Virus record (IMG/VR): IMGVR_UViG_3300037484_000333
Location: 1 to 64,000 of that record
DNA length: 64,000 nt
DNA from: a virus
Taxonomy: Duplodnaviria; Caudoviricetes
Direction: 5' to 3' (one strand)
This document shows positions 1-64,000 of this stretch, piece after piece (within the stretch, counting starts at the first letter, position 1; each line of letters starts with the position of its first letter). The translations under genes and the position numbers were made by a program. The notes beneath the pieces are model-generated. The model worked only from the letters and a program-made list of their open reading frames with translations, was not told the DNA's origin and did no database searches.

Positions 1-2
1 CT

Positions 3-1823
3 GGTGGTTTAGTACCGCAGCCACCGCGCGTTCCCACACCTGGTGACCTCGCACATCGTCAGGCGACTAGGGAAACTACTAGGCAGCGCAGAGAGAATGA
101 GGCTAACAGGCTTCACCCACCCCCACCTCCCGATAGGCTTAGTCAATCCAGGCACACCAGGATAAGGGGTAGTGGTTCATATAACCCTGAAACTGGCGGG
201 TACACAGATATAAGTCAAGGGGCTCCAGGGGCCAGATTTAGTGAAGAGGGTGGCCTTGGTGGTAAGCCTCCGACCTGGAACCCGGTTACTCCTAGGCCTA
301 TACCTGCTCCCAATCCTCCTCCGACGCCAACTCCAGCGCCCAGGCCTGAAGAGTCTGCTCCACCTATGGATCAGATAGCACAGTTTGTTAATCCTGAAAC
401 CCTACGGGATATAGAGAACCAGCTGCTGACCCTGCAAGCCTATGAGAACACACCCCAGTATATCTATGAACGCCTACAGGCCATGTTCCCGCAGGTCAAC
501 CCAGCCCACTTCGTCCAATTGCTTGATACTTGGTATGGTGTGGCTGGTCCACTGACTTCACAAGGCAACCTCGGTAGCTCTCAGGGGGTTAGGGACGAGA
601 TTTCCAGGCTTACTGATATGTTGGCTATGACGCTTAGCCCCGACCGCCAGAACGCTATCAATGCCCAAATATCCAACTTGCGGAACTCTCTTACCTCTGT
701 TGAGCGCCAGGAACAAGACGCCAGAGACGCAGCTGCACGTGAGGAAGAACGGGCCTGGTATGAGGAAACTTATGGTGGGGGTCTAGAAGGCGCGCAAGAA
801 GGTATGGTAGTACTACCTGGGACAGTACCTCCACCCACAACTCCTCAATCCCTCATTCCACCTGGTCAACGCAACCTACCCAGTGAACCAGGAAGCCTAT
901 CTAACAGCCTACCTCAACCGACTTGGGAACCGAGGACTAAGGATACAGAAACCGGAGAGACTGAAACCGACAAGGTCTACCAGTCTGACCTCATCCGTAA
1001 GCAGATGAATGCTCTACGGCAGGCACTGGCTTTGGCCCTAAGCCCCGCAAGGCAGCGTCAAATCCAGTCCCAAATAGACAACCTAGAGCTTGAACTGGTA
1101 GGTCAGCTACGTAAGGAGGACGAGGCAGCTTCTATTGAGTGGCGTGAAGAAGGTAGGAAGTATAATGAGGAACTGTACGAGAAGAGTAAGGCCGAAGCTG
1201 AGGCGGAAAATAACCGCATCGCTAAAGAAAATAAGAGACTCGCAGCCAAAGACGAAGCAGCGGTTGATGACATCACAGGCCTTCCGGCGAGCGAGGGTGG
1301 TCTTGGGGTCGAAACACCCACTGGACCGGGACTTGGTGCGGTTGCTGGACAGTCGGCTCAAGTTATAGGGTGGCCCGGTCTTGACGCCAACGAGCGCATG
1401 GTAGTTAACTGGGACACCGGCAAAGTTAGTATAGTTGACAAGACCACTAACAAGGTCCTTTATGATTGGGACTACGCTACAGGAACTGGCACCTGGAAAG
1501 AGGGAGTTTCCATAATGACCTGGGAGAACTTCCAATCAATGTGGAACGCTGAGCAGGTTACTGTGGGTACACCATATACCACTACGACCCCCACCCCTAC
1601 CACTCCACCCCAAACTACACAAACTGCTCAACCTCAGGGTAAAATGTATATTGACACAGCTACTGGTATGGCATACTTCGTGGCTGCCAATGGCCAACAG
1701 TATAGATATATTCCTGGCCGTCCAGACATAAGTACCTTTGACCCTGTGAACGACCCAGAGTGGCTGAATATGGTTGGTGGCGCACCCACCACCTTTGACA
1801 GCCGCGTTCAGCAGACCTTCTAA
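3..1823 (+). CDS. Putative internal virion protein, 5'-truncated by the window edge (Pro-rich and coiled-coil)
   Basis: The frame of ORF 366..1823 is open back to position 3 with no stop. It contains two copies of a helical LSPxRQxxI motif and lies next to two other large low-complexity virion-module genes. Confidence 0.6.
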   Translation, partial: GGLVPQPPRVPTPGDLAHRQATRETTRQRRENEANRLHPPPPPDRLSQSRHTRIRGSGSYNPETGGYTDISQGAPGARFSEEGGLGGKPPTWNPVTPRPIPAPNPPPTPTPAPRPEESAPPMDQIAQFVNPETLRDIENQLLTLQAYENTPQYIYERLQAMFPQVNPAHFVQLLDTWYGVAGPLTSQGNLGSSQGVRDEISRLTDMLAMTLSPDRQNAINAQISNLRNSLTSVERQEQDARDAAAREEERAWYEETYGGGLEGAQEGMVVLPGTVPPPTTPQSLIPPGQRNLPSEPGSLSNSLPQPTWEPRTKDTETGETETDKVYQSDLIRKQMNALRQALALALSPARQRQIQSQIDNLELELVGQLRKEDEAASIEWREEGRKYNEELYEKSKAEAEAENNRIAKENKRLAAKDEAAVDDITGLPASEGGLGVETPTGPGLGAVAGQSAQVIGWPGLDANERMVVNWDTGKVSIVDKTTNKVLYDWDYATGTGTWKEGVSIMTWENFQSMWNAEQVTVGTPYTTTTPTPTTPPQTTQTAQPQGKMYIDTATGMAYFVAANGQQYRYIPGRPDISTFDPVNDPEWLNMVGGAPTTFDSRVQQTF

Positions 1824-1824
1824 C

Positions 1825-4194
1825 ATGCCATTTGAAGGCCAGCGACGTAACATACCTGGTAAGGGTTGGCACTACTGGGATGGTAGTGGTTGGATACCTG
1901 AGGAAAACCAGACACCTGCTCCCAACATGACACCAGTACCGGCTCCGACTCCTACACCCCCACCTAGTCTGTCTGTGCTGCCACCAGCTACCCCAGTGAA
2001 CTATACTCCCGTACCGCCTATGACCCCTATGGTAGCTCCACAACCTACCACACCGGATGCTCTGTTGTCTTCAGTTCCTACCGCCATTACCGATATGCCG
2101 AAGCTACAGCTACCTACACCACAGCCAAAGCTGCAACCACAGTTTACACCGCCTGCAATGACTCCAGCTCCCACCCAACCGGTAGTTACATCTACAGCAG
2201 GAGCTATTAAGTTATTGGAGTCATTAGGTGTGAAAGCGAAGCCTAGTTTCTTGACAGTGTTGAGAGGTATCCCGTCAGGACCTGGGGCTGATTCCCACTA
2301 CGGTGGGCGTATGTCTTTGGGTAGGTATCCTGGGCTTACTAGGTCTGAAGACTCTGGCCCTATAGGGGAGATAACCTACGAGCAGCCTGAAGACTACCTA
2401 CATGAGGTTGCCCATGTACTGGATGAAAATATACCCGACTCCCAGTGGAAGAAGATCATAGACGAGTCTTTGGCCCATTATGACAGGTTTGACCCAGCTA
2501 CAGCGAAGAGGTTTAGGACCGCTATAAACAACGCCAATCCTGAATTACCCAGGCATGAGGTATTCTCTAGGGTGGTAACGGACTATTTGTTGAATAGTGA
2601 TCAGTGGTCGGATACTAAAATGGGGGCTTTACTAGGTGATTACTTTGAGACTCCTAAGTCTTCTGACGATCTGCACCTGGAACTTAACACCAAGGCCTTT
2701 AAGCTTATAGCCAACGAGATAGACAGGCTTATCAAAGCTCCTAAACCAACAATAGAAGAGATGGCCAGTCCTGAGTGGCGCAGGAAGAACCAAGGTGGAC
2801 CTGGTAACTTGCCTGAACCATATCAAGAAGCTATGGACCCCTATGAGAACTGGCAGTACACCGTCCAACAGGTAGTTGGTAAACTACGTGAGAGGTATCC
2901 AGACTGGTCTGATGAGAAGCTTCGTACTGCCGCAACTTTCGTGTCTACCGATCCCTCTCTGGGTATGATGTTGGTCTTTGGACCTACTGGTATGTTTGGT
3001 CCTGGAGCCAAGGTATTTGGGAAGGCTGCACTTCAAGAGACCGTGGAAAATATAGGTGAGAAGGTGTTTAAGTTTGCAGCCGGACTACCTTGGGCTGAGG
3101 AAGCAGGGATGTTTGGTAATAGACCTATCCGCCCGCCTGCTGAGGTGCCAGTTGAGGTATCTAATATACTGTCAAATAATAAGTTGATTACAGACCTTCC
3201 GGTGGTCTCTGATGTGGTTATTAAATTCAACGAATATATTAAACACTTAAAGAGCATGGGTAAGAAAGAGCCTTTAGCTGTAGGACACTACAACGAAGTC
3301 GTACTAAAACCCAATAGCGGTGGTTGGATAGCACCCGATGGTACCGCCTTCGTACTTAGAGAAGACGCGCTACCTGGCGCTATGGGTGGTACTAGATACA
3401 TGCACTCTTTCCTTCCGTCAAGTATGGATTTGCTGCGACAGGGAGTTAAGTGGTCAGACAACCTACTGGAGGACGACATGCTTAGGCTAGGTTGGATGAG
3501 GTTTACGTGGGGTGGGCGCAATGTTCAGACTTGGCAAATAACCCCCAACCAAGTCAAGATATTAAATGACCTTTGGAGTAAGCTGCCAAAGGACTGGAGG
3601 ACACAAGAGTGGATGGTTGACGTATACGGCACTGGGGAAAGTTTCTCCCGACTTCCAGGTCAATTCACTCGTGGGCTTAATCCCGAAAAACCCTCTGGTG
3701 GGTGGAGCGTCGAGAAGTTTCAGTCTGAGGGAAGAACCATACCTCCCGATGTGATGTCTAAAATAGAACAGCTTCAGAGTGAAAGTCTTACAGTGGCTGG
3801 TAAACTATCGTCTCCCCAAGACCTGTTAGATAAAATATCTCGTAACGAGCGGTTCACTCCAGAAGAAGTGCTTTTGATACGCCAACCAGAGTTCAGGGAT
3901 GTTAAGACCGCTTATCAGGAGTGGGAGACCAAGAACCCAGCTTTTACTCCCCAACGTACTACGAAGCCGCTGGTGGAAAAGACGTTCGACGAGAAGACCT
4001 ATTCATTCGTCAAGAATATGTTGAAGAGGGCTGACACCTTGAAAGAGGCTAAGGCGCGGCTGAAGTCTATGAGGGTTGGCAAGGATATTACGTGGGGTAA
4101 AGAGGAAGTAGCCGCATTTGATGAACTATCTAGCTGGCTAGACTCCTTTGAAGACCGAGAAAACCTATGGATAGTGTGGAAGGGAATGGAATAA
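1825..4194 (+). CDS. Putative internal virion/ejection protein with zincin metallopeptidase motif
   Basis: ATG 1825 follows the upstream TAA. Pro-rich N-terminus; LHEVAHVLDE (HExxH) plus downstream RHEVFSR glutamate. Confidence 0.6.
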   Translation: MPFEGQRRNIPGKGWHYWDGSGWIPEENQTPAPNMTPVPAPTPTPPPSLSVLPPATPVNYTPVPPMTPMVAPQPTTPDALLSSVPTAITDMPKLQLPTPQPKLQPQFTPPAMTPAPTQPVVTSTAGAIKLLESLGVKAKPSFLTVLRGIPSGPGADSHYGGRMSLGRYPGLTRSEDSGPIGEITYEQPEDYLHEVAHVLDENIPDSQWKKIIDESLAHYDRFDPATAKRFRTAINNANPELPRHEVFSRVVTDYLLNSDQWSDTKMGALLGDYFETPKSSDDLHLELNTKAFKLIANEIDRLIKAPKPTIEEMASPEWRRKNQGGPGNLPEPYQEAMDPYENWQYTVQQVVGKLRERYPDWSDEKLRTAATFVSTDPSLGMMLVFGPTGMFGPGAKVFGKAALQETVENIGEKVFKFAAGLPWAEEAGMFGNRPIRPPAEVPVEVSNILSNNKLITDLPVVSDVVIKFNEYIKHLKSMGKKEPLAVGHYNEVVLKPNSGGWIAPDGTAFVLREDALPGAMGGTRYMHSFLPSSMDLLRQGVKWSDNLLEDDMLRLGWMRFTWGGRNVQTWQITPNQVKILNDLWSKLPKDWRTQEWMVDVYGTGESFSRLPGQFTRGLNPEKPSGGWSVEKFQSEGRTIPPDVMSKIEQLQSESLTVAGKLSSPQDLLDKISRNERFTPEEVLLIRQPEFRDVKTAYQEWETKNPAFTPQRTTKPLVEKTFDEKTYSFVKNMLKRADTLKEAKARLKSMRVGKDITWGKEEVAAFDELSSWLDSFEDRENLWIVWKGME

Positions 4195-7100
4195 ATGCCA
4201 ATACCAGGCGAACGTAGACAATTTCCAGATGGCCGCTGGTACATCTTTGACGATGAGGCAGGTGGATGGGTCCCTGAACCTGTAGCTCCTACCTCCCAGC
4301 CGTCTGCTGATGTATTAACACCACACCTTCAGCCTGGTCCAGAGTATGCACCGACGGGCTTGCCAGCCGCTACACCTGTAGCTCCGCCTCCCACCTTGGG
4401 CGTGGCTCCACCTCTATCCCTGCCTCCATCGTTGGCCGATAATGTACCGGCGCTCCCGCCTGCTCTCCAACCAGTACAGGCTCAACCATACCAAACCGCC
4501 CCCATGACATTGGAGCAAGGTCCTAGCGTACCAGTGACCCCACAAGTAAGCGAAGAGGTACCTCTAACCCCACAATATGAAGCCCCTTCCAGGCCATTCA
4601 GCTTTGCCGGTGTACCAGAGCTAAGCCTTGAAACCCCTGAAGAAGTCATCCAGCTGGCCAAGGACGACAAGGAATTCAGCAACCTTCTCCAGTCTAACCT
4701 CGACCCGCTATTTGAAACATTTAACGAAGACGAGAAGATGCGACTGACTGCCAGCCCCGTAGCCTTTATGTCCAATATGACAGAAGACGACTTTACCAAG
4801 TTTGGGGACCAGGCTAACCAGGCTATCTGGAAGACAGTACAAGAATATGACAACCGACGTATGGAGCAAGCCTATGCTGTAGTCCAGTTTGGCAGAGAGT
4901 TTATGGGAAGTGGCCTGACCCCCGAAGAGAAGAAGGTCCAGGAGCTTACAGAGTTCATGGCTGAGGCTGCTAAGGAACCAACCGGTACTGCCGACTTTAT
5001 ATCTGCTACCACTCTCAGGCCGGATGTTGACCCGATATTGCTAGAGCAAATCAGGCTTATGGGTCAAGGCCTCAGAGAAGAGTTTGCTGGCTTGAACCTA
5101 CCAACAGAGTTGCAAGAAGCTGCCGCCACTGAGGTAGGGTATAAGATGATCCCCCAAATCCTTAACGAGAGTGAGGATTGGACAGGGTATGCCCTATCGG
5201 AATATGGGTTGAAGGGTCCAGATGGAACACCCATAGCTGTGGGTACCTTAGCCCACAGCATGGCAGTTTCCCAATTAACTGAAATGGAGAACAAGTCCAG
5301 GTCGGACTACTTTACCAATGTCGTTTCTGGTGGGATGCCAGTTCCTAAGGGCACCACTCCCGACCTGCTACTGGCGGTAGCCTACGCACCATATGAGTAC
5401 CAATCTGAAGTGGTTCCCTCAATGTATACGAAGTCTGTGAAGATAGCGTACCCAGAGCTTTCAGGCGTACCAGACGTGGTATTATGGGCTTTCCTGAACT
5501 CACCCACATTCCGTGATGCCAGCCTTGACCCCAGGAAAGTGGATCAGGAATTGCTAGCCAGCCGTGGTATGGACCTCATATTCGGTATGGAGAGCGAGGA
5601 AAGTCGTTATAAGGCCACACTCGATAAGTTCGGCCTTACTGAAAAGGCTGGTATAGATATTATTAAGCTCCTCCATGACCCATTGTTTAGTAGTCCGCCA
5701 TTTCCTGACGCTGATATAGACTTGGCTAAGGGTGGCGGAGGCCTATCAGACCTGATGCAAGTCGTCACTAAGACTGTTGGGACTGGAGCTGAATACCTCT
5801 CAGGTGGATTTCTAGGTATTCTAGGACTTACAGCTAAGGCAGCTGTGTGGTCTTCCACTGCTGTAACATCTGGAGACCCTGAGCAAGCTGCAAAAGACAT
5901 CAGGCACGCTATTACTAACCCAACCGATACCATACTACCGACCCTAGTTAGCGCATCCAATAGCGGGCACCTTATTACAGACCCGATGGCTGCTGCGTTC
6001 TCCGCACTGGGTGCACCTAGCCGTTATATTGAGGAGGGGTTTGCACCCCACCTGGTTGACAAGTTCTCTAACCAGCCACTGCTAGACGACATCAAGTCAG
6101 GGTTGGCTGATGAGTCCTGGAACAACCTGTCATATAGCTGGTTGGGCGACCAAGACGCACAAAGATACATTCATGAGCGTCTGGAAGAAGACCCATACCA
6201 GGACCAGCTAATACTCCAAATGGAAGTCATGAACCTCGATAAGGAGATACTGTTCGGTACTATTGGTGACCCCCTAAACTTCGGTGGCATATTTCTGGCC
6301 AAAGGGCTTGGTATAGTTGGTACTCGCGCCTCTATTTCCAGGATGTTGGCTAAGGTTACTGCTGAAGGTGGTACACCTATAGAAGTCCTTGAAGCAGTCT
6401 CCAAAATTCCAGGCATACCACGACCACTGAAGAGTGCAATGGTTCGCATGGCCAGTGGGGAAAGGGTTAGTCCTACCTGGCTGGCTATTATAGACGAGAT
6501 GGACCCGAGGAACCTATTCAGAGGTATTATAAGGCCTGCGGGTATTGTGACTGGTGAGTCTGGACTACTAGAACTAGGGGTCGGCAAATGGAAGATGCGG
6601 AACTGGTCTAACTGGTTCTTGGGTAATAAGTTCAAGCCTATGGAACATGCCAGTTATACTAGGGCAGGTGGCGAATTAGCTACCGGCTTGGCTGCAGTGT
6701 CGGAGAAGATCCCAGGTGCAAGGTTCTTCAAGAACCAGCTCAACGCTTGGAAGCGGGAGACCCAGGTTATGCAATCAGTGGCTGGCGGGCTTATAAACTT
6801 CAACGACCCAGCCTCAGCCAATAGGTTCATCAGGGCTTTGACTGCTGCCAAGACACCTGTAGAGGCTACTGATGTGATAGTCAACCAGTTTAGAATGTCT
6901 CCCTATATGACTGAAGACCTCTGGAGAGTATGGGATGTGGTGAGTGATCCACGGTTTGGTGAGATGCTCGAAATGAAGGGGCTGTTCAAGTCACTCAACC
7001 CCACCCTGAAGCTTAGTGACACCGCTGCTAGGAGTATGGGAGAACTGGGTAGGCGTAAGATAGTTAACAAGCTGGACTGGCAAGAGGCCTTCGCCCAGGA

Positions 7101-10100
7101 GCTTGGAAGGGCTTCTAGGCAAGTGTTGTCACCACGCTATAACATAGAGATTCTGGCTGACGGAACTTACAATGTTCCTATCAACCTTAGGGTTCAGCGT
7201 ATGGCTATAGGGGCTTTGGCCCCGCTAGTCCTAATGTCCCCCCGCTACCTAATAGTTAATGGAGCTAACAACCTGTTTATGCAAGGGATAGTTTCTGGAT
7301 ACCTGCCAGGTTTCAAAGCTGGCGATTACTTACGGTACATGGAGTTCGGTGCTGAACCCATCGGAGGGTTCGTCAGTCCTGAGATTGTGGCTGGGCTACA
7401 GGGACTTACTCCAGGTAAGAGGGGTGGTGTGGCTGGCGGCAGCTTTATAGGTCAAGCGGCAGCTGGTGTTGAGAGGACGTGCCGCGAAATGGGTATTGCC
7501 CGTGAGACTAAGATGATATACGACGCATACAGGACTGAGATAGCCCTAGACTTTGGACGTAGGATCACCTCCAGCGGGCTATCGCCAGATGACGCTGCTA
7601 GATGGGCTGCAAGATACCAAGAAGACCCAGTAGCCTTTCGGAATGAGTTTCCCAAGTATATGTCAGGTGAGGAGATCGGACCTATACCTGCTACACACCT
7701 TGGGCCTAAACCACCTGCAGGGTACCCTAACCCTATCGACCAACAGCTGGCCACTGCGTTCACAAGGACTCTACAGAACGTGCTTGCGGGAGAACCTGGT
7801 GCGTATGATAAGGCGTATATAGCTACTGGAACATCCGTTGACTGGCTCCTAAACAAGTCTGGGTTGGTCACAGAACCCGTCAAGACTTATACCACATCTC
7901 TAGGTGAAGTTGAAATCAGCGCCATGTTACGTAACTATGTGGATGACATCGAGAAGCTTGTAGACGCGGGAATCGACTTCAATACAGCCGCAGTCTCTAT
8001 TGGCAACATAGCTTCTAGCAGGGCTGCCGGTACCAGGTTTATTTCTGAGAACTTCGCAATACTGCGGAGAGCTGAGGAAATCCTGCATGAGAAGTTCCCA
8101 GGTGTGGAGATTCCAGACTTTAGTAAGAAGTTGGCTACCAACCTGAGGAAGGTTAACAGGGGTAAGAAGAATCTAAATGATATGGTTGTTGGGGCCATAG
8201 CTGACCCTGGTAAGTTTGATGACTACCTAACTACTATGGGTACTATAACTGATACCATGCGTACTGATGCCCTAACTCACATCAATAGAACCTACTTGGA
8301 GTTTACAAACTGGATAGATGAATTTGCTCCAGTAGGTTCAGCCAACAGGAAGGCCTTGAAGGGGATGTGGTCAGAGCTTAAATTGACTCCCTTTAAGGAC
8401 CTACAATCTACTGTGCCTGATGGTCTTAGGGCTTTGTTCCTCAACCCAGGTGACGAGATTGCCGCCACCTACGCAGTCCCCTCAGTACTGTATGACACTG
8501 CCTGGATGCGTCAGACCCTGAAGAACGCGCAGAAGATGGTCAGAGAGGGAACTGTACCTGCAGCCGTAGCTCCCGAAGCAGGGATCAAGATTAGGGCTGC
8601 ACTGCAATCCGACCTAGATGATTTGGTTAGAAAGGATAGTCTAGTACGTAGAGAGGCCTTCGAGGGTGGCCGCTCTATCACCAATATAGCCATGCACGAC
8701 TATATGGTCCAGGGCCAGTGGGACTACTGGCTGAGGTGGTTCGCACCCTTCCAGTTTTGGTGGACTAGGTCACTATCCAAGATGCCCCTATACATGGCCG
8801 ATAGGCCTGGGCTGTGGGCAACCTTCAATAGGATTATTCAGTCCACTGGTGAGAGGGGTGGTTTCTGGTGGGTCACGGACGAACAGCTTAAGGAGAACCC
8901 TGAGGTTGGAGAAGCCTTAATCAGATACCGTCACAAGATCGGCCTACCCTTCAGTGTCAACGTACCTGGTATGGGTGAGGCACAGCCTTACGTCAACCCT
9001 TGGAACTGGTTGCCACTATCCCCTATGATGCGGTGGCAGCAAGATGACCAAATGGGTACCAACGTTGGTAAGTTGGCAAACATGGTAGACGGATATGGGT
9101 TTGGAATGACTCCACTCCTAGAGGAAGCCATGATTGGTATGGGGTGGTATGGTGAAGAAGCCAAGAGAAACCAAGGTCTATTCCTCACTAACTTCATTCC
9201 AGCACAGGTAGCTGAGATAGCGTTCAAGGGTTTCTCAGGTGGAAAGCTCATACCTTGGAGTACTCCCCAAGACTTCTATGGTGCTAGGCTGGCCCTCCTA
9301 AACGACTACTCCAACGATACTGATATGACAGACCAGGACTTCATGGACGCCCTGGCAGAGATAGACAAGTATGAAGGGCAGTTCATGTTTGGCATACCCA
9401 GCTTCAATAGCAAGTTCGCACGAGAAGCCTGGGTAGAAGCTTCCAACTACCGAACTCTTAAGCAGGGGCTGTCTCTCGGAACCTCACTAAACGTCTCCCT
9501 TAAGTTTGAAGGGGAGACCAACAGTCGCGCAGCCTTTAAGCGTATGGAAAAGAAGATACAAGACTTGAGGTTGAGGTTGGGAAGCGGAGCTATTGGAAGA
9601 CGGGAATATGGTGACCTCTTAGAAGACGCCTTTGCCAGCGAACCAATGGGTAAGGTCTACTACTACTTTAGGGGAGACCCAGATGTCAATGCTGGTAGGG
9701 AAGACTATTACAGTACTGACGAGGAGATTAAGAAGAACTTCTTCAGTGAGGTCAGAGGCCTAGCGCCTGGAGACCCTAAGATTGATACCGCCTCTAGTAA
9801 GGCTTACGAAGACCGACAAGCTGCTCTACAGGAAACTCTAGAGCAGTATAACATCACTGAAGATCAGCTGTTCGGTACCAGTATGAGATGGTGGGAACAG
9901 ACCTACCCACGTATCTTAAAGGACATAGTTGGTGGACAGGCTACACCTGAAGACCTTGAGGAAGCTGCCAAAGTCATTACCTGGAGCCAAGACCTACTGG
10001 CGGTTCAGGCTGGGAACTTCCTACAGTATGGTACTCCCATAGAAACTCCAGAAGAAGTTGGCAAGGCAATGGCCCTAGCCTACTGGGGTATGGATGAGGA

Positions 10101-12690
10101 AACCTTTAGGGTGGCTGGTGATATAGAGTGGGGAGACTTCTTTGATACCCAGGAACAGCTGGTTACTAACATGCCTCCAGGTGTTCAAGACCAAATCCTC
10201 AAGTTCATTAGAGACCCTGATAAGGTACCACCTGAGAAGGCTATCCAGGATGTGTATAACAGGCGTGTCCTTAGCCCGTACTATGACGCTAGGAACGCTG
10301 CAGTTGAGGGTATAGAAGACCCCGCTGAAGTGCAGGCTGCTATTGATAAGTTTGATAAAGAGTATGCCATGCCCACTACTGAGGAGTTTGTCCAGTGGGT
10401 ATTGGATGATTACAACACCGCTTACTGGTTGAATGACATACTGCCACACGTGTATACCAAGGAACAGATTGAGAATGCTATGGTTGGACTTGACCACCCA
10501 GCTAAACACCAAGCGTTCAGTTGGGAGAACAAGATGGAAGTTCTTAAAGCCGATCCAACCAAGACTTTCAGGGCACCTAGTGGAGTTACGGTTGACCAGT
10601 TCAACGTTGGGCTCTTTCAGAAGGAACTCGACCAGCGTGATCAGTATATAGTTTTTAAGGAGATGGAACAACGTGGTGAAGCTGTCAATATGCGAGACCA
10701 TGCCTACCCCTATGACGGTCAGTTCTTCAGTAAGGGACAGAAGGCGACTGAAGACTATCAGATAGTTGCCAAGCTCATCAATGAGAGAGACTCCATACTT
10801 AGGATAGCACCCAGACTAGCCGATGGTAGCATTGACCCAGCTTGGTTAGGACTACGGAGAGAAGACGGTATGACGTGGGCTGGCAAGCTGACTAAGCTTG
10901 ACTCTGATATAGCCAAGTACACGGAGGTACTTGGGGCAGATACTGAAGCAGCCCTCGGTGTTGGTGGAGGTACTGGCACAGCATTCACAGGCCCCACACC
11001 TGGTATAGCCCAAGTATCCAAGGTAGCACCAGTAACTTATAAGACCCTTACAGACTTCTACGTTATGGGTGGAAGGGACTTCCTTGGTGACCTTAGCAAG
11101 CTGTGGCAAGGTCAGAAGACTATCAGTGAGAACGATATGGTGCCACTAATCAGCCTGTATAATAACTTCTCGTTTGGAGCCACATCGTTTGACCAGTGGA
11201 TCAACGTGACTCTACCTTCCATCTTCAACGCCCAATCACTGGAGATGTTGGTACTACAAGAAACAAGCGCGTTGGGCAACCTACAGAAATGGTGGGCTGG
11301 CAAGACCGCCCTAACACCCGACACACAGGCAAACCTATACGAGATATTCCAACTTACACACCCTGCAGGCGGTGACTTTGTAGCTTGGGTAACCAAGGAA
11401 CTAAAGGACCAATTCACTAGCCGAGGCAAAGAAGTGTTTGATTGGCTGGGAGGCACATCTTGGCTACCACACTATGAAGTAGCTTGGGGTGGTGGAGAAA
11501 TGTCCTCAGACGCTAGAGAGTTCGCCATCGACCTATACTCCAAGATGCCTATGGGTGCGGACACCTTCACCGAGTGGATGTATGAAACACTACCCAGGTC
11601 TCTTGGGCAGCAGGTGGTTAAAGCCACTACTGACCCTCAAACTGACACACTATACGGCATCCTCACTAGTGGGGGAGACGCCCTGTGGGACGACATCATC
11701 AACCATGTCAAGCTTGGTGAGCCCCTATCACCTACTGCTGAGAAGACCCTTTGGACCCTATACAGCCAGTTTAGTGGCAACGCCAACAGCTTCACAGATT
11801 GGCTCAGTACTACCATTCCCAACCTGGTTAAGACCAGTCCGGCAAGGGTTATAGGCCTGGTAGGTGTAGCAGACCTTGAGAACCTTGTAGACTTTTGGGC
11901 TGGATACAATACCCTCAAACCACAGGTCAACGAACGCCTGTATAAGATGTGGGCATTGATTGGGTCCACTGAAGACTATGAGAAGTGGGTCAAAGAGACC
12001 CTCTTGAAAGACTACCAGAAGAACCAAGTGCAGATATTCCTAGACTTGGGAGGGTCGGCTATGGTTGATGACTTGAGGGCTTACTGGGAGAAAGGTGCTC
12101 CACTGGCCAAACAGGTGATGGATAACCTCGATGAGCTGTGGCAGCGCACACCTATGGGTAGTGAAAGTACTGAGGACTGGATTGAGAATATCCTACCAGC
12201 AGAGTTCGGCAAGTTCTCAGGTGTCCAAATAGCTAAGCTGGACGCATGGTCTAGGTTTATGGCCTTAGGTGGTAAGGGTATTATGGGTTCTCTGGTCAAG
12301 TACTGGTACCAGGGTATCAAGCAACCTACCAATGACTATGACAAGCTGAAGAAGATATACGCACAGATGCCGCTTGGGGCTGAGACTGTTACCGAGTGGA
12401 GAAATGAAACACTGCTTTCCCTCTATGAAGGTCAGGGTAGTAGGGCTGGATCAGGTACCCGCGTTACCTGGACTAACTTCACCTTTATGGCTTCCAAGGT
12501 ACTGGGAAGAGACTACAAACCCATCATGTCAGAGCTTGTACGGTCCTTCCAGCGTGGTAAGAGACCTTCCGGTAATGTCATAAAGGCCGTTAACCGTGTT
12601 CTCAAACTTGGCATCTTCACTAAACAGTGGGGCAATACTAACGAATTCTTAGACATCCTATACGCTGCGTGGTCTAACACGCGTGGATAG
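4195..12690 (+). CDS. 2831-aa putative DNA-ejection/polyvalent virion protein
   Basis: Very large, acidic, helical ORF directly upstream of scaffold and capsid; about 7 C-terminal tandem repeats; no RNAP catalytic motif seen. Confidence 0.6.
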   Translation: MPIPGERRQFPDGRWYIFDDEAGGWVPEPVAPTSQPSADVLTPHLQPGPEYAPTGLPAATPVAPPPTLGVAPPLSLPPSLADNVPALPPALQPVQAQPYQTAPMTLEQGPSVPVTPQVSEEVPLTPQYEAPSRPFSFAGVPELSLETPEEVIQLAKDDKEFSNLLQSNLDPLFETFNEDEKMRLTASPVAFMSNMTEDDFTKFGDQANQAIWKTVQEYDNRRMEQAYAVVQFGREFMGSGLTPEEKKVQELTEFMAEAAKEPTGTADFISATTLRPDVDPILLEQIRLMGQGLREEFAGLNLPTELQEAAATEVGYKMIPQILNESEDWTGYALSEYGLKGPDGTPIAVGTLAHSMAVSQLTEMENKSRSDYFTNVVSGGMPVPKGTTPDLLLAVAYAPYEYQSEVVPSMYTKSVKIAYPELSGVPDVVLWAFLNSPTFRDASLDPRKVDQELLASRGMDLIFGMESEESRYKATLDKFGLTEKAGIDIIKLLHDPLFSSPPFPDADIDLAKGGGGLSDLMQVVTKTVGTGAEYLSGGFLGILGLTAKAAVWSSTAVTSGDPEQAAKDIRHAITNPTDTILPTLVSASNSGHLITDPMAAAFSALGAPSRYIEEGFAPHLVDKFSNQPLLDDIKSGLADESWNNLSYSWLGDQDAQRYIHERLEEDPYQDQLILQMEVMNLDKEILFGTIGDPLNFGGIFLAKGLGIVGTRASISRMLAKVTAEGGTPIEVLEAVSKIPGIPRPLKSAMVRMASGERVSPTWLAIIDEMDPRNLFRGIIRPAGIVTGESGLLELGVGKWKMRNWSNWFLGNKFKPMEHASYTRAGGELATGLAAVSEKIPGARFFKNQLNAWKRETQVMQSVAGGLINFNDPASANRFIRALTAAKTPVEATDVIVNQFRMSPYMTEDLWRVWDVVSDPRFGEMLEMKGLFKSLNPTLKLSDTAARSMGELGRRKIVNKLDWQEAFAQELGRASRQVLSPRYNIEILADGTYNVPINLRVQRMAIGALAPLVLMSPRYLIVNGANNLFMQGIVSGYLPGFKAGDYLRYMEFGAEPIGGFVSPEIVAGLQGLTPGKRGGVAGGSFIGQAAAGVERTCREMGIARETKMIYDAYRTEIALDFGRRITSSGLSPDDAARWAARYQEDPVAFRNEFPKYMSGEEIGPIPATHLGPKPPAGYPNPIDQQLATAFTRTLQNVLAGEPGAYDKAYIATGTSVDWLLNKSGLVTEPVKTYTTSLGEVEISAMLRNYVDDIEKLVDAGIDFNTAAVSIGNIASSRAAGTRFISENFAILRRAEEILHEKFPGVEIPDFSKKLATNLRKVNRGKKNLNDMVVGAIADPGKFDDYLTTMGTITDTMRTDALTHINRTYLEFTNWIDEFAPVGSANRKALKGMWSELKLTPFKDLQSTVPDGLRALFLNPGDEIAATYAVPSVLYDTAWMRQTLKNAQKMVREGTVPAAVAPEAGIKIRAALQSDLDDLVRKDSLVRREAFEGGRSITNIAMHDYMVQGQWDYWLRWFAPFQFWWTRSLSKMPLYMADRPGLWATFNRIIQSTGERGGFWWVTDEQLKENPEVGEALIRYRHKIGLPFSVNVPGMGEAQPYVNPWNWLPLSPMMRWQQDDQMGTNVGKLANMVDGYGFGMTPLLEEAMIGMGWYGEEAKRNQGLFLTNFIPAQVAEIAFKGFSGGKLIPWSTPQDFYGARLALLNDYSNDTDMTDQDFMDALAEIDKYEGQFMFGIPSFNSKFAREAWVEASNYRTLKQGLSLGTSLNVSLKFEGETNSRAAFKRMEKKIQDLRLRLGSGAIGRREYGDLLEDAFASEPMGKVYYYFRGDPDVNAGREDYYSTDEEIKKNFFSEVRGLAPGDPKIDTASSKAYEDRQAALQETLEQYNITEDQLFGTSMRWWEQTYPRILKDIVGGQATPEDLEEAAKVITWSQDLLAVQAGNFLQYGTPIETPEEVGKAMALAYWGMDEETFRVAGDIEWGDFFDTQEQLVTNMPPGVQDQILKFIRDPDKVPPEKAIQDVYNRRVLSPYYDARNAAVEGIEDPAEVQAAIDKFDKEYAMPTTEEFVQWVLDDYNTAYWLNDILPHVYTKEQIENAMVGLDHPAKHQAFSWENKMEVLKADPTKTFRAPSGVTVDQFNVGLFQKELDQRDQYIVFKEMEQRGEAVNMRDHAYPYDGQFFSKGQKATEDYQIVAKLINERDSILRIAPRLADGSIDPAWLGLRREDGMTWAGKLTKLDSDIAKYTEVLGADTEAALGVGGGTGTAFTGPTPGIAQVSKVAPVTYKTLTDFYVMGGRDFLGDLSKLWQGQKTISENDMVPLISLYNNFSFGATSFDQWINVTLPSIFNAQSLEMLVLQETSALGNLQKWWAGKTALTPDTQANLYEIFQLTHPAGGDFVAWVTKELKDQFTSRGKEVFDWLGGTSWLPHYEVAWGGGEMSSDAREFAIDLYSKMPMGADTFTEWMYETLPRSLGQQVVKATTDPQTDTLYGILTSGGDALWDDIINHVKLGEPLSPTAEKTLWTLYSQFSGNANSFTDWLSTTIPNLVKTSPARVIGLVGVADLENLVDFWAGYNTLKPQVNERLYKMWALIGSTEDYEKWVKETLLKDYQKNQVQIFLDLGGSAMVDDLRAYWEKGAPLAKQVMDNLDELWQRTPMGSESTEDWIENILPAEFGKFSGVQIAKLDAWSRFMALGGKGIMGSLVKYWYQGIKQPTNDYDKLKKIYAQMPLGAETVTEWRNETLLSLYEGQGSRAGSGTRVTWTNFTFMASKVLGRDYKPIMSELVRSFQRGKRPSGNVIKAVNRVLKLGIFTKQWGNTNEFLDILYAAWSNTRG

Positions 12691-12708
12691 TGATATAATT
12701 ATAGGTAG
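12691..12708 (+). promoter_or_regulatory. Putative late promoter (extended -10 TGaTATAAT)
   Basis: TGATATAATTATAGGTAG upstream of the scaffold SD (AAGGAGGT); near-identical motif at 63804-63821. Confidence 0.6.
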
Positions 12709-12734
12709 GACTTTAACAGTCAAGGAGGTGAATA

Positions 12735-13493
12735 ATGCCGGACCAAGAAGTTAATCCAGGCACTGATGAGGATACTGATGATACGGTCGTGGAGGTTGAC
12801 AAGTCAATCTTAAGCGATGACGGTACAGCAGTCATCCCTGAGGTCTCCGAGGAGGAGAGCGAGGTTGAGACGCTAGAAGTAGCCGAACCCTTACTTGCGC
12901 AGCTTAGAGATAAGCTCGCCAAGCAGAAGGATGGTTATGAAGGGCGTATCGGCAAGTTGCTTGAGGCCAACGACAGGCGGCTTAAGGAAGTAAAGGACGA
13001 GTACTCAGGGTACGCGTCCGACCTTCAGAACTGGGCCAAACAGCAGGTAACATCCGTCCAGGACTACTACGAGAATGTCTTGGAGAACGAGTTGTCTGCA
13101 GAACGCTTGGCTGAACACTATCGCACAATGCGCCGCAAGGAAAAGGAAGCACGCGATCAGGTTCAGCGGATAGCAGTTCAACCAGCAGCGAAGGAGCTAG
13201 AGCCGTCTAAGGAGCCAGAGAGCACAGAATCTCCTGAACTACTGGAGCGCTTATCCAAACTGGAGGCCGAACTGAATGCCACCAAGAAACTGCTGGTTGA
13301 ATCCGATAAGGAGACACACAGGGTTACTGGTGGTGGAACTGGTGGAGGCCCGAGAGGTGTTAAGCCAGTGACTGCCCGCGACGAACTGTTGCAAGACCTG
13401 CAGGCTCAAGCAGCCGAGGCCAAGCGTACAGGTAAAATGGGTGATGCGATTAGGCTGAAGGGTGAAATAGCGCTCCTTAAATCACAACGCTAA
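12735..13493 (+). CDS. Capsid scaffolding protein
   Basis: Acidic N-terminus, long coiled coil, strong SD, immediately upstream of the major capsid gene. Confidence 0.75.
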   Translation: MPDQEVNPGTDEDTDDTVVEVDKSILSDDGTAVIPEVSEEESEVETLEVAEPLLAQLRDKLAKQKDGYEGRIGKLLEANDRRLKEVKDEYSGYASDLQNWAKQQVTSVQDYYENVLENELSAERLAEHYRTMRRKEKEARDQVQRIAVQPAAKELEPSKEPESTESPELLERLSKLEAELNATKKLLVESDKETHRVTGGGTGGGPRGVKPVTARDELLQDLQAQAAEAKRTGKMGDAIRLKGEIALLKSQR

Positions 13494-13513
13494 TAAGAAA
13501 GGAGTGAAACAAC

Positions 13514-14758
13514 ATAGCACCTACAGTCCAAACATCTGCTAGAACTTCGTATGGCGCATCTCCCAGTGGAGTCGTCAAGAAGCTTAATCTGGTTGAGTTT
13601 ATCGACCTGCTTACGCCGACTGAGGTTCCTGTTCTGAGCTACCTTGGGTGGGCTAAGGAAGCTGGTCCTGCAGCTGGAGCTGACTCGCTCAGTATCCCGT
13701 GCACCCAGCAAATCCACCAGTGGCAGAACGACGAACTGGTTCCGAGTGAGAGCACTATCGCGGCTGGAGAGACTGACAACCATGCTACCACTGGTAGCAT
13801 TACCCTGTCGGTAGCTACCGGTACTGGTGTCTACTTCCGGACTGGTGATGTCGTTATCGTTGATAGCGTCACCACCACTGAGAAGCCGAACACCTACCTG
13901 GTTACTGGGGTCTCTACTGATGCCCTGACCCTCCTGTTTGTTGCAGGAACTGCTACAGGCGAAACCGCCAGTCAGGTCATCAGGAAGATCGGACAGGCTT
14001 TCCCCGAAGGGACTGACATCGCCGACACAGGTGTTGCCCTTTACCGTAGCACGTCTATCAGCCAGACTGAGAATTATCCTCAGATTTGGTATGAAGTCGC
14101 TAAGGTTACAGGCAGCCTTCTGTCTACCGAGGTCTACGGTATCTCTGACCAGCTGGGCTACCAGGTCGAGAAGAAATTCAAGGAACTGGTAATTCAGATG
14201 GAGGGAGCCTTCATCTACGGACAGCGGCACGCCACCCTTAACTCTGATCGCTACACTGCTGGAGGTCTTGCCTACTTTGTGCGGGACAACGCTACCAACG
14301 CCACTAACGGCCTTTACCTGACAGCGGCTGGTGCGGCCCTCACTGAGAGCATGTTCAATACCCTACTGGAGAACGTTTGGAAGCAGGGCGGCAAGCCCGA
14401 CACTTGTTTCGTTAACAGCACCCAGAAGCGGTACATGAACAGCTGGCTAACCCCCTACGTTCGGACAGAACGAGATAACCGCGTAGCTGGCATCTTGACT
14501 TCCCAGTACGAATCGGACTTCGGGACTATCAACATTGTGCTTGACCGCAATGTTCGACAGTCCGACCTGATCATATGCTCGAAGGACAAGCTGGGTATCG
14601 GGCCTCTCAAGGGCAACGGTAAGGACAGGAGTTTCTTCTTGGAGACTCTGCCCAAGACCGGAGACCACGAACGGGCTCAGATCATCGGTGAGTACACCTT
14701 TGAAGTTCGTAACAACACCCAGGCTCACGGCTGGTACGCATTCTTGGCTACATCTTAA
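13514..14758 (+). CDS. Major capsid protein (DUF5309/SU10-like), 414 aa, apparent ATA start
   Basis: The ORF-track call 14198..14758 is only the C-terminus. The frame is open from 13514 (in-frame TGA at 13505) with SD AAGGAG 9 nt upstream; C-terminal IIGEYTFEVRN motif; no ATG/GTG/TTG in frame before 14198. Confidence 0.85.
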   Translation: MAPTVQTSARTSYGASPSGVVKKLNLVEFIDLLTPTEVPVLSYLGWAKEAGPAAGADSLSIPCTQQIHQWQNDELVPSESTIAAGETDNHATTGSITLSVATGTGVYFRTGDVVIVDSVTTTEKPNTYLVTGVSTDALTLLFVAGTATGETASQVIRKIGQAFPEGTDIADTGVALYRSTSISQTENYPQIWYEVAKVTGSLLSTEVYGISDQLGYQVEKKFKELVIQMEGAFIYGQRHATLNSDRYTAGGLAYFVRDNATNATNGLYLTAAGAALTESMFNTLLENVWKQGGKPDTCFVNSTQKRYMNSWLTPYVRTERDNRVAGILTSQYESDFGTINIVLDRNVRQSDLIICSKDKLGIGPLKGNGKDRSFFLETLPKTGDHERAQIIGEYTFEVRNNTQAHGWYAFLATS

Positions 14759-14768
14759 TAGAGCATTC

Positions 14769-14797
14769 TGAGGGGTGGAAGTAGCCTCCACCCCTCA
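14769..14797 (+). promoter_or_regulatory. 11-bp hairpin after the capsid gene (attenuator or mRNA-stabilising stem)
   Basis: TGAGGGGTGGA / TCCACCCCTCA inverted repeat; no U-tract. Confidence 0.5.
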
Positions 14798-14811
14798 CAG
14801 TGAGGTAAAAC

Positions 14812-14898
14812 ATGGGTAAAGACGTAAGGATTATGGCCCCACCTGCTAAGGCAGATGTCGCTATCGGGCCATCCAAAGAAGAGAAGAAAGGGGGTTAG
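14812..14898 (+). CDS. 28-aa small ORF
   Basis: SD GAGGT, ATG, MGKDVRIMAPPAKADVAIGPSKEEKKGG; fills the gap after the capsid gene. Confidence 0.5.
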   Translation: MGKDVRIMAPPAKADVAIGPSKEEKKGG

Positions 14899-14901
14899 AA
14901 T

Positions 14902-15333
14902 TTGACCGTTTCAGCTAAGTGGTACACTAACGCCTTTAAGGGTGCCTTCAACAAGGAGGCTGACTTCAACGACGGCACAGCTACTGTGATGTTGCTGACC
15001 AACGCTGCGGTTATCAACCAGATTACCAACGACTTCATCAGTGACCTTGATGGTAATGAGGTGACTGGTACTGGTTATACTGCAGATGGGCAGGCTCTAG
15101 TCAATGCTGCCGTCACCAATGCCACAAACGTTGCCACGTTCGATGCAGATGACGTGACTTGGGCCAACTCCACCATTTCCGCCCAGTTCGCCATCCTGTA
15201 TATGAACACAGGTACTAATACAACCAGCCGAGTCCTCAGTTACGTGGACTTTGGAGCAACTGAAGTCAGCTCTGCTGGATCATTTACGATCACCTGGAAC
15301 GCTTCCGGTATCGCAACCATCACAGCAGCTTAG
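14902..15333 (+). CDS. Virion structural protein (beta-rich)
   Basis: FDADDVTW...AILY...YVDFG...FTITWNASGI pattern, which I recognise from phage minor structural proteins. Confidence 0.7.
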   Translation: MTVSAKWYTNAFKGAFNKEADFNDGTATVMLLTNAAVINQITNDFISDLDGNEVTGTGYTADGQALVNAAVTNATNVATFDADDVTWANSTISAQFAILYMNTGTNTTSRVLSYVDFGATEVSSAGSFTITWNASGIATITAA

Positions 15334-15342
15334 TAGTAAGGA

Positions 15343-16692
15343 GTGACAATGGACGCACAAAAGGCGGTAATAGCCGTCTGTGCATGGCGTCAAGTAGAGG
15401 TGGCTACTGCTACCTGTCTACATAAAGCTGACGAAGCGGGCTATAATGTCCACTACCATTGGAACGACGCCCTGATCTCTAGGGCGAGGTCTACTGTGGC
15501 TTCTAACTTCCTAAGGGAGTGGTCACAGTATGACCTCCTAGTATTTATCGACACAGACATTGTGTTCGACTTGGATACTTTGGAAAAGGTCTGTGACCTT
15601 GCCCTAGAGAAACAGGCAGTGGCAGTCAGCCCCTACGCCGTCAGGAAGGGAAAGCACCCCTGGCTGGCCTTCCGCCAGCTGGATGATGGTACCCCCATCA
15701 AGGTGGGACGAGGGACTAATCCTGTGCCTATAAAGTATGGAGCCACTGGATTTATGGCTATACCAAGGAGTATCTTGGAGAAGATGGCTGACACCCTTCC
15801 ATACTGTAACGATCAGACTAGTGGTGGGTTGTATCCATTCTTCCTCCCTATGACGCAAGAACAGCCTCAAGGGTACATTGAGTATCTGAGTGAGGATTGG
15901 GCTTTCTGTCAACGAGTGCAAGACTGTGGTATGGAAGTATGGTTACGCTCTGACACATCCGTAGGGCATATGGGAGTTTATGAGTTCACGTTGGCCGACG
16001 TGCTCAAGGACTCCGCTTTCCAGACTGAGAAGGATTTGGCGGCTGAGGACCTGGCAGAGTACTGGACGTTCTTAGGTAGAGACCTCCCAAACAGTTGGGA
16101 TGAAGGTGCAATACTCAAGGAGCTGTCAAACAAATGGAAAGAAGCCGACCCACAAACTCCAGAAGAGGTGGATGAGTTCTATAAGGGCCAAGATGCTTAC
16201 CTAATAGACTTGGTTAATCTCAACTCTATGGACTGGTACTGGAGAAAGGTTGGTAACATCTTAGCGCTAACCGGTGAAGTGGCAGACTTTGGAGGTGGCA
16301 ACGGGTCAGTATCTATTGCCCTAGCTAGACGAGGTTGTAAGGTTCACTATGTTGAGCTTAACAGCCCTCAGAAGGATTTCGCAGTGTGGAGGTTCATAAA
16401 GCATAAGGTACCAATTGCTGTCCATTCTGAGATCAACGGACTTAAGAACCTGGACGCTATTGCGGCAGTAGAGACTATGGAACATATACACCCTGACGCC
16501 CTACCACAATATGCCCAACAGTTCTATGATGCATTAAAACCTGGTGGGCAAGTGCGTACTGCCAGCAGCTTTGGCAAGAGTGAGGTCTCTCCAATGCACT
16601 ATGATACAGCCCAACAGTTTAAGGAAGCTATGTATACAGCAGGATTTACGGGAGGCCCATCTATTTGGGTTAAGAGACCGGAGGTGAGTTAG
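15343..16692 (+). CDS. GT-A glycosyltransferase-like domain fused to class I SAM methyltransferase
   Basis: FIDTDI (DxD) and YLSEDWAFC...VGHMG in the N-half; DFGGGNG SAM-binding motif in the C-half. Confidence 0.75.
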   Translation: MTMDAQKAVIAVCAWRQVEVATATCLHKADEAGYNVHYHWNDALISRARSTVASNFLREWSQYDLLVFIDTDIVFDLDTLEKVCDLALEKQAVAVSPYAVRKGKHPWLAFRQLDDGTPIKVGRGTNPVPIKYGATGFMAIPRSILEKMADTLPYCNDQTSGGLYPFFLPMTQEQPQGYIEYLSEDWAFCQRVQDCGMEVWLRSDTSVGHMGVYEFTLADVLKDSAFQTEKDLAAEDLAEYWTFLGRDLPNSWDEGAILKELSNKWKEADPQTPEEVDEFYKGQDAYLIDLVNLNSMDWYWRKVGNILALTGEVADFGGGNGSVSIALARRGCKVHYVELNSPQKDFAVWRFIKHKVPIAVHSEINGLKNLDAIAAVETMEHIHPDALPQYAQQFYDALKPGGQVRTASSFGKSEVSPMHYDTAQQFKEAMYTAGFTGGPSIWVKRPEVS

Positions 16693-18110
16693 TGGCTGAT
16701 GCCAATGTAATAGCAGTAGTCGGTACTGCTGACTCAGCGGCGGGTGTACCTACCGTTGGGTCTGGAACTTTATACTATGTCAGTGTGACTGAAGGGAACG
16801 ACAGTTATGACGGTACTTCACCGGTCTTTATTGATGGTACCATCGGTCCAAAACTGACTATTGCCGGTGCCGAAGCGATTGTCAAAGGAGCTGGTGATAT
16901 AGTTTATGTGGGACCTGGTACCTACTACGAAAAGGTGACACTAACCGATAGTGGGGTACTAGGTAGCCCTATTCAGTGGATTGCCGACCCGGAATGTTTA
17001 CATTGTACGGGGGACTTTCCTGGTGTTGTGAGGTGGTCTGCTGCAGATTCTGACGACACGCAGGGTACCACGCCTGCTCTCGACTTCGGTAGCGTCACCT
17101 ACGCTGAGGCGTGGGGGTTCATCTTCGACGGTACCTACAGCACAACCAAGGGCACGGTCCACCGGACGGGTGGGGCGGATTTGACCTGCAAGGTGTACGA
17201 CTGCATCGCGTCGGGCTTCAGTGGGATAAGGAACGTCTGGACGGCCCGCTGCTTAGCAATGGGAGCGACTTGTTTCGGCAGTTGCTACAGCGAAAACTGC
17301 ATCGCCCTTGGCGGGGCCTCCTATGGTTTCGGAGGGTGGGTGGACGGGTCGAGGAACAATCTGGCGATTGGGTGCTACATCGGGTTCAATCAGTCAGCCG
17401 CTTGGGCCATTACGATCTACAACTGCGTGGCCGTGGCCTGCAACATTGGCTTCTACGGCGGCGCTGCCGCTGACCAGCTGGCTGCACTCAAGTGCCACGT
17501 CTGCTATTGCCCGATAGGCTTCCAGGGCATGGTCATAACCGACTGCACCCGCGCTTTGTGCCAGGTTCCCTACACCGCGTGCACCGGCGTCACCACTGAA
17601 AGCGATGTGGTTGTCTTCCCGAACTTCGATCTCCTGAAGCGGGCGCTGGAGCCGCTGCCTACAGACAGCCTATATGAAGCTGGCAACGCTACCTACGTTC
17701 CTACCACCACCGACTTGCTCAATCGTACTAGGGTGGCTAATACTATAGACATTGGTCCCTATGAGCTGGCTTCAGTCTCCCTAGCTTGGTCAGTTGCTAG
17801 CTATTACGCAACACCGCCTAGTATCACCATGGTTGGTGTTGGGGAAAAGGTTATCCAGATTTCGGCTGAGAAGGACGTAGAGAAGACCATCAAGGTCTGG
17901 ACAAAATGTTCGACTGGAACCACCACAATGCCACAAATAATCCTTAGGGGTAAAAGTATATCTGCCCAAACCGATACTGTAGGTACCGCCAACGCGTGGG
18001 AACAGTTGACTGTTACTGCCACACCCACGATAAACGAGGTATTAGAGCTTATATTAAAAGGTCGGGAGGCGGCAAAGATTGTCTACTGGTCCGACTTCGA
18101 GGTTGTATAG
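16692..18110 (+). CDS. Beta-helix (pectin-lyase-like) tailspike/adhesin
   Basis: YYVS..GND..DG...P..TI..A...GDIVYVGPGTYYE N-terminal motif followed by Cys/Gly-rich helical rungs. Confidence 0.65.
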   Translation: MADANVIAVVGTADSAAGVPTVGSGTLYYVSVTEGNDSYDGTSPVFIDGTIGPKLTIAGAEAIVKGAGDIVYVGPGTYYEKVTLTDSGVLGSPIQWIADPECLHCTGDFPGVVRWSAADSDDTQGTTPALDFGSVTYAEAWGFIFDGTYSTTKGTVHRTGGADLTCKVYDCIASGFSGIRNVWTARCLAMGATCFGSCYSENCIALGGASYGFGGWVDGSRNNLAIGCYIGFNQSAAWAITIYNCVAVACNIGFYGGAAADQLAALKCHVCYCPIGFQGMVITDCTRALCQVPYTACTGVTTESDVVVFPNFDLLKRALEPLPTDSLYEAGNATYVPTTTDLLNRTRVANTIDIGPYELASVSLAWSVASYYATPPSITMVGVGEKVIQISAEKDVEKTIKVWTKCSTGTTTMPQIILRGKSISAQTDTVGTANAWEQLTVTATPTINEVLELILKGREAAKIVYWSDFEVV

Positions 18111-21100
18111 TTGCATATAAGGTTAACCACAGCCGGTGGACGCCTTCTAGCAAAGCTAGGCTGCACTGACCAATTAGTCTCGGCCGGTGGTGTTCTATAT
18201 GATTCACTACCTCTTAGCACTGTCATAGCTCCATCAGCTAGCACATTTTGGCGGGCTTGGTTCGGGCCTGCAGGTGAAGAAGGTAAGATACAGGTTGATG
18301 GTATTACCAACCTTCTAACTGGTACTTACCCTGACAAGACTACCAAGACCATGCCTGCAGGGTTCCGTAACATCCACGGTTGCGAGTACGCATCAGATGT
18401 CGATAGAGTTTTCTTGTGCACCCGTCTTGGAGCTACTGGCAGCACTGGCCCGTACCGCCTAATACGGATAAACCCCGATGACCTCGATGACTACGTTTAC
18501 TATGAGGCGTCTTCTGCAAACTACTGGCGTGCTGACTATCTAATGATAGTGGGTACCAGGGTCTTTGTGTTTTACCAAGACGCAGCCAACCCCACTAAAC
18601 TATTGATTGACGAGTTCGATACTGAGGATGATGCACAACCCCTAACCAAGGTCGCCACTCACGACCTTGGTACAACTTACGGTAGTGCTTGGCAGGCCGA
18701 TACCGACAACACTTATATGTATATCGGAACTGATGCTACCGAACTTTCCGGAACCGGTCACTACATTGTAAAGGTGCAGATCAGTGATATGACGGTGGTA
18801 GATAATGCCCAACTGACTGGTACTTGGGATGCCCACCGAGGAACCGGTAGTGTGCTCTATGACTCGGAAACCGGCTCTGTGTTTATGGGGTGTCAAGGTG
18901 GCGCATTTATCCATAAGGTTAGTGCATCAGACCTGTCTAGTGAAGTAGTCCAGGGATACCCGTTAAAACACCTTAATGGGGAAACGAAGTCCAGTGAACT
19001 TATATCAACTACTGGGTATATATACCTAACTCTAGAGGGTGGGGCAAGTGTCCCCAACTACGTCGAGGGGCACGTTCTCAAAATTAGCAAGACTGACTTG
19101 GCTGACTATGAGGTAATACAGGCCGGGTCTGCGTCTAACAAGTCGGGATGGGTAGGTTTGCCAGAGCCTGACGGTGACTATATCTGGGTCGGATGGGCTG
19201 AAGGGGAGTTTGTACGAATTAAGGTGTCCGATGGTAGCCAGCAACACTTCTGGTTTCCTGAAACCCAGGTAGCAGAAAGTTGTTTTGCAGGCAGCAGAAA
19301 CAAGTGGATACTGGGTACTTGGGACGACCCATGCAAGATAGTTAGAGTAGTCAACCATGTATCGGCAGATAATAGCCAACTCACCAGCTTAGCTCCACGA
19401 TCCTCATGGGTTCCTGTTAGGCTATTCACTCAAAAGGACGGAACTATTACCGCCCTAGAGGCCTATACCGATGGTAGCAATAGTCTCGGCACTGGAGTGA
19501 ACCTTAAAGGGAATACTGCTACCGACTATACAGAGCCCACCACTACCGAGCTTAACACCACTAATTATCCGACTTTAGCTGGAGCCACCGTTGACGCATT
19601 TGGTTGGACCTCCGGCTCACCTAAGTCCATTACAGGGTCGGCAACTGAAGCCGGTGATATCGGTGACTTCTTAGTCTTGCAAGTTAGCCTGGACTCTAAT
19701 GCAGCTGGATGTACTACACCAACTGATACTCTAACCCCCGTTTATACTACCGGCGGAAGCGATATAACCAAGACCGTAACTCTATATACAGAGTCAGAGA
19801 AGATCATATCAGCTGTCACGTCCACTGCTTCAGCTGCTGCCTTGTTGACCTCTGTCGCTGATAATATAGAAGTGCTTGCGGAAGTAGCTACTGTTAATGC
19901 AGCTGCCCTATCTCTAATAGTCGGTATTAGTAAAGCTATAGTTGTACCTGTTTCTGAGGCCGGTGCCACTGCCATTGCTCCTTCGACCTCAGCTGGAGTT
20001 ATCATACTACCAGATGTTGAAGAAGCCGACGCCGTAGTATTCTCGCCTCTGATCTCAATAGGCTTGGCTAGGGCTCCTCCGGCAATTGAGGCTGCAGCCG
20101 TTGCTAATATACCATCTATCTCCACAGAAGCTATCATTAGTGTACCTACTTCTACTGCGTCGTCAGAAGCGCCACCTCCAGAAATTCTGACTTCCGTAAC
20201 CTTTGCTATAGCGTTTGCAGAGGCCCCAATCCCCATCGTTACAACAGGAGCTACAATCACGTCTCCAGTGGCAGAAGCATCTGTAGAGACTTTAGCACCT
20301 GCTATCTCTACTGGAGCCGATGTCATACTTGAGCAACCAGCTATTTCGACAGCTGAGGCCCCTATTCCCACAATTTCGGCTAGTACTACCATATCCTCTC
20401 CAACCGCCACGGCCAGCTCCTCCATTGGTACTACCATCATCGGCATTGGTAAAGCTATTGCACCACCAGTTGCCACATCTAACGGTTCTGCAATTCCGCC
20501 CCTGAGGACTTATGGGGTCTACGTTCAAATCGACGGCGAGTCCAACGACGCCTATGAGTACGAGTTTAACGGCGGAGTCAACGTTGATAACTTCGAGATA
20601 TTAGTCGTATCAGACGCAAGTGCTGAAGACAGGTACTGGGGCGGCCTCCGATTTACTGGTGGAACTTGGCCTTCCTATGGCTCCACCATCACAGCAGCCC
20701 GTATCTCCATTCACATACCGTCTATAGTTGGAGACGACCCTAACTGTGACATCTATGCAGAGGCTTCGGCCAACCCGTCGGCATTCACCACCGCCACTAA
20801 TAACATCAGTGGCCGGACAAAGACCTCAGCCTCAGCTGAGTGGATAGCCAACGGTCTAGGAACAGGTTGGAAAAACTCTCCATCGCTAGTAACAATCATA
20901 CAGGAGCTTGTGGACTCTTACAACATTGAGTCTATAGCCCTAATAATACAACCTAATACTGACGTTAGTAAGTCCCTGATCATAGACGCTTGGGATGAAT
21001 CCTCTCACACCCTTGGGGCCATCCTACACCTGGAGTGGGAGGAGCCCAGCCTCGGTGTAACCTACGCAACCATAGCTACGTCTAGTGCGGCAGCCATAGC

Positions 21101-23828
21101 CCCAAGTATCTCTACGGGAACTACTATAGAGATACCGACAGCTGAGGCTAGCGCCGCTGCAGCCACAGTTGGAATTGGTGGTAGCACACAAATAGATGCG
21201 CCTGCAGCTAGTGCATCATCGGCTCTTATTGCACCGACAGCCTATGGTCGGTATGGGTGCACTATCAGTGTAAGTGCCAATACTGATGACGCTATGGAGC
21301 GAGAGTCGTCTGGAGTTGTTTGGACCGACGACTTCTATATATATGTGCAGTCCGATACTGATCAATCTACTAGGTATTGGGTAGGTCTAAGATTTACTGG
21401 TGGGCCGTTCCCCAATAGAGGGGATACCATTGATACTGCCTACCTGCGAATCAACGTCACTGACGAGATCGATGGTGATAACGCCAACCTAGACATATAT
21501 GCTCAAGACCGTGCTAACCCAACTACCTTCACCACCGATGCATACAACATTACTCGTAGTAGGCCCAGGACTTCTAGCTACACAGAATGGGTATCTGACA
21601 GCCTTGGCACTGGATGGGTTCAGTCACCGTCCATAGTTGACGTCATTCAAGAGCTTGTCAATTCCTATGACATAACATCAGTCGTCCTTACTCTCAGTCC
21701 GAATACCGACGCTACCAAACTCCTAACCCTGTGGGCTCACGATTGGTCTGGTGGTACTTTTGCTGCACAGCTGCATTTGGAATGGACTCCTCTATCGGGA
21801 GGTGTTTCCCCGACTGCAGCAGCAGATGCGGCGGCTCTAATCCCTTCGGTCCACGCTAGTTGCACAATAACTTCTCCAATTGCTACCGCGACTAGTGCTA
21901 CACCCACACCGACAGCCTCAACTGGCGCAGAAATACTATCACCAATTGCCACGGCTTCTGCCAACGCACTAATAATCTCCACTATCGGTGGAGTAAGCAT
22001 ATCCGCCGAGACATCTGAGGCCAGCGCAACCACACCAAACCCGTCTGTAAAGACTGGAGCCACCATATCATCGCCAGTTGCTACGGCCTCTGCTCAGGCT
22101 ATTGGGCCTTCCACATCTTATGGTACAACCATAGAAGCCGAAGTCGCCACCGCCACTGCTAGTGTGTTCAGCAGCGGAGGATCGTCTGTCATCTATCAAG
22201 TAGACCAAAGCTCAGATGACGCCGACGAGTACGCGCAGGCAGACGGGCTTGTAGTACCAGGCGGGACTTCCGTACGGGTAATAGTGGGAATTGCTACGTA
22301 TTGGGGGGGAGTGCGGTTTAGGACTGGGAGTTTCCCAACTCTTGGATCGACGATCACCAGTGCCTACCTAACGATTCAGTGCAGGGACGAGTCTGTTGAT
22401 GATGCAAACTTTGAAATCTATGGGGACGATAGGGAGGACCCGTCGACCTTCACTGACACCAATTACGACATATCGAGCCGGACACTGACGTCGGCCTTTG
22501 TGTCGTGGGTTGAAGATAGTATAGGCGCTGGGTGGGCACAGTCTCCCTCAATCGTCGATGTGATCCAGGAGCTGGTAGACGCCTACAACGTAGCATCCAT
22601 CGCCTTGGTACTGAAGCCTCTGAGCGGGAGCAGGCTAGCTAGGTTCCATTCTTGGGATGAGGCCAGCCACGTCCTCGGAGCAAAGCTATACCTAACGTGG
22701 GAAGGACCTCTCGTATCCACTGGGGTTACGGTTGTTCCGGACGAAGCGGCAGCCAGTGCCGAAGCCCTTGGACCAAATATTGGTGGAAGTCTAACTGTAT
22801 ACGCTACCGTATCTGCATCCAACGCAGATGCCCCAATACCGGTAATCTCAGTTGGTTGCACAATCTCAGTACCAGTTGCTGAGGCGAACGGGGAAGCGTA
22901 TCCCGCATCGACTGCCCTTGGATGGGCTCAAATATTTGCAGAGGTATCCGTTGCAACAGCAGAAACCCCAGCTCCAGAGTTTGGTGGAAGTGCTACAATA
23001 CTGGCAACTGTTGCCCAAGCCTCTGCCGAAATACAACTACCCACAATAGACCTGGCAGTACCAGTCCCAACATCTACGGCCAGTGCGGCCACACCGGCTC
23101 CAACGCTATCGGCTGGAAGTTTAATAACCTCACCAGTAGCCCAATCCTCTGCATCAATACCGACAGTGGCAGTCGCAGCTGGAACGACTATTCCAGTACC
23201 TGTGGCCACTGCAGGTTGTGTAGCCAAGACTTCGACAATCCATACTGGGGTAACCATATCTCCGCCAAGAGCTGTTGCCAATGCTACAGCCCGTACTGCT
23301 ACAGTCGGGGTAGTTGCCCACGTTGGTGTTACAGCCACAGTTGCTACGGCTTCTGCCGAAACTCCTACCCCTATGATCCAGTGGGAAGTATGGACCTTAG
23401 AGTTGGGTACGAGCCTACCGTCTGTTCTAGCCAAACAAGGACTGTGGGGTAAATATCTACCATCGGCTGCTAGGATAGACAACATCGTTGGTCCTACGAT
23501 GGTCAACAACGGGCTACACAGCGGGCTGGTTGTAAGAGTCAGGATTACGAGTACCACTGGCGCACCCACCGTGACTCCAGAAATGCACTACTGGGACTCT
23601 GGTTCGGGCAAGTGGGTAAGCTACATTAACGGCCCACAATATAGTGCCACTGGCGAGTTCGAGTGGATTTTCTCACCGATAGGTATTGCTACCACCAATT
23701 GGTCTCCTATGGGATCAGGTAACATAACCAGAATGATAGCTCCAGTACCTGCTGTATGGAGGGTAGGGTTCTATCACGGCAATACCGATAGTATAACTTA
23801 TAGCGCAATGTATCAGTACATGGCATAA
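18111..23828 (+). CDS. 1905-aa tail fibre/adhesin with propeller-like N-terminus, A/S/T/P spacer repeats and three copies of a globular domain
   Basis: Repeats visible in the translation (DDAxE...YWxGLRF...QELV..Y...AxLxLEW, three times). Confidence 0.65.
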   Translation: MHIRLTTAGGRLLAKLGCTDQLVSAGGVLYDSLPLSTVIAPSASTFWRAWFGPAGEEGKIQVDGITNLLTGTYPDKTTKTMPAGFRNIHGCEYASDVDRVFLCTRLGATGSTGPYRLIRINPDDLDDYVYYEASSANYWRADYLMIVGTRVFVFYQDAANPTKLLIDEFDTEDDAQPLTKVATHDLGTTYGSAWQADTDNTYMYIGTDATELSGTGHYIVKVQISDMTVVDNAQLTGTWDAHRGTGSVLYDSETGSVFMGCQGGAFIHKVSASDLSSEVVQGYPLKHLNGETKSSELISTTGYIYLTLEGGASVPNYVEGHVLKISKTDLADYEVIQAGSASNKSGWVGLPEPDGDYIWVGWAEGEFVRIKVSDGSQQHFWFPETQVAESCFAGSRNKWILGTWDDPCKIVRVVNHVSADNSQLTSLAPRSSWVPVRLFTQKDGTITALEAYTDGSNSLGTGVNLKGNTATDYTEPTTTELNTTNYPTLAGATVDAFGWTSGSPKSITGSATEAGDIGDFLVLQVSLDSNAAGCTTPTDTLTPVYTTGGSDITKTVTLYTESEKIISAVTSTASAAALLTSVADNIEVLAEVATVNAAALSLIVGISKAIVVPVSEAGATAIAPSTSAGVIILPDVEEADAVVFSPLISIGLARAPPAIEAAAVANIPSISTEAIISVPTSTASSEAPPPEILTSVTFAIAFAEAPIPIVTTGATITSPVAEASVETLAPAISTGADVILEQPAISTAEAPIPTISASTTISSPTATASSSIGTTIIGIGKAIAPPVATSNGSAIPPLRTYGVYVQIDGESNDAYEYEFNGGVNVDNFEILVVSDASAEDRYWGGLRFTGGTWPSYGSTITAARISIHIPSIVGDDPNCDIYAEASANPSAFTTATNNISGRTKTSASAEWIANGLGTGWKNSPSLVTIIQELVDSYNIESIALIIQPNTDVSKSLIIDAWDESSHTLGAILHLEWEEPSLGVTYATIATSSAAAIAPSISTGTTIEIPTAEASAAAATVGIGGSTQIDAPAASASSALIAPTAYGRYGCTISVSANTDDAMERESSGVVWTDDFYIYVQSDTDQSTRYWVGLRFTGGPFPNRGDTIDTAYLRINVTDEIDGDNANLDIYAQDRANPTTFTTDAYNITRSRPRTSSYTEWVSDSLGTGWVQSPSIVDVIQELVNSYDITSVVLTLSPNTDATKLLTLWAHDWSGGTFAAQLHLEWTPLSGGVSPTAAADAAALIPSVHASCTITSPIATATSATPTPTASTGAEILSPIATASANALIISTIGGVSISAETSEASATTPNPSVKTGATISSPVATASAQAIGPSTSYGTTIEAEVATATASVFSSGGSSVIYQVDQSSDDADEYAQADGLVVPGGTSVRVIVGIATYWGGVRFRTGSFPTLGSTITSAYLTIQCRDESVDDANFEIYGDDREDPSTFTDTNYDISSRTLTSAFVSWVEDSIGAGWAQSPSIVDVIQELVDAYNVASIALVLKPLSGSRLARFHSWDEASHVLGAKLYLTWEGPLVSTGVTVVPDEAAASAEALGPNIGGSLTVYATVSASNADAPIPVISVGCTISVPVAEANGEAYPASTALGWAQIFAEVSVATAETPAPEFGGSATILATVAQASAEIQLPTIDLAVPVPTSTASAATPAPTLSAGSLITSPVAQSSASIPTVAVAAGTTIPVPVATAGCVAKTSTIHTGVTISPPRAVANATARTATVGVVAHVGVTATVATASAETPTPMIQWEVWTLELGTSLPSVLAKQGLWGKYLPSAARIDNIVGPTMVNNGLHSGLVVRVRITSTTGAPTVTPEMHYWDSGSGKWVSYINGPQYSATGEFEWIFSPIGIATTNWSPMGSGNITRMIAPVPAVWRVGFYHGNTDSITYSAMYQYMA

Positions 23829-23863
23829 TAGTAGTTTATAATAGAAGAAGGAGGTTATATATA

Positions 23864-24265
23864 ATGGCGAGATCAAGTCAAGCTAAATGGGGAGTTCTCC
23901 TGGAGTCGGCAGCTCGAACAGTTGACACCTACAGCGAGGTCATGATCAATGACTATGGGTGTCGTGGGCTTCTTATCAGGATTCGCGTCTCTGCCGGTAC
24001 TCCCAACACGGTCACTCCAAGGTTGGAGTACCTGGACGTGGCTGCAGGCACATGGGAGAACTACCTATCGGCAACAGCTTTAGCCGCTAGCACAGAGCAG
24101 GATTGGGTAATATACCCACTAGGGTATGCTGCAGCCAGCTGGAGTATAGCCACCAGCAACAGAGACATCCAAATAGCACCACTCCCAACCCACTGGCGTC
24201 TATTTATGGATGTCACCAGTACGGCTTCGGTCACCTACAGTGTAGGTTACCAGTACTTAGCATAA
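23864..24265 (+). CDS. Virion protein paralogous to the C-terminal domain of the 1905-aa protein
   Basis: GL++R+R+...TVTP...W..Y+...W+..P+G...W...I...P..WR+...S+TYS..YQY(L/M)A shared by both. Confidence 0.65.
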   Translation: MARSSQAKWGVLLESAARTVDTYSEVMINDYGCRGLLIRIRVSAGTPNTVTPRLEYLDVAAGTWENYLSATALAASTEQDWVIYPLGYAAASWSIATSNRDIQIAPLPTHWRLFMDVTSTASVTYSVGYQYLA

Positions 24266-24288
24266 TGATTTGGGGAGGAAGTCCTAAG

Positions 24289-24558
24289 ATGCACCCACGG
24301 TTGGGCAAGTTGCAAGAGAGGATTGATAGGGGTGGTGGGAAGGTTGGTATGCCAGCGCTCATAGAACTTGCTAATGCTCTTGACGAGGTGCTGACAAGGC
24401 TGGAGAGGATAGAAGGTTTGCTACCACCCATAGAGGCTTATATGGTACAGGAGACAAGGACCAACGAGATAGCATCAGTGGAGAGTGTATTGAACTTAGC
24501 GAGGAGACTACAGAAGGTAGAAGCGGAGGTAAGTAGAAATCGACGTACAGTGGGTTAG
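24289..24558 (+). CDS. Small coiled-coil protein
   Basis: SD GGAGG then ATG 24289; heptad-like sequence. Confidence 0.55.
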   Translation: MHPRLGKLQERIDRGGGKVGMPALIELANALDEVLTRLERIEGLLPPIEAYMVQETRTNEIASVESVLNLARRLQKVEAEVSRNRRTVG

Positions 24559-25390
24559 CCTAGAAGAACTTAAAGACGAAATACGGACTTACCTGAGGGA
24601 CTCTAGTACCACTGACCCACGGTGGACAGATGCCGAGATATTCCAGTCCGTCAGGGATGGTATCAGGCTGATGTCTCCGTTTGTCTTTACCACTGATGAC
24701 TATGAACAAGTAGTTACTTCCGGTACTTACCGATATACCCTGCCTGATTACGTCTACAAGGTTAGGAGTGTTAAGGGTAGAGATACCAGTAGTACTGGTG
24801 ATTGGACAGACCTTAGTTACTGGGAACAGGTCAGAGGAGTAACCAATAACTACTTCTATATTAGACGGTCGTATGGTGATTGGACTCTTATCCTTAAGTA
24901 TGATAGGAATATGCCAGAGGTTATCGGCAACCTGATATTGGGAGGTGATATGACCAACTCCGCTGCCGAGATGACGTTGGCGGCAGCCTCAGATAGCACG
25001 GCGGTAAGGTTGGAATCATTTGGGTACTTGAAGGTTGGCAATGAGATCGTGTCTCATACTGGGGTTTATGATACTAGTACCCACAAGCTGACAGTCTTGA
25101 CTAGAGGGCAAAGAGGCACTACTGCTGTGGTGCATACTAGTGGGGATGAGGTCAGCCCCATGATAGAAGTACCTAGCTCCAGGATTTATCCCTGGCTTAT
25201 AGACTACTCTATGGGGAAACTGCACAGGATGCGACTGACGGGAGTGGCCAGTGCAGACCTGGCAGGGGATGTTACCGCTATGAGGGAATATGACGCTGCG
25301 GCTGAGAGGAACTTGAGAAGGATTATACCACCTAAAAGTAGCAGGATCATATTCGAGAGGCCGAGGCGCTATTGGAAGAAGAGTACATAG
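24539..25390 (+). CDS. Head-tail adaptor/tail tubular-like protein, probable near-cognate (ATC) start
   Basis: Frame open 44 codons upstream of ATG 24671, encoding SLEELKDEIRTYLRD...RWTDAEI (typical adaptor N-terminus); in-frame TAA at 24530; SD GGAGGT 8 nt before ATC. Confidence 0.65.
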   Translation: MDVQWVSLEELKDEIRTYLRDSSTTDPRWTDAEIFQSVRDGIRLMSPFVFTTDDYEQVVTSGTYRYTLPDYVYKVRSVKGRDTSSTGDWTDLSYWEQVRGVTNNYFYIRRSYGDWTLILKYDRNMPEVIGNLILGGDMTNSAAEMTLAAASDSTAVRLESFGYLKVGNEIVSHTGVYDTSTHKLTVLTRGQRGTTAVVHTSGDEVSPMIEVPSSRIYPWLIDYSMGKLHRMRLTGVASADLAGDVTAMREYDAAAERNLRRIIPPKSSRIIFERPRRYWKKST

Positions 25391-28300
25391 TTGGCTGACC
25401 TATCTGACGCTGGGACTAAGTATGACCTGGTCCTCGACGACCTAGGTCTTATGCTAGCTGGCCTTATGACAAGGGTTGAGGTTACCAACCTCATGCCCAG
25501 GGTCTCTATGGCCACAGACCAAAAGCAATACCACGACTTCTCAGAGCTGGAGGTATTCGGCCAGCAGAACTTCCATCATGGCAGAGGACAGCTTAACATG
25601 GAAGAGACTGACCGCTTCTATGACAGCTGGAACATGGACTTGCGGTTTCCTGGTAAAGCCTTTCCAGCCCTCGCTCCTACAGAGTCAGGAGACCTAGCCG
25701 GTGCTATTAACGATATGGTTTATTACGAGCACCACGCTGGTACTGGTAGAGATAGGACCTTGTTTGCAGTGGCAGAGACTGGTGCTGCTACCACCACCAA
25801 TACTATTACCGCCAGTGCTGATGACGTTGAGGAGGGAAGTGACACCACCTACGACGCCACATCTACCACTGCTAAGGTGGGGGCATACCCAGCTGCTGTT
25901 ACAGTTAACATCCCTATCGACTCTGGAGCCTACGATGCGTATCAGATATATTACCAGCTAGCTTACACCGAGTATCCAACAGGTAGTAACCTAAGAGTAG
26001 GCACCGACTACTCTCCATATGGATCGGCTAAACAAAGATCATACCTCAGCTTCCCAACTGGTGATAGTTTGCCTGATGGTGTGACGATTACTTCTGCCTC
26101 ACTGTTCTTCTACCTAGAAAACAATTATACTAACACGAACTTCAACCTTAGGGTTCGTAAGCACCCTGGATGGACACCAACACTAGCAGACGATGACTGG
26201 AGGACTGATGGGCACCAACTAAACGCCGATTGGAGTACTGTTCAACTAACCAGCGGGTGGCACGAGATATCTCTAAATGCCAGCCCATCCTATCTGACTG
26301 ACATCAGTTCTACAGCCAGGACTGAGCTTTGTTTAAGTAGCGATAGGGAGGAGACAGGGGCTACCGTAACCCACGATGAGTACTTCTCCATGTACTCTTA
26401 CGAGTATGGCGATCACTCCAGGGCTCCATACTTGAGGGTTACCTATACTTCAGGACTTGGTAGCTTCGACATGGGATTGAGGTTCCAAAGCGTGGCAATA
26501 CCTAATGCTGCCAACCCTACCTCCGCTAAGATAACGGTGAAGGTTAGTGAGGTAATAGCCTCCACCGCCGTAAGGATTTATGGGTTGATGGAATCAGCCG
26601 GACAAGCTTCGTTGGATGCATTTAGCTCGTCTACTGATAGGCCGTCACAAAAGCTTAAAACCGCCAGCTACGTGGCGTGGACTGTATCTACTAGTGGAGT
26701 TCAAGATACACCAGACTTATCCACTGTGGTCAATGAGATAGTAGATAAGGCTACTTGGGCTTCTAACAGCCATATGGGATTTGTGTTCTTAGACCAGGGT
26801 AATGCCGAAAACCATTACTGTAAGATAGTTACCTATGATGGAGACCCAACTAACGATGCCGTTCTCACCGTAGACTATACCGGTAGTGGGGCCAATAAGA
26901 TTTACTACCTCCACTCCAGTACTTCCGTGTGGACTGACGAAGATGCGACACCTGGAACTACGGGTCTAGCTACTAGTGGTGGAGGTGGATCAGACGTTGA
27001 GGTCTTTAATCATATGCTGGTAGTGGCCCAACATAACACAGCTAATGCCAGGAAGTATAGGCCAGGGGACACTCCTGCGTGGGACGACCTGGGAGTTAAG
27101 GCCAAGTTCTTCAAGACCCATGACGGCTGCCTATGGCGGGCTACCTACAACCCTACCGAAACGCTGGGAGTGCAGTCACCAAGGTGGGAAGTCCACTATT
27201 CTGCCAATGCCGATGCCGACACACCCACATGGTCTGAGATAACCTTGCTACGATCTCCAACACCCATAACAGGTCTAGACTCATATTCCAACCTCCTTAC
27301 CGTCCACTATGAAGATGGTATGTGGCAGGTTGAGAAGGACCCGCAAGGGAGCTATAGAGCCTTCAGGCCTATCAACCAAACGCCGGTAAGAGATGTGTAT
27401 AATGGTAGAGCCCATGTTGTATTCAAAGAACGTTACTACTATTCAGAGCGGCATGGCATGGTTGAATACGATGGTAATGGTATTCAGTATATGGGGCCTG
27501 ATAGAGCAGACATAGACCCTGAGTTGGACCCTAATAGCATGAGCCTTGTGGCTTCAAATAGGGGGCCAATCATAGGCCTGACTCAAGATGGGGAGTTCAT
27601 GTGGGCATTGACCTACTCTCCATATACCTATACCCCCAACCAGAATGTGTTGGTGTTTAACAGCCAGGGGTGGAGTCACTATGCTTCAGGTCCTTCTGGT
27701 ACAGCCTCTAACAATGGTGTCATACACTACCAAGCTAGGATAATTGCTTCATCTAATCCTAAGCTTAATAGCTATGATACCCTATGGTTTACTGCAGGGT
27801 CCAAGATATACTATATAGCGTTTGACCCATACTTCAGGGACCCGTCAGCCTACGACGCAGTCAATGGTAGTGCCTTCCAAACCTCCTGTAAACTGAAGAC
27901 CAGTTGGCACGGCCCACTACCTATAGTACCTAAAAACTGGATGCGGCTACTGGTTGACTGGACAAGGGTAGAGGGCATAGTATCCTCCCTGTCCGCTACG
28001 TTCATAAACGATGGTGGTAATGGGCTGGCCCTCCCCACCATATACTCATCTGGGTTGTTAGAAACTAACATACCATTTGGAAACCTGAGTTTGGAGGGGG
28101 TAGTTGGTAGGCGTGCTAGGTGCATATTCACACTTACTACCGCTGCTTCTACCTACAGCCGTCCACCTATGTTTAACGGTTACAACTACCGGTATGCTTA
28201 TAGACCGTCTCCTAGGTTGGGGTGGACTATACCAGCAGCTGTGTACGCTGAGCAAGACCTGTTGGATAGGACTAAGGAGTCAGTGGCTACACTAACCACC

Positions 28301-29023
28301 AGAAGGAAGCTACAGCAGCTGGCTGGGCAATCGCCCCTTAAGTTTAATGATGGCAGCCCGCCAATATCTGCCTTCAATGAGCTGTATAACCCCAGCTTTG
28401 AAGGGCCGTTTACTGGTACCACCCCTCAGTACTGGTCAGAGTTTAACGGACCAATAGGTGGGGAGATGTCATACCTGAAAGCTCCTGTATCTAACCCTGG
28501 TGGATACTCCTGGAGTTTGACCTTCGGGAATTCCTGTGGACTAAGAACCACCCAGACATTCTCTCTTAGCCCAGGTGTCGGATGTAGAGCCTCAGTTTGG
28601 GGAATGTCCTCTAGCTCGACCGACCAAGTAGGTGTGGAGATAAGAATATCATCTACTAACGTCTTAGTGGCTAGTAACTACACCAGTGGTGTTGGGTGGG
28701 TCAGGGCGTCTGTATCCTATAACCCTTCGGCAGCTGAGACCGTCTACATGGCGGTTGTTAAGACTACCGCATCAATGACCCGTACTTACTTTGATTGTGC
28801 GGAACTTATACTGGATAAGGATTACCCGCTAACGGAGTACTTGGATGGCGAGCAGCCAAGGTGTGCGTGGACGGGAGTTCCACATGCCTCAAGGTCTGAG
28901 AGACGAGGGTACTGGTTGGTATATATAACAGGTCTGACCGAGGCTAACAGATTTGGTTCAGAGACGGCTGCTGGTACTGAGACCTGGGGTTCGCAAGTCA
29001 CCCTAGCCTTGAGGGAAGTCTAG
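25391..29023 (+). CDS. Tail protein (nozzle/stabilisation-like) with inserted DNRLRE-like domains
   Basis: Follows the adaptor; N-terminal QQNFHHGRGQ segment, propeller-like middle, inserted RSYLSF...ITSASL...APYLRVTY domain. Confidence 0.6.
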   Translation: MADLSDAGTKYDLVLDDLGLMLAGLMTRVEVTNLMPRVSMATDQKQYHDFSELEVFGQQNFHHGRGQLNMEETDRFYDSWNMDLRFPGKAFPALAPTESGDLAGAINDMVYYEHHAGTGRDRTLFAVAETGAATTTNTITASADDVEEGSDTTYDATSTTAKVGAYPAAVTVNIPIDSGAYDAYQIYYQLAYTEYPTGSNLRVGTDYSPYGSAKQRSYLSFPTGDSLPDGVTITSASLFFYLENNYTNTNFNLRVRKHPGWTPTLADDDWRTDGHQLNADWSTVQLTSGWHEISLNASPSYLTDISSTARTELCLSSDREETGATVTHDEYFSMYSYEYGDHSRAPYLRVTYTSGLGSFDMGLRFQSVAIPNAANPTSAKITVKVSEVIASTAVRIYGLMESAGQASLDAFSSSTDRPSQKLKTASYVAWTVSTSGVQDTPDLSTVVNEIVDKATWASNSHMGFVFLDQGNAENHYCKIVTYDGDPTNDAVLTVDYTGSGANKIYYLHSSTSVWTDEDATPGTTGLATSGGGGSDVEVFNHMLVVAQHNTANARKYRPGDTPAWDDLGVKAKFFKTHDGCLWRATYNPTETLGVQSPRWEVHYSANADADTPTWSEITLLRSPTPITGLDSYSNLLTVHYEDGMWQVEKDPQGSYRAFRPINQTPVRDVYNGRAHVVFKERYYYSERHGMVEYDGNGIQYMGPDRADIDPELDPNSMSLVASNRGPIIGLTQDGEFMWALTYSPYTYTPNQNVLVFNSQGWSHYASGPSGTASNNGVIHYQARIIASSNPKLNSYDTLWFTAGSKIYYIAFDPYFRDPSAYDAVNGSAFQTSCKLKTSWHGPLPIVPKNWMRLLVDWTRVEGIVSSLSATFINDGGNGLALPTIYSSGLLETNIPFGNLSLEGVVGRRARCIFTLTTAASTYSRPPMFNGYNYRYAYRPSPRLGWTIPAAVYAEQDLLDRTKESVATLTTRRKLQQLAGQSPLKFNDGSPPISAFNELYNPSFEGPFTGTTPQYWSEFNGPIGGEMSYLKAPVSNPGGYSWSLTFGNSCGLRTTQTFSLSPGVGCRASVWGMSSSSTDQVGVEIRISSTNVLVASNYTSGVGWVRASVSYNPSAAETVYMAVVKTTASMTRTYFDCAELILDKDYPLTEYLDGEQPRCAWTGVPHASRSERRGYWLVYITGLTEANRFGSETAAGTETWGSQVTLALREV

Positions 29024-29538
29024 TGCCTACAAAGTACCGTAAGTCTGACCTGACCTTGTTGGGTGTTAGGCCTACACCTATGGTACCAGCTATATCCACA
29101 AGGCCGAGGACCAGACGGATCGTGTCAATGCCAGCCAGGGAGCGCAGGCCACGTGGTAAAGAGTTTGGTATGGGTGCCCTTGAGATGCGAGCTATGCAGG
29201 GGTACGCAGGAATGACCATACTGGAGAGGATAGTAATTAAGAAGTTGTTTCAACTCTACGGTGAGGGCGGCTTCATCGTTCAAGAACCATTCTTTGGAGG
29301 CCGCATCATATATGGAGGGTTGGTCACAGACTTTGTAGTCATAGCGGTCTATCCACCCTGTGCCCTAGAAATCCAAGGTGAGTATTGGCACTCCAACCCA
29401 CTAGGTGAAGAGAGAGACCTCATGCGAAGACTGATGATAGAGAGTTTGGGGTACCGGTACGTGGAGCTTGAGGAGTGGGAGATAATGCTAGGGGATGACT
29501 ACTTGGAAAGCAGGATAGAGGAACTGGTAGGAGTATAG
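29023..29538 (+). CDS. DUF559/Vsr-like PD-(D/E)XK endonuclease
   Basis: DFVV...LEIQGEYWH...RDL.RR..IESLGY.YVE pattern. Confidence 0.65.
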   Translation: MPTKYRKSDLTLLGVRPTPMVPAISTRPRTRRIVSMPARERRPRGKEFGMGALEMRAMQGYAGMTILERIVIKKLFQLYGEGGFIVQEPFFGGRIIYGGLVTDFVVIAVYPPCALEIQGEYWHSNPLGEERDLMRRLMIESLGYRYVELEEWEIMLGDDYLESRIEELVGV

Positions 29539-29753
29539 TGGCAAAAAACCTACCAGAGTACCCAGAAAAACATGCAGCTTCCCACGGTAGTACCGACCTA
29601 CTAGCTATTCCAGACACCGTTGCATTACCAACTGCTAGTGCAAGTTATGCTGGAGTGTTTATGATCAACTCAGGAGGTGCTTTACAAGCTTTGTATGTAT
29701 GCCTGAGGTCGGCTGGCGGCACATGGAGTTGGAAGTTGGTTACGACAGGTTAA
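29538..29753 (+). CDS. Small hypothetical (probably virion) protein
   Basis: GTG start overlapping the upstream stop; LYVCLRSAGGTWSWK C-terminus. Confidence 0.5.
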   Translation: MAKNLPEYPEKHAASHGSTDLLAIPDTVALPTASASYAGVFMINSGGALQALYVCLRSAGGTWSWKLVTTG

Positions 29754-29786
29754 GTTGTATAATATAAGTAGAGAGGAGGGTAAGCA

Positions 29787-30026
29787 GTGTTCAGTCTGTT
29801 AAAGAAACTAAGGACTGACTTTGCGATCCCCATAGCTTTAGTGGCAGCTGTAGCCTTTGGTGGACCGCTAGTTGTCATCAGTATCAGAGGAGATGAGTAT
29901 CATGCACCACCACCTAATTCCGCAGAACAGCTTATCATATCAGACGGGTTTGGAGTGGGGACAATGGTTGACGTAGACGGTGATACCATGATGATCGCTC
30001 CTATTGATATAATGGTGGCCCCATAA
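29787..30026 (+). CDS. Small membrane protein
   Basis: SD GAGGAGG; one hydrophobic helix. Confidence 0.55.
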   Translation: MFSLLKKLRTDFAIPIALVAAVAFGGPLVVISIRGDEYHAPPPNSAEQLIISDGFGVGTMVDVDGDTMMIAPIDIMVAP

Positions 30027-30790
30027 TGGGGTGGATGAATTGGGCTAAGTACGGGACGTTACCATTATTACTGGGGGTTCTCTTCGGGGCAGCAGTACTT
30101 GATTGGAGTCATAACGAGTACTGGGGGAAGATTGAACCACAGCCTTCCTACCCGGTAGCAGCCATATACAATGGTGTTGGCACCGACACACAGATTCCCT
30201 ATTGGTCGGGGTTCCTGTCCAGGCCACTAGAGGAAAGATACCCATTGTACTACTGCTTGGATGGGGCTGGTTGGTCACAAGACGATCACTATGCCGCCTG
30301 GGATGGGTTGGACTCTGACTGGGGTTGGGGCAAGATCAACCGTACCATTGCAGTACAAATCCAGGAGCGGTGCGACGAGAAGGCACGAGTGACTGTTATA
30401 TTCAAGATGGACAGTGCGTTCGTGCAGAACTACTGCCAGCCCAATGCAGGGTTTACGGTAGTGGCTTGCGTATCGTTCGACGGTTGGAAGTACGTGAAGG
30501 ATGCAGACTTGTGGGAATATAGTACCGCCATAGTCCATGTGGAGCCGTACTACTGGGCGAGGTTGGACCACAACTGGAGGGAGCACGTCCTGATCCATGA
30601 GTTCGGACACGCGGGTCTGGCTCTATGGGACACACCTGCACAGGCTTGCGGTACCACCGTAATGGACTATACCTATGCGCCAAGTTGTGGGCTGTTGCCC
30701 TACCCTAGAGCTGCAGACATCGCCGTAACAGACGCGTTGTATGGACCTTATAGAGACCCAGCGTGGTACAAGTGGTTAAGAGATCAGTAA
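30026..30790 (+). CDS. Secreted/membrane-anchored metzincin-like Zn protease
   Basis: N-terminal hydrophobic segment; HEFGHAGLALWD and Met-turn TVMDY. Confidence 0.7.
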   Translation: MGWMNWAKYGTLPLLLGVLFGAAVLDWSHNEYWGKIEPQPSYPVAAIYNGVGTDTQIPYWSGFLSRPLEERYPLYYCLDGAGWSQDDHYAAWDGLDSDWGWGKINRTIAVQIQERCDEKARVTVIFKMDSAFVQNYCQPNAGFTVVACVSFDGWKYVKDADLWEYSTAIVHVEPYYWARLDHNWREHVLIHEFGHAGLALWDTPAQACGTTVMDYTYAPSCGLLPYPRAADIAVTDALYGPYRDPAWYKWLRDQ

Positions 30791-30801
30791 GGGGGTGAAG
30801 T

Positions 30802-31005
30802 ATGGAACCCAAACTGTGGTACCTAAGCAAGACTACCCTAGTCTCTATTGCTGCGATAGTGGTAGGAGCTGTGTCTGGCATCATTAACCTCATCACAGGC
30901 ACGGAGGTGTTTGGAGTTGAGGAGCAGACGTCTATCGTCTTCGTAGTAGGTGGACTAATTGGACTGGTATTGCGCTTTGTCACTAAGGAACCCATAACCC
31001 TGTAG
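30802..31005 (+). CDS. Putative holin
   Basis: 67 aa, two TM helices, WYLSKT N-terminus and LRFVTKEPI C-terminus, at the end of the late operon. Confidence 0.65.
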   Translation: MEPKLWYLSKTTLVSIAAIVVGAVSGIINLITGTEVFGVEEQTSIVFVVGGLIGLVLRFVTKEPITL

Positions 31006-31021
31006 GTGATGGTGATGGAGA

Positions 31022-31219
31022 GTGATAAAGCTTTGTCGCCACCTGCTGCTAAACCACTTTAGCTTTACAGACTTGAATGGGGTTAAGGTCCCTAAGATGC
31101 GGGAGTGTCTGAAGTGTGGCAACTGGTGGACATTGGAAGATACTGACAAAGGACCCCGTTGGAAGAAGTCCACTGCTGACATCTGTAACAGTATACGCCA
31201 GCACGACCTCCCCAACTGA
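31022..31219 (+). CDS. Small Zn-ribbon protein
   Basis: CxH and CLKC motifs. Confidence 0.45.
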   Translation: MIKLCRHLLLNHFSFTDLNGVKVPKMRECLKCGNWWTLEDTDKGPRWKKSTADICNSIRQHDLPN

Positions 31220-31226
31220 AGATAAC

Positions 31227-31283
31227 AAATAACACGGCACCGCAATTATGCTTTATGTTAGTTGCAGTAGCCGTGTTATTTTT
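31227..31283. terminator. Bidirectional terminator between the convergent late and early units
   Basis: 12-bp perfect IR AAATAACACGGC/GCCGTGTTATTT plus an imperfect inner stem; T-rich tails on both strands. Confidence 0.75.
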
Positions 31284-31296
31284 GGGCTCAGGTCCC

Positions 31297-31665
31297 TTAA
31301 ACCTGAGGGACTCCACGTATTGCCCTCAGTGCCTGCACCTGTCGTTTGGGAGATACCAAACCGTAGATGCTCATGAGAAAACCGCGAGCACGTGCGCCAT
31401 GTATTCTCCACTCGAGGATGTGCTGGGTATTGGAAAACGACGTTGGTGATGCGGGCTTCTGACGAACGCTGCCTCCAAACAGAGCCCTCATACGCTCAAG
31501 AGGCCAACGGTTCACTTGGCTGATGCATACCGATGCTGTTACCCTACCAGAAAGGTAGGCACAGCCTTCGCCCTCAAAGAACCCAGCAGCCCACCGAAAG
31601 TCGCCAGGTGTGGCTATCTCAGTGGGCGCTAGGTCAGGTCGTAATCTTCCTAGGTTAACTCCCAG
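31297..31665 (-). CDS. Free-standing single-motif LAGLIDADG homing endonuclease, probable CTG start
   Basis: The frame upstream of track ORF 31297..31515 encodes WAAGFFEGEG; in-frame TAA just upstream of 31665; no ATG/GTG/TTG before the motif. Confidence 0.75.
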   Translation of the reverse strand: MGVNLGRLRPDLAPTEIATPGDFRWAAGFFEGEGCAYLSGRVTASVCISQVNRWPLERMRALFGGSVRQKPASPTSFSNTQHILEWRIHGARARGFLMSIYGLVSPKRQVQALRAIRGVPQV

Positions 31666-31671
31666 AACTTA

Positions 31672-32058
31672 TCACACCTTATCCCCCTTGATCGGGAGCT
31701 TATCGCCTCCGCCGACTGCGAACGTCATGACACAAAGAGGGTTAGCAATCGACCCGCCAGTGGTAAAGACCACATCAACCTGGTTCCCCGCAGACAACTG
31801 TGTTCCCTTAGTCACAAAGTCGCTGGCAGGTGTGCTGGAGGTTAGAGTGAACGCAGCATCCAGAATGGTAGTCCCACCGTATTGAACGTCAATGCTTCCG
31901 GAGGTGCCAACTGTACCGCAGTCTACCGAGCAATGGACTAGTCGAGCCTTGGGAAACGGGATTGTGAAGCTGTAGGTGGCGGAACTAGACAAGGATAGTT
32001 CACCCCCTACACTGACCGTCCAGTATGATAGACCGTTAGATGGTGCTAGTGCAGCTAT
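31672..32058 (-). CDS. Beta-rich, decoration-like structural protein, apparent ATA start
   Basis: SD GAGGAGGT then ATA; in-frame TGA 9 nt upstream; 22 extra codons before TTG 31992. Confidence 0.55.
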   Translation of the reverse strand: MAALAPSNGLSYWTVSVGGELSLSSSATYSFTIPFPKARLVHCSVDCGTVGTSGSIDVQYGGTTILDAAFTLTSSTPASDFVTKGTQLSAGNQVDVVFTTGGSIANPLCVMTFAVGGGDKLPIKGDKV

Positions 32059-32059
32059 G

Positions 32060-32230
32060 TTATTTCACCTCCTCGCCTTCGTCGTTTGGATAAAGGAGGC
32101 TAAAGATGTCATGTAGCGGTACCTCTATCCTGTATGAACGACCATCTCTGTCCTCGGCTGTGACTATCAACAAGTCTTCACCTTCACGTAGCTTGACAGG
32201 ACACAAGATGATCGGTCTCACACTTACCAT
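32060..32230 (-). CDS. 56-aa hypothetical protein
   Basis: TAATG overlap with the upstream stop; MVSVRPIILCPVKLREG... Confidence 0.5.
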   Translation of the reverse strand: MVSVRPIILCPVKLREGEDLLIVTAEDRDGRSYRIEVPLHDIFSLLYPNDEGEEVK

Positions 32231-32988
32231 TATATCATAATCTTGAGTTTGCTCATGGCTATCTGCAGCTCGAAGGGGTTAGGACGCCGCTTCCTTTTGG
32301 CGATTAACTCGTCAACCTTCCGACCCTTAATTTGCTCATACATCTCCACAATAGACGAGACCCTCTTAATCCTATATGGTGCAGTCTCTCCTTGGTTGTA
32401 AGGCCTGTCTATTAGGAAGATGTTGTAGGCACCAGCGTAGCTCAGCTTTACGGTGTCGTCCAGGTTGTCGTTGAGGCAAGACCTAACCCAGAACAGGTGG
32501 GGGAGTACAGTTACATTTCTAACTCTCAGTACTGGTTTGTTGAAGCCTTGGCCTCTCAGCCACTCCTCAGTCTGTTCTGTGACGTTCTTATCGCCTGTGA
32601 CGAAGAACCTGGTAGTGGTGAATAGGGAGTCGCTGCCGTGAAGGATTGCTTGGAGGGCGACTCTGTCGGTTACCGACAGTTTGATAGGGGGGACTCTGAG
32701 GTAGAAATTGGGGGAGCTTGATATACTTCTAATGAGGTCTATGTTGGTGTAGTTTTTCCACCAATCATACTTTGTAGGTGGTAGGGGAATGTCAACCTTG
32801 AAGTGGCTCCAGGCATACTCTACTAAGGCAGTGGCGAAGTCAGCTACCACACCGTCAACATCTATACAGTTTACTCTGTAGGGAAATATAGGGTAGGCCC
32901 GACGAGCATAGTGGACCTTCAGTCCCAGCTTCTTCTCAGGGTAGGGGTGGTATCCTGATTTGTACCCTCTAGGCTCTGTAGAACTCAC
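32230..32988 (-). CDS. HAD-family 5'(3')-deoxyribonucleotidase-like phosphatase
   Basis: DVDGVVADF motif I; ...NDNLDD...IDRPYNQ motifs. Confidence 0.75.
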   Translation of the reverse strand: MSSTEPRGYKSGYHPYPEKKLGLKVHYARRAYPIFPYRVNCIDVDGVVADFATALVEYAWSHFKVDIPLPPTKYDWWKNYTNIDLIRSISSSPNFYLRVPPIKLSVTDRVALQAILHGSDSLFTTTRFFVTGDKNVTEQTEEWLRGQGFNKPVLRVRNVTVLPHLFWVRSCLNDNLDDTVKLSYAGAYNIFLIDRPYNQGETAPYRIKRVSSIVEMYEQIKGRKVDELIAKRKRRPNPFELQIAMSKLKIMI

Positions 32989-33871
32989 CGTTCACTACAA
33001 ATCCCTTCGCGTAGATCAATATTTGAGTGAGATAGAGTTTGTTGTCGTAGACCGTACCGATTACAAAGCCATGTTGCCAGTTTGTGGGCCTCTGCTTTAC
33101 CCAGTCAGGGTCTAGCCTGCAAAGGCAACCTTGTTCGAGCCAAGCGTGTTGTCCCCTAAGGTCTGTGAAAGAATAGCATCCAACTCTGTGGGAGTGGCCC
33201 ACAACGCCCGAACCTCCAACGGCAATTGCGTGGGCTCTTGCGGTTCCGGATGGAAGTGAGGATACCCTGGAGCCATGCGTGATAGCGAAACCAAGGTAGT
33301 CAAGAACGCCGCCATAGGGGAGGGAATGAATACCGAGGTCATCCAGGCCAATTGCTCGGTTAAAATTAATGAGACCTGCCAACTCTGGAGTACGCCTCGA
33401 AATATGTTGATCCCACCTGTCCTCATGGTTTCCATACAGGTAGTAGTGTTGGGCATTATTCCACCGCTCTCTGTGGTCAGTCATAAACTGCTTAAAGTAG
33501 TTAGTCTCTTGGGCAAAGTTGAACTCTCTTAGGGGGTTCTTGTTGAATACCGATAGACTGTAGACGTCAGCTATGTCGCCATTCCACACCATTACGTTGG
33601 GGTCGAAGTCATCAATGAATCTAGAAACTGCTGCCCAAATACGCTGGTCGTGGAACGGGTATTGGAGGTCTGATACTATTACTAGTCTGGTGTCGTCAGC
33701 AGAGCGCTTGACTTCCTTACGTACAAAGGTAGGTGGGTCCATAGGTGGCAGGGCAAACTTGCGTTCACGTCGTCGCTTGGCCTCACCACGGCAAGAGTCA
33801 CCACAGTACTTATCTTGATCCCTATAGGCGTCGAATTCTGCGCCGCATAGGGAGCATAATTTGATAGTCAA
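32969..33871 (-). CDS. Calcineurin-like metallophosphoesterase with N-terminal Zn ribbon
   Basis: SDLQ, GDIAD, GNHE, THG, GHSH motifs; CxxC...CxxxC. Confidence 0.85.
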   Translation of the reverse strand: MTIKLCSLCGAEFDAYRDQDKYCGDSCRGEAKRRRERKFALPPMDPPTFVRKEVKRSADDTRLVIVSDLQYPFHDQRIWAAVSRFIDDFDPNVMVWNGDIADVYSLSVFNKNPLREFNFAQETNYFKQFMTDHRERWNNAQHYYLYGNHEDRWDQHISRRTPELAGLINFNRAIGLDDLGIHSLPYGGVLDYLGFAITHGSRVSSLPSGTARAHAIAVGGSGVVGHSHRVGCYSFTDLRGQHAWLEQGCLCRLDPDWVKQRPTNWQHGFVIGTVYDNKLYLTQILIYAKGFVVNGEFYRA

Positions 33872-34071
33872 TCAATATTCAGCTCCTTAACTAACCTTAG
33901 TTCACGCCTTATGAAGCAAAAGGTACACAAGTCCACGTCTGTTCCAGTAGTGCACCCACCGGTTTGCGCCTCTATCCACTCCGTTACCCACTTGTCCAAC
34001 CACTGGTCAAGTTCAAAGGTCGAGAGGGTGTCATTTCCTATTCTACTTCGCACGTAATCACTGAACTTCAT
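33868..34071 (-). CDS. Hypothetical protein
   Basis: Abutting ORF in the operon. Confidence 0.45.
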   Translation of the reverse strand: MKFSDYVRSRIGNDTLSTFELDQWLDKWVTEWIEAQTGGCTTGTDVDLCTFCFIRRELRLVKELNID

Positions 34072-34618
34072 TCAGATACCCCTTTATGTCTTCCTCAATT
34101 ACTTCTTCAAGTTCCGGCATCCTGAACACACTGGCTGGATGGTAAGTAGCCCCGACCAACAGCCTGCCGTCATACCTTAGCATACCTCTGCACTGACCGA
34201 TGGCTATGTTGCCCATAAAGACTTTGGCCGCAGTCTCACCCAGGCATATAACAACCTTAGGATTGAGGAACTTCAACTCATTAAGGAGGTAGGGGGTACA
34301 GGCAGCAACCTCCAGGGGTGTAGGTGTTCTATTTCTACCCTCTTCATCGGTTGGTCTACAACAGACTACGTTAGTTACCCTAACATCTTCTCGTCGCAGG
34401 CCAACCGACCTGAGGATACGGTTGAGGATACCACCTGCTCGCCCCTGGAACGGTCGGCCAGTGTCTTCCTCGGTGGCTCCAGGAGCCTCACCTATTAGGA
34501 CAACCTCTGCATCCATAGGACCGTCGCCAGGTACGGGAATACACTGTAAAAGGCCACGATCTACTGCTTCCCGTTGAAGTGGGCAGGCTAAGTTGGAGCA
34601 GGAGGTTCCACGTAACAC
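34058..34618 (-). CDS. Uracil-DNA glycosylase family 4 (Fe-S)
   Basis: GEAPG, NVVCCRP...NRTPT..E...C, TYHPA motifs. Confidence 0.9.
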   Translation of the reverse strand: MLRGTSCSNLACPLQREAVDRGLLQCIPVPGDGPMDAEVVLIGEAPGATEEDTGRPFQGRAGGILNRILRSVGLRREDVRVTNVVCCRPTDEEGRNRTPTPLEVAACTPYLLNELKFLNPKVVICLGETAAKVFMGNIAIGQCRGMLRYDGRLLVGATYHPASVFRMPELEEVIEEDIKGYLNEVQ

Positions 34619-34944
34619 TATGCCGTCTTCTCCTTCAACGCTGTCCAGTACTTCTTGGTAATCAAGTCTGGACAGACCATCTTGTTGGCTGTAAACACTT
34701 GGTTCAGCCCATAAGCCAAACGCCTAATAGTATCCTCCCGCATCCCAAGTGATAGGTACCCATCCACCACATGAAGCAGTTCATGCAGCAGTAGGTGTAG
34801 CATCTCTTCTGGTGAAGAGTCTATCAGTACAATCTCTTTAAGCATGTGGTCTGCACAACCGCCATGCAACGCTCCAATCTCGGCTGGAGGCTGGGGAGCC
34901 CTGAAAATTTCCCAGGGTATTCCCAGTACTGTTATCGTTGTCAA
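34618..34944 (-). CDS. Small HExxH phage protein
   Basis: LLHELLHVV motif. Confidence 0.55.
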   Translation of the reverse strand: MTTITVLGIPWEIFRAPQPPAEIGALHGGCADHMLKEIVLIDSSPEEMLHLLLHELLHVVDGYLSLGMREDTIRRLAYGLNQVFTANKMVCPDLITKKYWTALKEKTA

Positions 34945-34966
34945 TGCAACCTCCTGGTTATATGTA

Positions 34967-35368
34967 CTAGTTAACGTTAAAACCTGATTCCATCTGAGGA
35001 GGTATGGCTTGTACCACTTTCACATCCCTGTTCCTCGGTCGAAATGCCATAAACTCCTCACCATCTGAATACCATGAGAAGGACAAACCGGATAGTACCT
35101 GGTCAAGTGCGGTATTGTAGGCCTCCTCACACAGCTCCAGGTACTCTGACTTGAACATCGGTACGAAGATGTGGGAGGTCGGGCTACCATGAACACAGCA
35201 AACTAGGGAATAACGCTCAGTCAGTTGGGCTGGAACTTCTGTCATCAGCTCGTTGTCCATAAGGACTAGGTCTGCTGAGTTATCCCCTAGTAGGATATTG
35301 GTCCGCCTTAAGCAGCTATCATCCCTGATTGGTGTTACTACTACCCAGATTTCCTTCGCCAAGATCAC
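34967..35368 (-). CDS. Hypothetical protein
   Basis: Contiguous ORF in the operon. Confidence 0.5.
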   Translation of the reverse strand: MILAKEIWVVVTPIRDDSCLRRTNILLGDNSADLVLMDNELMTEVPAQLTERYSLVCCVHGSPTSHIFVPMFKSEYLELCEEAYNTALDQVLSGLSFSWYSDGEEFMAFRPRNRDVKVVQAIPPQMESGFNVN

Positions 35369-35597
35369 GTCGGACTAGGTCCGATAACCTCTCCTTTAAC
35401 TCCTCCAAGCTAAGGTCTTCGGGAATATCTACTGGGAGTGGAGGATTTCCTAGTAAGACCTCTCTAGGTATTCCCACCTTTTCTAAAGTATATCCCATAT
35501 GCTTTAATTTGTCAAGTGATAAATAGCCAGGGTCATCTGGCAGGACTACCCAGCCACGCCCTGTGTCGTCAGTTACTATCAGGCGTCTCTTGGCCAA
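35319..35597 (-). CDS. Hypothetical protein
   Basis: TTG 35597 after AAGGA; fills the gap after the vWA gene. Confidence 0.45.
   Translation of the reverse strand: MAKRRLIVTDDTGRGWVVLPDDPGYLSLDKLKHMGYTLEKVGIPREVLLGNPPLPVDIPEDLSLEELKERLSDLVRRDLGEGNLGSSNTNQG
35487..35515 (-). promoter_or_regulatory. Sigma70-type promoter
   Basis: TTGACA-17 nt-TATACT. Confidence 0.7.
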
Positions 35598-36195
35598 GGT
35601 CGTCGTCCTTAGCGAAGAAGTCAGGAGTGGCACTTGGGTTCGCTGCCATAGCTGCAGCATAACAAACTGTGGCTCCTGCCAATCCTTGGTACATAGGACT
35701 TAGGCGATGTATCTTGTACCCTCTGGTGCTATGTTGGTGGACTCCAAGCTGAGACCCAACAGCCCAAGCATCTTGGTTAGCTCCCAAGTAGACGAACTCC
35801 CACTTGTGGTCTTCTTGTAGGTGGCCTATAAGTTCAGAGATTCTCTCTCTGGTAAACTTCTTGGAGTCATTCTCCAACCCATCGGTGATGACTACACAGA
35901 TTGAGGGGTCCCCAAAGTCGGCAGGTGATCTACCTTCTAGGATTCCACCAAGAGCGTCGTATAGAGGAGTCATCCCATCGGGGGCGTACTCCTTATCGGT
36001 CAGAGCAGTGGCCTGACTGATAGGACAACTCCTTCTAGGTAGGCAGTGGTAAGAGTTGAAGGTGAAGATGGTCAACCGCATATCCTGACCACCCTTTTGC
36101 AGGCCTTCGATGTACTCATTAAGGCCCTTGATAGTGTCGTCCCTACGTGGGGCCATCGACCCTGATTCATCTAATACTACCGTTACGTTAATCAA
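35569..36195 (-). CDS. von Willebrand factor A domain protein
   Basis: DESGSM MIDAS, GMTPLYDA, ITDGLENDS. Confidence 0.85.
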   Translation of the reverse strand: MINVTVVLDESGSMAPRRDDTIKGLNEYIEGLQKGGQDMRLTIFTFNSYHCLPRRSCPISQATALTDKEYAPDGMTPLYDALGGILEGRSPADFGDPSICVVITDGLENDSKKFTRERISELIGHLQEDHKWEFVYLGANQDAWAVGSQLGVHQHSTRGYKIHRLSPMYQGLAGATVCYAAAMAANPSATPDFFAKDDDLGQETPDSN

Positions 36196-36435
36196 CTATA
36201 TTTTCTCCTCTTCCTTAGCGTCAGCCTTATCACAAAGCTCTATCAGACGGTGGAGGCAAGGTAGGCATAGGTCGCCGCTACCCAGAAACGGTTGACTGCA
36301 ATATCCACACTCGGAGCAATCGTCGGGGAGGTACCCACCCCCACCATAACCACTACTGCCCGCCCTCTCTAACCAGTAGAGTTCTGAGCGTTCAGCCTTT
36401 GTTAGTCTTTCCCACCATTCCTTTGTGCGTTTCAT
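36196..36435 (-). CDS. Small Zn-finger protein
   Basis: CxxC and CxxC motifs. Confidence 0.55.
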   Translation of the reverse strand: MKRTKEWWERLTKAERSELYWLERAGSSGYGGGGYLPDDCSECGYCSQPFLGSGDLCLPCLHRLIELCDKADAKEEEKI

Positions 36436-36923
36436 GCTTCTACCATAAACTTGTGCTGTTTCTTACTATAATACCGGAACATTTCGAGTAGCTGAATTCC
36501 CAGCCTAGCGGGACAAGGACAGTAGTCGATGATGACCCCTTCATGCTGAATTGATTTCGCCATTCCTGACCAAGTTGCCCACCTAAGTCTAGGCTTGTCA
36601 CCATAAGAAGTCTTGACCCAACCATCTGGAGTCTCGCCAAGAATGCCGGTGACCAGTAGTATTGGTACAGGGTATGCCTCCTTAAGTCTAGATAGTTGGT
36701 CAGCCAACCTACTTACCGGTATGCCCTTACGACCCTTACCTAGAGCTGAGGATATGAGGTCTTCTCCAGTCTTCCTCTCTATACCTACAGTGGTTACTGG
36801 TGTTATCATCAGTATGTCGGCTGACGGCAAGGCTTCCTCTACTACCTCCAGTCCGGCTTTCTCAAGGTACTTACGGACGGAGGCCCTTAGGGCTTTAGGG
36901 TCGCGGGTGTCGAGGATAACTAT
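36432..36923 (-). CDS. ERCC4/XPF-family nuclease, apparent ATA start
   Basis: VILDTRD...LPSADI...GIERKT; ATA overlaps the upstream TAG (ATAG); in-frame TGA upstream. Confidence 0.75.
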   Translation of the reverse strand: MVILDTRDPKALRASVRKYLEKAGLEVVEEALPSADILMITPVTTVGIERKTGEDLISSALGKGRKGIPVSRLADQLSRLKEAYPVPILLVTGILGETPDGWVKTSYGDKPRLRWATWSGMAKSIQHEGVIIDYCPCPARLGIQLLEMFRYYSKKQHKFMVEA

Positions 36924-37162
36924 ACCCTTCGTAGCAAGTCAACATCCTCTACAGGAACAGCGACGAGGCGGTACTTACGATTGCGCCGGAACTTGCCCTT
37001 TATCGGATAAAGGGTGCACGCATTATCCCCATAGTCATCTCCAAGAACTATACAGTAACTCCCCCTTCGGGCAAGAAGCCCACCCGTCCTGCTAAACGGG
37101 TCAAGCAAGTCTCCTTCAAGCTTAGTGGTCTCATACGTTCCTAGATAGACTTCTTCAATCAT
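36920..37162 (-). CDS. Hypothetical protein
   Basis: Coupled ORF. Confidence 0.5.
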   Translation of the reverse strand: MIEEVYLGTYETTKLEGDLLDPFSRTGGLLARRGSYCIVLGDDYGDNACTLYPIKGKFRRNRKYRLVAVPVEDVDLLRRV

Positions 37163-37371
37163 CGGTACTCAGCCGCCTGACACCAAGGGCAACGACCACC
37201 ATAAAACTTATCGTCATAGCAGTCGTCGCATACCCACATACCACAGACTATGCACTCCCATTTGACTATCCTGATCCTGCAGAAGTAGCACTCAACCAGT
37301 GCAGTCTTAGGCTTGTCCATCGTTAGGGTTACCACGATCTTCCTCCAGTGGGAACCTGCCCCATAGACCAT
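37159..37371 (-). CDS. Cys-rich Zn-finger protein (true start probably later)
   Basis: Four CxxC pairs. Confidence 0.5.
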   Translation of the reverse strand: MVYGAGSHWRKIVVTLTMDKPKTALVECYFCRIRIVKWECIVCGMWVCDDCYDDKFYGGRCPWCQAAEYR

Positions 37372-37645
37372 TCAGCCACATGACCCATATGATGCCGTAG
37401 CCTGCTATGTCGATGGCGGTATCTTCTACTGACTCATCCTCTCCACTGACCTTGAGCAGGTTCCCCATCCTAGCCAGCTTGTCATTTAGCCTGACTAATA
37501 GGCCAAGCTCCCCACTCCTATTGATATTCTCATGACCATATTTGCGCTGGCGATCAATGAGGATCGGACGTACCCTTAGCCAAGCCCAGTCTATGGCGTC
37601 TTCATATGTCTTAACTGGTTTCTGCTCTACTGATACTACCGACAT
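37307..37645 (-). CDS. DUF1599-like nucleotide-modification-associated protein
   Basis: KYG..NI...GL.VRLNDKLAR...ESVEDT..DIAGY. Confidence 0.7.
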   Translation of the reverse strand: MSVVSVEQKPVKTYEDAIDWAWLRVRPILIDRQRKYGHENINRSGELGLLVRLNDKLARMGNLLKVSGEDESVEDTAIDIAGYGIIWVMWLNGLWGRFPLEEDRGNPNDGQA

Positions 37646-37896
37646 CTAAACCCCATCTTCCTCATAACCACTGGGCGAAAGACCCCGTCCCTAGACGGCA
37701 AGAACAGTATGGGAGCATTAGTCTCTTGTTGGACTTCTGGAGCGTCCTTATCTAAGAACTTGAAGAACTCTATATCATGGCCCCAAGCGGGGTCTAATTC
37801 TACTCCTCCGTAGTCGTTGTAAACTCTTTGTACTCTTCCCACCATGGTTTGACGGAAGCGTCGTAGGGACGCCTCCACGCCCTCCTTTTCGAGCAC
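37636..37896 (-). CDS. Hypothetical protein (start uncertain)
   Basis: ORF overlapping the end of the AAA gene. Confidence 0.4.
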   Translation of the reverse strand: MLEKEGVEASLRRFRQTMVGRVQRVYNDYGGVELDPAWGHDIEFFKFLDKDAPEVQQETNAPILFLPSRDGVFRPVVMRKMGFRCR

Positions 37897-38594
37897 TTAT
37901 CCTTAACGGTAGTCCAGGTCCTCGAAGGCTTACCACCCTCGATGTCTATACCAAAGTAAATACAGGTGTCCACCCTATAGAAGTTGCGCTTCTCACCCTC
38001 AGGCTTAAACTTGATAGCCTCGAACAGGTCGATGGTTTCCTTAGTGTCAATGCCGATCATGACTGGGTGAGCGGGTGCTGTCATGACCACGTTGGCGTCA
38101 AGGAAGGATGTGGCGTTGTCAACTAACCCAAAGTTATGTTCCTTCTTGACTACCTGCCACATGCTCAGGGAGTCGGTGTCGCCGCCCCTCTTACCTATAG
38201 ACCCTTCGGCTTTAAGCTTGGTCAAGTACTCATCTAGGGTCAAACCATACTTCTTGATGATGTAGGCGTTCTGAGCCTGGTCCCAAAACTTATCTACCAT
38301 CTCCATGAACAACCAGTCACCGGCTTTGAGCTGTTTCTTAACCTGGTCGTAGCACTCTTTAATGTCATCCCAGGTCTTAAGAACGTACCACTCTATGTTC
38401 TCTACGAATGGCCACTCGTTCTTCCACAGCTTGCCAAAGCGGCCTTCCCCGTCCATCACAATGCATCTAGACTCAGGGTGGAGGAAGGCTACCTCTAGGA
38501 TTCTGGTTGACTTGCCACTGTCAGGTGGGCCATACCATAAGTGTACTTCACGGTCTGTGGTGGCTAGAACGTCGGCTAGTTTGAAGGGCTTCAA
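37800..38594 (-). CDS. AAA/RecA-fold ATPase (Sak4/AAA_24-like)
   Basis: Walker A YGPPDSGKST. Confidence 0.75.
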   Translation of the reverse strand: MKPFKLADVLATTDREVHLWYGPPDSGKSTRILEVAFLHPESRCIVMDGEGRFGKLWKNEWPFVENIEWYVLKTWDDIKECYDQVKKQLKAGDWLFMEMVDKFWDQAQNAYIIKKYGLTLDEYLTKLKAEGSIGKRGGDTDSLSMWQVVKKEHNFGLVDNATSFLDANVVMTAPAHPVMIGIDTKETIDLFEAIKFKPEGEKRNFYRVDTCIYFGIDIEGGKPSRTWTTVKDKCSKRRAWRRPYDASVKPWWEEYKEFTTTTEE

Positions 38595-38770
38595 GAATCA
38601 TCACAGTCCTTACACAGAAGGGTTTTCCAATTGAAGCAATCGCTCTCCCCACAAGTGATTTCCCCACACTGCTCGCAATAGGTAAAACATTCAGAACACA
38701 GTACCGCCCCACAGGTTTGGCAAGTGTATAACTGGCGGATGCACTTAGAACAAGTTAGTTTCTGCTCCAC
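38591..38770 (-). CDS. 59-aa Cys-rich Zn-finger protein
   Basis: Hand-translated: MEQKLTCSKC...CQTC...CSEC...CEQC...; TTGA overlap with the AAA start. Confidence 0.6.
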   Translation of the reverse strand: MEQKLTCSKCIRQLYTCQTCGAVLCSECFTYCEQCGEITCGESDCFNWKTLLCKDCDDS

Positions 38771-38776
38771 GTCATA

Positions 38777-38947
38777 TCACGTCTCCAGGTCCAGAGTCAC
38801 TACCGTAATCTCTACCTTGACTACAGTGGCCTCAGGTATATCCCTGATATCTGCTTCAGCCTCTTTCCTTGAGTTGTAAATGAAGTCGATACCTTCTTCG
38901 CCGTCCAGGTCTTCCTTAATCATGTACTTAATGTAGTGCTTTTCCAT
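38777..38947 (-). CDS. 56-aa protein, paralog 3 of a tandem triplet
   Basis: Hand-translated MEKHYIKYMIKEDLDG...YNSRKEAEAD...VKVEIT. Confidence 0.6.
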   Translation of the reverse strand: MEKHYIKYMIKEDLDGEEGIDFIYNSRKEAEADIRDIPEATVVKVEITVVTLDLET

Positions 38948-38948
38948 G

Positions 38949-39113
38949 CTAATGTGCTACCTCCCCGTCCACCTTAATGGTTACCGTAGCTTTGAATAGT
39001 TTCTCTTTTGGGTCAACCCTGGCCCGTTCGGCATCCTCTATACTTGAATAGAGGACCAGTTCCGTGCTGTCTATGTCGTCCTCAAACAAGTAGAACGTGT
39101 CGGTCCGATCCAC
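38949..39113 (-). CDS. 54-aa protein, paralog 2 of a tandem triplet
   Basis: Hand-translated MDRTDTFYLFEDD...YSSIEDAE...FKATVT. Confidence 0.6.
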   Translation of the reverse strand: MDRTDTFYLFEDDIDSTELVLYSSIEDAERARVDPKEKLFKATVTIKVDGEVAH

Positions 39114-39114
39114 G

Positions 39115-39324
39115 TTAAGTTACCTCCTCTGTGGCGTCGTATGTTATGGTGAGCTGGACTAAGTTCTCTTCCTCACCCTCAAGACGACACTCTTCGGCTT
39201 CCTTCTTGGAGAAGAAGACGTTGAAGTCAGCACCCTTCTGACTTTCAGAGACGGCCTCAAACGCCATCATAATGTCTTCTTCAAAGGCCCAAACCATATA
39301 AGTCTTGGGAGTAGTCTTCTTCAT
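39115..39324 (-). CDS. 69-aa protein, paralog 1 of a tandem triplet
   Basis: FEED...FFSKKEAE...VQLTIT. Confidence 0.6.
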   Translation of the reverse strand: MKKTTPKTYMVWAFEEDIMMAFEAVSESQKGADFNVFFSKKEAEECRLEGEEENLVQLTITYDATEEVT

Positions 39325-40091
39325 GTCAATACCTCCTCTGGCGCTTCTATCTTACCCATCCAAGAACTTCTATACCCACAAAAGTCACACCTCACATGAC
39401 AGGTTGAACAGTGCCAACCTGGGCGAGGTGGGAACCTCTTGTTCAGTATACCGTCAGCAATCTGTGGGATGAGTAAGTCCCTAAGCCAAGCTACGTCATT
39501 AGACGTTCGCTCAGTAGTATGTAGCTCAACCCTCGGACCCTTAGCTAGAAATACTATATACCCGAAGGCTGCTCTGACCTGCTCTAGCTCCAACCCCAGT
39601 GCATAGACTGTTGGTTGTAGACTTAGCGGGACATCCCAAGGAGTGGGGGAACGGCGGCTGGTCTTATGGTCTACAATAGTAGCGTTGGTGGTGATGGCAT
39701 CTACTTTACCAACCAACAGTATATCTTCGGCCAGCCGCCGTTCAAACTTAACCTCAATGGCTCCATTAGCAGGGGTGAGCTGGTTAAGCACTTCTCGGTA
39801 TAGGACTATCCCTTTCTCAGCTTCCCCCAACATCTTGACTGGTGACTTTCCCTGCCAATCTACGTCCGCAGACCCAGTATTGAAGTGGTGACGTAAGGAT
39901 TCGATTAGCTGTTGGTCTGTCATACTGGGAGTATGCAAACATTCCTCGACGGCACTATGAACTGATATACCTAAATGCTGTTGGCCACTAGTGGTACTCC
40001 ACATCTTGTGGATGTAAGTGGCCTCATACCTACGAGGACAGGCTATGTAGGCAGTAATGGAACCGTAGCTGAGGCGAAGTTCTCCTCCCAC
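39321..40091 (-). CDS. PD-(D/E)XK Cas4/RecB-like exonuclease
   Basis: LSYGSI..Y..CPRRY, GKVDAI, IVDHKTS, C-terminal CxxC...C. Confidence 0.85.
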   Translation of the reverse strand: MGGELRLSYGSITAYIACPRRYEATYIHKMWSTTSGQQHLGISVHSAVEECLHTPSMTDQQLIESLRHHFNTGSADVDWQGKSPVKMLGEAEKGIVLYREVLNQLTPANGAIEVKFERRLAEDILLVGKVDAITTNATIVDHKTSRRSPTPWDVPLSLQPTVYALGLELEQVRAAFGYIVFLAKGPRVELHTTERTSNDVAWLRDLLIPQIADGILNKRFPPRPGWHCSTCHVRCDFCGYRSSWMGKIEAPEEVLT

Positions 40092-40094
40092 AAC

Positions 40095-40865
40095 TTAGGC
40101 CGCCTGGATTTTACCGGCTTCGTCAGTGGTGATGTACCCAGCGTCTTCCATCAGCTTGAGGACCTTACCATTGGCAATGGTGACCCGCACGTTAGTAGGG
40201 ATACCAGCCTTATTGGCAAAGTTGCTCATAGCTAGGATGGAAGCCTGCTTGGTCTTACCAACTGCTACATCCACTAGGTCTGTGGCATAGTCTTCCCAGG
40301 AGCCAGACATCTTAGCTCCGGCTTCCTCAACAACTGGCTCAATCTCTTCAGCCTCACCATCGGCAGTAGTGGAGTTGATACTATTGAGCACGGCCTCTAC
40401 TTCCTTGGTGTCGTACTCCATCCCGTGGCCTACAAGCTTAACCGGGTAGGTGTAGACCCTAGACCTAGAGGCTCCAGGAGACATCTCACTACGGCCTAGC
40501 ACCAAGTAGATGTTATCCACTAGTGCCTTCTTGAGGTTCTCAGCGTTCTCTGCTGGAGAGTTGCCACCCTTGATGGTTGTGCCAGCATCCCTACAGGCTA
40601 GGGCGAACTGTCCTAGAGGGCTGTTAGGGTTGACCTTACCCATTGCTGGATAGTTGAAGAAGACAGTCATCTCACGCTGATTACCGGCTTCATCGGTCTC
40701 ACCTAGTCTGGCCCACCGGACTACGACTGATCTGCTGGTGAAGGAACCACTACCATCCTTCCGCTCGATTTGCTCAGAGCGGTAAATGGCCTCCTCACAC
40801 CTGCCTACGAAATAGAACTCGGTACCCAGATCATCTGGGGCCAAGCTCGGAATGGTCTCGGTCAA
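40095..40865 (-). CDS. Putative ssDNA-binding/replication protein
   Basis: Position between helicase and exonuclease, strong SD; inferred from context only. Confidence 0.4.
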   Translation of the reverse strand: MTETIPSLAPDDLGTEFYFVGRCEEAIYRSEQIERKDGSGSFTSRSVVVRWARLGETDEAGNQREMTVFFNYPAMGKVNPNSPLGQFALACRDAGTTIKGGNSPAENAENLKKALVDNIYLVLGRSEMSPGASRSRVYTYPVKLVGHGMEYDTKEVEAVLNSINSTTADGEAEEIEPVVEEAGAKMSGSWEDYATDLVDVAVGKTKQASILAMSNFANKAGIPTNVRVTIANGKVLKLMEDAGYITTDEAGKIQAA

Positions 40866-40912
40866 TCAAATCACTCCTTATCTTTGACCGTACTAAACTG
40901 TCCTATACCTCT

Positions 40913-40949
40913 ATGTTATACCTCATAATGAGGTCTGTCAAGTGTAATT
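40913..40949 (-). promoter_or_regulatory. Sigma70-type promoter with a palindromic spacer
   Basis: AATTACAC-TTGACA-17 nt-TAACAT; spacer contains CCTCAT-T-ATGAGG. Confidence 0.6.
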
Positions 40950-41116
40950 CTTTTTCCCATATCCACCCCCTCCCAAAAGCAGCCACATTCTTGTCCGCAC
41001 CAGGAGGTTGGGTGGAGGAGGGCTTGACGCAGGACGGCCTCTTCCCGTCGGACGTTCTCAGGGCTGATGTTCGTTTTGATCAACAAGTCCAGAGCTTCCT
41101 CCGGTGTCATGCTCAT
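40916..41116 (-). CDS. Hypothetical protein
   Basis: Overlaps the end of the helicase gene. Confidence 0.4.
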   Translation of the reverse strand: MSMTPEEALDLLIKTNISPENVRREEAVLRQALLHPTSWCGQECGCFWEGVDMGKRITLDRPHYEV

Positions 41117-42572
41117 GGCTCACCTCCCATACTACTGTATCTCTCAACCATGTTGGCAACCTCCTAAGCAGTCTACCTGCACTACCATCCAGTATGTACC
41201 CATCACAATGGTCGTCCATACTCCTCATTCCACGCCCCAACCCTTGCGCCAAGGTTATGACAGTTTGTTCCTCATACCAGTTCCTGTTATCCTTAAACCT
41301 GGCGGCTACTACGGCGTCGCCAAGGTCAGGATAAGGTGCCTTAACCCATATGATGAAACGGCACTCATCACCTGGTAGGTCTACACCACTGGTAGCTGAT
41401 GGGCTAACCATAATGCGACGGTCACCACGCTTGAAGGAGCGTAGGGCAGCCAGCCTGTTCTTACCACCAGGCCTGTGAGTCACCATCTCGTGGGCGTAGC
41501 GACTGGAGTTGACCAACTGCCTGCTCAGTTCAAATTTATGTGTGTGTATAAGTCCTCTCTCTAATGGGTGTTGAGATATGATAGCGTCTACAGCCGATAC
41601 AACCTTAGGAAACTCTTCCTTGATGTTCTTGTAGTTCAGCTTAGCCGCTGGCCGGTAGTATATGGGAGCTTGCTCTTTCCTATCAAAGTCCATAGGTATG
41701 TCGATATAGTCTATGTCTTCTAGGTCGCCCAGTACTGAGGCCGGTGGCGGTGTAGCCGACATTATGACTATCTTAGTAGTGCCCTGGATCATAGCGTCAA
41801 ACTGTTCGTGCGCCCATATGGGTCGTACCAGATTGTTCTGCCTTATCCAACCCTTAGACCATGCTACCCTAACACAGTCATCCCGCAGTCTCCTCAACAG
41901 TTTGGGAGCTGTATCGTCTAGGAAGGCGTCGGGGTCATCGGCAGAGAACGAGCTTATCTGGTGCTCTAGGTGTAGTGCCACCTGCCTAAGCCATGTCCTC
42001 AGTTCTTCATCAGTATTGGGAGGTTCTCCAAATGTAGATAGTTTGGACAGGTCTAAAGTGGCACTTCCTACTAAGAAGCTCTCCAAGACGTGCGCTTCGT
42101 CGCATATCAACAGAGTGGGAGGTGGTGCAAACCCTCCAGCCCGCTTCTCGTAGATATAGTAGGCGTAGTTTGTGAGAGTCAGAGGCTGATGCCTTAGGGC
42201 TTCTCTCTGGATAAAGTAATCGCAACCACTTATTTGTTTGCACTCGTAACCTCCCGCACAGGGGGCTTGGCTAACTCGTAGGTGGTCGTACCCGTCTAGT
42301 TTGCACTTGAAGGCTGGGCGACCGTATGCTACAAACCCATCACTGGCTGCAGAGTACTGGCGTTGGAGCCCATAGTCAGCAGTCAGGATGACAGTCGGTA
42401 CCTCCAGTAGCCCATAAGTTGCGAGGGCGACGACTGATTTGCCAACCCCCGTTTGACCGTCAACCCATACAAACTTTGATGGGCTATCTGCTATGGCTTG
42501 GGCAACTTCCAGTTGGGAGGGTCTCCATTCGTCGTCGGACCCAACCTTTATCCCCAGGTCGCTAGGCTTCAC
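41058..42572 (-). CDS. DinG/Rad3-like SF2 helicase
   Basis: QTGVGKS, DEAH, MSAT, GVDLPGD, QGLGRGMR motifs. Confidence 0.85.
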   Translation of the reverse strand: MKPSDLGIKVGSDDEWRPSQLEVAQAIADSPSKFVWVDGQTGVGKSVVALATYGLLEVPTVILTADYGLQRQYSAASDGFVAYGRPAFKCKLDGYDHLRVSQAPCAGGYECKQISGCDYFIQREALRHQPLTLTNYAYYIYEKRAGGFAPPPTLLICDEAHVLESFLVGSATLDLSKLSTFGEPPNTDEELRTWLRQVALHLEHQISSFSADDPDAFLDDTAPKLLRRLRDDCVRVAWSKGWIRQNNLVRPIWAHEQFDAMIQGTTKIVIMSATPPPASVLGDLEDIDYIDIPMDFDRKEQAPIYYRPAAKLNYKNIKEEFPKVVSAVDAIISQHPLERGLIHTHKFELSRQLVNSSRYAHEMVTHRPGGKNRLAALRSFKRGDRRIMVSPSATSGVDLPGDECRFIIWVKAPYPDLGDAVVAARFKDNRNWYEEQTVITLAQGLGRGMRSMDDHCDGYILDGSAGRLLRRLPTWLRDTVVWEVSHEHDTGGSSGLVDQNEHQP

Positions 42573-43050
42573 TCAATATCACTACGCCTCTCATGGCGTG
42601 GGACCACTCAGCCACTTTCTTCTTCAGCTTCAAGGTACTACAAAACACGGTACCAGCAGGGGGGACGCTAGGATTGAAGTAGGTATTGGGGTTTGTCCAA
42701 AATGTTAGTGCTGACTCCTTGCTCAGGTTGCAAGTTCCAAAGCATATTCGGGTTGCAGCCTCGACCCCCCCAGACTCACACTCCCAAATCTCACTGCCCC
42801 AGTCGAGGCCATAACTAGCTACGTTTGGGATAAACCTCACGGCGTCACCGAGGCTCTCAAAGGCCAAGAACTTCCCAATCCTCGGAACGTTCTCCCTATT
42901 CGTGGAGTAGTTGTACCTCATTTCGGAGTCTATCCACGCCGAAACCAACGCCTCTTTCCCTCCCAACCCCTCGACTCTCCTCAAGACCTTCCACACTTTC
43001 CTAGTGGATGATCTGCCGCTTGGCTGCGATTCCACACAATTCTCTTTCAC
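42562..43050 (-). CDS. Hypothetical protein
   Basis: Contiguous ORF. Confidence 0.5.
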   Translation of the reverse strand: MKENCVESQPSGRSSTRKVWKVLRRVEGLGGKEALVSAWIDSEMRYNYSTNRENVPRIGKFLAFESLGDAVRFIPNVASYGLDWGSEIWECESGGVEAATRICFGTCNLSKESALTFWTNPNTYFNPSVPPAGTVFCSTLKLKKKVAEWSHAMRGVVILSEA

Positions 43051-43264
43051 GTTCCCAACCCTCCTTAACCTTTATCAAGTATGCGATAGTTGGTAGGTCG
43101 CGTAGTACCAACATCTTAATCCTGAAGGTACCATTGTAGGTGGACATAAGGCGTATTCCCCTACCCCAGTCGACCCATACCTGTGGCCCCTTAGTGTAGA
43201 GGGAGGTAACTACCAGCCCAGTCTTGTGTGATAGGTAGGCGAGCTGTTCTTTACTTAGCTCCAA
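43001..43264 (-). CDS. Hypothetical protein
   Basis: Contiguous ORF. Confidence 0.45.
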   Translation of the reverse strand: MELSKEQLAYLSHKTGLVVTSLYTKGPQVWVDWGRGIRLMSTYNGTFRIKMLVLRDLPTIAYLIKVKEGWERERELCGIAAKRQIIH

Positions 43265-43510
43265 TCATACCACTACCTCGTACTTGTAACTGAAGGTGAA
43301 GCTGCAAGCGGAACAACGGGCTCTATAATCTACTATAAACTTTCCCTTCCAAATTCCTACCTCCCAGTCCTCTCGGAGGTCGTCGCACTCAGGACTGGCT
43401 TCCAGTAGGTCCTCGTACTCTTGGGGTGTGACCTTCCCATAGGCTTCGGATAAAGTCTTCTCCCTACTCGCCTTACACTTAGGGCAGATGGTGTAGTTGT
43501 TGGCGCTCAT
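43265..43510 (-). CDS. Zn-ribbon protein
   Basis: CPKC...CSAC. Confidence 0.55.
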   Translation of the reverse strand: MSANNYTICPKCKASREKTLSEAYGKVTPQEYEDLLEASPECDDLREDWEVGIWKGKFIVDYRARCSACSFTFSYKYEVVV

Positions 43511-43522
43511 ATTCCACTCCCC

Positions 43523-43846
43523 TTATTTGCAGCCTTCTACTCTTATGTAACCATTTGGCCCTGTAACCCACTGTATATACGGCACGACGTAATCACGAGA
43601 GTAATCACCTTCGTCCACTCGGACATCCTTACCTAAGACTTCCCAACCCCCCTCACTGACTGTTAATACGGGATAGTTTTCAGTGTGGCCAAGGACTCTA
43701 TTACCATCGCCTCTCGGGTCGAACTCGATGTGGTAGCAATAATCTTTAGCAGGTTTCCACGACTCGTCATATTTGGGATCGCCGCACGCCCCCATAATCC
43801 CAACTATACCAACTACCACTACTACCAGTAGGACTACCCTTGCCAC
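43523..43846 (-). CDS. Putative lipoprotein
   Basis: Hydrophobic signal peptide ending MGAC (lipobox-like). Confidence 0.6.
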   Translation of the reverse strand: MARVVLLVVVVVGIVGIMGACGDPKYDESWKPAKDYCYHIEFDPRGDGNRVLGHTENYPVLTVSEGGWEVLGKDVRVDEGDYSRDYVVPYIQWVTGPNGYIRVEGCK

Positions 43847-44289
43847 TTCCCCAACTCCTTCCGATACCTATCTCGCCAATATTCATCGGGCAAGGCTTCT
43901 ACCACTTCCTTGAACTTCTCTATTATCTCAGCCGCCCTGTCGTCCTGACCATCAGCTAGTAGTTTAGAGTGTAAGGCCTTCATAGACTCCATGTTATCCT
44001 TAAGCTGTTGGTATGTACTCTCCTCGTCTATGAAGTCCCTAATCATCCTCTCACTGGCAAAGGCAGCTGCTAACTTACTGGACTGTAGCTCGTCTTCCCA
44101 CATATCCATGATGGTTGAGAAGCCATGCCTTACAATGTCGGTGATAGTCTCATAGGGGTTGTCAGGAGAGGCTATCAACTTCATGAAGATGGCTTCCCAC
44201 TCCTCCGGTAGACGTAGCGTTACAGTCCAAACTTTGGTGCTGGCCCTACCTCGGCGGCCTCCTATGGACTCTTCAGCTAAGTCAATCAT
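43834..44289 (-). CDS. Putative ribbon-helix-helix/coiled-coil regulator
   Basis: VWTVTLRLPEEW beta-strand followed by helices. Confidence 0.45.
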   Translation of the reverse strand: MIDLAEESIGGRRGRASTKVWTVTLRLPEEWEAIFMKLIASPDNPYETITDIVRHGFSTIMDMWEDELQSSKLAAAFASERMIRDFIDEESTYQQLKDNMESMKALHSKLLADGQDDRAAEIIEKFKEVVEALPDEYWRDRYRKELGKWQG

Positions 44290-44528
44290 TAACTCGGGTC
44301 TTCGTCATACCAGCCTAATTGGTTATCAAATAGGTCGTCAATATCATCGCCGGAACACCCAAGGTCATCGAGGAATTCCCTTACCTGATACTTATAAAGC
44401 CCGTGGTCTAGCAGAGTCCTACAAGTCATGATGTACGGTGTTGGCATGGTATCAGACAACCAGTTGACGAGTTCTACTAGTGCTACCCTCCATGGGTTGG
44501 GTCTGTCATCAATTCCACCAACACTCAT
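44289..44528 (-). CDS. Hypothetical protein
   Basis: TAATG-coupled ORF. Confidence 0.45.
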   Translation of the reverse strand: MSVGGIDDRPNPWRVALVELVNWLSDTMPTPYIMTCRTLLDHGLYKYQVREFLDDLGCSGDDIDDLFDNQLGWYDEDPS

Positions 44529-44538
44529 TATCGTCCTC

Positions 44539-45102
44539 CTAGCAACGCGAGTTGCCGCAACCCCAGCATTTTAGGCAACCTTCTTCGTGGACCATAATAG
44601 ACCCACACTCTGGACAACACACACCGGAGCTATTACGTATCGGCACGATCAGTGTCTCTATAGTGGTTTCACCTGGTGGAGGTGGGGGAGAATCGAACTC
44701 CCCGTCCTGAAGAGGGTTAGCCCCGTACTCCGAGACATCTTCTTCAGTCTTCCTTTCACCCCCAAGAAACCTTCGCTCAAGCCACTGAGCAATGTAGTCT
44801 AGTATACTAGTCGCCTTCGGAATATCAGGGTTACTAGTCAATCCAGCAGGGTCATACCGAGTCTGTTTGAACTTCCGCGTTATGTCTTCCAGTGGGACGT
44901 GGTACTGTAAGGCTATCGAAACCATGATAGCGAAGGCGTCCACCAACCCGCTGACTGTTGACCCCTGCTTACTTACAAATACAAAGAGTTCTCCTGGTGT
45001 GCCATCCTCGAACAACCCTACTATAAGGTAGCCTGACTGGTCTGCTATTTTGAACTTATGTGTAACACTGTTTCTGTCAGCCGGTAGCCTCTTCCTCTTC
45101 GT
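44539..45102 (-). CDS. Stand-alone class II RNR (NrdJ) C-terminal TSCPD-like domain plus Zn ribbon, apparent ACG start
   Basis: RLPADRNSVTHKF...GLFEDGTPGELF...SKQGST...SIALQY...SILDYI; C-terminal CPECG...CLKC..C; in-frame TGA at 45109-45111 and SD GAGGAG. Confidence 0.8.
   Translation of the reverse strand, partial: TKRKRLPADRNSVTHKFKIADQSGYLIVGLFEDGTPGELFVFVSKQGSTVSGLVDAFAIMVSIALQYHVPLEDITRKFKQTRYDPAGLTSNPDIPKATSILDYIAQWLERRFLGGERKTEEDVSEYGANPLQDGEFDSPPPPPGETTIETLIVPIRNSSGVCCPECGSIMVHEEGCLKCWGCGNSRC
44674..44763 (-). ncRNA. tmRNA tRNA-like-domain mimic embedded in a CDS
   Basis: GGGGGTG/CACCTCC acceptor stem with G3:U70, ACCA end, GGAC, GGGGAG-TTCGATT-CTCCCC T-arm, TGAAGA/TCTTCA helix. Confidence 0.65.
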
Positions 45103-45301
45103 CTGTAGTCAACTCCTCATCAACTGATATAAAGACGGTACCAGTTTCCAACCCTATCTCTATGTCTTCAGGCCAGGCCCACACCACTGCCAAGTCGCCT
45201 TGGTCCATGTAGGTTCTAACTAGGGTACCTCTAGCCCCATAGTAGAAGAATATCTTGGCCCAAGATGATATAAGTATTAGCAAATACTCTATACCCATCA
45301 T
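45077..45301 (-). CDS. Small protein with YYGARG motif
   Basis: Motif shared with the adjacent ORF. Confidence 0.5.
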   Translation of the reverse strand: MMGIEYLLILISSWAKIFFYYGARGTLVRTYMDQGDLAVVWAWPEDIEIGLETGTVFISVDEELTTDEEEEATG

Positions 45302-45495
45302 ACTAACAACCTATCGCCGGAATAATAAAGGGTTGGGTGCGTAGAGTACAATGGTACGCAATACCAGACTGTAACCCGCCCACCATCGGACTGGATGGTA
45401 GTATAACCTCCAGCATGGGACATATTCCTGATACGTCCTCTGGCCCCATAGTACTTGAACATGGCTGTCATACCTGATACAGTTTTCAACCCCAT
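45298..45495 (-). CDS. Small protein with YYGARG motif
   Basis: Motif shared with the adjacent ORF. Confidence 0.5.
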   Translation of the reverse strand: MGLKTVSGMTAMFKYYGARGRIRNMSHAGGYTTIQSDGGRVTVWYCVPLYSTHPTLYYSGDRLLV

Positions 45496-47483
45496 GTTTG
45501 ACCTACCTTCACCTTGAATCGTATGGGCAGCATGAACTCAACAGTCTTGGCTACCTCGTGTACCGCTTCTTCTAATTCACGCACCAACTTCATAGGACAG
45601 TAGTAGTCTAGCGAATCGTGAATCTGGTCGAAAAAATGCGCCCCTAGCTGTTGGGCATACTTGTCCATACGCACCATGCAGACCTTTATTATATCACCAG
45701 ACGCAGTGCTCTGCACTACTCCATTAGCTAGTTCCTTGCGGGCATGGCTCCTGGTACGCGGGTCGTTAGACTGTATGGCCTCAAAGTACATACGGTGGCC
45801 TAACCAGGACTCTGCATACCCACGTTCCATGCCCTCAGCTATGATACCTTCTTGCCACACCCTCAGTACGTGGAGCTTACCTCTTACTATCTGTAGCCTT
45901 CTTCTAGCCTCTTGCAGCTCCACATTGTCACGTTTAGCGCACTCCCTCTCACTCAACCCATATATACCTGCAAAGTTATACACCTTGCCGGTCTTACGTT
46001 GTGTAGGTGAGGGATAATCAGTATTAAAGATAAGTCCACCCGTCATACTGTGGAAGTCTTCACCAGCTAGCCAAGCCTCGACCATTATAGGGTCCCAGCT
46101 AAGGCCAGCCATGACTACCATCTCTAGCTGGACGGCGTCAGCACTTACTATGGCATACCCTTCTGGTGGGACGACCGCGAGCTTTTGCTCCGCCGTGAAG
46201 TTTTGGGTGTTTGGACCTTCACTAGCGACTCTATTGGTGATAGCCCAAGTTGTCTTGAAGCTAGGATGTAAGCGAGAGTCTGGATAAAGATGGTCGAGGA
46301 TGACTCTCCACAGAGTCTTCGACGATCCGGCTTCTTTAATAGACAGTACCCTGTCAACCAGATCGCTAGTTCCTTTAAGGTGGGCAAGGGCTTTGGACCC
46401 TGTAGAGCGCGCACCTGCTGGCGTAAAGACTCTAGCTCTGAGTCCAAGATCATCAAACAGTAGTTTCTCAAGTTGCTTGGGGGATCGGTGATGGACGGGG
46501 AAGGTGGCTGCAAGGTGTCGTTCAAGTCTATCCAACCCTTCTATTTGGGCCTCAACAAACTGTCGGTCTATCAGTATACCGTGCTTCTCAGCCTTTGTCA
46601 ATATAGATTGGACTGGGAGATCAATATTGAGGTACCTATCAGCTGACCCAGTCTCTAGCATCTTGGGCCATGTGTACTCCAGGTGTAGCCGACGTGTGGC
46701 GTCTGCATCCATACAGGCGTATGGGTACAAGCTGTCAAGGTCGTCCGCTATTACCTCTGTCCACTCCCGCATCTCCAAGCCAAGGTGTTCCCTGGCCAGT
46801 CGCTTCAGACCACTGCTTCCACGATAGTGACCGAGCAAGAAGGCTTGGAGCTTGGTATCATGGTAAGTGAGACTGTCGGGGTCCCATCCAAGGAATAGCT
46901 GATCGAAAGGTGCGTTGTGAAATACAAGAGTCCGGTGTCGGAGCGCGGACCATAACTCCTCAGTCTTGAAGCAGTCGACTGGAATGTAACAGCCAGTCCC
47001 TGGAGCCACAGAGAGAGAGACTCCAAGGAGTCCGTCACTGACGGGCTTAAGTCCAGTAGTTTCTGTGTCGATTCCGACAAGTTCTTCACTCCCTAAATAC
47101 TCCACAACCTCAGCAAGGGTAGTGACGAGGCGGTAGTCGCCTGTGGTGATTGGTCCTGGAGGATTTATTGGTACACCTATAGGACCACTAACTACCGCCT
47201 CGTCAGGCTGGACCTTACACCCTGCCTTCTTAACTATTACCTCTCCTGGGTGGGGTGAGGGCTTAATCCAAATAGTCTTCTTATCAGCGATGGCCAAGAC
47301 CGAAAGTACCGCCGAGCCCTTAGTGTCTTGTTGGGCATACTCGTAGATACCCTCAACCCCACCCAGTTCACGAAGAGAGGCCGAAATTAATACGTTGACA
47401 TACTGGGAGGCTAGGTCCTCAGACAGGTTGAAGTGTGTAGAGGCCCAGTCTTTAACCGACAGTACGTCAACGAAAAGAAACAG
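45486..47483 (-). CDS. polA: Family A DNA polymerase with 3'-5' exonuclease, probable CTG start
   Basis: IDTETTG exo I, ADAVQLE motif A, KVYNFAGIYG motif B, QIHDSL motif C; frame open 62 codons above TTG 47297 to a CTG 7 nt after AGGAG. Confidence 0.9.
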   Translation of the reverse strand: MFLFVDVLSVKDWASTHFNLSEDLASQYVNVLISASLRELGGVEGIYEYAQQDTKGSAVLSVLAIADKKTIWIKPSPHPGEVIVKKAGCKVQPDEAVVSGPIGVPINPPGPITTGDYRLVTTLAEVVEYLGSEELVGIDTETTGLKPVSDGLLGVSLSVAPGTGCYIPVDCFKTEELWSALRHRTLVFHNAPFDQLFLGWDPDSLTYHDTKLQAFLLGHYRGSSGLKRLAREHLGLEMREWTEVIADDLDSLYPYACMDADATRRLHLEYTWPKMLETGSADRYLNIDLPVQSILTKAEKHGILIDRQFVEAQIEGLDRLERHLAATFPVHHRSPKQLEKLLFDDLGLRARVFTPAGARSTGSKALAHLKGTSDLVDRVLSIKEAGSSKTLWRVILDHLYPDSRLHPSFKTTWAITNRVASEGPNTQNFTAEQKLAVVPPEGYAIVSADAVQLEMVVMAGLSWDPIMVEAWLAGEDFHSMTGGLIFNTDYPSPTQRKTGKVYNFAGIYGLSERECAKRDNVELQEARRRLQIVRGKLHVLRVWQEGIIAEGMERGYAESWLGHRMYFEAIQSNDPRTRSHARKELANGVVQSTASGDIIKVCMVRMDKYAQQLGAHFFDQIHDSLDYYCPMKLVRELEEAVHEVAKTVEFMLPIRFKVKVGQTWG

Positions 47484-47498
47484 TTGGTAACTCCTAGT

Positions 47499-47744
47499 TT
47501 ACTTTTGGCCTATTGTCAGGAGCCGACCTACGCCATAGGCCACTACTATCAATAAGCTTGCAGCAATGAGCAGAGGCCACATAACGGCAATAACCCCAGC
47601 CATACACAGGTCTGCTGTCTGGTCGCTAAGTTCCCCTCTTAGGTTTCTTGACGCCTCGTTCCTGATATAATGCCTTGCAAGAAGGCTTCCAAGGATGAGG
47701 TAAAGGACTGACAACCCCACAATGGATGTTATGGTTACTAACAA
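47499..47744 (-). CDS. Two-TM membrane protein
   Basis: Two hydrophobic helices. Confidence 0.6.
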   Translation of the reverse strand: MLVTITSIVGLSVLYLILGSLLARHYIRNEASRNLRGELSDQTADLCMAGVIAVMWPLLIAASLLIVVAYGVGRLLTIGQK

Positions 47745-47753
47745 GTTGTGCTC

Positions 47754-48377
47754 CTATCTAGGCCAGCAGGACCACTCCCATTGCCGACCTACACTAACAA
47801 ACCACGCTGCCGCTTCCCAAGCCACTGTCCTGTTACATGGGTCGGCAGCGGCAAAGGGTGTGGTAGCCCAGGTGCTCGGCATAAATTGAAATGGACCTAA
47901 CTCACCTGAGCTACCTACCTTACATTCCTCATATTGGTGGCGGCTCTCGCACCACTCGACATACCATAGGGTGTCAAGAAACTGTTCTACATTATACTTA
48001 GAAACCGCAACTTGCGCTAATCTTGGGGGAGTCTCCCCGTTGTTCGGGATTGGATGTTGTCCTCCCACCCCTGAAGGTACCCCGCCTTGTACCACTCCTT
48101 CAGGACTTCCTCCAACTTCTCCCTGTCCTTGTACCACGGTAGCGGGTTCAGCCGACGCCACCATAATGCTATCACTTGCGGCAATGAGATCAACTGTCGT
48201 AAGAGGCACATGGTTTATACTCCGAACAAGATCAAAAGGTTGAGCCATAAGAACACTGCGATCAACTTCGTTAAGAAGTCTATCATAGTCCTCCCTACTA
48301 TCTACCTGCAGGCTAACCGCCGAACACCCTATAGCTATGGCTATGAGTATTGTGGCTATCAGCGGTAGGAGCCTCAG
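47754..48377 (-). CDS. Secreted/lipoprotein lysozyme-like (SLT/Rpf-type) transglycosylase, apparent CTG start
   Basis: WCES catalytic Glu and GPFQFMPSTW; the upstream extension gives signal peptide MRLLPLIATILIAIAIGC; GGAGG 7 nt before a CTG that overlaps the upstream TGA. Confidence 0.75.
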   Translation of the reverse strand: MRLLPLIATILIAIAIGCSAVSLQVDSREDYDRLLNEVDRSVLMAQPFDLVRSINHVPLTTVDLIAASDSIMVASAEPATVVQGQGEVGGSPEGVVQGGVPSGVGGQHPIPNNGETPPRLAQVAVSKYNVEQFLDTLWYVEWCESRHQYEECKVGSSGELGPFQFMPSTWATTPFAAADPCNRTVAWEAAAWFVSVGRQWEWSCWPR

Positions 48378-48556
48378 GCTCGTTCCTCCACTGTTAGGTT
48401 CTTCTTCACTGCTTGGAAACCTATCTGAATGAGGTTAGCTTTGCCACACTTGATACACTCGAAGTCTTCGACACCACTAGACTCAGCGTACCAGACTTCT
48501 CTATTCAGTTCCCCGCAGTAAGCGCACTCCAAGGCTAGTACAAACCTATCTCCCAT
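48374..48556 (-). CDS. Zn-ribbon protein
   Basis: CAYC...CIKC. Confidence 0.6.
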   Translation of the reverse strand: MGDRFVLALECAYCGELNREVWYAESSGVEDFECIKCGKANLIQIGFQAVKKNLTVEERA

Positions 48557-48827
48557 TAATTACCTCCTGTAACTCTTTCAACCTTCCCTCTATATCCACC
48601 CACCCACCGCCATACAACCCTTCAAACTTGGCTACCTCTCCACACTTAACACATACTCCCTGGTTTGAACCCTCAGGGAGTACCCAATGGTGGGCAGGTA
48701 AACTATTACAGGGACAACTATCCCTATGACACTTAATGGTATCACACATCGCAGAAGTTCGCATAGTATTCCTATTATAAGGTAATAAGTCCAGTGGTGT
48801 CAAGCCATTTCTGACCTGACACCACAA
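48546..48827 (-). CDS. Cys/His-rich small protein (start uncertain)
   Basis: HHWVLP...CVKCG. Confidence 0.45.
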   Translation of the reverse strand: MWCQVRNGLTPLDLLPYNRNTMRTSAMCDTIKCHRDSCPCNSLPAHHWVLPEGSNQGVCVKCGEVAKFEGLYGGGWVDIEGRLKELQEVINGR

Positions 48828-48864
48828 ACGTCGTCAGCGCTGACGGAGGACCCGCGTAATAGGG

Positions 48865-49305
48865 TTAATCGCCTCCGATAATGCGCCTAGTGACGATGAC
48901 GGTGGCTCCATCAGGTGCCTGGTCGTCGAGGTAGGCCTGGCGACTGTTCAGGCGGAGGTCACCATCGGCGTCGAGACCAGCGGCTTCCAAGGCGTCGCCG
49001 ACAGTACCGTTATCCGGAATGGCGAACTCCCTGACTTCTCCACCGACCTCTCCAACCTTCACGACCTTCTGCCCACCACGGGGCTGGGTCATGATCAGCA
49101 CAGAGTCGCCGTTGCTCAGGGGGTGCCGGTCGCTACTGATGCGCTCTTGCTGCCCCGCGTGGGTGACCCGTACCTCATCGTTGCCCCAAGATTCGCTGGC
49201 AGCCGAGAACAGGTCAGCCACCACAGAACCGGGCAATAGGGTATAGTTCTTCCGCTCACCACCGATGCGAGCGATAGCCACGTCGATCGTCGTCTCGTTG
49301 ACCAC
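48865..49305 (-). CDS. Tandem di-ubiquitin-like (beta-grasp) modifier precursor
   Basis: Two ~70-aa ThiS/MoaD-like units ending TQPRGG and TRRIIGG-D; SD AAAGGAG before GTG 49305. Confidence 0.85.
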   Translation of the reverse strand: MVNETTIDVAIARIGGERKNYTLLPGSVVADLFSAASESWGNDEVRVTHAGQQERISSDRHPLSNGDSVLIMTQPRGGQKVVKVGEVGGEVREFAIPDNGTVGDALEAAGLDADGDLRLNSRQAYLDDQAPDGATVIVTRRIIGGD

Positions 49306-49353
49306 GATCCACTCCTTTCTGGTACTTTGCAGTACCAACTAAACTAACAACTA

Positions 49354-49851
49354 CTATTGATGGCAGTTACAACTGCAATTGAAGCCATCTACACAATGGC
49401 AGGGGCAGTCGCAGGTATCGTCGTCGTAGCACCCACACCTCTCACAGGTGGGCTCCTCTTCCTCCTCCTCTTCATCCTCGTCGTCAGTTGGGTTGGGAAG
49501 TTCTCCACGAGGTTCCAGACCATCCGACCGACCACCACCTACTGGGAAGCTGGCTGAGTCTGCGTCAGTTCGATTCCACACCCTCAGCACGTCAAGATGA
49601 CGCAGTAGGGTACCAGTACAGACGTACCGCCCACCCACACTGAGACGGTCACCACTGTATAGGATGCCCAGCCTCTCCAGTATAGTGCTAATCCAGGCGT
49701 CCCGCCAAGGCATGACCAACTCTATAGTGGGCTGGTTCAGGCGCGCCACGTAGACTGTGATCATCCTATCGTCGTTGGGCCTATCGTTAGGCCTGTACTG
49801 CATGGCTGGACGGGCTGCAGTATAAGGTGCAGGATCATTCGTCATTACCAA
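49354..49851 (-). CDS. Ubl-like domain fused to an acidic tract and a Cys10/His2 tail
   Basis: ITVYVARL...ISTILERLG...DRLSV...DVLRVW resembles the Ubl units; then PVGGG, poly-E and CERCGC...CSCNCHQ. Confidence 0.6.
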   Translation of the reverse strand: MVMTNDPAPYTAARPAMQYRPNDRPNDDRMITVYVARLNQPTIELVMPWRDAWISTILERLGILYSGDRLSVGGRYVCTGTLLRHLDVLRVWNRTDADSASFPVGGGRSDGLEPRGELPNPTDDEDEEEEEEEPTCERCGCYDDDTCDCPCHCVDGFNCSCNCHQ

Positions 49852-50515
49852 CTCCCCATGAGTTGACTATGCTGCGAAGGGTCTTGAGATTCTGTATGTA
49901 CTCTCCCCAACACTCCTCCTTCCTAGCGAACGCGGCTATCCTGCTGGTGATAACACCTCCAATCACAAAGGGACAGTAGATCACAGACGAGTTGGTACAT
50001 GGCCTACCGTCCTTACCCTGGTCACCATATAGTGAGCCTTCATACTTGTCTACGTGGTCTGGGTCACAGGGATTGACTGCGTAGACCCTTAAGTCTTCCC
50101 CATCCATACGCCCATCGACGTACAGGGGGTAGTTAGGGTCATACTTCACAGCCTGCCAGATTTCACTCCTGACAGCCATTGAGTCAACCCCAGAGATGAT
50201 GACCCCAGGTCGCAGTTTGGTATCAGGGAACCTCCCATCAACTGCCAGTATGTTGACTGATGATAGATGAGCCAGCTCACGCGCCAACAGAACTACCTTG
50301 AGTTCGCCGACTCCATCTGGTGGGTACAAGACCTGGTTAGGTACGTTGTGGGCCTCTACCCTGTCGAAGTCGATGACCATTAGGTCCTTTACACCCATCT
50401 TGGCGACTGCTAAGGCGGTAGGCGAACCTATGCCACCTGCCCCGACTATGGTGACTGGAAAGTCGAGTAGGTCAACCTGGACTACGTCTTGTTGCCTCGA
50501 ATAGTCTATTGCCAA
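49835..50515 (-). CDS. E1/ThiF-MoeB family adenylating enzyme
   Basis: VGAGGIG, DFDRVEAHNVPNQ, SGVDS, DGRM, candidate catalytic Cys in RPCT. Confidence 0.9.
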   Translation of the reverse strand: MAIDYSRQQDVVQVDLLDFPVTIVGAGGIGSPTALAVAKMGVKDLMVIDFDRVEAHNVPNQVLYPPDGVGELKVVLLARELAHLSSVNILAVDGRFPDTKLRPGVIISGVDSMAVRSEIWQAVKYDPNYPLYVDGRMDGEDLRVYAVNPCDPDHVDKYEGSLYGDQGKDGRPCTNSSVIYCPFVIGGVITSRIAAFARKEECWGEYIQNLKTLRSIVNSWGVGNDE

Positions 50516-50525
50516 GTACTACCTC

Positions 50526-51344
50526 CTAATGTTTGTCAAGGAAGGTCTGAAACGGGTCGTCACTGTCACGTCGCTTACCCTTCTTGCCTTTGTTACGTGG
50601 GTTACCCCGCTTGTAGGCATCGGCCTTGCTAGTTGACCTATCTATGCGGATGACCTCTCCATCCACACAGTTAGCGGCCACTTTGGCTAGCGCAGCCTCC
50701 ACGTCTCTGGCCTTACGGGTATTAGGGTGGAGGCCAGAGCTGTAGTCGTCCTTAGATACGTTAGCCGAAATACTCTTCCCAATCGGGCCAAAAGGGGTTT
50801 GAGGTATTACCACCTTCCGCTCCCTGACCTTCTGCTTGACCTCCTCGGCACACTCCTCGTCCACATCCATTGCGGGGTATAGAACAGTCAGGTCAAACTC
50901 TTCCTCGACGGCAGACGTACCGCCCAGGCATTTGGGTAGCGTGGCTATGCCGTATACCGATCCCTTCCAGTCGTTAGCCTTATTCCCTACCAGGTAGGCG
51001 AACCAAGGAACAGTCTGCCCTACCATTTGTTCCATAGTGGTACGGTCTGTCTGGCTCCAGAAGCAGGCAGTGTGGGCGTGGCTATGCCACCAAAGGCGCA
51101 GCTCAGTAGGGTCACCGCCTTCCTCCATCCACTGCTGGATGTACTCGGCTATTGGAGTGGTATCTAGCTCAGTACCACCTGCACTACACTCCTGGTCAAA
51201 TAGGACGACCTTGGTTATTACTAACCTTCCGTCTATCTCCTTTACGTGGCCGAGGCCAGATACTTCCCCAGTGGCGTGCTTGATGTAGGATCGGAGCCTA
51301 GAGTATGGCTCCAACTCTATGTATACGTTGGCTTTGGTTGCCAA
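50526..51344 (-). CDS. JAB/MPN metalloprotease (deubiquitinase-like)
   Basis: GEVSG Glu; WWHSH...FWSQTD JAMM motif. Confidence 0.85.
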   Translation of the reverse strand: MATKANVYIELEPYSRLRSYIKHATGEVSGLGHVKEIDGRLVITKVVLFDQECSAGGTELDTTPIAEYIQQWMEEGGDPTELRLWWHSHAHTACFWSQTDRTTMEQMVGQTVPWFAYLVGNKANDWKGSVYGIATLPKCLGGTSAVEEEFDLTVLYPAMDVDEECAEEVKQKVRERKVVIPQTPFGPIGKSISANVSKDDYSSGLHPNTRKARDVEAALAKVAANCVDGEVIRIDRSTSKADAYKRGNPRNKGKKGKRRDSDDPFQTFLDKH

Positions 51345-51355
51345 AACTTCGCCTC

Positions 51356-52804
51356 CTATCGAGTGACAGTAGTTACTGTAGTTCCCGCGTCTCCATTATG
51401 ATATACAAACCCTGCTACTCGTTCAATGTCATCCCAACGCAGTGTCGTCCCAGTGTTGGGATCAACCGCCTCCGCAGGTTCGAGAGCAACTAACTCTTCC
51501 AACGCCTCGTCGTAGTCCATGACTGTTGGGGCTTTCCCTTCCTTCTTAGGTTCCACTCCCACAGGATTCCAGTGTGCGCGCAACCTAGTTATGTATATAC
51601 CGTCATGTTCCTTCTCGTTGATGTGGTTGAGGAACTTGACCAGGACTGCCAAGGCGGTAGGAAAGTCCCCCGCGCCTATCAGCTTGGTTACTGGAGTCTG
51701 TAGGTTGCCGAGACAGACGTATGCCCCACCATCATAGACGTGAGGGTGTTGAATGTCGTTGTAGAAGCCTTCACTCGTACCCTTCATCACTTCCTTGGCC
51801 CGCTGGTTTATTATCCTGATGCGGCCATTGGTGCCAATAGTAATACGGAAGGCTCCAAGGTCCCACGTATCGCCGTCAGCCTCAACTATGATAGTGTGCG
51901 TTTCAGCCACCACTGCTGAACCAGCAATGACTACGTTCTTTATACCCTCAACAGCCTTGAGACGGACAAACTCGTCCTTGAGTTCTTCTTCCTTCTTGTC
52001 TGGCTCCTCGTAAGCCCTGAGCTGGCGGATATACTTGGCCTCGTCTTGCATCCTTCCAACTAGGGCTTCTTGGTAGGAAACTATGTCATTACGGGTAGAC
52101 TGCAACTGGCCAACCAAATTCTGTTTCTGAGCCTCATACCCCTTAGTACGAAGTTCGATGTAGAGATTCTCATAGTCAGGAGGTGGAGGTGGAACAGCCA
52201 CTGCCCTGTTTGACGGTAGCTGCCTGAGTAGTTCATGCCACCACCAACCACTAATGCCAACCGCAAATAGGTACAGTACTCTACTATCAATGTAGGCAGC
52301 TACCACCTCACCATCTACCTTGATTAGGTGATAGTCATCGCCCCAGTTCTCAGGGTGGGTATAGGTAGGAGTTGTAGGCCTTCTAACGTTGTCCCGAAGC
52401 CTGTTAACACCCAATCCGGAGTCGACCATCACAGTCCAGCCCCTATGGGTGGACATGACCCCTCTAAAGTCGCTCCTATAGACGTTGAACGGACGTCCAA
52501 AGTATGGAGCCCACAAACCCAGCCAACGACGTATTGTTGGTAGGCTATACCCAACCCACCCTCGACCATGAGCCTGTACTGCATCTGGTATTGTTAAGGC
52601 TACTATACTACGGTTAGTGTTGTATTCAGGCCAATACTCAAGGAGACGCAGACCTAACGACCTCCGAACTGCTGCCAAGTGCCTGTAACTAACGGCAATC
52701 CCTGTGTTGGCCCCTGCCGTCGCAGTCGGTCTATCAGACGGATCACAAGGTATGTCAGGAAGGTCTGCAAGAGTGAAGCCCTCAAGGTAGTAGTAATCAG
52801 CCAT
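51356..52804 (-). CDS. Prokaryotic E2-like conjugating domain with N-terminal domain and coiled coil
   Basis: C-terminal HPHVYDGGAYVCLGN with candidate catalytic Cys (51713-51715); SD GAGGAGG before ATG 52804. Confidence 0.75.
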   Translation of the reverse strand: MADYYYLEGFTLADLPDIPCDPSDRPTATAGANTGIAVSYRHLAAVRRSLGLRLLEYWPEYNTNRSIVALTIPDAVQAHGRGWVGYSLPTIRRWLGLWAPYFGRPFNVYRSDFRGVMSTHRGWTVMVDSGLGVNRLRDNVRRPTTPTYTHPENWGDDYHLIKVDGEVVAAYIDSRVLYLFAVGISGWWWHELLRQLPSNRAVAVPPPPPDYENLYIELRTKGYEAQKQNLVGQLQSTRNDIVSYQEALVGRMQDEAKYIRQLRAYEEPDKKEEELKDEFVRLKAVEGIKNVVIAGSAVVAETHTIIVEADGDTWDLGAFRITIGTNGRIRIINQRAKEVMKGTSEGFYNDIQHPHVYDGGAYVCLGNLQTPVTKLIGAGDFPTALAVLVKFLNHINEKEHDGIYITRLRAHWNPVGVEPKKEGKAPTVMDYDEALEELVALEPAEAVDPNTGTTLRWDDIERVAGFVYHNGDAGTTVTTVTR

Positions 52805-53096
52805 CAGTTTCCTCCTCGGAGTCCCAAACCATGAGGATTTCACCATTACTGGAGTGGCTATCCCACAGTTCGTCGGCAGACTTAACGAACTCGTCGGCTT
52901 CGGACGGGTCCTCCAAGCTGATAGCCATGTAGCAGTCTGAGACCCACTGGACGTAGTCTTCCTCGTTCATTAAGATTACCATCTTGGGAGATAGTGGTTC
53001 TAGGAATAACTCTTGCAGGGCTACCCTCAGCTCGTCACAGATCAACATGGAGTCTGAAACCTGCCGCCATATGATTGAGGCTGATGCTACGTTCAC
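52797..53096 (-). CDS. Acidic hypothetical protein
   Basis: Contiguous ORF. Confidence 0.45.
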   Translation of the reverse strand: MNVASASIIWRQVSDSMLICDELRVALQELFLEPLSPKMVILMNEEDYVQWVSDCYMAISLEDPSEADEFVKSADELWDSHSSNGEILMVWDSEEETDG

Positions 53097-53356
53097 TTAC
53101 CACCTGCCAATCTGCTGAACGATTGCTTCAGAGCCCTCCAACGTACAAAGGTAAGGCGTTGGCGCTCCTCTTCAGTCAATTCCTCCGACCTTTCACAGAA
53201 TATACTGGCGAGGTCCCAGGCATGTCTAGCCCAAGCGGTACACTCTTCACAAAGCCAGAATTTGTAGCCATTATCGGCCTCAAACTCAGCACACTCCCCT
53301 GGAGCCGTACAATACTGGCAAACACCATATATTCTGCCTAACTCCACTACTATCAA
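53093..53356 (-). CDS. Zn-finger protein
   Basis: CQYC...CEEC. Confidence 0.5.
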   Translation of the reverse strand: MIVVELGRIYGVCQYCTAPGECAEFEADNGYKFWLCEECTAWARHAWDLASIFCERSEELTEEERQRLTFVRWRALKQSFSRLAGGK

Positions 53357-53530
53357 GTCATTTTCACTACCTTTTACTTGTAATTACCACCAGTTAGGGT
53401 ATTTACTGCCATTAGGATGGTATCTGCAGCCACTGCCCATCTGTCGTCCTCTAGTATACGCAGGTTCTTCATACATACGTCGTACCTACGCCATAGTTCG
53501 GCAAGTGTGGCTGGAGAGTTGTCCTTCATC

Positions 53531-53902
53531 CTAATACTTCATCATTACGTCGCCAACCACCACTCCATGAGTACTGGGGTCGAGGGCTATATGTTGTACC
53601 CCACTGAAGTTCGGGTTGGACCTAACACCGATAAGGGGGTGGAACTTCAGCACATTCCCATCTTGGCCAGTTACCAGGCAGTGGACCATAGTGCACTCCA
53701 CAGTCTCTTCCCTCTGCCAGACCTTAAAGGACTGTGCTTGTTTGAAGGTCAAGTATATGACTTCGTCGTCATAAGCCTCTTCCGGCTCCACTCCCCGACC
53801 TCTAAGCCACTCGCATAGTCTCATCATTCGTACTTCACCACCCTCTATTTCACCTGCAAATATTACCTTTGGACCACTGGCAGTCCTATTGGGAACCTTC
53901 AT
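53531..53902 (-). CDS. Hypothetical protein
   Basis: ATG 53902 after AGAGGG. Confidence 0.5.
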   Translation of the reverse strand: MKVPNRTASGPKVIFAGEIEGGEVRMMRLCEWLRGRGVEPEEAYDDEVIYLTFKQAQSFKVWQREETVECTMVHCLVTGQDGNVLKFHPLIGVRSNPNFSGVQHIALDPSTHGVVVGDVMMKY

Positions 53903-54074
53903 CGGCACCCTCTTCTTTTTCAGCCATGTAAAGATCGATCCAAACATCAAGACCTTCATCCAGTATGGCAGCAACCATGTCTTCGGGGCTGGAGTACTGG
54001 TCGGCGTAGTAGGTGTAGCACTCCATTAGGTCGTTGTAGGCATGGTCAGCTATTGTGACCACCAGGCTTTTCAC
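53886..54074 (-). CDS. Small hypothetical protein
   Basis: SD GGAGG; contiguous. Confidence 0.45.
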   Translation of the reverse strand: MKSLVVTIADHAYNDLMECYTYYADQYSSPEDMVAAILDEGLDVWIDLYMAEKEEGADEGSQ

Positions 54075-54093
54075 TCATGTTCACCTCCATCTA

Positions 54094-54297
54094 TCAAGTA
54101 TTGGTCTGGATTCTAATCTCGTGCCAACAAGGTCGGGTGATAAACTTACCCACCCTTTCCTTAAGGTGAGCCTCGCAAAGATTGAGGGGGGCTGTCATTA
54201 TGTCAAACTGTAGCTCGTACACCCCGTAGCAATGGCAAGTTGGACCGTCCGGTGGGTAGTGCTGGCACATTGGCATAGTTAGCTTCCTTATTATCAC
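54094..54297 (-). CDS. Small Cys-containing protein
   Basis: SD AAGGAGGT. Confidence 0.45.
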   Translation of the reverse strand: MIIRKLTMPMCQHYPPDGPTCHCYGVYELQFDIMTAPLNLCEAHLKERVGKFITRPCWHEIRIQTNT

Positions 54298-54316
54298 CTC
54301 GTACCTCCTTAGAACG

Positions 54317-54325
54317 TGCTATACT
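54317..54325 (+). promoter_or_regulatory. Extended -10 for a leaderless HNH transcript
   Basis: TGcTATACT 6 nt before ATG 54332. Confidence 0.55.
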
Positions 54326-54331
54326 TTAACT

Positions 54332-54655
54332 ATGGATACAAACCCAGAGAAGAACAGGCAATACCAACGTGACTGGTACTACCGTAACCAAGGTAAGAAG
54401 AAGGCGGCGGTTAAGGCACGTCGAGAGCAGATAAGGGTAGACCTCCTTGGACTGCGAGGCAATAGGTGTGTAGTATGTGGTGAGACTGCCATAATGTGTC
54501 TCCAGTTCCATCACCGTGACCCCTCAACAAAGCTATTCGACATCAGTGCTGGCATCAGACGTGGGCTAGGGTGGAACCTAATCCTGGCAGAGGCTGAAAA
54601 GTGCGACATCTACTGTAGCAACTGCCATTTGAAGGAAACGTCTGAAAGTTACTAA
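54332..54655 (+). CDS. HNH endonuclease (opposite strand)
   Basis: CVVCG...QFHHRDP...KC..YCSNCH. Confidence 0.85.
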   Translation: MDTNPEKNRQYQRDWYYRNQGKKKAAVKARREQIRVDLLGLRGNRCVVCGETAIMCLQFHHRDPSTKLFDISAGIRRGLGWNLILAEAEKCDIYCSNCHLKETSESY

Positions 54656-54781
54656 TTTCTGGAACTCCTTGTGACTCCGGTAGGCAATAACTGAACTCAA
54701 GGCAATCTTAGAACGCGGTTTCGGTTGCAAGATGGGGGCACCGTTCTAGGAAAGGGGGTCGATCAGTGGGTAGCTCCACAC

Positions 54782-55159
54782 CTATTTATCATACCCTAAC
54801 CTCCTCAACTCTTCGTCAAGGAGAGACCGCCGTCTGAGTAGCTCGTCTCTTCTATACTCTCTCCACGCATCGTGAAGGGTGTCAAGGTTGGTATCATCTT
54901 CCAACCACTTCTTCAGTCGCTTGACCTCTGACATATCAGTGGAAAACCAGATACGCTTAAGGTACGCATCTACTGCGTCTACGACTATAGTATCCCAAGG
55001 CCGTTGTTCGTAGGCGAGGTACTCGTAATCTACTGGAACACTAAGGTTGAGTATCTCCCAACCTGGTATCTCTATATGAACGCTGATACTTTCCTCACTG
55101 GAGTTGGCCCAATTGAAGTGGCCCTTGCGTACCGAGACACGATACTGTTCAGCCTTCAT
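54782..55159 (-). CDS. Hypothetical protein
   Basis: ORF with C-terminal coiled coil. Confidence 0.5.
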   Translation of the reverse strand: MKAEQYRVSVRKGHFNWANSSEESISVHIEIPGWEILNLSVPVDYEYLAYEQRPWDTIVVDAVDAYLKRIWFSTDMSEVKRLKKWLEDDTNLDTLHDAWREYRRDELLRRRSLLDEELRRLGYDK

Positions 55160-55315
55160 GTTCTTCCCCCAACTGTGGACGTACCCATCCCCTCTTGAAC
55201 GTTCTCACTTCCCACTTTCCCCACAACCACGAGATATATATATCATGCTTGTACGGCTGGAATGGGTCGTCAAACCTCCATACCCGCCAACGTGGGAGAC
55301 AAGTAGGCACGATTG

Positions 55316-56977
55316 CTACTCCTTACTGAAGTCTGAGATCAACTGTGGTGTGGCTGTATCAAACCCTACCACATCCAACATACCAGCGTCATTGGGGTCT
55401 GCCAGTGTGAAGCCGTTGGATGTCATAGCCACAACCACCAGCTTAGCCGGTATCCCAGTCTTCTTGCGGTACAGTTGGAGTGCCTGGAATGGGTGGAGGT
55501 CGCCAGCCCAGGTCTCGTCATCAGTGTAGATCACGAAGGTGTCAACCTCAATACCTTCCTTAGCTGCCCACACCATGGGCAACGCACAGTCAGTTCCACC
55601 AAAGTTCTGGTCACTGGTCTTCTTCATGGCTGATACCAAGGTATCTTTGGCTGTGATGCCGAGGTTCTTGAAGGTTGTAGAGAACCCCATAGTGTAGTAG
55701 TTGGGTTCCGTCCTAGCGGTTACTAATGCCATAGCGGTCGCACCACGTGCTGGTGTCAGACTTGGTATGCCTGCTATTTCACCCCAAGCCATAGAGCCTG
55801 ACACGTCCAGGGCCAGCAATGTACGCTTACCCGTAGGCTCCACATTCCCAAAGGCTAGGTAGAACGCATGGTCTAGGGCGTCTACTATCTGAGGTATAGG
55901 CTTCCACTCCAGCTTCCCGCGCTCACCATGACCTTGGCTGTAAGTACCTAGCGCGGCTAACACAGCTACCGGGTGGATGCGTGCGGCCTTAATAGCCTCT
56001 TGGTTGGTGAGTCGGTCAACCACTATCTTCGCGTCTTCAGACATTGGCTTGAGACAACCATTGGCTGTCATGCGGCCAAGGTTACGAAGAGTGGCCGTCA
56101 TTGGCAGGTTGGGTAGAAGGGCTGACCATACTGCTGGGTGCTTGAGTTCCTCAGTTGGGATCATCTCCCAGGTTACTACCTTGGAGTGGGCGTTGATGAG
56201 CATCTTGGTCGCCGCTTCACCCTTGACCTGTTGCAAGGCCTCAAAGGCTATGATAACCTCAGGCCACTCACTGCCCCACACTTCCTTGTATGTGCTGACC
56301 ACCCCCTTACGGTCAACCGTCCGCAGGCCATACGCTATGCTATCATCCAGGTGTCTGCACGTGACCCAACGATACAATGCGTTGTAGTTGGCCATAGGGG
56401 TAGAAGGGTGAGCAAGACGCAGCAAGTCTCTGTGAGACCACCCACCACGCTGCTGATACTTGCATAGCTGGTAGGCTAGGTCATTGGGGTTATGCATACC
56501 ATACCAGTGTTGGATAGCCTTACGCAGTACGCTACCCCAACCCCTGAGGTTCTTGCAACACTCAGCGAACTGGAAGAGGTGAGTACCTATACGGCAAACG
56601 TGAGGGAGAGCTTCAGAGGCGGCACGCTTGGTTGGAAGGTCACCGAAGCTGATGCACATGGCGAGTGCGAAGATAGCCGGGTCGTTCTTAGGTGCTCGAC
56701 CTGACTGGCTGATCTCAACTATACGGTTGACAGTACGGGGTCCATCAGCCTTGATACAACGCAGTACGGCCTCGGCATTCTCAATTGTGAGCTTTTGGGC
56801 TGATGCGTAGTAGGTTCCACCTTCGGAACCCAGAATGAGGAAGCGGTCTAGCCTGATCCAGTCATCAACGGGGAAGACGTAGCCTCCAGCATCGTTGACG
56901 ACCTGGTCAGTGCGACCTGGTACGGGGGTTGATTGAGGGGTTTGCTTGATGGAGTAGTGCTCGGAGTATAGAGACAA
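55316..56977 (-). CDS. rsr: Ro60/TROVE RNA-binding protein (Rsr-like) with C-terminal vWA
   Basis: N.AGGYVF..DDW.RL.RFLILGSEGGTYY; KYQQRGGWSHRDLLRLAHP; DVSGSM MIDAS; GGTDC; DDETW; VVGFD. Confidence 0.95.
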   Translation of the reverse strand: MSLYSEHYSIKQTPQSTPVPGRTDQVVNDAGGYVFPVDDWIRLDRFLILGSEGGTYYASAQKLTIENAEAVLRCIKADGPRTVNRIVEISQSGRAPKNDPAIFALAMCISFGDLPTKRAASEALPHVCRIGTHLFQFAECCKNLRGWGSVLRKAIQHWYGMHNPNDLAYQLCKYQQRGGWSHRDLLRLAHPSTPMANYNALYRWVTCRHLDDSIAYGLRTVDRKGVVSTYKEVWGSEWPEVIIAFEALQQVKGEAATKMLINAHSKVVTWEMIPTEELKHPAVWSALLPNLPMTATLRNLGRMTANGCLKPMSEDAKIVVDRLTNQEAIKAARIHPVAVLAALGTYSQGHGERGKLEWKPIPQIVDALDHAFYLAFGNVEPTGKRTLLALDVSGSMAWGEIAGIPSLTPARGATAMALVTARTEPNYYTMGFSTTFKNLGITAKDTLVSAMKKTSDQNFGGTDCALPMVWAAKEGIEVDTFVIYTDDETWAGDLHPFQALQLYRKKTGIPAKLVVVAMTSNGFTLADPNDAGMLDVVGFDTATPQLISDFSKE

Positions 56978-57020
56978 AGGCCGTACCTCCCTTAAGACGC
57001 TATGGTAGTACGGTCCTTTG
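56975..57020 (-). promoter_or_regulatory. Leader hairpin pairing the Ro60 TTG start codon
   Basis: CAAAGG-A-CCGTAC / GTACGG-CCTTTG, 12 bp with one bulge. Confidence 0.5.
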
Positions 57021-57106
57021 CTTAGACGCTATGATACTAAGTCATCGGCCGCACCACCCATCCATCATTTCGTCCTGTCAGTAGTCCGCCGACCACTAAT
57101 AGGAAA

Positions 57107-57180
57107 AGGCGCGAGGGGTAAGTAGTTGCTATACGGAATATACACCAGATAACCGTGTAGCTTCGACCCCTCGCGCGCCT
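57107..57180 (-). ncRNA. Y RNA-like 1
   Basis: GCGCGAGGGGT-CG-AAG...CTT-ACCCCTCGCGC bulged stem; internal GTTATCT; 3' U-run. Confidence 0.7.
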
Positions 57181-57182
57181 TA

Positions 57183-57253
57183 ATACGGGCAAGTAATGTT
57201 AGAGGGCGTTTATCCTAAAGAAGTATAGATAACCCTCTAACTTCGGCCCGTAT
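57183..57253 (-). ncRNA. Y RNA-like 2
   Basis: ATACGGGC-CG-AAG-TTAGAGGG-TTATCT...CCCTCTAA-CATTA-CTT-GCCCGTAT. Confidence 0.75.
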
Positions 57254-57265
57254 GTTGTTTGCTAA

Positions 57266-57392
57266 GGGTGAGCAAGTAATTGAAGCAGGGTTGCACCTGT
57301 TTGATGGCAGGTGTTGTGGGTTTCGACCCCACTGCTAACGCGCTTGCACACGTAAGCTTTTTGCCAAATAACCCTACGACTTCGGCCCACCC
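57266..57392 (-). ncRNA. Y RNA-like 3 (long, with T-arm-like hairpin)
   Basis: GGGTGGGC-CG-AAG...CAATTA-CTT-GCTCACCC; internal GTGGG-GTCGAAA-CCCAC. Confidence 0.7.
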
Positions 57393-57406
57393 CATTATTT
57401 ACTGGA

Positions 57407-57547
57407 GGCTGCACAAGCGGCAGAGACCCAATTCTGCCAAGGCTGTGGCTCATGGTACGGCGCGCGCATTACGGAAGTTACTGTAGCCATGTTTGTTAGG
57501 GAGGGGGCAACCTCTCTCAAACTCTACCGTCCACCACCTGTGCAGCC
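57407..57547 (-). ncRNA. Unclassified structured RNA
   Basis: 11-bp closing stem GGCTGCACAGG/CTTGTGCAGCC with nested helices. Confidence 0.5.
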
Positions 57548-57556
57548 ACAATATGG

Positions 57557-57617
57557 GGCGTAGGCAAGTAGTGACGGACGGGTTAATGCAGTTAACCATC
57601 CGTCTTCGGCCTACGCC
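57557..57617 (-). ncRNA. Y RNA-like 4
   Basis: GGCGTAGGC-CG-AAG-ACGGA...TCCGT-CACTA-CTT-GCCTACGCC. Confidence 0.75.
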
Positions 57618-57657
57618 ATGTAAAGTTAGGTATTGACTAGTATTAACTACCCATATC

Positions 57658-57780
57658 TTGGTAGAAGGTAAGCCCATATACACCAGGGCAGGAGTTGCAC
57701 CTGCCAAGCACAGCGAAACACTGCGGGTATACTTTTCCCCCACTGGTCTTTTGGGCGTGCACCCCTTTCCCTTCTACCAA
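57658..57780 (-). ncRNA. Y-like RNA variant carrying a tRNA-like cloverleaf
   Basis: 11-bp terminal stem TTGGTAGAAGG/CCTTCTACCAA, AAG/CTT, inner ACCAG/CTGGT closing a D-like arm and a GCAGG-TGCAACT-CCTGC T-arm. Confidence 0.55.
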
Positions 57781-57791
57781 AGTATGGAGAG

Positions 57792-57977
57792 TTAATCCCT
57801 GTTAAGACTTGGCCACTCGGCGAAGGCGAACCACAAGAAGGCTAGGATATTGACTAGTGGAATGGGGAATAGTACCCCTAACCATGGATTGTATCCAGCC
57901 TTCTGAAGTATCATGCCCCATATTGCGGCCATACCAACTGCTATTAGGATGAACAGTACTACCATCAGAACGACCAA
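57792..57977 (-). CDS. Small two-TM membrane protein
   Basis: KAGYNPWLG..FPIPLVNI...FAFAEWP. Confidence 0.65.
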   Translation of the reverse strand: MVVLMVVLFILIAVGMAAIWGMILQKAGYNPWLGVLFPIPLVNILAFLWFAFAEWPSLNRD

Positions 57978-58258
57978 CCTTCCAGACAGTGTAGCCCTAC
58001 CACATGCTTACACGCACCCTGCACAGTACAACCACCATTCCTGAACCCAGAGTCTTGACAGTTACACCTCAAGCCATAATCAGTCTCCTGGATAGTGTAT
58101 GGCTTGTTGTCAGGACTGGTGCAGACCCAGGTATTGTCAGACACTTTGGAGTAGTCGTAGTGTTGGACTACCTTGAGGACGCGCGCCTTAGCCCTATCAT
58201 CTAGGGCAGAGGACTCAACTCTCCTAAGTGCTGCATTGCGCTGTTTTACACTGTACAT
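57965..58258 (-). CDS. SWIM Zn-finger protein
   Basis: CNC...CKH motif. Confidence 0.75.
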   Translation of the reverse strand: MYSVKQRNAALRRVESSALDDRAKARVLKVVQHYDYSKVSDNTWVCTSPDNKPYTIQETDYGLRCNCQDSGFRNGGCTVQGACKHVVGLHCLEGWSF

Positions 58259-58263
58259 TTTAC

Positions 58264-58485
58264 CTATCCAGAGATGTACTTAGAACGCGGGGGTGTTTCC
58301 TTCCTCCACCCGTGGTTCAAGATAGCATGAGCCAGGTCGATACCCCACTGACCCTTAAGGTCGGCAATGAGAGCGTCTTGTAGGAGTCGGGCTCCTTTGA
58401 CATCACCATTATAGGAGCGTGCGCTAATGACCTCACAGGCGTTACGGATAGCGCCCAACATTGACTCCAGTGTACGTTCCGTCAT
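58264..58485 (-). CDS. Hypothetical protein
   Basis: Coupled ORF. Confidence 0.45.
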   Translation of the reverse strand: MTERTLESMLGAIRNACEVISARSYNGDVKGARLLQDALIADLKGQWGIDLAHAILNHGWRKETPPRSKYISG

Positions 58486-58751
58486 TGTGGACTATCCCCC
58501 TCGTACAACTTCTCACGCGCCTCGTCGTACTTGCGATCAGGGTCAGGCTCGATGGGGTCTAGCCCAAACTCATGCCCTTCAGGACAATACTTCCACCTCT
58601 CACCCCTGTAACCCTGTACCATCATGGGGCCACGGTGACACGTAGGACAGACCTCGTCGTCCAGCTCTTCCTCGTAGTCTGGGCCAGAGATTTCATATTC
58701 CATGCCCGTCACCCCTGGCGGGTAGTCCCATCCAAAGTCAGGCGTCCTCAT
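58482..58751 (-). CDS. Hypothetical Zn-ribbon protein
   Basis: DYPPGVTG N-terminus; CPTC...CPEGH. Confidence 0.55.
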   Translation of the reverse strand: MRTPDFGWDYPPGVTGMEYEISGPDYEEELDDEVCPTCHRGPMMVQGYRGERWKYCPEGHEFGLDPIEPDPDRKYDEAREKLYEGDSPQ

Positions 58752-58919
58752 CTCAGTGACTTCCCAAACTCACAAGCTGGTGTGATATGAGAGCCAGCAT
58801 TGCCGACCATCCGCCGATTGCGAAACCGAGCGCTATAGTCAGGTTGCCAGGCAAGTCAGCTATCAACAACGCAGATGTGGATGGTATCGCCATTACCAGG
58901 ACACAAAACCAGTACCAGA

Positions 58920-59213
58920 TCATTTGTACGCCTCCACTATATCAATGCAGTAATCATCAGCGTTGACGCACACTCTGTTAGGGTGGCTGCCTGGAACGTA
59001 GGCTATGACTTCATCTTCCATACATGGATCGTTCATGTGGTTGATGGTCATACCCTCAGCCCACACATCAGTGACAACGTAGTTGGGTACGCATGATATG
59101 TCAGTCGGTGGTGGGACTGGGATAACGTACTCGTCCTTGCCTACTACTGTTCCCAGCCACAGTCCCAAGCACAGCAGCAGTGACCCAGCGGCTAACAGCC
59201 ATAGACTCTTCAT
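58920..59213 (-). CDS. Secreted/membrane-anchored small protein
   Basis: N-terminal TM segment, Cys-containing ectodomain. Confidence 0.55.
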   Translation of the reverse strand: MKSLWLLAAGSLLLCLGLWLGTVVGKDEYVIPVPPPTDISCVPNYVVTDVWAEGMTINHMNDPCMEDEVIAYVPGSHPNRVCVNADDYCIDIVEAYK

Positions 59214-59381
59214 CCGTTATCTCCTCACTCCGCAATAGGTGGGGCAGCTCAAGGAATGTACGGTATAGCTGGTGATCGGGTCTCTCTATTAGGTAGACTA
59301 CATCAGCCAGTGGGCTGTCATGTGGCGCGAGTTCCCATATGACTGGTTGGGGGTTGATTGAGTTGTAGATGTACCACATAG

Positions 59382-59606
59382 CTACCTACCTAATAGGCTA
59401 CGCTCGTGCTCGAAGACGGCTATGAGTCGTAGGATGAACTCTCTTGACCTACCACCCAGCCCACGTTGAGCAGCCAACCACACCTCACTCGTCTGCTCCG
59501 AGTTCTTTGGGTAGTTGTCCATGACGTAGGATGCACAACCCAGTGCTGCTATGATAGTACGTAACTCAGGTGCCCCCAGTTCCACGCGCCTTGTCTTAGT
59601 CTTCAC
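59382..59606 (-). CDS. Hypothetical protein
   Basis: Contiguous ORF. Confidence 0.45.
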   Translation of the reverse strand: MKTKTRRVELGAPELRTIIAALGCASYVMDNYPKNSEQTSEVWLAAQRGLGGRSREFILRLIAVFEHERSLLGR

Positions 59607-59934
59607 AGGCTACCTTGGTGCCAAGGTTGAACAACTCCCTGGCCAGTGCACCACCCTTGAGGTTGCCGTCGTTGACCTGGATTGTCAGGTTGAGCAGCTC
59701 CTTAGCGAACTTGGGCTGCCCTATGGGAATGGAGTCGGTCAACCAGAGTGCTTGCCACAAGTGTTCGGCGTATATTTCCTGCCGTTCACGCAACCTGCAC
59801 ATAGGGCAGGTGGGTGTTGGATTGTAATACCAGTCGTACCTGCCATACCAGTCGTCGTATGAGTCCTTACTCATTGTTCTCACCTCCAGGCATAGCCTCA
59901 CAACCCAGAGGATTAGCTCCTTACTCAGAAACAT
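59596..59934 (-). CDS. Hypothetical protein (true start probably MSKDSY)
   Basis: SD GGAGGT before the internal ATG; CPMC. Confidence 0.45.
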   Translation of the reverse strand: MFLSKELILWVVRLCLEVRTMSKDSYDDWYGRYDWYYNPTPTCPMCRLRERQEIYAEHLWQALWLTDSIPIGQPKFAKELLNLTIQVNDGNLKGGALARELFNLGTKVACED

Positions 59935-60178
59935 CCCTCTAGTTGTGAGGCTGTGCCCGATGGCGAGTCGGGCTATTACCTCAAGCCAGCCGGTACGTCG
60001 ATCCTGATCCGGATGTTCGAGTCCCAGACCTGGAGTATGACAGCCCGGTCATTGAGCATGGTCGCTGAATGGACGACGGCATGGTCTATGTGTGCGTCAT
60101 CCAGCTTCTTGTCGATGTACTTTAGGAGCGGTGGTTTGACCTGCATTTGTTACCCCCTCTACTACTAAAGGCAGGCTG

Positions 60179-60219
60179 GGTAGCAGGAGCCAGATGTATC
60201 GTATAGTACTCCTGCTACC
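60179..60219 (-). promoter_or_regulatory. 11-bp inverted repeat downstream of the 60241..60810 gene
   Basis: GGTAGCAGGAG / CTCCTGCTACC. Confidence 0.5.
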
Positions 60220-60240
60220 TCTGTCCGCCGACCAGCGTCT

Positions 60241-60810
60241 CTACTTGGAGACGTTGATCTTCAGGTGCTTGGTCTTAGCGAACTTGTAGTGGGAGACAGA
60301 GCCGACGGTGTGGCCCGTCTTGCCCACGCTGCCCAGCTTCGACATCACTGTGCCCAAGCGTTGTGGGGTCTCAGGCTTGGCATCGGGGTGCTCAGCCAGG
60401 AAGGCCGCACCCTCTGCGTCTATCGGCTCCACTGTGACGAGAGCCCCCGTCACGTAATCACCGATGGTCACAGGGTTGCGCTCTCCCGTGCCATTGCCAC
60501 CTCTGCTTGGCCCAGCCTTGAGCACTCGGTCGTAGGCGTCCTGCCCCACGACGATGCGTCCCAACGTCCCGTCGCCATTGACGGCGAGGGTGTAGGGCAC
60601 ATCAGCCTTGGGCAGTGTCATCTTTTGTGCCAATATGGGCTCGCACAACTTCACCTGTTCCGCAGCCCATGCCTCAGCCTTAGCAGTCCTGGTAGGAATT
60701 GCTTCCTTCACCTGGGCTACAAGGCTGGTAGCACGTTCGATGTCGCCCGCGCTGAGAGCCTTTTCCAGCTCGGCCAAGCGAGCCAGCTGTTCGTTTGTTA
60801 CCTTGCTCAT
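60241..60810 (-). CDS. Early hypothetical protein (probably highly expressed)
   Basis: SD AGGAGGT, ATG 60810, strongly C-biased third positions. Confidence 0.65.
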   Translation of the reverse strand: MSKVTNEQLARLAELEKALSAGDIERATSLVAQVKEAIPTRTAKAEAWAAEQVKLCEPILAQKMTLPKADVPYTLAVNGDGTLGRIVVGQDAYDRVLKAGPSRGGNGTGERNPVTIGDYVTGALVTVEPIDAEGAAFLAEHPDAKPETPQRLGTVMSKLGSVGKTGHTVGSVSHYKFAKTKHLKINVSK

Positions 60811-60999
60811 TACATACCTCCTTGAACTAAGAGCGAGGCAAATCAAGCGGCTTCGCTTGCCTTATTCTATTGTCCTTCACATACCCTTGATCCCCAGGAA
60901 TGGGGCGATCAAGAGGATGGAAGCTTTACAAGGCATCATGCTTGTTATCTCTTATGCGATGTGTTTACTCCTTATCAATTGATAGTCCTTGCGATCCTA

Positions 61000-61028
61000 T
61001 TGACAATCGCGATCTGATCTGTTATGCT
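61000..61028 (+). promoter_or_regulatory. Sigma70-type promoter
   Basis: TTGACA-17 nt-TATGCT. Confidence 0.65.
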
Positions 61029-61139
61029 TGACGCATGCACAGCAAGCAGCAAGCAGGGATCGCCGGGGGGATCGCTGTCCTTACACATACCCCAGCTCCC
61101 CAGGAATGGGGCGATCACGATACATTCGGGAAGGAGAGA

Positions 61140-62162
61140 ATGACATATGATCTAAATGTATATGCGCCCGCGCACAAGGCAGCGAGATGTTCATATGCGA
61201 AGAAGGAGCATAAGACAATGGCGCGCAAGACACTTCGGGGCACGAGAAATCCTAGCAGGGAGCTTCAGCACGCGGATGATCCGCAGCTGGACATAGCATC
61301 CGTGCTCAACACGGGAACGAATCCTGCGATCAAGATTACTTCCTGTGGGAATCCAAAGCAGGATGTGAAAATCTTGCGTACGCTCCTTCCCTGGAAGAGC
61401 TTTCCCCGTGTGAGACAGATGCTAAGGGAAGAGGCGGCAAGGGACATAGCGGATGCGAAAGAGCGATATGCGCGATGGACGCATCCTGACAAATCGGCTG
61501 AACAAATAGCGGACATGATTAAGGCGGATGAGGAAAGAATAGAAGCGGGAGATCAGATTTCGGGATGCTGGTTTCCGTACAATCCGCCAGCGGAAATCAC
61601 GTGGACGCTTGAAGCGGTGGCGCGCATAGCACGAGCGAGAGATGTCAAGAGAACGCACACGAATCATCCGCTGCCATACAATCCGCCAAAGGAAATATCT
61701 TGGGGAGATGTATTCGGCAAGGATAATCCATTCCCGATACTCCCCAAGATAGAATTCCCCAAGGCAGAATACAAGATGAAGAGCTTCTCGGAAGCGATGG
61801 GCTTCGTGTGTACGCTCTTGATGGGATCGAGATTCATGGCCCCGCGATCAGCGCCCATGTTTGAAGCGCACAGGAAGCAAGCGAGCGACAGCGCATTCTG
61901 GAATCGGGAGATTCACATAAGCGAGAAGCCAAAGGGCGCATGCGAGAATCACGAATGGACGTGGAGCGGACACGGGAGCTACGGCACAGAACAATACGAT
62001 CAGGAATGGGACACAGACAATCCATTCTGGTGGGAGAAGCTCGATCACGACACATCGCCCAGCTTGATCGGACAAGGGGAACACGGACACGCCATTGTCT
62101 CTTGGGATAGAATCGTAGAGGCAGTGGTCGCAAGCGCACGAATCGAGGACGAATGGGACTAA
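61140..62162 (+). CDS. Hypothetical protein in a compositionally distinct island
   Basis: SD AAGGAG, ATG 61140; internal repeat PYNPPAEITW/PYNPPKEISW. Confidence 0.6.
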   Translation: MTYDLNVYAPAHKAARCSYAKKEHKTMARKTLRGTRNPSRELQHADDPQLDIASVLNTGTNPAIKITSCGNPKQDVKILRTLLPWKSFPRVRQMLREEAARDIADAKERYARWTHPDKSAEQIADMIKADEERIEAGDQISGCWFPYNPPAEITWTLEAVARIARARDVKRTHTNHPLPYNPPKEISWGDVFGKDNPFPILPKIEFPKAEYKMKSFSEAMGFVCTLLMGSRFMAPRSAPMFEAHRKQASDSAFWNREIHISEKPKGACENHEWTWSGHGSYGTEQYDQEWDTDNPFWWEKLDHDTSPSLIGQGEHGHAIVSWDRIVEAVVASARIEDEWD

Positions 62163-63006
62163 CGCGCTAATATCGGAAGCGATAGAAGGAGATGCTTACT
62201 AAAAGTAAGCGCCTTACTATTAATTAGCTCTTTTACGCCCTATCTTTACACACTTTACACGATAAAAACATTATCTACTGTGTTTAGTTCCTTTATTGTC
62301 TATTCGTGTGCGATTGACAGCATATGCGAGCATATCATAGCAGGGTAATTCACATACGATGAGGTTGTTCGAGGATGTCTCGTATGCGATGTAAGCGCGC
62401 ACACGCATGTATCATATAAGGATAGCACGCTAGCGTGCGCGCCGAAGGCGGATATAGCGTATGCGGGAGATGGCGCACATGAACGTATCATATACACACA
62501 TGTCATGTATGATTAGCACACATAGGGATTGTTCGTATACGCAGGACAGTAGGGTGAGGGTAGGACAGTGCGGTGTGTGGCTGTGCGGTTAGGGTGCGTT
62601 CGGATGGTTGACGGTACTGGGGGATATTCGGTTCTGATGCTGGGCGGGTGGTATGTGGGCTTAGTCCCTACAGAAAATTTTACAGTTTTTCCGCTTTCCT
62701 GAAAGAGCACGTGGTACAAGTCCTATGAAAGTGCTCGACTCTCTGATAGGCACCATCGTAATGCTCCCAAACTGCGGTGGTGCACGCTTGCCAGTGATTA
62801 CAGTACTGGAGTTGAGGGGGCCAGTCAGACCCACATTTGGGACAGAACTCCCACCCACCTCGTTGGTATCTAGGTACCTTCTTTAGGTCGTCTTCGCACA
62901 ACCTTCTTCACACCTTCCCAAATCAATACCGCCGGTACCGCTATCGGTAGGAACAGTATGAAGGCCAGCCCCGCGACCGGTCCCCATACTAGTGACTTAA
63001 TAGTCT

Positions 63007-63246
63007 TCACGAATGGTGGCTACAGCTTGCACTGGTGGTTGTGGTGTAGCTAATGTCGTTGTTACTGGCTACGTAGGAGTTCCCAGCTCCATAGTATGTG
63101 GGGTAGTAAGTTGGGTATGTGGGGTAGCTACTAATATACCACTTGGCTCCCCATTCCTTACCACAGAGTCGGCAATACGCCACATCACAAATAGAGCAGT
63201 GTCCAATACTATAGTGGCTGCAATGTTGATGACCATGACTATGCAT
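63007..63246 (-). CDS. His/Cys-rich small protein
   Basis: HxHxHxHC...CSIC...C..CG. Confidence 0.5.
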   Translation of the reverse strand: MHSHGHQHCSHYSIGHCSICDVAYCRLCGKEWGAKWYISSYPTYPTYYPTYYGAGNSYVASNNDISYTTTTSASCSHHS

Positions 63247-63693
63247 TTAGTTCACCCCCTCTACAGTAAATGGGAACCACCCGCCGTCAATGGCGAATGG
63301 CCCCTTACCGTTCTTCCCTTGGGCCTCAGCGAACAGGATAAAGCTGCAACTGCCCACCAGGTCGGGCCGCCATGTTCCCTCCAGGTCAACCGAGTCCACG
63401 TTCGGCGACACGAATGGCCCGTAGTCTACCGTCACGTCCATCCCGTTGCGATATGTCGAGTAGTGGTGCTCCCAATAGCCGTGGTACACCCGGGTGCCTG
63501 CTTCGTACTGGCTGCACCAGACAACGCCGGCGGGGTACTTCACATGTCCATCTATGACCACATGGATGGTGGCGTATCCTCCGTACTGGGGATCGTTCAG
63601 CAACGTCGCCGTGGCCGTGGGCGAAGGATCTGCCCAGGCTGTGAATGGTACCATGCTAAGGGCCACCAGTAGGACCATAAATATGTATCTCAT
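63247..63693 (-). CDS. Secreted protein, leaderless first early gene
   Basis: Signal peptide MRYIFMVLLVALSMVPFTAWA; ATG 6 nt after the -10. Confidence 0.65.
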   Translation of the reverse strand: MRYIFMVLLVALSMVPFTAWADPSPTATATLLNDPQYGGYATIHVVIDGHVKYPAGVVWCSQYEAGTRVYHGYWEHHYSTYRNGMDVTVDYGPFVSPNVDSVDLEGTWRPDLVGSCSFILFAEAQGKNGKGPFAIDGGWFPFTVEGVN

Positions 63694-63699
63694 AGTTCT

Positions 63700-63736
63700 A
63701 TGATACCTTATCTCCGCGCCAATGTCAAGTGTAATT
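63700..63736 (-). promoter_or_regulatory. Early sigma70 promoter
   Basis: AATTACAC-TTGACA-17 nt-TATCAT. Confidence 0.75.
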
Positions 63737-63803
63737 TACAGGTTGCCTAATACGAGAATTGGGGTTCTGGGATCAGATGTCTATTAACATGGCCTGTCGG
63801 ACA

Positions 63804-63821
63804 TGATACAATTATAGGTGG
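63804..63821 (+). promoter_or_regulatory. Putative late promoter (divergent from the early promoter)
   Basis: TGATACAATTATAGGTGG, matches 12691-12708. Confidence 0.55.
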
Positions 63822-64000
63822 AAGGGAGACAGGCCTGTGAGAGGGCCGGAGTACCTTCATTACCCCCCCGTTCCGCTTAGGTGGGCGGGAAAGTGGGAGC
63901 GGTCAGGGTACCGTCGTCATGGAGACCGCTAGGGATGCGCCGTGGGTGGGGGCTCTCCCATCAAACTGCCAATGTTACACAAAGACAGACCCAAGTCGTC

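Follow-up and report, generated by a model that had tools for sequence, protein, structure and literature searches.

In Escherichia coli, the genes infC (encoding IF3) and pcnB start with AUU codons that are led by a Shine-Dalgarno (SD) sequence, and alternative starts are listed in NCBI table 11. In mitochondria, AUA and AUU are routine start codons in bacterial-type translation. A survey of codons in E. coli found that non-canonical codons do initiate, at 0.01-2% of AUG expression (bioRxiv 10.1101/063800). Phages can also change the initiation factors of their hosts. With the Thermus phage phiYS40 IF2 goes up and IF3 goes down, and gp0.7 of phage T7 phosphorylates IF1-3 (review PMC3594737). 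Literature searches turned up no phage described as using near-cognate starts pervasively.

The phage studied here is uncultured, and its record is a single metagenomic contig. The IMG/VR virus record comprises 72,634 bp with direct terminal repeats of 127 bp, and bases 1-64000 are the window, the whole stretch of 64,000 nucleotides. Genome-wide, at least nine genes, roughly a tenth of the total, are intact and carry ATA, ATC, CTG or ACG at the site where translation has to start, preceded by an ordinary ribosome-binding site. Among them are the genes for the major capsid protein (MCP), the portal, the head-tail adaptor and the DNA polymerase. As in infC and pcnB, whose use depends on IF3 proofreading, a codon with a single mismatch stands behind an SD and would be read by the ordinary initiator tRNA. 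In contrast to these isolated regulatory cases in ATG-dominated genomes, the most abundant virion protein is affected here, ATG is in the minority and no autoregulatory logic is evident. Compared with the E. coli survey, the capsid and portal genes imply that initiation is far more efficient here or takes place in another kind of cellular environment. Mitochondria use a modified tRNA-Met, a specialised IF3mt and leaderless mRNAs, and nothing comparable was found in the phage. The likeness to phiYS40 and T7 would be that a phage shifts the balance of initiation factors in favor of its own unusual mRNAs, and a lower IF3 level would relax the choice of the start. However, phiYS40 favors leaderless AUG mRNAs, whereas the mRNAs of this phage would be SD-led and non-AUG, with a presumed effect on IF3.

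The initial annotation had flagged eight genes in which sequence that must be translated lies between an in-frame stop and the earliest ATG, GTG or TTG, and this was confirmed for all eight. The need for translation was judged from homology, from the coordinates of Pfam and PHROG matches, from the signal peptide of a lipoprotein, from a beta-strand in a structure model or from codon usage. The portal adds a ninth case beyond the window. From the sequence, the absence of a canonical start appears firmest for MCP, adaptor and portal and weaker for the DNA polymerase, an ORFan and a LAGLIDADG gene.

The SU10-type MCP gene (13514..14758, plus strand) encodes 414 aa, and residues 22-409 match Pfam PF17236 (SU10_MCP; E 4e-65). 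Its initiation region (13499..13516, plus strand) consists of the SD AAGGAG at 13499-13504, a 9-nt spacer and ATA at 13514-13516. An in-frame TGA (13505-13507) sits between the SD and the ATA. In the open frame 13508-14758, codon 230 is the earliest ATG/GTG/TTG, and the first 228 codons of the MCP lack any of the three in frame. In the alignment, the ATA pairs with Met1 of 12 homologues. ATG occupies this site in 40 of 40 related IMG/VR loci, all from more distant relatives, which indicates that the trait is lineage-specific.

We considered the possibility that the proteins begin at downstream canonical codons and that the upstream stretches are untranslated leaders, open by chance. This is the choice of the gene callers, and the products in the public collection are shortened (MCP 186 aa, PolA 603 aa, ERCC4 125 aa, adaptor 239 aa, portal 609 aa, ORFan 106 aa). 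The MCP, however, would forfeit 228 of its 414 residues of conserved fold, which is impossible.

The head-tail adaptor gene (24539..25390, plus strand) has an ATC start with the SD GGAGGT 8 nt upstream. Positions 3-102 of Pfam PF24175 (SU10_adaptor) correspond to residues 8-110, and the earliest ATG is residue 45, that is 44 codons downstream of the ATC. In four relatives the ATC is aligned with Met1, encoded there by ATG with an SD. The portal gene opens on ATA at genome position 69973. In MCP, adaptor and portal alike, the near-cognate codon lies at or adjoining Met1 of relatives that use ATG.

The remaining genes lie on the minus strand. A single-motif LAGLIDADG homing-endonuclease-like gene (31297..31665, minus strand) has a CTG start with the SD AGGTG 9 nt upstream, and the CTG at 31665 follows 6 nt past the TGA-TAA that closes the upstream gene. 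Both the LAGLIDADG motif and the match to PHROG 5046 (residues 21-115) open ahead of the earliest GTG, residue 51. The gene could be in decay. Next to it, an ORFan (31672..32058, minus strand) starts with ATA. The sequence AGGAGGTGA 6 nt upstream of this codon is the strongest SD of the genome, and the start context TGAAAYAACATAGC almost matches that of the MCP. A homologue search with the ORFan gave no match. A single-sequence AlphaFold2 model (pLDDT 75) places a strand at residues 10-18, ahead of the earliest TTG at residue 23. The gene had been called decoration-like; the ATA with its SD is in place, and the name is putative, because the predicted fold is a generic beta-sandwich.

The ERCC4-type nuclease gene (36432..36923, minus strand) matches positions 2-111 of Pfam PF02732 with residues 8-120, and its earliest canonical codon is a TTG at residue 32. 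Its start is ambiguous. It is either ATA at 36923, which forms an ATAG overlap with the upstream stop and has no SD, or ATC at 36917, which has AAGG 8 nt upstream. The relatives P0017, P0019 and P0020 share 84-88% identity in a multiple alignment (P0017 89% by BLASTP). In the 89%-identical relative, available as protein only, the start set by the gene caller is one codon past the ATC position. The gene at 44539..45102 (minus strand) has an ACG start with the SD AGGAG 10 nt upstream and had been labeled as a fragment of NrdJ. This label had to be replaced, since the product is a stand-alone TSCPD protein, similar to the C-terminal part of class II RNR, which is a known form. It matches Pfam PF12637 and PHROG 23565, and the earliest TTG is 29 codons downstream. 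Homology to MW202622 and to TMA_041 of a Thermus phage runs from the opening of the ORF, and a phage homologue matched from the ORF opening has 156 aa.

The family A DNA polymerase gene (PolA; 45486..47483, minus strand) has a CTG start with the SD AGGAG 7 nt upstream. The CTG at 47483 is located 15 nt past the upstream stop, and the earliest TTG lies 62 codons downstream and lacks an SD. The extension of 62 codons shows normal coding usage, and the N-termini in three relatives weakly resemble it. The N-terminal part of about 100 residues is not broadly conserved, and a library-wide search aligns from about residue 83. Finally, a lipoprotein gene (47754..48377, minus strand) starts with a CTG that overlaps the upstream stop as CTGA, with the SD GGAGG 7 nt upstream. 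The CTG at 48377 leads directly into a signal peptide that contains a lipobox Cys, and the earliest ATG is 43 codons downstream. Here the earlier label was SLT. The CTG start, the CTGA overlap and the lipoprotein signal were found, whereas a family or PDB match was not; a lytic transglycosylase is a possible identity of this protein.

Similar features were seen when the sites were compared. Each near-cognate start codon differs from ATG by a single mismatch. As had been claimed, SDs precede most of them: in seven of the eight flagged genes, an SD match of 5-9 nt precedes, at a distance of 6-11 nt, a codon that differs from ATG by one mismatch. With the portal included, this holds for 8 of 9 sites (aligned spacing 6-11 nt), the ERCC4 site being ambiguous. 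The stop-start overlaps CTGA and ATAG are real. At internal SD-like sites an in-frame near-cognate codon with matching spacing occurs by chance in 24%, so that eight out of eight corresponds to a probability of about 1e-5. The coding score revealed in-frame coding codon usage in all nine extensions. We also asked whether near-cognate starts have a stronger SD or a more open mRNA than other starts. No difference was detected, thus there is no visible compensation: the energy of the SD duplex was -9.6 kcal/mol for near-cognate and -10.4 kcal/mol for canonical starts, and local folding was alike. Likewise, a dearth of downstream in-frame canonical codons in the near-cognate genes was observed for the MCP only, after allowing for ascertainment.

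These data also bear on the idea of untranslated leaders. It fits with it that the extensions of PolA, ORFan and LAGLIDADG gene lack broad homology. On the other hand, homology opens upstream of the canonical codon in adaptor, portal, ERCC4 and TSCPD, the lipoprotein signal peptide precedes the canonical codon, and the extensions are all coding, while the downstream canonical codons of the near-cognate genes are mostly without an SD. We therefore give starts at the downstream codons next to no credence. For ERCC4, TSCPD, LAGLIDADG gene and ORFan, the exact codon and even the use of the extension are less certain.

Start codon usage was then evaluated for the whole genome. GTG and TTG starts had been described as very common, and indeed SD-led starts were TTG in 13 cases, GTG in 9, ATG in 8 and near-cognate in 9. 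ATG thus accounts for about one fifth, and TTG is the commonest start. When initiator-type codons adjacent to an SD were counted, this genome had 5 ATG and 37 others. In contrast, three related phages had 62 ATG and 15 others (Fisher p = 1.7e-13). The frequency of internal Met codons is normal (2.1%). Such a genome-wide usage is what would be expected if AUG is favored little or not at all in the infected cell.

Sequence errors have to be considered at this point, since the record is one contig from a metagenome and close relatives are available as proteins only. Sequencing, assembly or polishing might have converted ATG to ATA, ATC, CTG or ACG. However, about 0.4% of the genome consists of start codons, and nine random strikes on them would need thousands of substitutions. 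Very long ORFs (2831, 1905 and 1210 aa) have stayed intact, which speaks against error and equally against decay. Four different substitutions in unrelated contexts exclude one systematic error motif, and the shift to TTG and GTG over dozens of genes is inexplicable by error. We thus consider errors a very improbable cause.

Close relatives were searched in public collections. IMG/VR and JGI metagenomes, when scanned with single proteins, returned no DNA of close relatives, though near relatives exist as proteins (ERCC4 89% identity, MCP 88% identity). The related MCP is cut by a contig end ahead of its N-terminus. Alignment-based scans gave relatives of at most 42% identity only, over a near-full-length match, and GTDB gave one match in a MAG with 30% identity. 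The MCP of one close relative holds an in-frame insertion of 216 aa, and mobile elements therefore occur in this clade.

This insertion, together with the homing-endonuclease gene, could argue for non-standard decoding, as could the fact that several ORFs adjoin in one frame across a single stop. Such decoding might include reassignment or read-through of stops, frameshifting or hopping, the splicing of introns, an editing of the RNA that creates AUG, or a dedicated initiator-like tRNA. Four different codons would, however, demand several such devices, and we regard this explanation as quite unlikely. Individual candidates were examined and rejected. An alternative code or read-through fails because TAA, TAG and TGA each end supported genes, and recoding any of them merges no homologous pieces. 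A frameshift fusion to the MCP fails because the in-frame TAA at 13478 and TGA at 13505 bracket the stop of the scaffold gene at 13491. The same-frame ORF upstream of PolA, a potential source of its N-terminus, encodes an unrelated two-helix membrane protein. Genes split by introns or inteins were discarded as no Rfam intron family was found, the proteins begin at the Met1 positions of homologues, and TSCPD is known as a stand-alone protein. A phage-borne initiator tRNA with altered anticodon was dismissed because ARAGORN finds no tRNA in 72.6 kb. Leaderless translation of the phiYS40 type was set aside as well, given a predicted SD upstream of all sites but one. The Rfam search detected zero intron families in the genome and, apart from that, a borderline tmRNA-like match only, which was not reproduced on repeat; ARAGORN detected neither tRNA nor tmRNA in the whole 72.6 kb.

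Based on these observations, the near-cognate codons are probably genuine starts, directed by SDs and used by ordinary initiator tRNA in a setting of low stringency. Ordinary SD pairing would position the 30S subunit, often with help from translational coupling to the stop codon of the preceding gene. The ordinary initiator fMet-tRNA (anticodon CAU) would then pair with a codon that is one position off AUG, the mismatch being at the third position in AUA and AUC, at the first in CUG and at the second in ACG. In the infected cell AUG may have little or no edge over such single-mismatch codons, with weak proofreading of the start codon (IF3 function). The whole phage would then have drifted from AUG, such that among SD-led starts GTG, ATG and near-cognate codons are about equal and TTG exceeds GTG. 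One finding runs counter to SDs as the only selector: internal SD-like motifs are less avoided than in relatives, which would be unexpected if the SD alone picks starts.

The near-cognate starts may also be real in a cell that is not specially permissive. Slightly or moderately deleterious substitutions would then have been fixed by drift or hitch-hiking and be tolerated as enough protein is still made thanks to strong SDs, plentiful late mRNA and translational coupling. Consistent with this, 8 of 9 sites are located 26 nt or less from an upstream stop and three of them are ATAG or CTGA overlaps, all more distant relatives have ATG at the MCP start, and avoidance of internal SD-like motifs is weaker here than in relatives, as predicted by weaker selection. 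In contrast, ATG at about a fifth of SD-led starts with TTG on top resembles an equilibrium without an ATG advantage rather than occasional lapses. Initiation of a capsid gene at about 1% of the normal rate would be strongly deleterious, and the long ORFs show no other trace of relaxed selection. We thus regard fixation by drift as unlikely, though worth keeping in mind.

Initiation at the level measured in E. coli (0.01-2%) would seem insufficient to supply a capsid protein, except in a host that behaves differently. A tentative extension of the low-stringency reading is that the privilege of AUG has been lost altogether and starts are set by an SD plus any one-mismatch codon, due to lax proofreading by host IF3 and initiator tRNA or to a phage product made after the early phase; we hold this to be possible. 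In the version with a phage product, proofreading would be disabled once the early genes, which are rich in ATG starts, have been expressed. The initial annotation had offered relaxed start discrimination, altered initiation by the phage and weak starts as a timing switch. Relaxed discrimination fits the genome-wide usage. A simple late-gene switch finds no support, because near-cognate starts occur in replication genes and in virion genes and on both arms (PolA, ERCC4, TSCPD and lipoprotein on the minus arm; MCP, adaptor and portal on the plus arm).

If the low-stringency reading is true, bacterial-type initiation works with AUG as merely one of about eight near-equivalent starts, even for a protein present in hundreds of copies per virion. 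The phage would show that start codon selection in bacteria can be relaxed in nature on the scale of a genome, and would bear on natural variation of IF3 proofreading and on its tuning by phages. Its compact initiation regions (SD plus ATA, ATC, CTG or ACG) could be used for stringency tests across hosts and extracts. It would also reveal a blind spot of annotation, with capsid, portal, adaptor, polymerase and nuclease held publicly as shortened products. Such phages would be mis-annotated, and homology screens filtered by length would miss core genes.

As for a change of stringency by the phage, no IF3_C or IF1 homologue was found in the phage, and a translation-factor-like Pfam domain was absent from the about 55 phage proteins that were scanned. 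The best matches among cultured phages have at most 32% identity and are spread over many hosts, and the atlas look-alikes of the ERCC4 protein are viral. A weak hint at such a change comes from the distribution of starts around the divergent point near 60.1 kb. Within 6 kb of this point none of 23 genes has a near-cognate start, compared to 9 of 64 elsewhere (p = 0.10). ATG is commoner there, with 12 of 23 genes as compared to 18 of 64 (p = 0.045).

The initial annotation had proposed a near-cognate start (ATA, ATC, CTG or ACG) for eight genes. In each, we examined the stretch from the preceding in-frame stop to the first ATG, GTG or TTG codon for sequence that has to be translated. Such necessary N-terminal sequence is real in all eight, as judged gene by gene from homology, Pfam and PHROG coordinates, a signal peptide, a predicted strand, Shine-Dalgarno (SD) motifs and codon usage. 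All extensions scored as coding in the claimed frame and in neither of the others. In the major capsid protein (MCP) gene, the open frame covers 13508-14758 (+) and the first canonical codon is codon 230; the Pfam match spans residues 22-409. Following the ATA at 13514, the N-terminus aligned residue for residue with homologues that have Met at the ATA column, and all 40 related IMG/VR loci that were read as DNA have ATG at this position. TAA 13478 and TGA 13505 flank the scaffold stop at 13491, which excludes a frameshift fusion with upstream sequence. The first 228 MCP codons (13514-14197) hold no in-frame ATG, GTG or TTG, compared with 8 in the last 186 (p = 0.0015; ~11 expected). Homologues have two to seven Met in the same stretch, and an 88%-identical relative has two. 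The gap may be accidental, or this lineage may avoid internal starts in the region.

The first ATG of the adaptor gene encodes residue 45, and the Pfam match starts before it, at residue 8; the column of the adaptor ATC (24539, +) is Met1 in four relatives, all four with ATG and an SD ahead. The portal gene (genome 69973-71913, outside the window) is a ninth case, absent from the initial annotation. Its initial ATA overlaps the terminase stop as ATAG and follows GGAGG at 9 nt. The portals of two relatives are homologous from about residue five onwards, and no ATG occurs before residue 38.

The remaining genes all lie on the minus strand. The ERCC4 domain is matched from residue 8 onwards, and no canonical codon precedes residue 32. 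Its start candidates are ATA 36923, which overlaps the upstream stop (ATAG) without an SD, and ATC 36917, with AAGG 8 nt upstream. An 89%-identical relative, known as protein only, has Leu at the position of the ATA, and the gene call of a sibling contig begins one codon past the ATC position. The N-termini of the relatives fit a start inside this three-codon neighbourhood. For the LAGLIDADG gene (CTG 31665), the motif and the PHROG match both lie upstream of the first GTG. The gene described initially as an NrdJ fragment (ACG 45102) kept its near-cognate extension, as homology runs from the first codons of the ORF, but its product is a TSCPD protein that stands alone, like an annotated phage homologue of 156 aa. 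Within its non-conserved linker, a borderline Rfam tmRNA match was detected at 44674-44763 (-) (48.3 bits, cut-off 47); the match was absent when 44600-44850 was rescanned alone, and ARAGORN reported nothing. The CTG start of the putative SLT gene (48377) is directly followed by a textbook lipoprotein signal peptide, while no family or PDB match supports the enzyme label. The gene first called decoration-like (ATA 32058) is an ORFan. Its single-sequence AlphaFold2 model (pLDDT 75) is a generic beta-sandwich, in which strand one (residues 10-18) precedes the first TTG. The initiation regions of the capsid gene (13497-13519) and of this ORFan (32053-32075, -) are nearly identical, GGAG(G)TGAAAYAACATAGC, with an Ala codon next in both.

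The 62 extra codons of PolA (CTG 47483) lack general conservation: a search of the whole library aligned only from about residue 83, its sole full match being the truncated call of this same phage. Support for the extension comes from its SD, a feature that the downstream TTG lacks, and from coding codon usage; the extension also weakly resembles the hydrophobic-Asp N-terminus of three distant relatives. An N-terminus derived from the same-frame upstream ORF was rejected, because that ORF is a two-helix membrane protein.

Within genes, one SD-like pentamer occurs per roughly 130 nt, and an in-frame ATA, ATC, ATT, CTG or ACG follows 24% of these at 4-11 nt. From this background rate, the chance of finding eight of eight SD-led cases is near 1e-5. 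The near-cognate sites lie few codons from the ORF opening, like canonical starts. Every odd start codon is a single mismatch from ATG, a pattern characteristic of base pairing to the normal CAU initiator anticodon. The nine near-cognate starts are a lower bound, since about half of the canonical-start genes have a second in-frame canonical codon within 20 codons and a near-cognate start with a canonical codon so close would be missed. A possible further small gene is a 47-codon ORF (genome 67084-67227, outside the window) without ATG, GTG or TTG, in which an ATT follows AGGAG at 7 nt.

Start codons were then tallied across the genome, counting only those that a properly spaced SD of 5 nt or more precedes. 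After curation, the starts were TTG 13, GTG 9, ATG 8 and near-cognate 9. An uncurated tally, taking any codon that follows such an SD where an ORF opens, gave TTG 15, GTG 8, ATA 7, ATG 5, CTG 4 and ATC 3. The same script applied to three related phages gave ATG 23, 26 and 13 and very few others (Fisher's test, ATG versus other starts, p = 1.7e-13). TTG starts were independently confirmed by Pfam models (VWA, D12 methyltransferase) that begin at residues 3-10. Internal Met codons were at a normal 2.1%; thus ATG is not avoided as a word, and only the start preference is lost. Many TTG starts abut or overlap the upstream stop as TAG-TTG, TGA-TTG or TTGA (18108-18113, 25388-25393, 33868-33871, 36193-36198, 40863-40868, 43262-43267). 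Several neighbouring same-frame genes are split by one stop, which looks like read-through and is really tight translational coupling. Avoidance of internal coding-strand SD-like motifs was weaker than in the related phages G001, G002 and G004 (pentamer observed/expected 0.93 versus 0.73-0.82).

The near-cognate observation is therefore real and reaches past the eight genes, and trivial alternatives fail to explain it. Random error or decay would not be confined to start codons, which make up ~0.4% of the bases, and long ORFs (2831, 1905 and 1210 aa) have stayed intact. A single systematic error motif does not produce four different substitutions in unrelated contexts. Stop-codon reassignment was rejected, as all three stops terminate supported genes and recoding joins nothing homologous. 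No Rfam intron family was detected, and the whole genome contains no tRNA gene that could serve as a dedicated tRNA. A six-frame search for a phage initiation factor found no IF3_C or IF1-like sequence, with positive controls.

These starts are best read as ordinary initiation directed by the SD, with a single codon-anticodon mismatch that costs little in this setting. SD strength, spacing and local folding are equal at near-cognate and canonical sites, so no compensation is visible, which suggests that near-cognate codons lose little strength in this system. In E. coli such codons yield 0.01-2% of AUG (bioRxiv 10.1101/063800); the host or the infected state must therefore differ from E. coli here. 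Two of the causes proposed initially may account for this, namely a host with lax start-codon proofreading or a phage-induced change of initiation. For the latter there are published parallels, as phiYS40 lowers IF3 and T7 gp0.7 phosphorylates IF1-3 (PMC3594737). The genome has two gene arms that diverge from a point near 60.1 kb. Within 6 kb of this point (n = 23), starts were ATG 12, GTG 7, TTG 4 and near-cognate 0; farther away (n = 64), they were ATG 18, GTG 16, TTG 21 and near-cognate 9 (p = 0.045 for ATG, 0.10 for near-cognates). Assuming that genes near the divergent point are early, this trend weakly favours a phage-induced cause. A plain late-gene switch is not supported, because both replication and virion genes are affected.

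More distant relatives (about 40% MCP identity) have ATG starts, and the trait is thus specific to this lineage. Near-cognate starts are themselves a known kind of thing; their density, their presence on capsid, portal and polymerase genes and the genome-wide loss of ATG preference set this case apart. In the literature searched, no phage with pervasive near-cognate starts was described. The virus record, of which the window covers bases 1-64,000, has 72,634 bp, 127-bp direct terminal repeats and 51% G+C, and its proteins are at most about 30% identical to those of any cultured phage. It encodes an SU10-type MCP and adaptor, a T4-type large terminase and a portal, together with a family A DNA polymerase, an XPD/DinG-like helicase, nucleases and two adenine methyltransferases; many proteins have no family assignment. 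Public protein collections carry only shortened calls (MCP 186 aa, adaptor 239 aa, portal 609 aa, PolA 603 aa, ERCC4 125 aa, ORFan 106 aa), and for this reason they lack the full-length capsid protein. Two giant ORFs in the virion module, at 4195-12690 and 18111-23828 (2831 and 1905 aa), had no Pfam match. Close relatives exist, known here as proteins alone, and the MCP of one (88% identity) ends at the contig edge before the N-terminus. This capsid protein, P0022, from a 5.8-kb JGI contig and aligning to 13640-14755, has 216 aa inserted in frame, which separate the conserved GEY motif from the TFE(I/V)RNNTQ motif, and RNNTQ recurs where the insertion ends. The gene caller probably read through an intron or another mobile element here.

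What the first reader, a model, noticed from the sequence alone, without database searches (positions are those of the whole stretch)
44674..44763. Miniature tmRNA (tRNA-like domain only) hidden in frame inside a protein-coding gene
Seen on the - strand: GGGGGTG AAAGGAAGAC TGAAGA...TCTTCA GGAC GGGGAG TTCGATT CTCCCC CACCTCC ACCA. It has both tmRNA ends with a perfect 7-bp acceptor stem including the alanyl identity pair G3:U70, an encoded CCA, a D-loop-like GG..GAC, the GGAC linker and a P2-like helix. The mRNA-like domain is replaced by about 27 nt. The element is exactly 90 nt (30 codons) and occupies the variable linker of the NrdJ-fragment gene (GGERK...QDGEFDSPPPP). Deviations from tmRNA: 6-bp T-stem and AAGAC for UCGAC. 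Inference: an SmpB/EF-Tu/AlaRS decoy that could block trans-translation, an RNase P/Z processing signal that cuts the mRNA, or a relic ssrA attP (no integrase in the window).
Basis: partly seen in the sequence, partly recalled or inferred. Interest (0 to 1): 0.85.

Follow-up and report, generated by a model that had tools for sequence, protein, structure and literature searches.

The report
Mini tmRNA nested inside phage gene
An uncultured phage carries a 90-base cut-down copy of the bacterial ribosome-rescue RNA (tmRNA: only its alanine-accepting tRNA-like end) written in frame inside the floppy linker of a protein gene, so the same DNA seems to serve as protein code and as a small RNA that probably interferes with the host's rescue of stalled ribosomes.

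Summary
Window 44674-44763 (- strand) matches the Rfam tmRNA model end to end, with the ~300-nt message part missing: 48.3 bits (cut-off 47), above the published phage DS6A example (43.2) and above any tRNA tested (33.6 or less). Both ends derive from a real tmRNA gene.

The 90 nt are exactly 30 in-frame codons. They lie in a predicted disordered linker between a conserved TSCPD domain and a conserved zinc ribbon.

Eighty-two homologous NrdJ/TSCPD loci lack the element. The one close homologue (P0001) keeps the peptide that the element's 3' half encodes, but its DNA could not be fetched. Synonymous codon choice fits the RNA fold: 2 of 200,000 resamplings keep all 20 core pairs.

The 72.6-kb phage has no integrase, no SmpB and no reductase catalytic domain, so the attP reading fails.

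Best reading (about 0.58): a working tmRNA that keeps only the tRNA-like domain (TLD-only). It would be cut from the mRNA by RNase P and act as a decoy for SmpB, tmRNA's protein partner. The main rival is an inert captured relic (about 0.27).

Known precedents are the DS6A TLD-only tmRNA and tRNA-Sec nested in selB. This scan has also noted phage mini-tmRNAs and in-frame nested tRNAs on other DNA. I rate it a new variant of a known kind. Expression is untested.

The parts
44674..44763 (-). 90-nt TLD-only mini-tmRNA, equal to codons 85-114 of the 158-aa ORF
   Evidence: RF00023 48.3 bits, model 1-374; fold; in frame
44757..44763 (-). acceptor stem, 5' strand GGGGGUG (G3 of the G3:U pair)
   Evidence: first 13 nt identical to the 5' end of the tmRNA on L147
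44748..44756 (-). shortened D-loop-like segment AAAGGAAGA, with GG; the usual UUC before GAC is absent
   Evidence: cmscan alignment
44741..44747 (-). P2-like helix, 5' strand CUGAAGA (preceded by the conserved GA of GAC)
44714..44740 (-). 27-nt cap that replaces the ~300-nt mRNA-like and pseudoknot part; small 6-bp hairpin; no credible tag frame
44707..44713 (-). P2-like helix, 3' strand UCUUCAG (its G57 starts the conserved GGAC; GAC = 44704-44706 follows)
44685..44703 (-). T arm: 6-bp stem GGGGAG/CUCCCC and loop UUCGAUU
   Evidence: the same arm occurs in full-length tmRNA-like genes on L212, and with one loop difference on L219
44674..44684 (-). acceptor 3' strand CACCUCC plus discriminator A and encoded CCA
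44539..45102 (-). host gene: TSCPD domain, linker, CxxC...CxxC zinc ribbon. The ORF listing starts it at TTG 45015; the frame is open from 45108, and ACG 45102 (SD AGGAG at 45113-45117) aligns with Met1 of P0001
44632..44763 (-). linker (residues 85-128 of the 158-aa ORF), predicted disordered
   Evidence: AlphaFold2 pLDDT <50 for residues 88-126, against 84-89 in the flanking domains
44542..44631 (-). C-terminal zinc ribbon, conserved with NrdJ C-termini, downstream of the element and in frame with it
   Evidence: alignment A1; model

Best explanation
The 90 nt are a tmRNA gene reduced to its tRNA-like domain (TLD), nested in frame in the disordered linker of a phage TSCPD/zinc-ribbon gene, and kept by selection both as linker code and as RNA. 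Shown here: its descent from tmRNA, its intact fold and alanine identity marks, its in-frame position between two conserved protein domains, and codon choice that fits the RNA. Inferred, not shown: the gene is transcribed with the replication module (PolA to helicase, all on the - strand). On transcripts that fold before ribosomes pass, host RNase P cuts 5' of G1 and 3' exonucleases trim to the encoded CCA. The released ~90-nt RNA binds SmpB and is probably charged by AlaRS. Like the DS6A TLD-only tmRNA, it then competes with host tmRNA, so stalled ribosomes on phage messages are not sent to the tag-and-degrade pathway, or are rescued with a single alanine and no tag. Each maturation event cuts the host mRNA and leaves a non-stop TSCPD fragment, so RNA and full-length protein are made at each other's expense.
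For: The element matches RF00023 over the cut-off, end to end. It scores above the published DS6A TLD (43.2 bits) and above tRNAs (33.6 or less). All 20 core pairs, G3:U, ACCA and the T loop are intact, and the fold persists in context. With the peptide held fixed, resampling synonymous codons by phage codon usage keeps all 20 core pairs in 2 of 200,000 trials (mean 13.7, sd 1.5), so the signal lies in the nucleotides and not in the peptide. The only close homologue, P0001 (74% identity in aligned parts), has an unalignable linker interior. It keeps DGGFDSPPPPP, the translation of the T arm and acceptor 3' strand. It also reads RFL-G-V-I where the window reads RFL-G-G-E; this is what GGGGGTGA gives when shifted by one base. 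If so, the element predates the split and has stayed intact. The frame continues into a conserved zinc ribbon, and the 30 codons lie in a disordered linker. Free-standing TLD-only genes exist in other phages (L204 at 54 bits; DS6A). A DS6A-like TLD inhibits tmRNA in E. coli (PMC4131195; PMC11915505). A tRNA gene nested inside an ORF has a precedent in selC within selB (PMC8124441). The 6-bp T stem also occurs in a tagged full-length tmRNA (L219, 176 bits).
Against: There is no expression, processing, charging or SmpB-binding evidence. There is no DNA from any relative, so no compensatory change has been seen; the argument from P0001 rests on its peptide alone. The D loop is 2-4 nt shorter than in the real tmRNAs inspected and lacks the usual UUC before GAC, which may weaken SmpB binding. 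The 13-bp acceptor/T stack departs from the usual 12 bp. No promoter or terminator of its own stands out. The fold-energy z-score is only -1.7. The phage encodes no SmpB. Only one, perhaps two, examples exist.
Confidence: 0.58

Rival explanations
1. Inert relic. A mini-tmRNA or a deleted ssrA copy was captured by illegitimate recombination into a linker that tolerates any open sequence. It survives only because it is in frame and is either recent or not yet decayed. It makes no functional RNA.
For: NrdJ/TSCPD linkers are hypervariable in length and sequence and disordered, so an open 90-nt insert would be tolerated. Two of the element's three frames are open (reading). No relative's DNA shows covariation. 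The D loop is shortened. There are no transcription signals of its own.
Against: All 20 core pairs and every identity mark are intact, although 13 paired bases are third codon positions. P0001, a homologue only 74% identical, appears to share the element's two ends while the interior differs; that argues for age plus constraint. The internal deletion left a neat, closed P2 helix like that of free-standing phage TLD genes.
Confidence: 0.27
2. Processing signal acting in cis only. The tRNA-like fold recruits RNase P to cut the polycistronic mRNA. This uncouples the TSCPD domain from the zinc ribbon or tunes downstream genes, and the released RNA itself has no role.
For: Any RNase P cut here must sever the mRNA. 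The same logic was proposed for smpB/ssrA in Carsonella (PMC4131195) and for selB/selC (PMC8124441). The fold persists in mRNA context.
Against: A processing signal needs only an acceptor/T minihelix. It would not need G3:U, the GG D loop, the GAC/GGAC motif and P2, all of which are specific to tmRNA and are kept.
Confidence: 0.1
3. Relic or active attP of a phage that integrates into the host ssrA gene.
For: The 3' 34 nt are near-identical to common tmRNA 3' ends. The ssrA gene is a frequent integration site (PMC11915505).
Against: The whole 72.6-kb record, which has direct terminal repeats, holds no tyrosine integrase or serine recombinase. An attP holds only the 3' part of ssrA, whereas the 5' strand, D loop and P2 are present here. 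The extra T-stem pair would mismatch a 5-bp host T stem after a crossover.
Confidence: 0.03
4. Chance resemblance produced by a Gly/Glu/Pro-rich linker.
For: Rfam tmRNA hits above threshold are often false, including some in coding regions (PMC4131195, Table 1).
Against: E is 5e-16. The 3' end matches real tmRNA 3' ends over 32 nt and the 5' end over 13 nt. Synonymous resampling gives p about 1e-5. A grammar scan of 450 kb of homologous loci finds no other such element in an NrdJ gene.
Confidence: 0.01

Closest known systems
TLD-only ('standard, no CDS') tmRNA of Mycobacterium phage DS6A (tmRNA Website tmID 11587; Hudson, Lau and Williams 2014, PMC4131195; PMC11915505)
   Same: It is phage-borne, about 83-90 nt, with acceptor stem, D loop, short P2 and T arm, and no tag frame or pseudoknots. 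Rfam aligns it in the same way (model 1-374 with ~310 positions deleted; 43.2 bits against 48.3 here). Both lie in the replication module next to a DNA polymerase gene.
   Different: The DS6A gene is intergenic, between gp33 and gp34, and ends CACUA. The window element lies in frame inside a protein gene, ends ACCA, and has a 6-bp T stem and a shorter D loop. There is no sequence relationship beyond the tmRNA consensus.
selC (tRNA-Sec) nested inside the selB ORF of Alphaproteobacteria (Mukai 2021, PMC8124441); 23 'CDS spanning' t(m)RNA cases in 2031 genomes (PMC4131195, Table 4)
   Same: A complete tRNA-type gene lies on the same strand inside an open reading frame, so its maturation must cut the mRNA of the host gene.
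   Different: There it is a true tRNA in a C-terminal extension of a functionally linked protein. Here it is a tmRNA TLD between two conserved domains of a protein with no known link to trans-translation, and it is in a phage.
Carsonella smpB overlapping ssrA (PMC4131195)
   Same: A tmRNA gene overlaps a coding sequence, so tmRNA maturation should give a non-stop mRNA.
   Different: That is an overlap at the end of the gene only, with a full tmRNA, in a reduced endosymbiont genome.
CDS-less tmRNAs of jakobid mitochondria and Mallomonadaceae plastids (as described in PMC11915505)
   Same: A tmRNA reduced to about the TLD is thought still to help with incomplete mRNAs, together with SmpB.
   Different: Those are organellar, mostly permuted two-piece forms, free-standing genes, with a partner SmpB encoded by the cell.
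Standard one-piece bacterial tmRNA (Rfam RF00023)
   Same: The two ends are homologous: acceptor stem with G3:U70, GG D loop, GAC/GGAC, T arm, ACCA.
   Different: It lacks the resume codon, tag ORF, pseudoknots PK1-PK4 and about 270-300 nt.

Membership tests
tmRNA (RF00023), tRNA-like domain | 7-bp acceptor stem with G3:U70, discriminator A, 3' CCA | tested here: met
tmRNA (RF00023), tRNA-like domain | T arm with the UUCGAnU loop next to the acceptor 3' strand | tested here: met
   The stem is 6 bp instead of 5; the same form occurs in the tagged tmRNA on L219.
tmRNA (RF00023), tRNA-like domain | D loop with GG, then GAC pairing with GGAC at the base of P2 | tested here: met
   The loop is 2-4 nt shorter than in the 120 genomic tmRNAs inspected.
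tmRNA (RF00023), full molecule | mRNA-like domain with resume codon and tag ORF, and pseudoknots | tested here: not met
   About 300 model positions are deleted. ARAGORN finds no tag. Only 27 nt lie inside P2.
tmRNA (RF00023) | Score at or above the Rfam gathering threshold | tested here: met
   48.3 against 47 bits
tmRNA (any form) | Processed by RNase P, alanylated, bound by SmpB | not testable with these tools
Phage TLD-only (CDS-less) tmRNA, DS6A type | Phage-borne TLD of about 80-90 nt with no tag frame | tested here: met
   PMC4131195
Phage TLD-only (CDS-less) tmRNA, DS6A type | Free-standing RNA gene in an intergenic region | tested here: not met
   It lies in frame inside ORF 44539-45102. 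DS6A, L204 and L206 are intergenic.
Phage TLD-only (CDS-less) tmRNA, DS6A type | Inhibits host trans-translation | not testable with these tools
   Known only for a DS6A-like molecule in E. coli (PMC4131195, PMC11915505).
Nested t(m)RNA gene in an ORF (selC-in-selB type) | Complete RNA gene on the same strand inside an uninterrupted ORF, with conserved coding sequence on both sides or upstream | tested here: met
Nested t(m)RNA gene in an ORF (selC-in-selB type) | Nesting conserved among relatives at the DNA level | tested here: inconclusive
   Only the peptide of P0001 was available. Its DNA could not be fetched.
ssrA-type attP | Integrase gene in the element, and only the 3' part of ssrA present | tested here: not met
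   the 5' half is present
TSCPD domain protein (PF12637), for the host gene | Pfam match over the cut-off | tested here: met
   45 bits against 22.8
Class II ribonucleotide reductase NrdJ, for the host gene | Catalytic barrel (PF02867) in the same protein or genome | tested here: not met
Bacterial/phage Y RNA (YrlA type) | Ro60-binding stem formed by the 5' and 3' ends, next to the Ro60 gene | tested here: not met
   The ends form an acceptor stem with a free CCA. Ro60 is about 10.5 kb away, at 55316-56977.

The most novel reading that the evidence does not exclude
One stretch of phage DNA is under dual selection. It codes for a disordered protein linker. It is also a working, RNase P-released, alanine-accepting mini-tmRNA (tRNA-like domain only) that blocks or re-routes host trans-translation. 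Each release of the RNA destroys the mRNA of its host gene and creates a non-stop message, giving a built-in switch between protein and RNA output.
Probability: 0.45. Interest if true: 0.78.

Novelty: new variant of a known kind. Interest (0 to 1): 0.62.

Why it matters
TLD-only tmRNAs are very rare in the curated database: 9 'standard, no CDS' sequences among 97,179 (PMC11915505). Only one phage case (DS6A) has been discussed in print. A tRNA-type gene nested in a bacterial ORF was first reported in 2021.

This element combines the two. If it is processed, it would show three things:
- Phages can hide anti-trans-translation RNAs inside protein genes, where gene finders and ARAGORN miss them.
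- Disordered linkers are landing sites for RNA genes.
- Dual RNA and protein coding can be stable.

It also gives a compact natural TLD (13-bp acceptor/T stack, shortened D loop) for testing what SmpB, AlaRS, EF-Tu and RNase P really need.

Tried and rejected
- ARAGORN on the window found no tRNA or tmRNA. It also misses the published DS6A TLD and L204, so the blank says nothing.
- Close relatives were sought with the protein and with a two-sequence alignment. Viral contigs gave none close, only two at 31% without any RNA hit. Metagenome contigs gave 80 loci at 39-47%, all ordinary NrdJ C-termini. GenBank phages gave nothing above 47%. The 1.84-billion representative library yielded only P0001 with the motif.
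- A region-limited word search of the linker plus zinc ribbon found nothing.
- An exact 30-mer search in viral contigs found nothing.
- Host identification failed.
- A MAFFT alignment of six TLD-only candidates misaligned the 5' ends, so I built no covariance model.
- Promoter and terminator scans were at chance level.
- I considered and rejected attP, chance, a Y-RNA module and an NrdJ split-gene partner (see rivals and membership rows).
- The 27-nt interior was checked by eye for a tag frame and none is credible.

Full report
WHAT IS THERE

The minimum-energy fold has four parts:
- a 7-bp acceptor stem (GGGGGUG/CACCUCC, with G3 opposite U);
- a 9-nt D-loop-like stretch containing GG;
- a 7-bp P2-like helix (CUGAAGA/UCUUCAG) capped by a 27-nt stub with a small hairpin;
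- a T arm (6-bp stem GGGGAG/CUCCCC, loop UUCGAUU) abutting the acceptor 3' strand, followed by ACCA.

The same fold is the MFE and the centroid when 60 nt of mRNA are added on each side.

Rfam's tmRNA model RF00023 aligns the element from model position 1 to 374, with about 300 internal positions deleted. The score is 48.3 bits against a gathering score of 47, with E = 6e-18 for the 800-nt stretch and 5e-16 for the window. The 3' 39 nt alone score 31.9 bits, so the 5' strand, D loop and P2 add about 16 bits in spite of the deletion penalty.

IS IT MORE THAN CHANCE?

Hudson et al. (PMC4131195, Table 1) warn that most above-threshold Rfam tmRNA hits are tRNAs and that some fall in coding regions, so I calibrated the score:
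- In a 3.7-Mb bacterial genome the true tmRNA scores 194.9 bits and the best tRNA-type hit 33.6.
- The published DS6A TLD-only tmRNA scores 43.2 with the same kind of alignment.
- An intergenic 83-nt TLD on viral contig L204 scores 54.

A scan of GTDB genomes shows that the 32-nt string formed by GGAC, a 5-bp G/C T arm, CACCTCC and ACCA is the 3' end of real tmRNAs in many phyla. Those genes start GGGGGTG.... The window element equals that string plus one extra A:U pair in the T stem. Its first 13 nt equal the 5' end of the tmRNA on L147. Both ends therefore descend from a tmRNA gene.

A simple grammar scan (T arm, then 7 nt, then NCCA, with a complementary 5' strand within 60-140 nt) covered the window plus 82 homologous loci, 450 kb on both strands. 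It finds only this element, plus one tRNA-like site outside the NrdJ gene of L046.

The 6-bp T stem is a natural variant: L219 carries a 355-nt tmRNA with tag GEPELVLAA (176 bits) whose T-stem strands are the same, and L212 has the identical arm. The D loop is 2-4 nt shorter than in any of the 120 genomic tmRNAs listed. This remains a real weakness.

THE GENE AROUND IT

- ORF 44539-45015 (158 aa from TTG) has a TSCPD domain (PF12637, 45 bits) at residues 2-81. It matches phage 'ribonucleotide reductase' PHROGs only over their C-terminal ends.
- The frame is open upstream to 45108. Met1 of the closest homologue aligns with ACG 45102, 10 nt after an AGGAG.
- After the linker comes a CxxC...CxxC zinc ribbon that aligns with the C-termini of class II reductases.
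- The element is codons 85-114, in frame and without a stop.
- AlphaFold2 gives pLDDT 84-89 for the TSCPD core and for the zinc ribbon, and below 50 with no secondary structure for residues 88-126. So the 30 codons are read as part of a disordered linker.
- The record is a 72,634-bp virus contig with direct terminal repeats. It has no RNR catalytic domain, no SmpB, no tyrosine integrase and no serine recombinase.
- The neighbours on the - strand are PolA (45486-47297) upstream and a DEAD_2-type (DinG/Rad3-like) helicase (41058-42572) downstream, so this is the replication module.
- A Ro60 gene lies at 55316-56977, with a Y-RNA-type Rfam hit just upstream. The phage therefore already invests in tRNA-like RNAs. 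This element is not a Y RNA, because its ends form an acceptor stem and not a Ro-binding stem.

RELATIVES

- None of 14 aligned homologues, 224 collected proteins or 82 loci has the motif or a TLD, except P0001.
- P0001 comes from a 1,795-bp Logan contig and is 74% identical in the aligned parts. Its linker interior cannot be aligned with the window's. Even so, it keeps DGGFDSPPPPP, which is the translation of GAC, the T arm, the acceptor 3' strand and CCA.
- Directly after the conserved RFL it reads G-V-I where the window reads G-G-E. Gly-Val-Ile is what the string GGGGGTGAT gives when it starts one base earlier in the codon frame. The interior would then be 97 nt, which restores the frame at the 3' half.
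- This is inference from a peptide.
- If the inference is right, the element predates the split of two clearly diverged phages.

IS THE RNA SIGNAL JUST THE PEPTIDE?

I kept the 30-residue peptide and resampled synonymous codons according to the phage's own codon usage. Only 2 of 200,000 samples kept all 20 acceptor, P2 and T-stem pairs (mean 13.7, sd 1.5), and none also kept the T loop and ACCA. Thirteen of the 40 paired bases are third codon positions. The nucleotides, not the amino acids, carry the structure. Together with the apparent age of the insertion, this favours purifying selection on the RNA. Without a relative's DNA, a recent capture cannot be excluded.

WHAT IT MOST LIKELY DOES

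Free-standing TLD-only genes exist in other phages:
- DS6A, intergenic beside its DNA polymerase gene;
- L204;
- an 88-nt one between tRNA-Tyr and tRNA-Met in a 15-tRNA array on L205;
- candidates on L206 and L207.

[quoted passage not shown] 2009). The 2025 database paper repeats this and counts only 9 'standard, no CDS' sequences among 97,179 (PMC11915505).

I therefore commit to this mechanism. All of it is inferred.
1. The element is transcribed within the replication operon.
2. It folds on untranslated or poorly translated copies; the ACG start may help.
3. RNase P cuts 5' of G1, and exonucleases trim to the encoded CCA.
4. The RNA binds SmpB and probably AlaRS.
5. It competes with host tmRNA, sparing phage nascent chains from tagging or giving tag-less rescue.

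Release necessarily cuts the host mRNA and leaves a non-stop TSCPD fragment. [quoted passage not shown]

RIVALS

- Inert relic in a tolerant linker: 0.27.
- RNase P site acting only in cis: 0.10.
- attP: 0.03, because there is no recombinase and the 5' half is present.
- Chance: 0.01 or less.

COMPARISON AND NOVELTY

It works like, and by its anatomy belongs with, phage TLD-only tmRNAs. It fails their 'free-standing gene' feature, and it fails the full-tmRNA features (tag, pseudoknots). Its nesting resembles selC-in-selB, but here the element sits between two conserved domains, in a phage, and it is a tmRNA derivative.

Earlier notes of this scan (unchecked AI notes, on other DNA) report phage mini-tmRNAs of 110-137 nt and tRNA genes nested in frame in linkers of marine-phage genes. 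So both halves of the idea have been seen before in the scan, but I found no note of the combination. I rate it a new variant of a known kind, with interest 0.62. The rating is held down by the lack of expression data and by there being only one, perhaps two, examples.

Noticed in passing
L208:1474-1858 (+) = KF787094.1 about 19736-20120 (Achromobacter phage JWDelta); same place in MK962630/NC_054972 (Axy11): An unannotated permuted (two-piece) tmRNA gene, RF04321 95.8 bits, lies in an N4-like phage between an HNH endonuclease gene and a thioredoxin-like gene. The records annotate nothing there.
   Followed up: partly
window 55316-56977 (-) and 57182-57255 (-): A Ro60 gene (TROVE + vWA) has, just upstream, an Rfam hit to the nematode sbRNA family ceN72-3 (38.1 bits), i.e. 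a Y-RNA-type gene. Earlier notes of this scan describe four Y RNAs here.
   Followed up: partly
window 45100-45117 (-): The TSCPD frame is open 31 codons upstream of the first ATG/GTG/TTG. ACG 45102, 10 nt after AGGAG, aligns with Met1 of P0001, so a non-canonical start is likely. An ATG three codons before the in-frame TGA at 45109-45111 is also present.
   Followed up: partly
L205:4145-4232 (+), IMGVR_UViG_3300035670_000221: An 88-nt RNA with a perfect 7-bp acceptor stem (G3:U), T arm and CCA but no anticodon arm sits between tRNA-Tyr and tRNA-Met in a 15-tRNA array. It is a candidate free-standing TLD-type gene.
   Followed up: partly
L204:245-327 (+), IMGVR_UViG_3300009034_000121: An 83-nt TLD-only tmRNA scores RF00023 54 bits. 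It also has a 6-bp T stem ending AG/CU, and lies in an apparently non-coding stretch.
   Followed up: partly
L212:4982-5309 (-), complete 92-kb DTR phage IMGVR_UViG_3300050011_000047: A 328-nt tmRNA-like gene scores only 29.8 bits on RF00023. Its T arm is identical to the window element's, and ARAGORN does not call it.
   Followed up: no
L219:10347-10701 (-), IMGVR_UViG_2728369456_000001: A full tmRNA (tag GEPELVLAA, 176 bits) with a 6-bp T stem sits about 500 nt from the end of a 22-kb linear viral record. It may mark a provirus boundary at ssrA.
   Followed up: no
window 48865-52846 (-): The 496-aa ORF 51356-52846 has no Pfam or PHROG match.
   Followed up: no

Follow-up and report, generated by a model that had tools for sequence, protein, structure and literature searches.

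Does the five-gene operon at positions 48865-52804 of the window (the whole 64,000-nucleotide stretch of viral DNA that was analysed) encode a ubiquitin-like (Ubl) conjugation cascade, and what would a phage gain from it? The genes are co-oriented on the minus strand and abutting, either 10-11 nt apart or slightly overlapping. They lie within the replication arm of an uncultured-phage record of 72.6 kb with direct terminal repeats, which also encodes a recognisable major head protein (E 3.6e-61), PolA, a helicase, Sak4 and an exonuclease. No integrase was seen in this record, and the cassette is outside any moron-like or lysogeny module. An initial annotation, made from the letters alone, had described a phage-borne set of E2-like, JAB, E1 and Ubl genes, and this description holds: the phage setting is borne out by the genes and repeats just named, all five ORFs were confirmed, every motif named for the E2-like, JAB, E1 and di-Ubl proteins is present, and each component assignment is upheld by profile and structure tests. 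The roles proposed at that stage (modifying host proteins, keeping out rival phages, interfering with host Ubl defences), as well as the placement in an early region, are inference.

On sequence evidence, the five ORFs are genuine genes rather than chance ORFs, since the E2-like, JAB, E1 and Ubl proteins each have many homologues in conserved synteny, and since the motif residues are conserved columns of the respective families. We read the cassette as a phage-encoded Ubl conjugation cascade, from E1 to E2, with maturation by the JAMM peptidase, and assign this reading a probability of about 0.7, given that there is no biochemistry. It rests on the identification of all four enzyme and tag classes by independent profile or structure tests, on the conservation of the catalytic residues in each family, and on the absence of sulfur acceptors of the ThiG, MoaE or TtuA type from the record.

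The E2-like protein (482 aa, 51356..52804, minus strand) consists of a variable and poorly predicted N-terminal region (residues ~1-200, effectively unmodelled), two long helices forming a coiled coil (211-283) and the UBC core (~268-414). Its motif region, HPHVYDGGAYVCLGN, includes H353-P354-H355, an HPN-type loop with His instead of Asn in the third position, followed about 10 residues on by the conserved Cys364. The family profile (A2) matches human UBE2L3 in the PDB (E 1.3e-4), with 'HPhisddgspClGn' aligned opposite 'HPNIDEKGQVCLPV' of UBE2L3, so that HPH falls on HPN and the Cys on the catalytic Cys. Across most of 211-420 the pLDDT of the AlphaFold2 model exceeds 90, and the model contains the UBC alpha/beta core, with an N-terminal helix, a four-stranded sheet and C-terminal helices. 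The best Foldseek matches of the model are nearly all E2 enzymes, with probabilities of up to 0.99 and weak E-values (3e-3). Structure comparison of the core with VIA gave Z scores of 6.0-6.7 spanning whole E2 cores, including UBE2S (Z 6.7, rmsd 4.0 Å, 119 residues aligned with residues 268-414) and Ubc13 (Z 6.6, rmsd 3.7 Å, 115 residues, same segment). These scores are middling, below the caution line of 8 for this tool, and the UBC-fold call therefore leans jointly on the profile match to UBE2L3. Lack of a UBC fold in the C-terminus of 51356-52804 had been set beforehand as a result that would refute the proposal; the fold is present, and the catalytic Cys is aligned.

P354, C364 and G366 are each at least 90% conserved in 81 sequences, while a local 87-member alignment (longest-ORF numbering) retains H367 in 68/87 and C378 in 82/87. 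Pfam UQ_con was reported for 2 of the 81 family members (2.9e-5) and no prokaryotic Pfam E2 family for any of them; judged by these profiles, the family is closer to canonical UQ_con E2s than to the other Pfam models tested. The start at 52804, which is M15 of the longest ORF, is backed by the alignment to P0038, and the public gene call (366 aa) is probably too short. A thioester between C364 and the Ubl is inferred, without biochemical data.

The JAMM/MPN+ metallopeptidase (272 aa, 50526..51344, minus strand) has a JAB domain (~1-150) followed by a basic C-terminal extension. It carries GEVSG and HSHAHTACFWSQTD, which together supply the complete zinc and catalytic motif (E27, then H87-S-H89-x7-S97-x2-D100, i.e. 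HxHx7Sx2D). None of E27, H87, S88, H89, S97 and D100 varies among 58 aligned relatives, and in a set of 100 these residues are 92-100% conserved. The single sequence falls slightly below the 25-bit cut-off of Pfam Prok-JAB (4.8e-5, 23.7 bits), and the family profile matches the Rpn11-like protein of Caldiarchaeum (4e-10), Rpn11/PSMD14 (5e-9), CSN5 and Pyrococcus JAMM1 (1.7e-5) in the PDB, the closest solved structures being Rpn11-like. Isopeptidase activity is known for JAMMs of the Rpn11/CSN5 type. This chemistry would also suit a counter-defence role, in which the system, or the JAMM alone, strips or pre-empts host Ubl modification (Bil, or Cap2 conjugation in CBASS), or in which host defence proteins are tagged and inactivated. 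The JAMM is indeed the most constant partner of E1: only JAB and E1 are within reach in 19/80 viral loci, and the cultured Flavobacterium phage FpV4 likewise has just these two. However, removal of host tags does not need a full set of tag, E1 and E2; there is no evidence on host defences, and the host is unknown. We give counter-defence little credence.

The E1 (226 aa, 49835..50515, minus strand) is a minimal adenylating enzyme of the ThiF/MoeB type, with a Rossmann adenylation domain recognised by Pfam ThiF (PF00899; 6e-20, 71.9 bits against a cut-off of 28.1). GAGGIG (G25-A-G-G-I-G30), D49, D51, N57, K73, D111, R116 and C173, the Cys of the PCT in RPCT, are invariant columns. The last does not vary among 35 relatives and is retained by 158 of 165, and 208 relatives were found in IMG/VR. 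C173 lies 62 residues past D111; its equivalence to the crossover-loop Cys of ThiF/UbaA is judged by spacing only, because the PDB alignments end near residue 130. Solved matches of the profile are ThiF (1.3e-19), UBA5 (5e-18) and UBA6/UBA1 (~5e-17), and NCBIfam reports UbaA (2.7e-9). Partial cassettes occur in cultured phages, where E1 bears the annotation 'thiamine biosynthesis protein'. Canonical E1s recruit the E2 through a ubiquitin-fold or Cys domain; neither is recognisable in these 226 residues, which leaves the handover from E1 to E2 unexplained.

Two genes encode the putative tags. The di-Ubl precursor (146 aa, 48865..49305, minus strand) most likely starts at GTG 49305 behind AGGAG-N6, which gives 146 rather than 157 residues. 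It comprises two head-to-tail SAMP2/ThiS-like beta-grasp domains, with an internal PRGG and a terminal IIGGD, that is, IGG and a single Asp. The Ubl family profile (A3) matches Pyrococcus SAMP2/PF1061 in the PDB (3e-11), with an alignment ending exactly on GG, and further Haloferax SAMP2, TtuB, ThiS and MoaD; the SAMP2, TtuB and ThiS matches span 3e-11 to 1e-5. AlphaFold2 predicts the second domain with pLDDT >95, and Foldseek matches linear di-ubiquitin and ISG15 across both domains (~1e-6). Domain 1 aligns with the Ubl family at 95% probability, its own GG on the family GG. Across 65 sequences the terminal Gly never varies, and family members mostly end in GG, or in GG plus 1-3 residues. GG-ended units with a capping residue occur here and at loci L005, L009-L011, L030 and L090, and the internal GG is exactly at the domain boundary in 5 of 6 di-Ubl forms examined. 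The two domains in the window have no detectable pairwise similarity, yet the internal GG is retained. Internal cleavage is nevertheless inferred, and an intact tandem tag like ISG15 is equally compatible with the fold.

The Ubl-Cys protein (163 aa, 49354..49845, minus strand), most likely starting at ATG 49845 behind GGGGAG-N6, has a Ubl-like domain (~24-102), GGG (103-105), an acidic linker and a Cys-rich tail with 10 Cys among the last 32 residues. It is an orphan without sequence homologues or close Atlas clusters, and its similarity to the Ubl family A3 is weak (hhalign probability 79%, E 1.6e-5, GGG on the terminal GG of the family; local HMM match 4e-5). Similar Cys-rich acidic tails are found at the C-terminal end of E2 in nine proteins from eight other loci. 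This recurrent module, attached here to a Ubl fusion and elsewhere to E2, is a candidate accessory part; the earlier remark that no obvious E3 is present otherwise stands.

The nature of the tags and of E1 raises the possibility of an E2-independent system, as in archaeal SAMP/UbaA or Thermus TtuB/TtuC, in which the Ubl would either serve as a thiocarboxylate in the thiolation of tRNA or cofactors or be conjugated with no E2 involved, and the UBC-fold protein would be a non-catalytic scaffold. SAMP2, TtuB, ThiS and MoaD are the best solved relatives of the Ubl family by sequence, ThiF is the best relative of E1, and E1 is minimal, with no E2-recruiting domain. Against this, the Cys and HP motif of E2 are conserved in >90% of 81 relatives, the E2 gene accompanies E1, JAB and Ubl in 66 loci, and a Pfam scan found no rhodanese domain on E1. 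The sulfur partners that had been reported missing nearby are also missing farther away, as no ThiG, MoaE or TtuA-type protein was found anywhere in the 72.6-kb record. We consider a sulfur-carrier or sampylation-like system very unlikely.

In the conjugation cascade that we favour, every step is inferred from family chemistry, and none has been shown for these proteins. The JAMM would cut after Gly-Gly to mature the tag precursors, removing the terminal Asp of the di-Ubl, probably cutting the internal RGG junction as well, and possibly cleaving after the GGG of the Ubl-Cys protein. The E1, expected to be a homodimer, would adenylate the exposed C-terminal Gly and load it onto Cys173, from which the tag would be handed to Cys364 of the E2, with its HPH loop in place of the canonical HPN. 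The E2 would then attach the tag to lysines of its targets with no separate E3 involved, the targets being chosen by its variable N-terminal region, the coiled coil or the Cys-rich module, and the JAMM could also undo the modification. The cassette is presumed to be transcribed along with the phage replication genes, in which case tagging would take place within the cell during infection, its substrates, of host or phage origin, being still unidentified.

Far from being a one-off, the cassette belongs to a large family, with members in dozens of further phage contigs and in some of the bacterial genomes. A survey of viral databases for the same synteny, suggested earlier, found the four core parts (E2, JAB, E1, Ubl) together in 43/80 IMG/VR loci, alongside 23/32 MAG loci. 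Syntenic four-gene sets occur in at least five gene orders, which, with the repeated co-occurrence, speaks for selection acting on the set as a whole and not on a particular gene order. The cellular copies are from CPR bacteria and Chloroflexi, and some of the MAG copies are flanked by CPR-bacterial housekeeping genes. We found no description of this phage cassette family in the searchable literature.

This distribution bears on whether a genuine cascade might be defence cargo, which would tag structural proteins of competing phages as in Bil and so cause superinfection exclusion, instead of furthering the infection by its own carrier. Bil has the same four part types and protects its host cells through modification of a phage tail protein (PMC11601596). 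The occurrence in cellular genomes is in line with such a role, as is the interleaving of viral and cellular copies in the E1 tree, for which branch support values were left aside; E2 paralogues and variable E2 termini, both of which occur in the family, would fit an arms race. On the other hand, the cassette is inside the replication block of a terminal-repeat phage that has no visible integrase, and not in a moron-like or lysogeny module, and the E1 tree includes large clades made up of viral copies alone. In addition, the Bil models of PADLOC are unmatched save for a weak, partial BilD match to E1 (4.6e-5), which covers positions 213-319 of the 453 in the profile. Even with E-values of up to 1 admitted, PADLOC gave no match for the E2 or for either Ubl protein, the JAB protein was picked up by generic JAB models alone, and the 'E1-E2' models matched only the Rossmann part of E1; these models do not support assignment of the proteins to BilA, BilB or BilC. 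None of these points is decisive, and defence cargo is unlikely but cannot be dismissed.

A broader proposal credits tailed phages, along with some CPR bacteria, with an independent, eukaryote-like ubiquitin toolkit, comprising a canonical-type UBC E2, an Rpn11-like JAMM and polyubiquitin-style head-to-tail precursors with a one-residue cap, used in infection to tag host or viral proteins. We hold this as a tentative but serious possibility. If true, this would be the first case of a prokaryotic virus encoding a complete Ubl conjugation cascade, a mirror of the bacterial Bil defence. Prokaryotic Ubl conjugation is currently seen as a cellular anti-phage weapon (Bil, CBASS and probably Bub), and a widespread phage-borne cassette with all parts would show the virus side using the same chemistry, which makes the gain from tagging a new question. 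It would also bear on the origin of ubiquitin signalling, as a ThiS/SAMP2-like tag and a minimal ThiF E1 are joined here to an E2 and a JAMM with eukaryotic or archaeal solved relatives (UBE2L3, Rpn11), and the di-Ubl genes are arranged in polyubiquitin fashion. Since the proteins are small and separate, reconstitution of the pathway should be easy.

Among known systems, type II CBASS (Cap2-Cap3) has an E1-E2 fusion and tags the CD-NTase. The cassette does not fit this arrangement: its JAB gene stands between separate E1 and E2 genes, and no CD-NTase was reported by Pfam for its proteins or their neighbours. The E1 and E2 of Bub lack the catalytic Cys and use oxyester chemistry, and the Bub operon includes a DUF6527 serine protease. 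The cassette does not fit Bub/6E either, as the Cys is conserved in both E1 and E2 and DUF6527 was not reported by Pfam for the five cassette proteins and five neighbouring ORFs. Bub/6E systems are bacterial operons with E1, E2, JAB and Ubls of 1-3 beta-grasp domains, some of whose precursors need JAB cleavage to free a functional Ubl (PMC11601596).

The cassette resembles archaeal sampylation (SAMP1-3, UbaA and HvJAMM1; Pyrococcus SAMP2-JAMM1) and Thermus TtuB/TtuC in its SAMP2/TtuB/ThiS-like tag, its minimal MoeB/ThiF E1 and its JAMM companion. These systems lack an E2 and also serve as sulfur carriers, whereas the cassette includes a conserved UBC-fold E2 and the record has no sulfur-acceptor enzymes. 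Eukaryotic polyubiquitin genes (UBI4/UBB/UBC) encode head-to-tail units ending in GG, the last capped by one extra residue. The di-Ubl shares the GG-ended tandem units and the single capping residue, but has only two units, strongly diverged and of the ThiS/SAMP2 sequence family, and cleavage at its internal GG has not been shown.

The operon of Caldiarchaeum subterraneum combines Ub, E1, E2, a small RING E3 and an Rpn11-like protein (PMC3082918, PMC5654768). Both are compact prokaryotic operons of eukaryote-type parts, and it is the Rpn11-like protein of Caldiarchaeum that best matches the JAMM; the cassette differs in having no recognised RING E3, a ThiS/SAMP2-like tag, a shorter E1 and a phage carrier. 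BilABCD unites a Ubl, a UBC-fold E2, a JAB/JAMM and an E1 in one operon, in types I and II, without an E3, and its E2 is thought to select targets directly (PMC11601596; PMC10557695). The comparison with Bil and Bub made in the initial annotation survives for the part types, which are shared with Bil, and fails for membership in either family by the PADLOC, DUF6527 and Cys tests. The cassette and BilABCD both have these four part types in one operon, with a single or tandem beta-grasp Ubl and an E2 with a catalytic Cys. The cassette E1, in contrast, is one 226-aa ThiF-like adenylation domain and does not have the Bil E1 architecture given in PMC11601596. Finally, Bil is carried by bacteria against phages, whereas this cassette is carried by a phage.

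The parent record of the window is 72,634 bp long and has direct terminal repeats according to IMG/VR, and its source virus is a tailed phage. Record size and terminal repeats are reminiscent of N4-like phages, a possible resemblance in these two general features only. The structural arm, on the plus strand, includes a gene for the major head protein at 13514-14758 (phrog_1328, E 3.6e-61), the frame of which is open from 13514. The phrog_1328 match begins at frame residue 20 and thus precedes the earliest ATG, GTG or TTG in the frame, at 14198, which suggests, on the sequence alone, a non-canonical start codon for this capsid gene. The same arm includes three giant plus-strand ORFs, at 4195-12690 (2831 aa), 18111-23828 (1905 aa) and 25391-29023 (1210 aa), which have no match in PHROGs save a borderline one (8.7e-4), between the 1905-aa ORF and a family whose function is unknown; the 2831-aa and 1905-aa ORFs have no sequence match in the PDB.

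The cassette lies within a minus-strand replication block (about 32 to 57 kb), which encodes PolA (4.6e-78), a helicase (7.8e-69), an exonuclease, and Sak4-like, ribonucleotide-reductase-like and Ro60-like proteins, and it is from this position only that it can be labelled early. Its five genes, all on the minus strand, are those of an E2-like protein (52804-51356), a JAMM peptidase (51344-50526), an E1 (50515-49835), a fusion of a Ubl-like domain with a Cys-rich tail, Ubl-Cys (49845-49354, ATG start at 49845), and a di-Ubl (49305-48865, GTG start at 49305). Start codons were refined with ribosome-binding sites and homology; for the E2-like gene, M15 of the longest ORF was chosen, as the alignment of the homologue P0038 begins at residue 17. 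Neighbouring ORFs are co-oriented and either separated by 10-11 nt or slightly overlapping, with no terminator-like site inside the cassette. The five genes and the assignment of their products, proposed in the initial annotation, are confirmed by ORF, profile and structure-model evidence. Directly downstream of the di-Ubl gene, a perfect sigma-70 promoter match (12/12, TTGACA-18-TATAAT; 48803-48774, minus strand) probably opens another transcription unit, that of the small Cys-containing ORFs at 48546-48827 and 48374-48556.

A Ro60/TROVE-like RNA-binding protein is encoded 2.5 kb upstream of the cassette (55316-56977, minus strand; phrog_850, 6.6e-90). None of 160 other loci has a Ro60 homologue within 6 kb of the cassette, and a functional link between the two, which rests on proximity in the window alone, is thus unproven and so far unsupported.

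The E2-like protein, taken as a single sequence, has no match in Pfam, PHROGs, NCBIfam, PADLOC or the PDB, and ten of its homologues gave no Pfam match either. An exhaustive phmmer search of 1.8 billion representatives returned 406 relatives at E up to 1e-3, which share about residues 225-435. In the alignment of 81 family members, P354, C364 and G366 are each present in at least 90% of the sequences (consensus HPHxxxxGxxCxGN), and the corresponding profile finds human UBE2L3 in the PDB (E 1.3e-4), with HP(H) placed over HPN and the Cys over the catalytic Cys. The AlphaFold2 model, which gives no reliable structure for the N-terminal 200 residues, is confident over most of 211-420 and shows two long paired helices and, after them, a core of sheet plus helices. 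Nearly all Foldseek matches of this model are E2 enzymes (best 2.9e-3, probability 0.99), and VIA-align superposes it on whole E2 cores with Z 6.0-6.7 and rmsd 3.3-4.4 Å over 111-123 aligned residues. Pfam UQ_con is found in two of the 81 family members (2.9e-5), among which no prokaryotic E2 family of Pfam was reported. The Z-scores alone would be insufficient; profile match, Foldseek and VIA-align bear out a UBC fold in the C-terminal part of the product of 51356-52804, and we accept the protein as a catalytically competent UBC-fold E2, its catalysis being inferred.

The JAMM protein falls slightly below the Pfam cut-off for Prok-JAB as a single sequence (23.7 bits). All 58 aligned relatives have E27, H87, S88, H89, S97 and D100, which make up a complete E...HxHx7Sx2D motif, and the family profile matches the Rpn11-like protein of Caldiarchaeum (4e-10), Rpn11/PSMD14 (5e-9), CSN5 and Pyrococcus JAMM1 (1.7e-5), in agreement with the original call of a JAMM protease. 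Likewise, the proposed ThiF/MoeB-type E1 matches Pfam ThiF far above the cut-off (6e-20). Members of its family are about 215-240 aa long and share an invariant nucleotide loop as well as D49, D51, N57, K73, D111, R116 and C173; the family profile is roughly equidistant from ThiF, UBA5 and, in UBA6 and UBA1, the active adenylation domain. With 226 aa, the E1 of the cassette is without the additional domains found in BilD or canonical E1s, and has no E2-recruiting domain.

As a single sequence, the di-Ubl is without match in PHROGs, NCBIfam and PADLOC, and Pfam gives only a weak DUF348 (0.01). In an alignment of 65 sequences from small genes downstream or upstream in related cassettes, the final Gly is invariant. 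The profile of this alignment matches Pyrococcus SAMP2/PF1061 (3e-11), Haloferax SAMP2, TtuB, ThiS and MoaD, with weaker matches to SUMO and ubiquitin, and the alignments to PDB entries end on the terminal GG every time. In the di-Ubl model the second beta-grasp domain is very confident and the first weaker, and across both domains the model matches linear di-ubiquitin, ISG15 and polyubiquitin (about 1e-6). The first domain alone aligns to the family profile with a probability of 95%, its PRGG placed on the family GG, in line with the tandem arrangement noted in the initial annotation; BLASTP detects no pairwise similarity between the two. A GG exactly at the domain junction also occurs in the di-Ubl genes of other loci (L005, L009-L011, L030 and L090), and the di-Ubl gene of locus L084 has a junction without GG. 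The junction GG, together with one capping residue past the last GG, resembles a polyubiquitin precursor, with cleavage itself inferred. Most single-domain members of the family end in GG or in GG plus 1-3 residues, which gives the JAMM peptidase an obvious role in maturation.

The Ubl-Cys protein likewise has no single-sequence match in Pfam, PHROGs, NCBIfam or PADLOC, and no homologue by word-based search; its Atlas matches score only 0.75, under the usable level. By hhalign, residues 24-114 of 163 resemble the Ubl family (probability 79%, E 1.6e-5), and their GGG falls on the GG of the family; the predicted Ubl fusion is therefore supported, though weakly. Past this part come an acidic run and a tail of about 30 residues, 10 of which are Cys. 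Nine E2 proteins from eight other loci end in similar Cys-rich acidic tails, which indicates that the module is part of the system and has passed from one partner to another. That it binds metal and helps target choice is a possibility we raise as speculation. A small zinc-ribbon-like ORF (CxC ... CxxC) lies between the E1 and di-Ubl genes of L005 (6657-6821) and L009 (about 6670-6836), and may be another form of this accessory module.

Neither the cassette nucleotide sequence nor tblastn with the E2 domain or the JAMM protein found a match among GenBank phages. Scans of IMG/VR with either the E2 or the E1 as a single protein were also without match, as were metagenome scans for P0002 and P0003, two E1 relatives of 74% identity. 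The E1 alignment alone reached relatives: 208 in IMG/VR, the best 80 of which form our viral locus set. In GTDB genomes it gave 195 matches; the first 32, which were retained, belong to the cassette family, and the others are ordinary ThiF/MoeB. With iterated local HMMs, all four core genes were found within reach of each other in 43 of the 80 viral loci and 23 of the 32 MAG loci, in at least five gene orders, so the synteny survey suggested at the outset for the five genes does recover the set of four in other viruses. In L004, L017, L085, L092 and L096 the E2 gene is duplicated or triplicated in tandem within a cassette, and in L086 the complete cassette itself occurs twice in tandem. The E2 proteins vary in length between about 190 and 830 aa while their core stays constant, a hint that specificity resides in the E2 termini.

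Some MAG copies are clearly chromosomal. On the 367-kb contig of a Saccharimonadales MAG (L105), the cassette is located between the genes for Der GTPase, PhoH/PIN and topoisomerase I, and four-gene cassettes amid housekeeping genes are seen on CPR chromosomes in L105, L099 and L092. Given this setting, the reduced CPR bacteria may possess a cellular Ubl-E2 system of the cassette family. In a FastTree phylogeny of E1, read descriptively and without regard to support values, the cassette E1s stand apart from those of the ordinary ThiF/MoeB type. Viral and cellular copies are intermixed, some clades being exclusively viral and some exclusively from Saccharibacteria. In L008 (10185-10763) and L014 (9110-9688), the JAMM gene is followed by another E1-like gene, shorter at 192 aa, which has a deep branch of its own in this tree. 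L066 (2636-3079) and relatives encode a 147-aa protein in which a Ubl-like N-terminal part, with KMKSG at its end, is joined to a Lys/Ala-rich tail. It recurs in nine loci with only JAMM and E1 genes and no Ubl HMM match, and these apparently incomplete loci may have a divergent tag.

In cultured phages, only partial versions came to light. Flavobacterium phage FpV4 (L162, NC_041872.1) and its kin have the JAMM-E1 pair, and the 423-aa 'hypothetical protein' beside the FpV4 E1 has a complete JAMM motif (HSHNTMAVFFSGTD). Xanthomonas jumbo phage PhiXhv-12 (L163) encodes a Ubl ending in GG, an E2-like protein and an E1; a regular-expression search within 6 kb found neither a JAMM motif nor an HP[HN]..C.G motif, and this locus is only a partial, divergent relative. 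In both phages the E1 is annotated as 'thiamine biosynthesis protein (ThiF)', probably wrongly.

The most likely mechanism, every step of which is inferred and none demonstrated, is a conjugation cascade. The JAMM peptidase would mature the tag precursor by cutting after GG; the E1 would adenylate the mature tag and then hold it as a thioester before handing it to Cys364 of the E2, which would pass it straight to targets; and the JAMM peptidase would also undo the modification. Each step accords with the chemistry established for the four families and is supported by conservation of the residues needed; the weak point is that the E1 has no E2-recruiting domain and that targets and host are unidentified. 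Two observations weaken the alternative that the tag is a sulfur carrier: the E2 is conserved, and no ThiG, MoaE or TtuA-type gene was found in the 72,634-bp record, which extends to the whole record the earlier remark that no ThiG or MoaE partner is nearby. Thiamine or molybdopterin biosynthesis, implied by the database annotation of phage E1 homologues, was rejected as well, since the record encodes an E2 and a JAMM peptidase and has no ThiG, MoaE or TtuA-type gene.

Iyer et al. 2006 (PMC1779556) list bacterial Ubl-JAB-E1-E2 operons on mobile elements, and for phages only a tail-assembly Ubl/JAB pair; a study of Asgard viruses gives three ThiF-like genes only. The literature searched, which did not cover subscription journals, yielded no account of a complete cassette carried by a phage. 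We conclude that the cassette is a new and widespread variant of the prokaryotic Ubl conjugation systems, carried by phages and also found in some bacteria, with its biological role open. Bil has an identical part list, but the three-domain E1, BilD, which is one of its defining features, is not present in the cassette, and the PADLOC Bil models are unmatched save for one weak partial BilD match. Bub and CBASS fail jointly as matches on tests that include, for Bub, the catalytic Cys and accessory genes and, for CBASS, gene fusions and accessory genes. The nearest systems are archaeal sampylation in the type of tag and E1, and the Caldiarchaeum operon, with its eukaryote-like machinery, in the type of E2 and JAMM peptidase.
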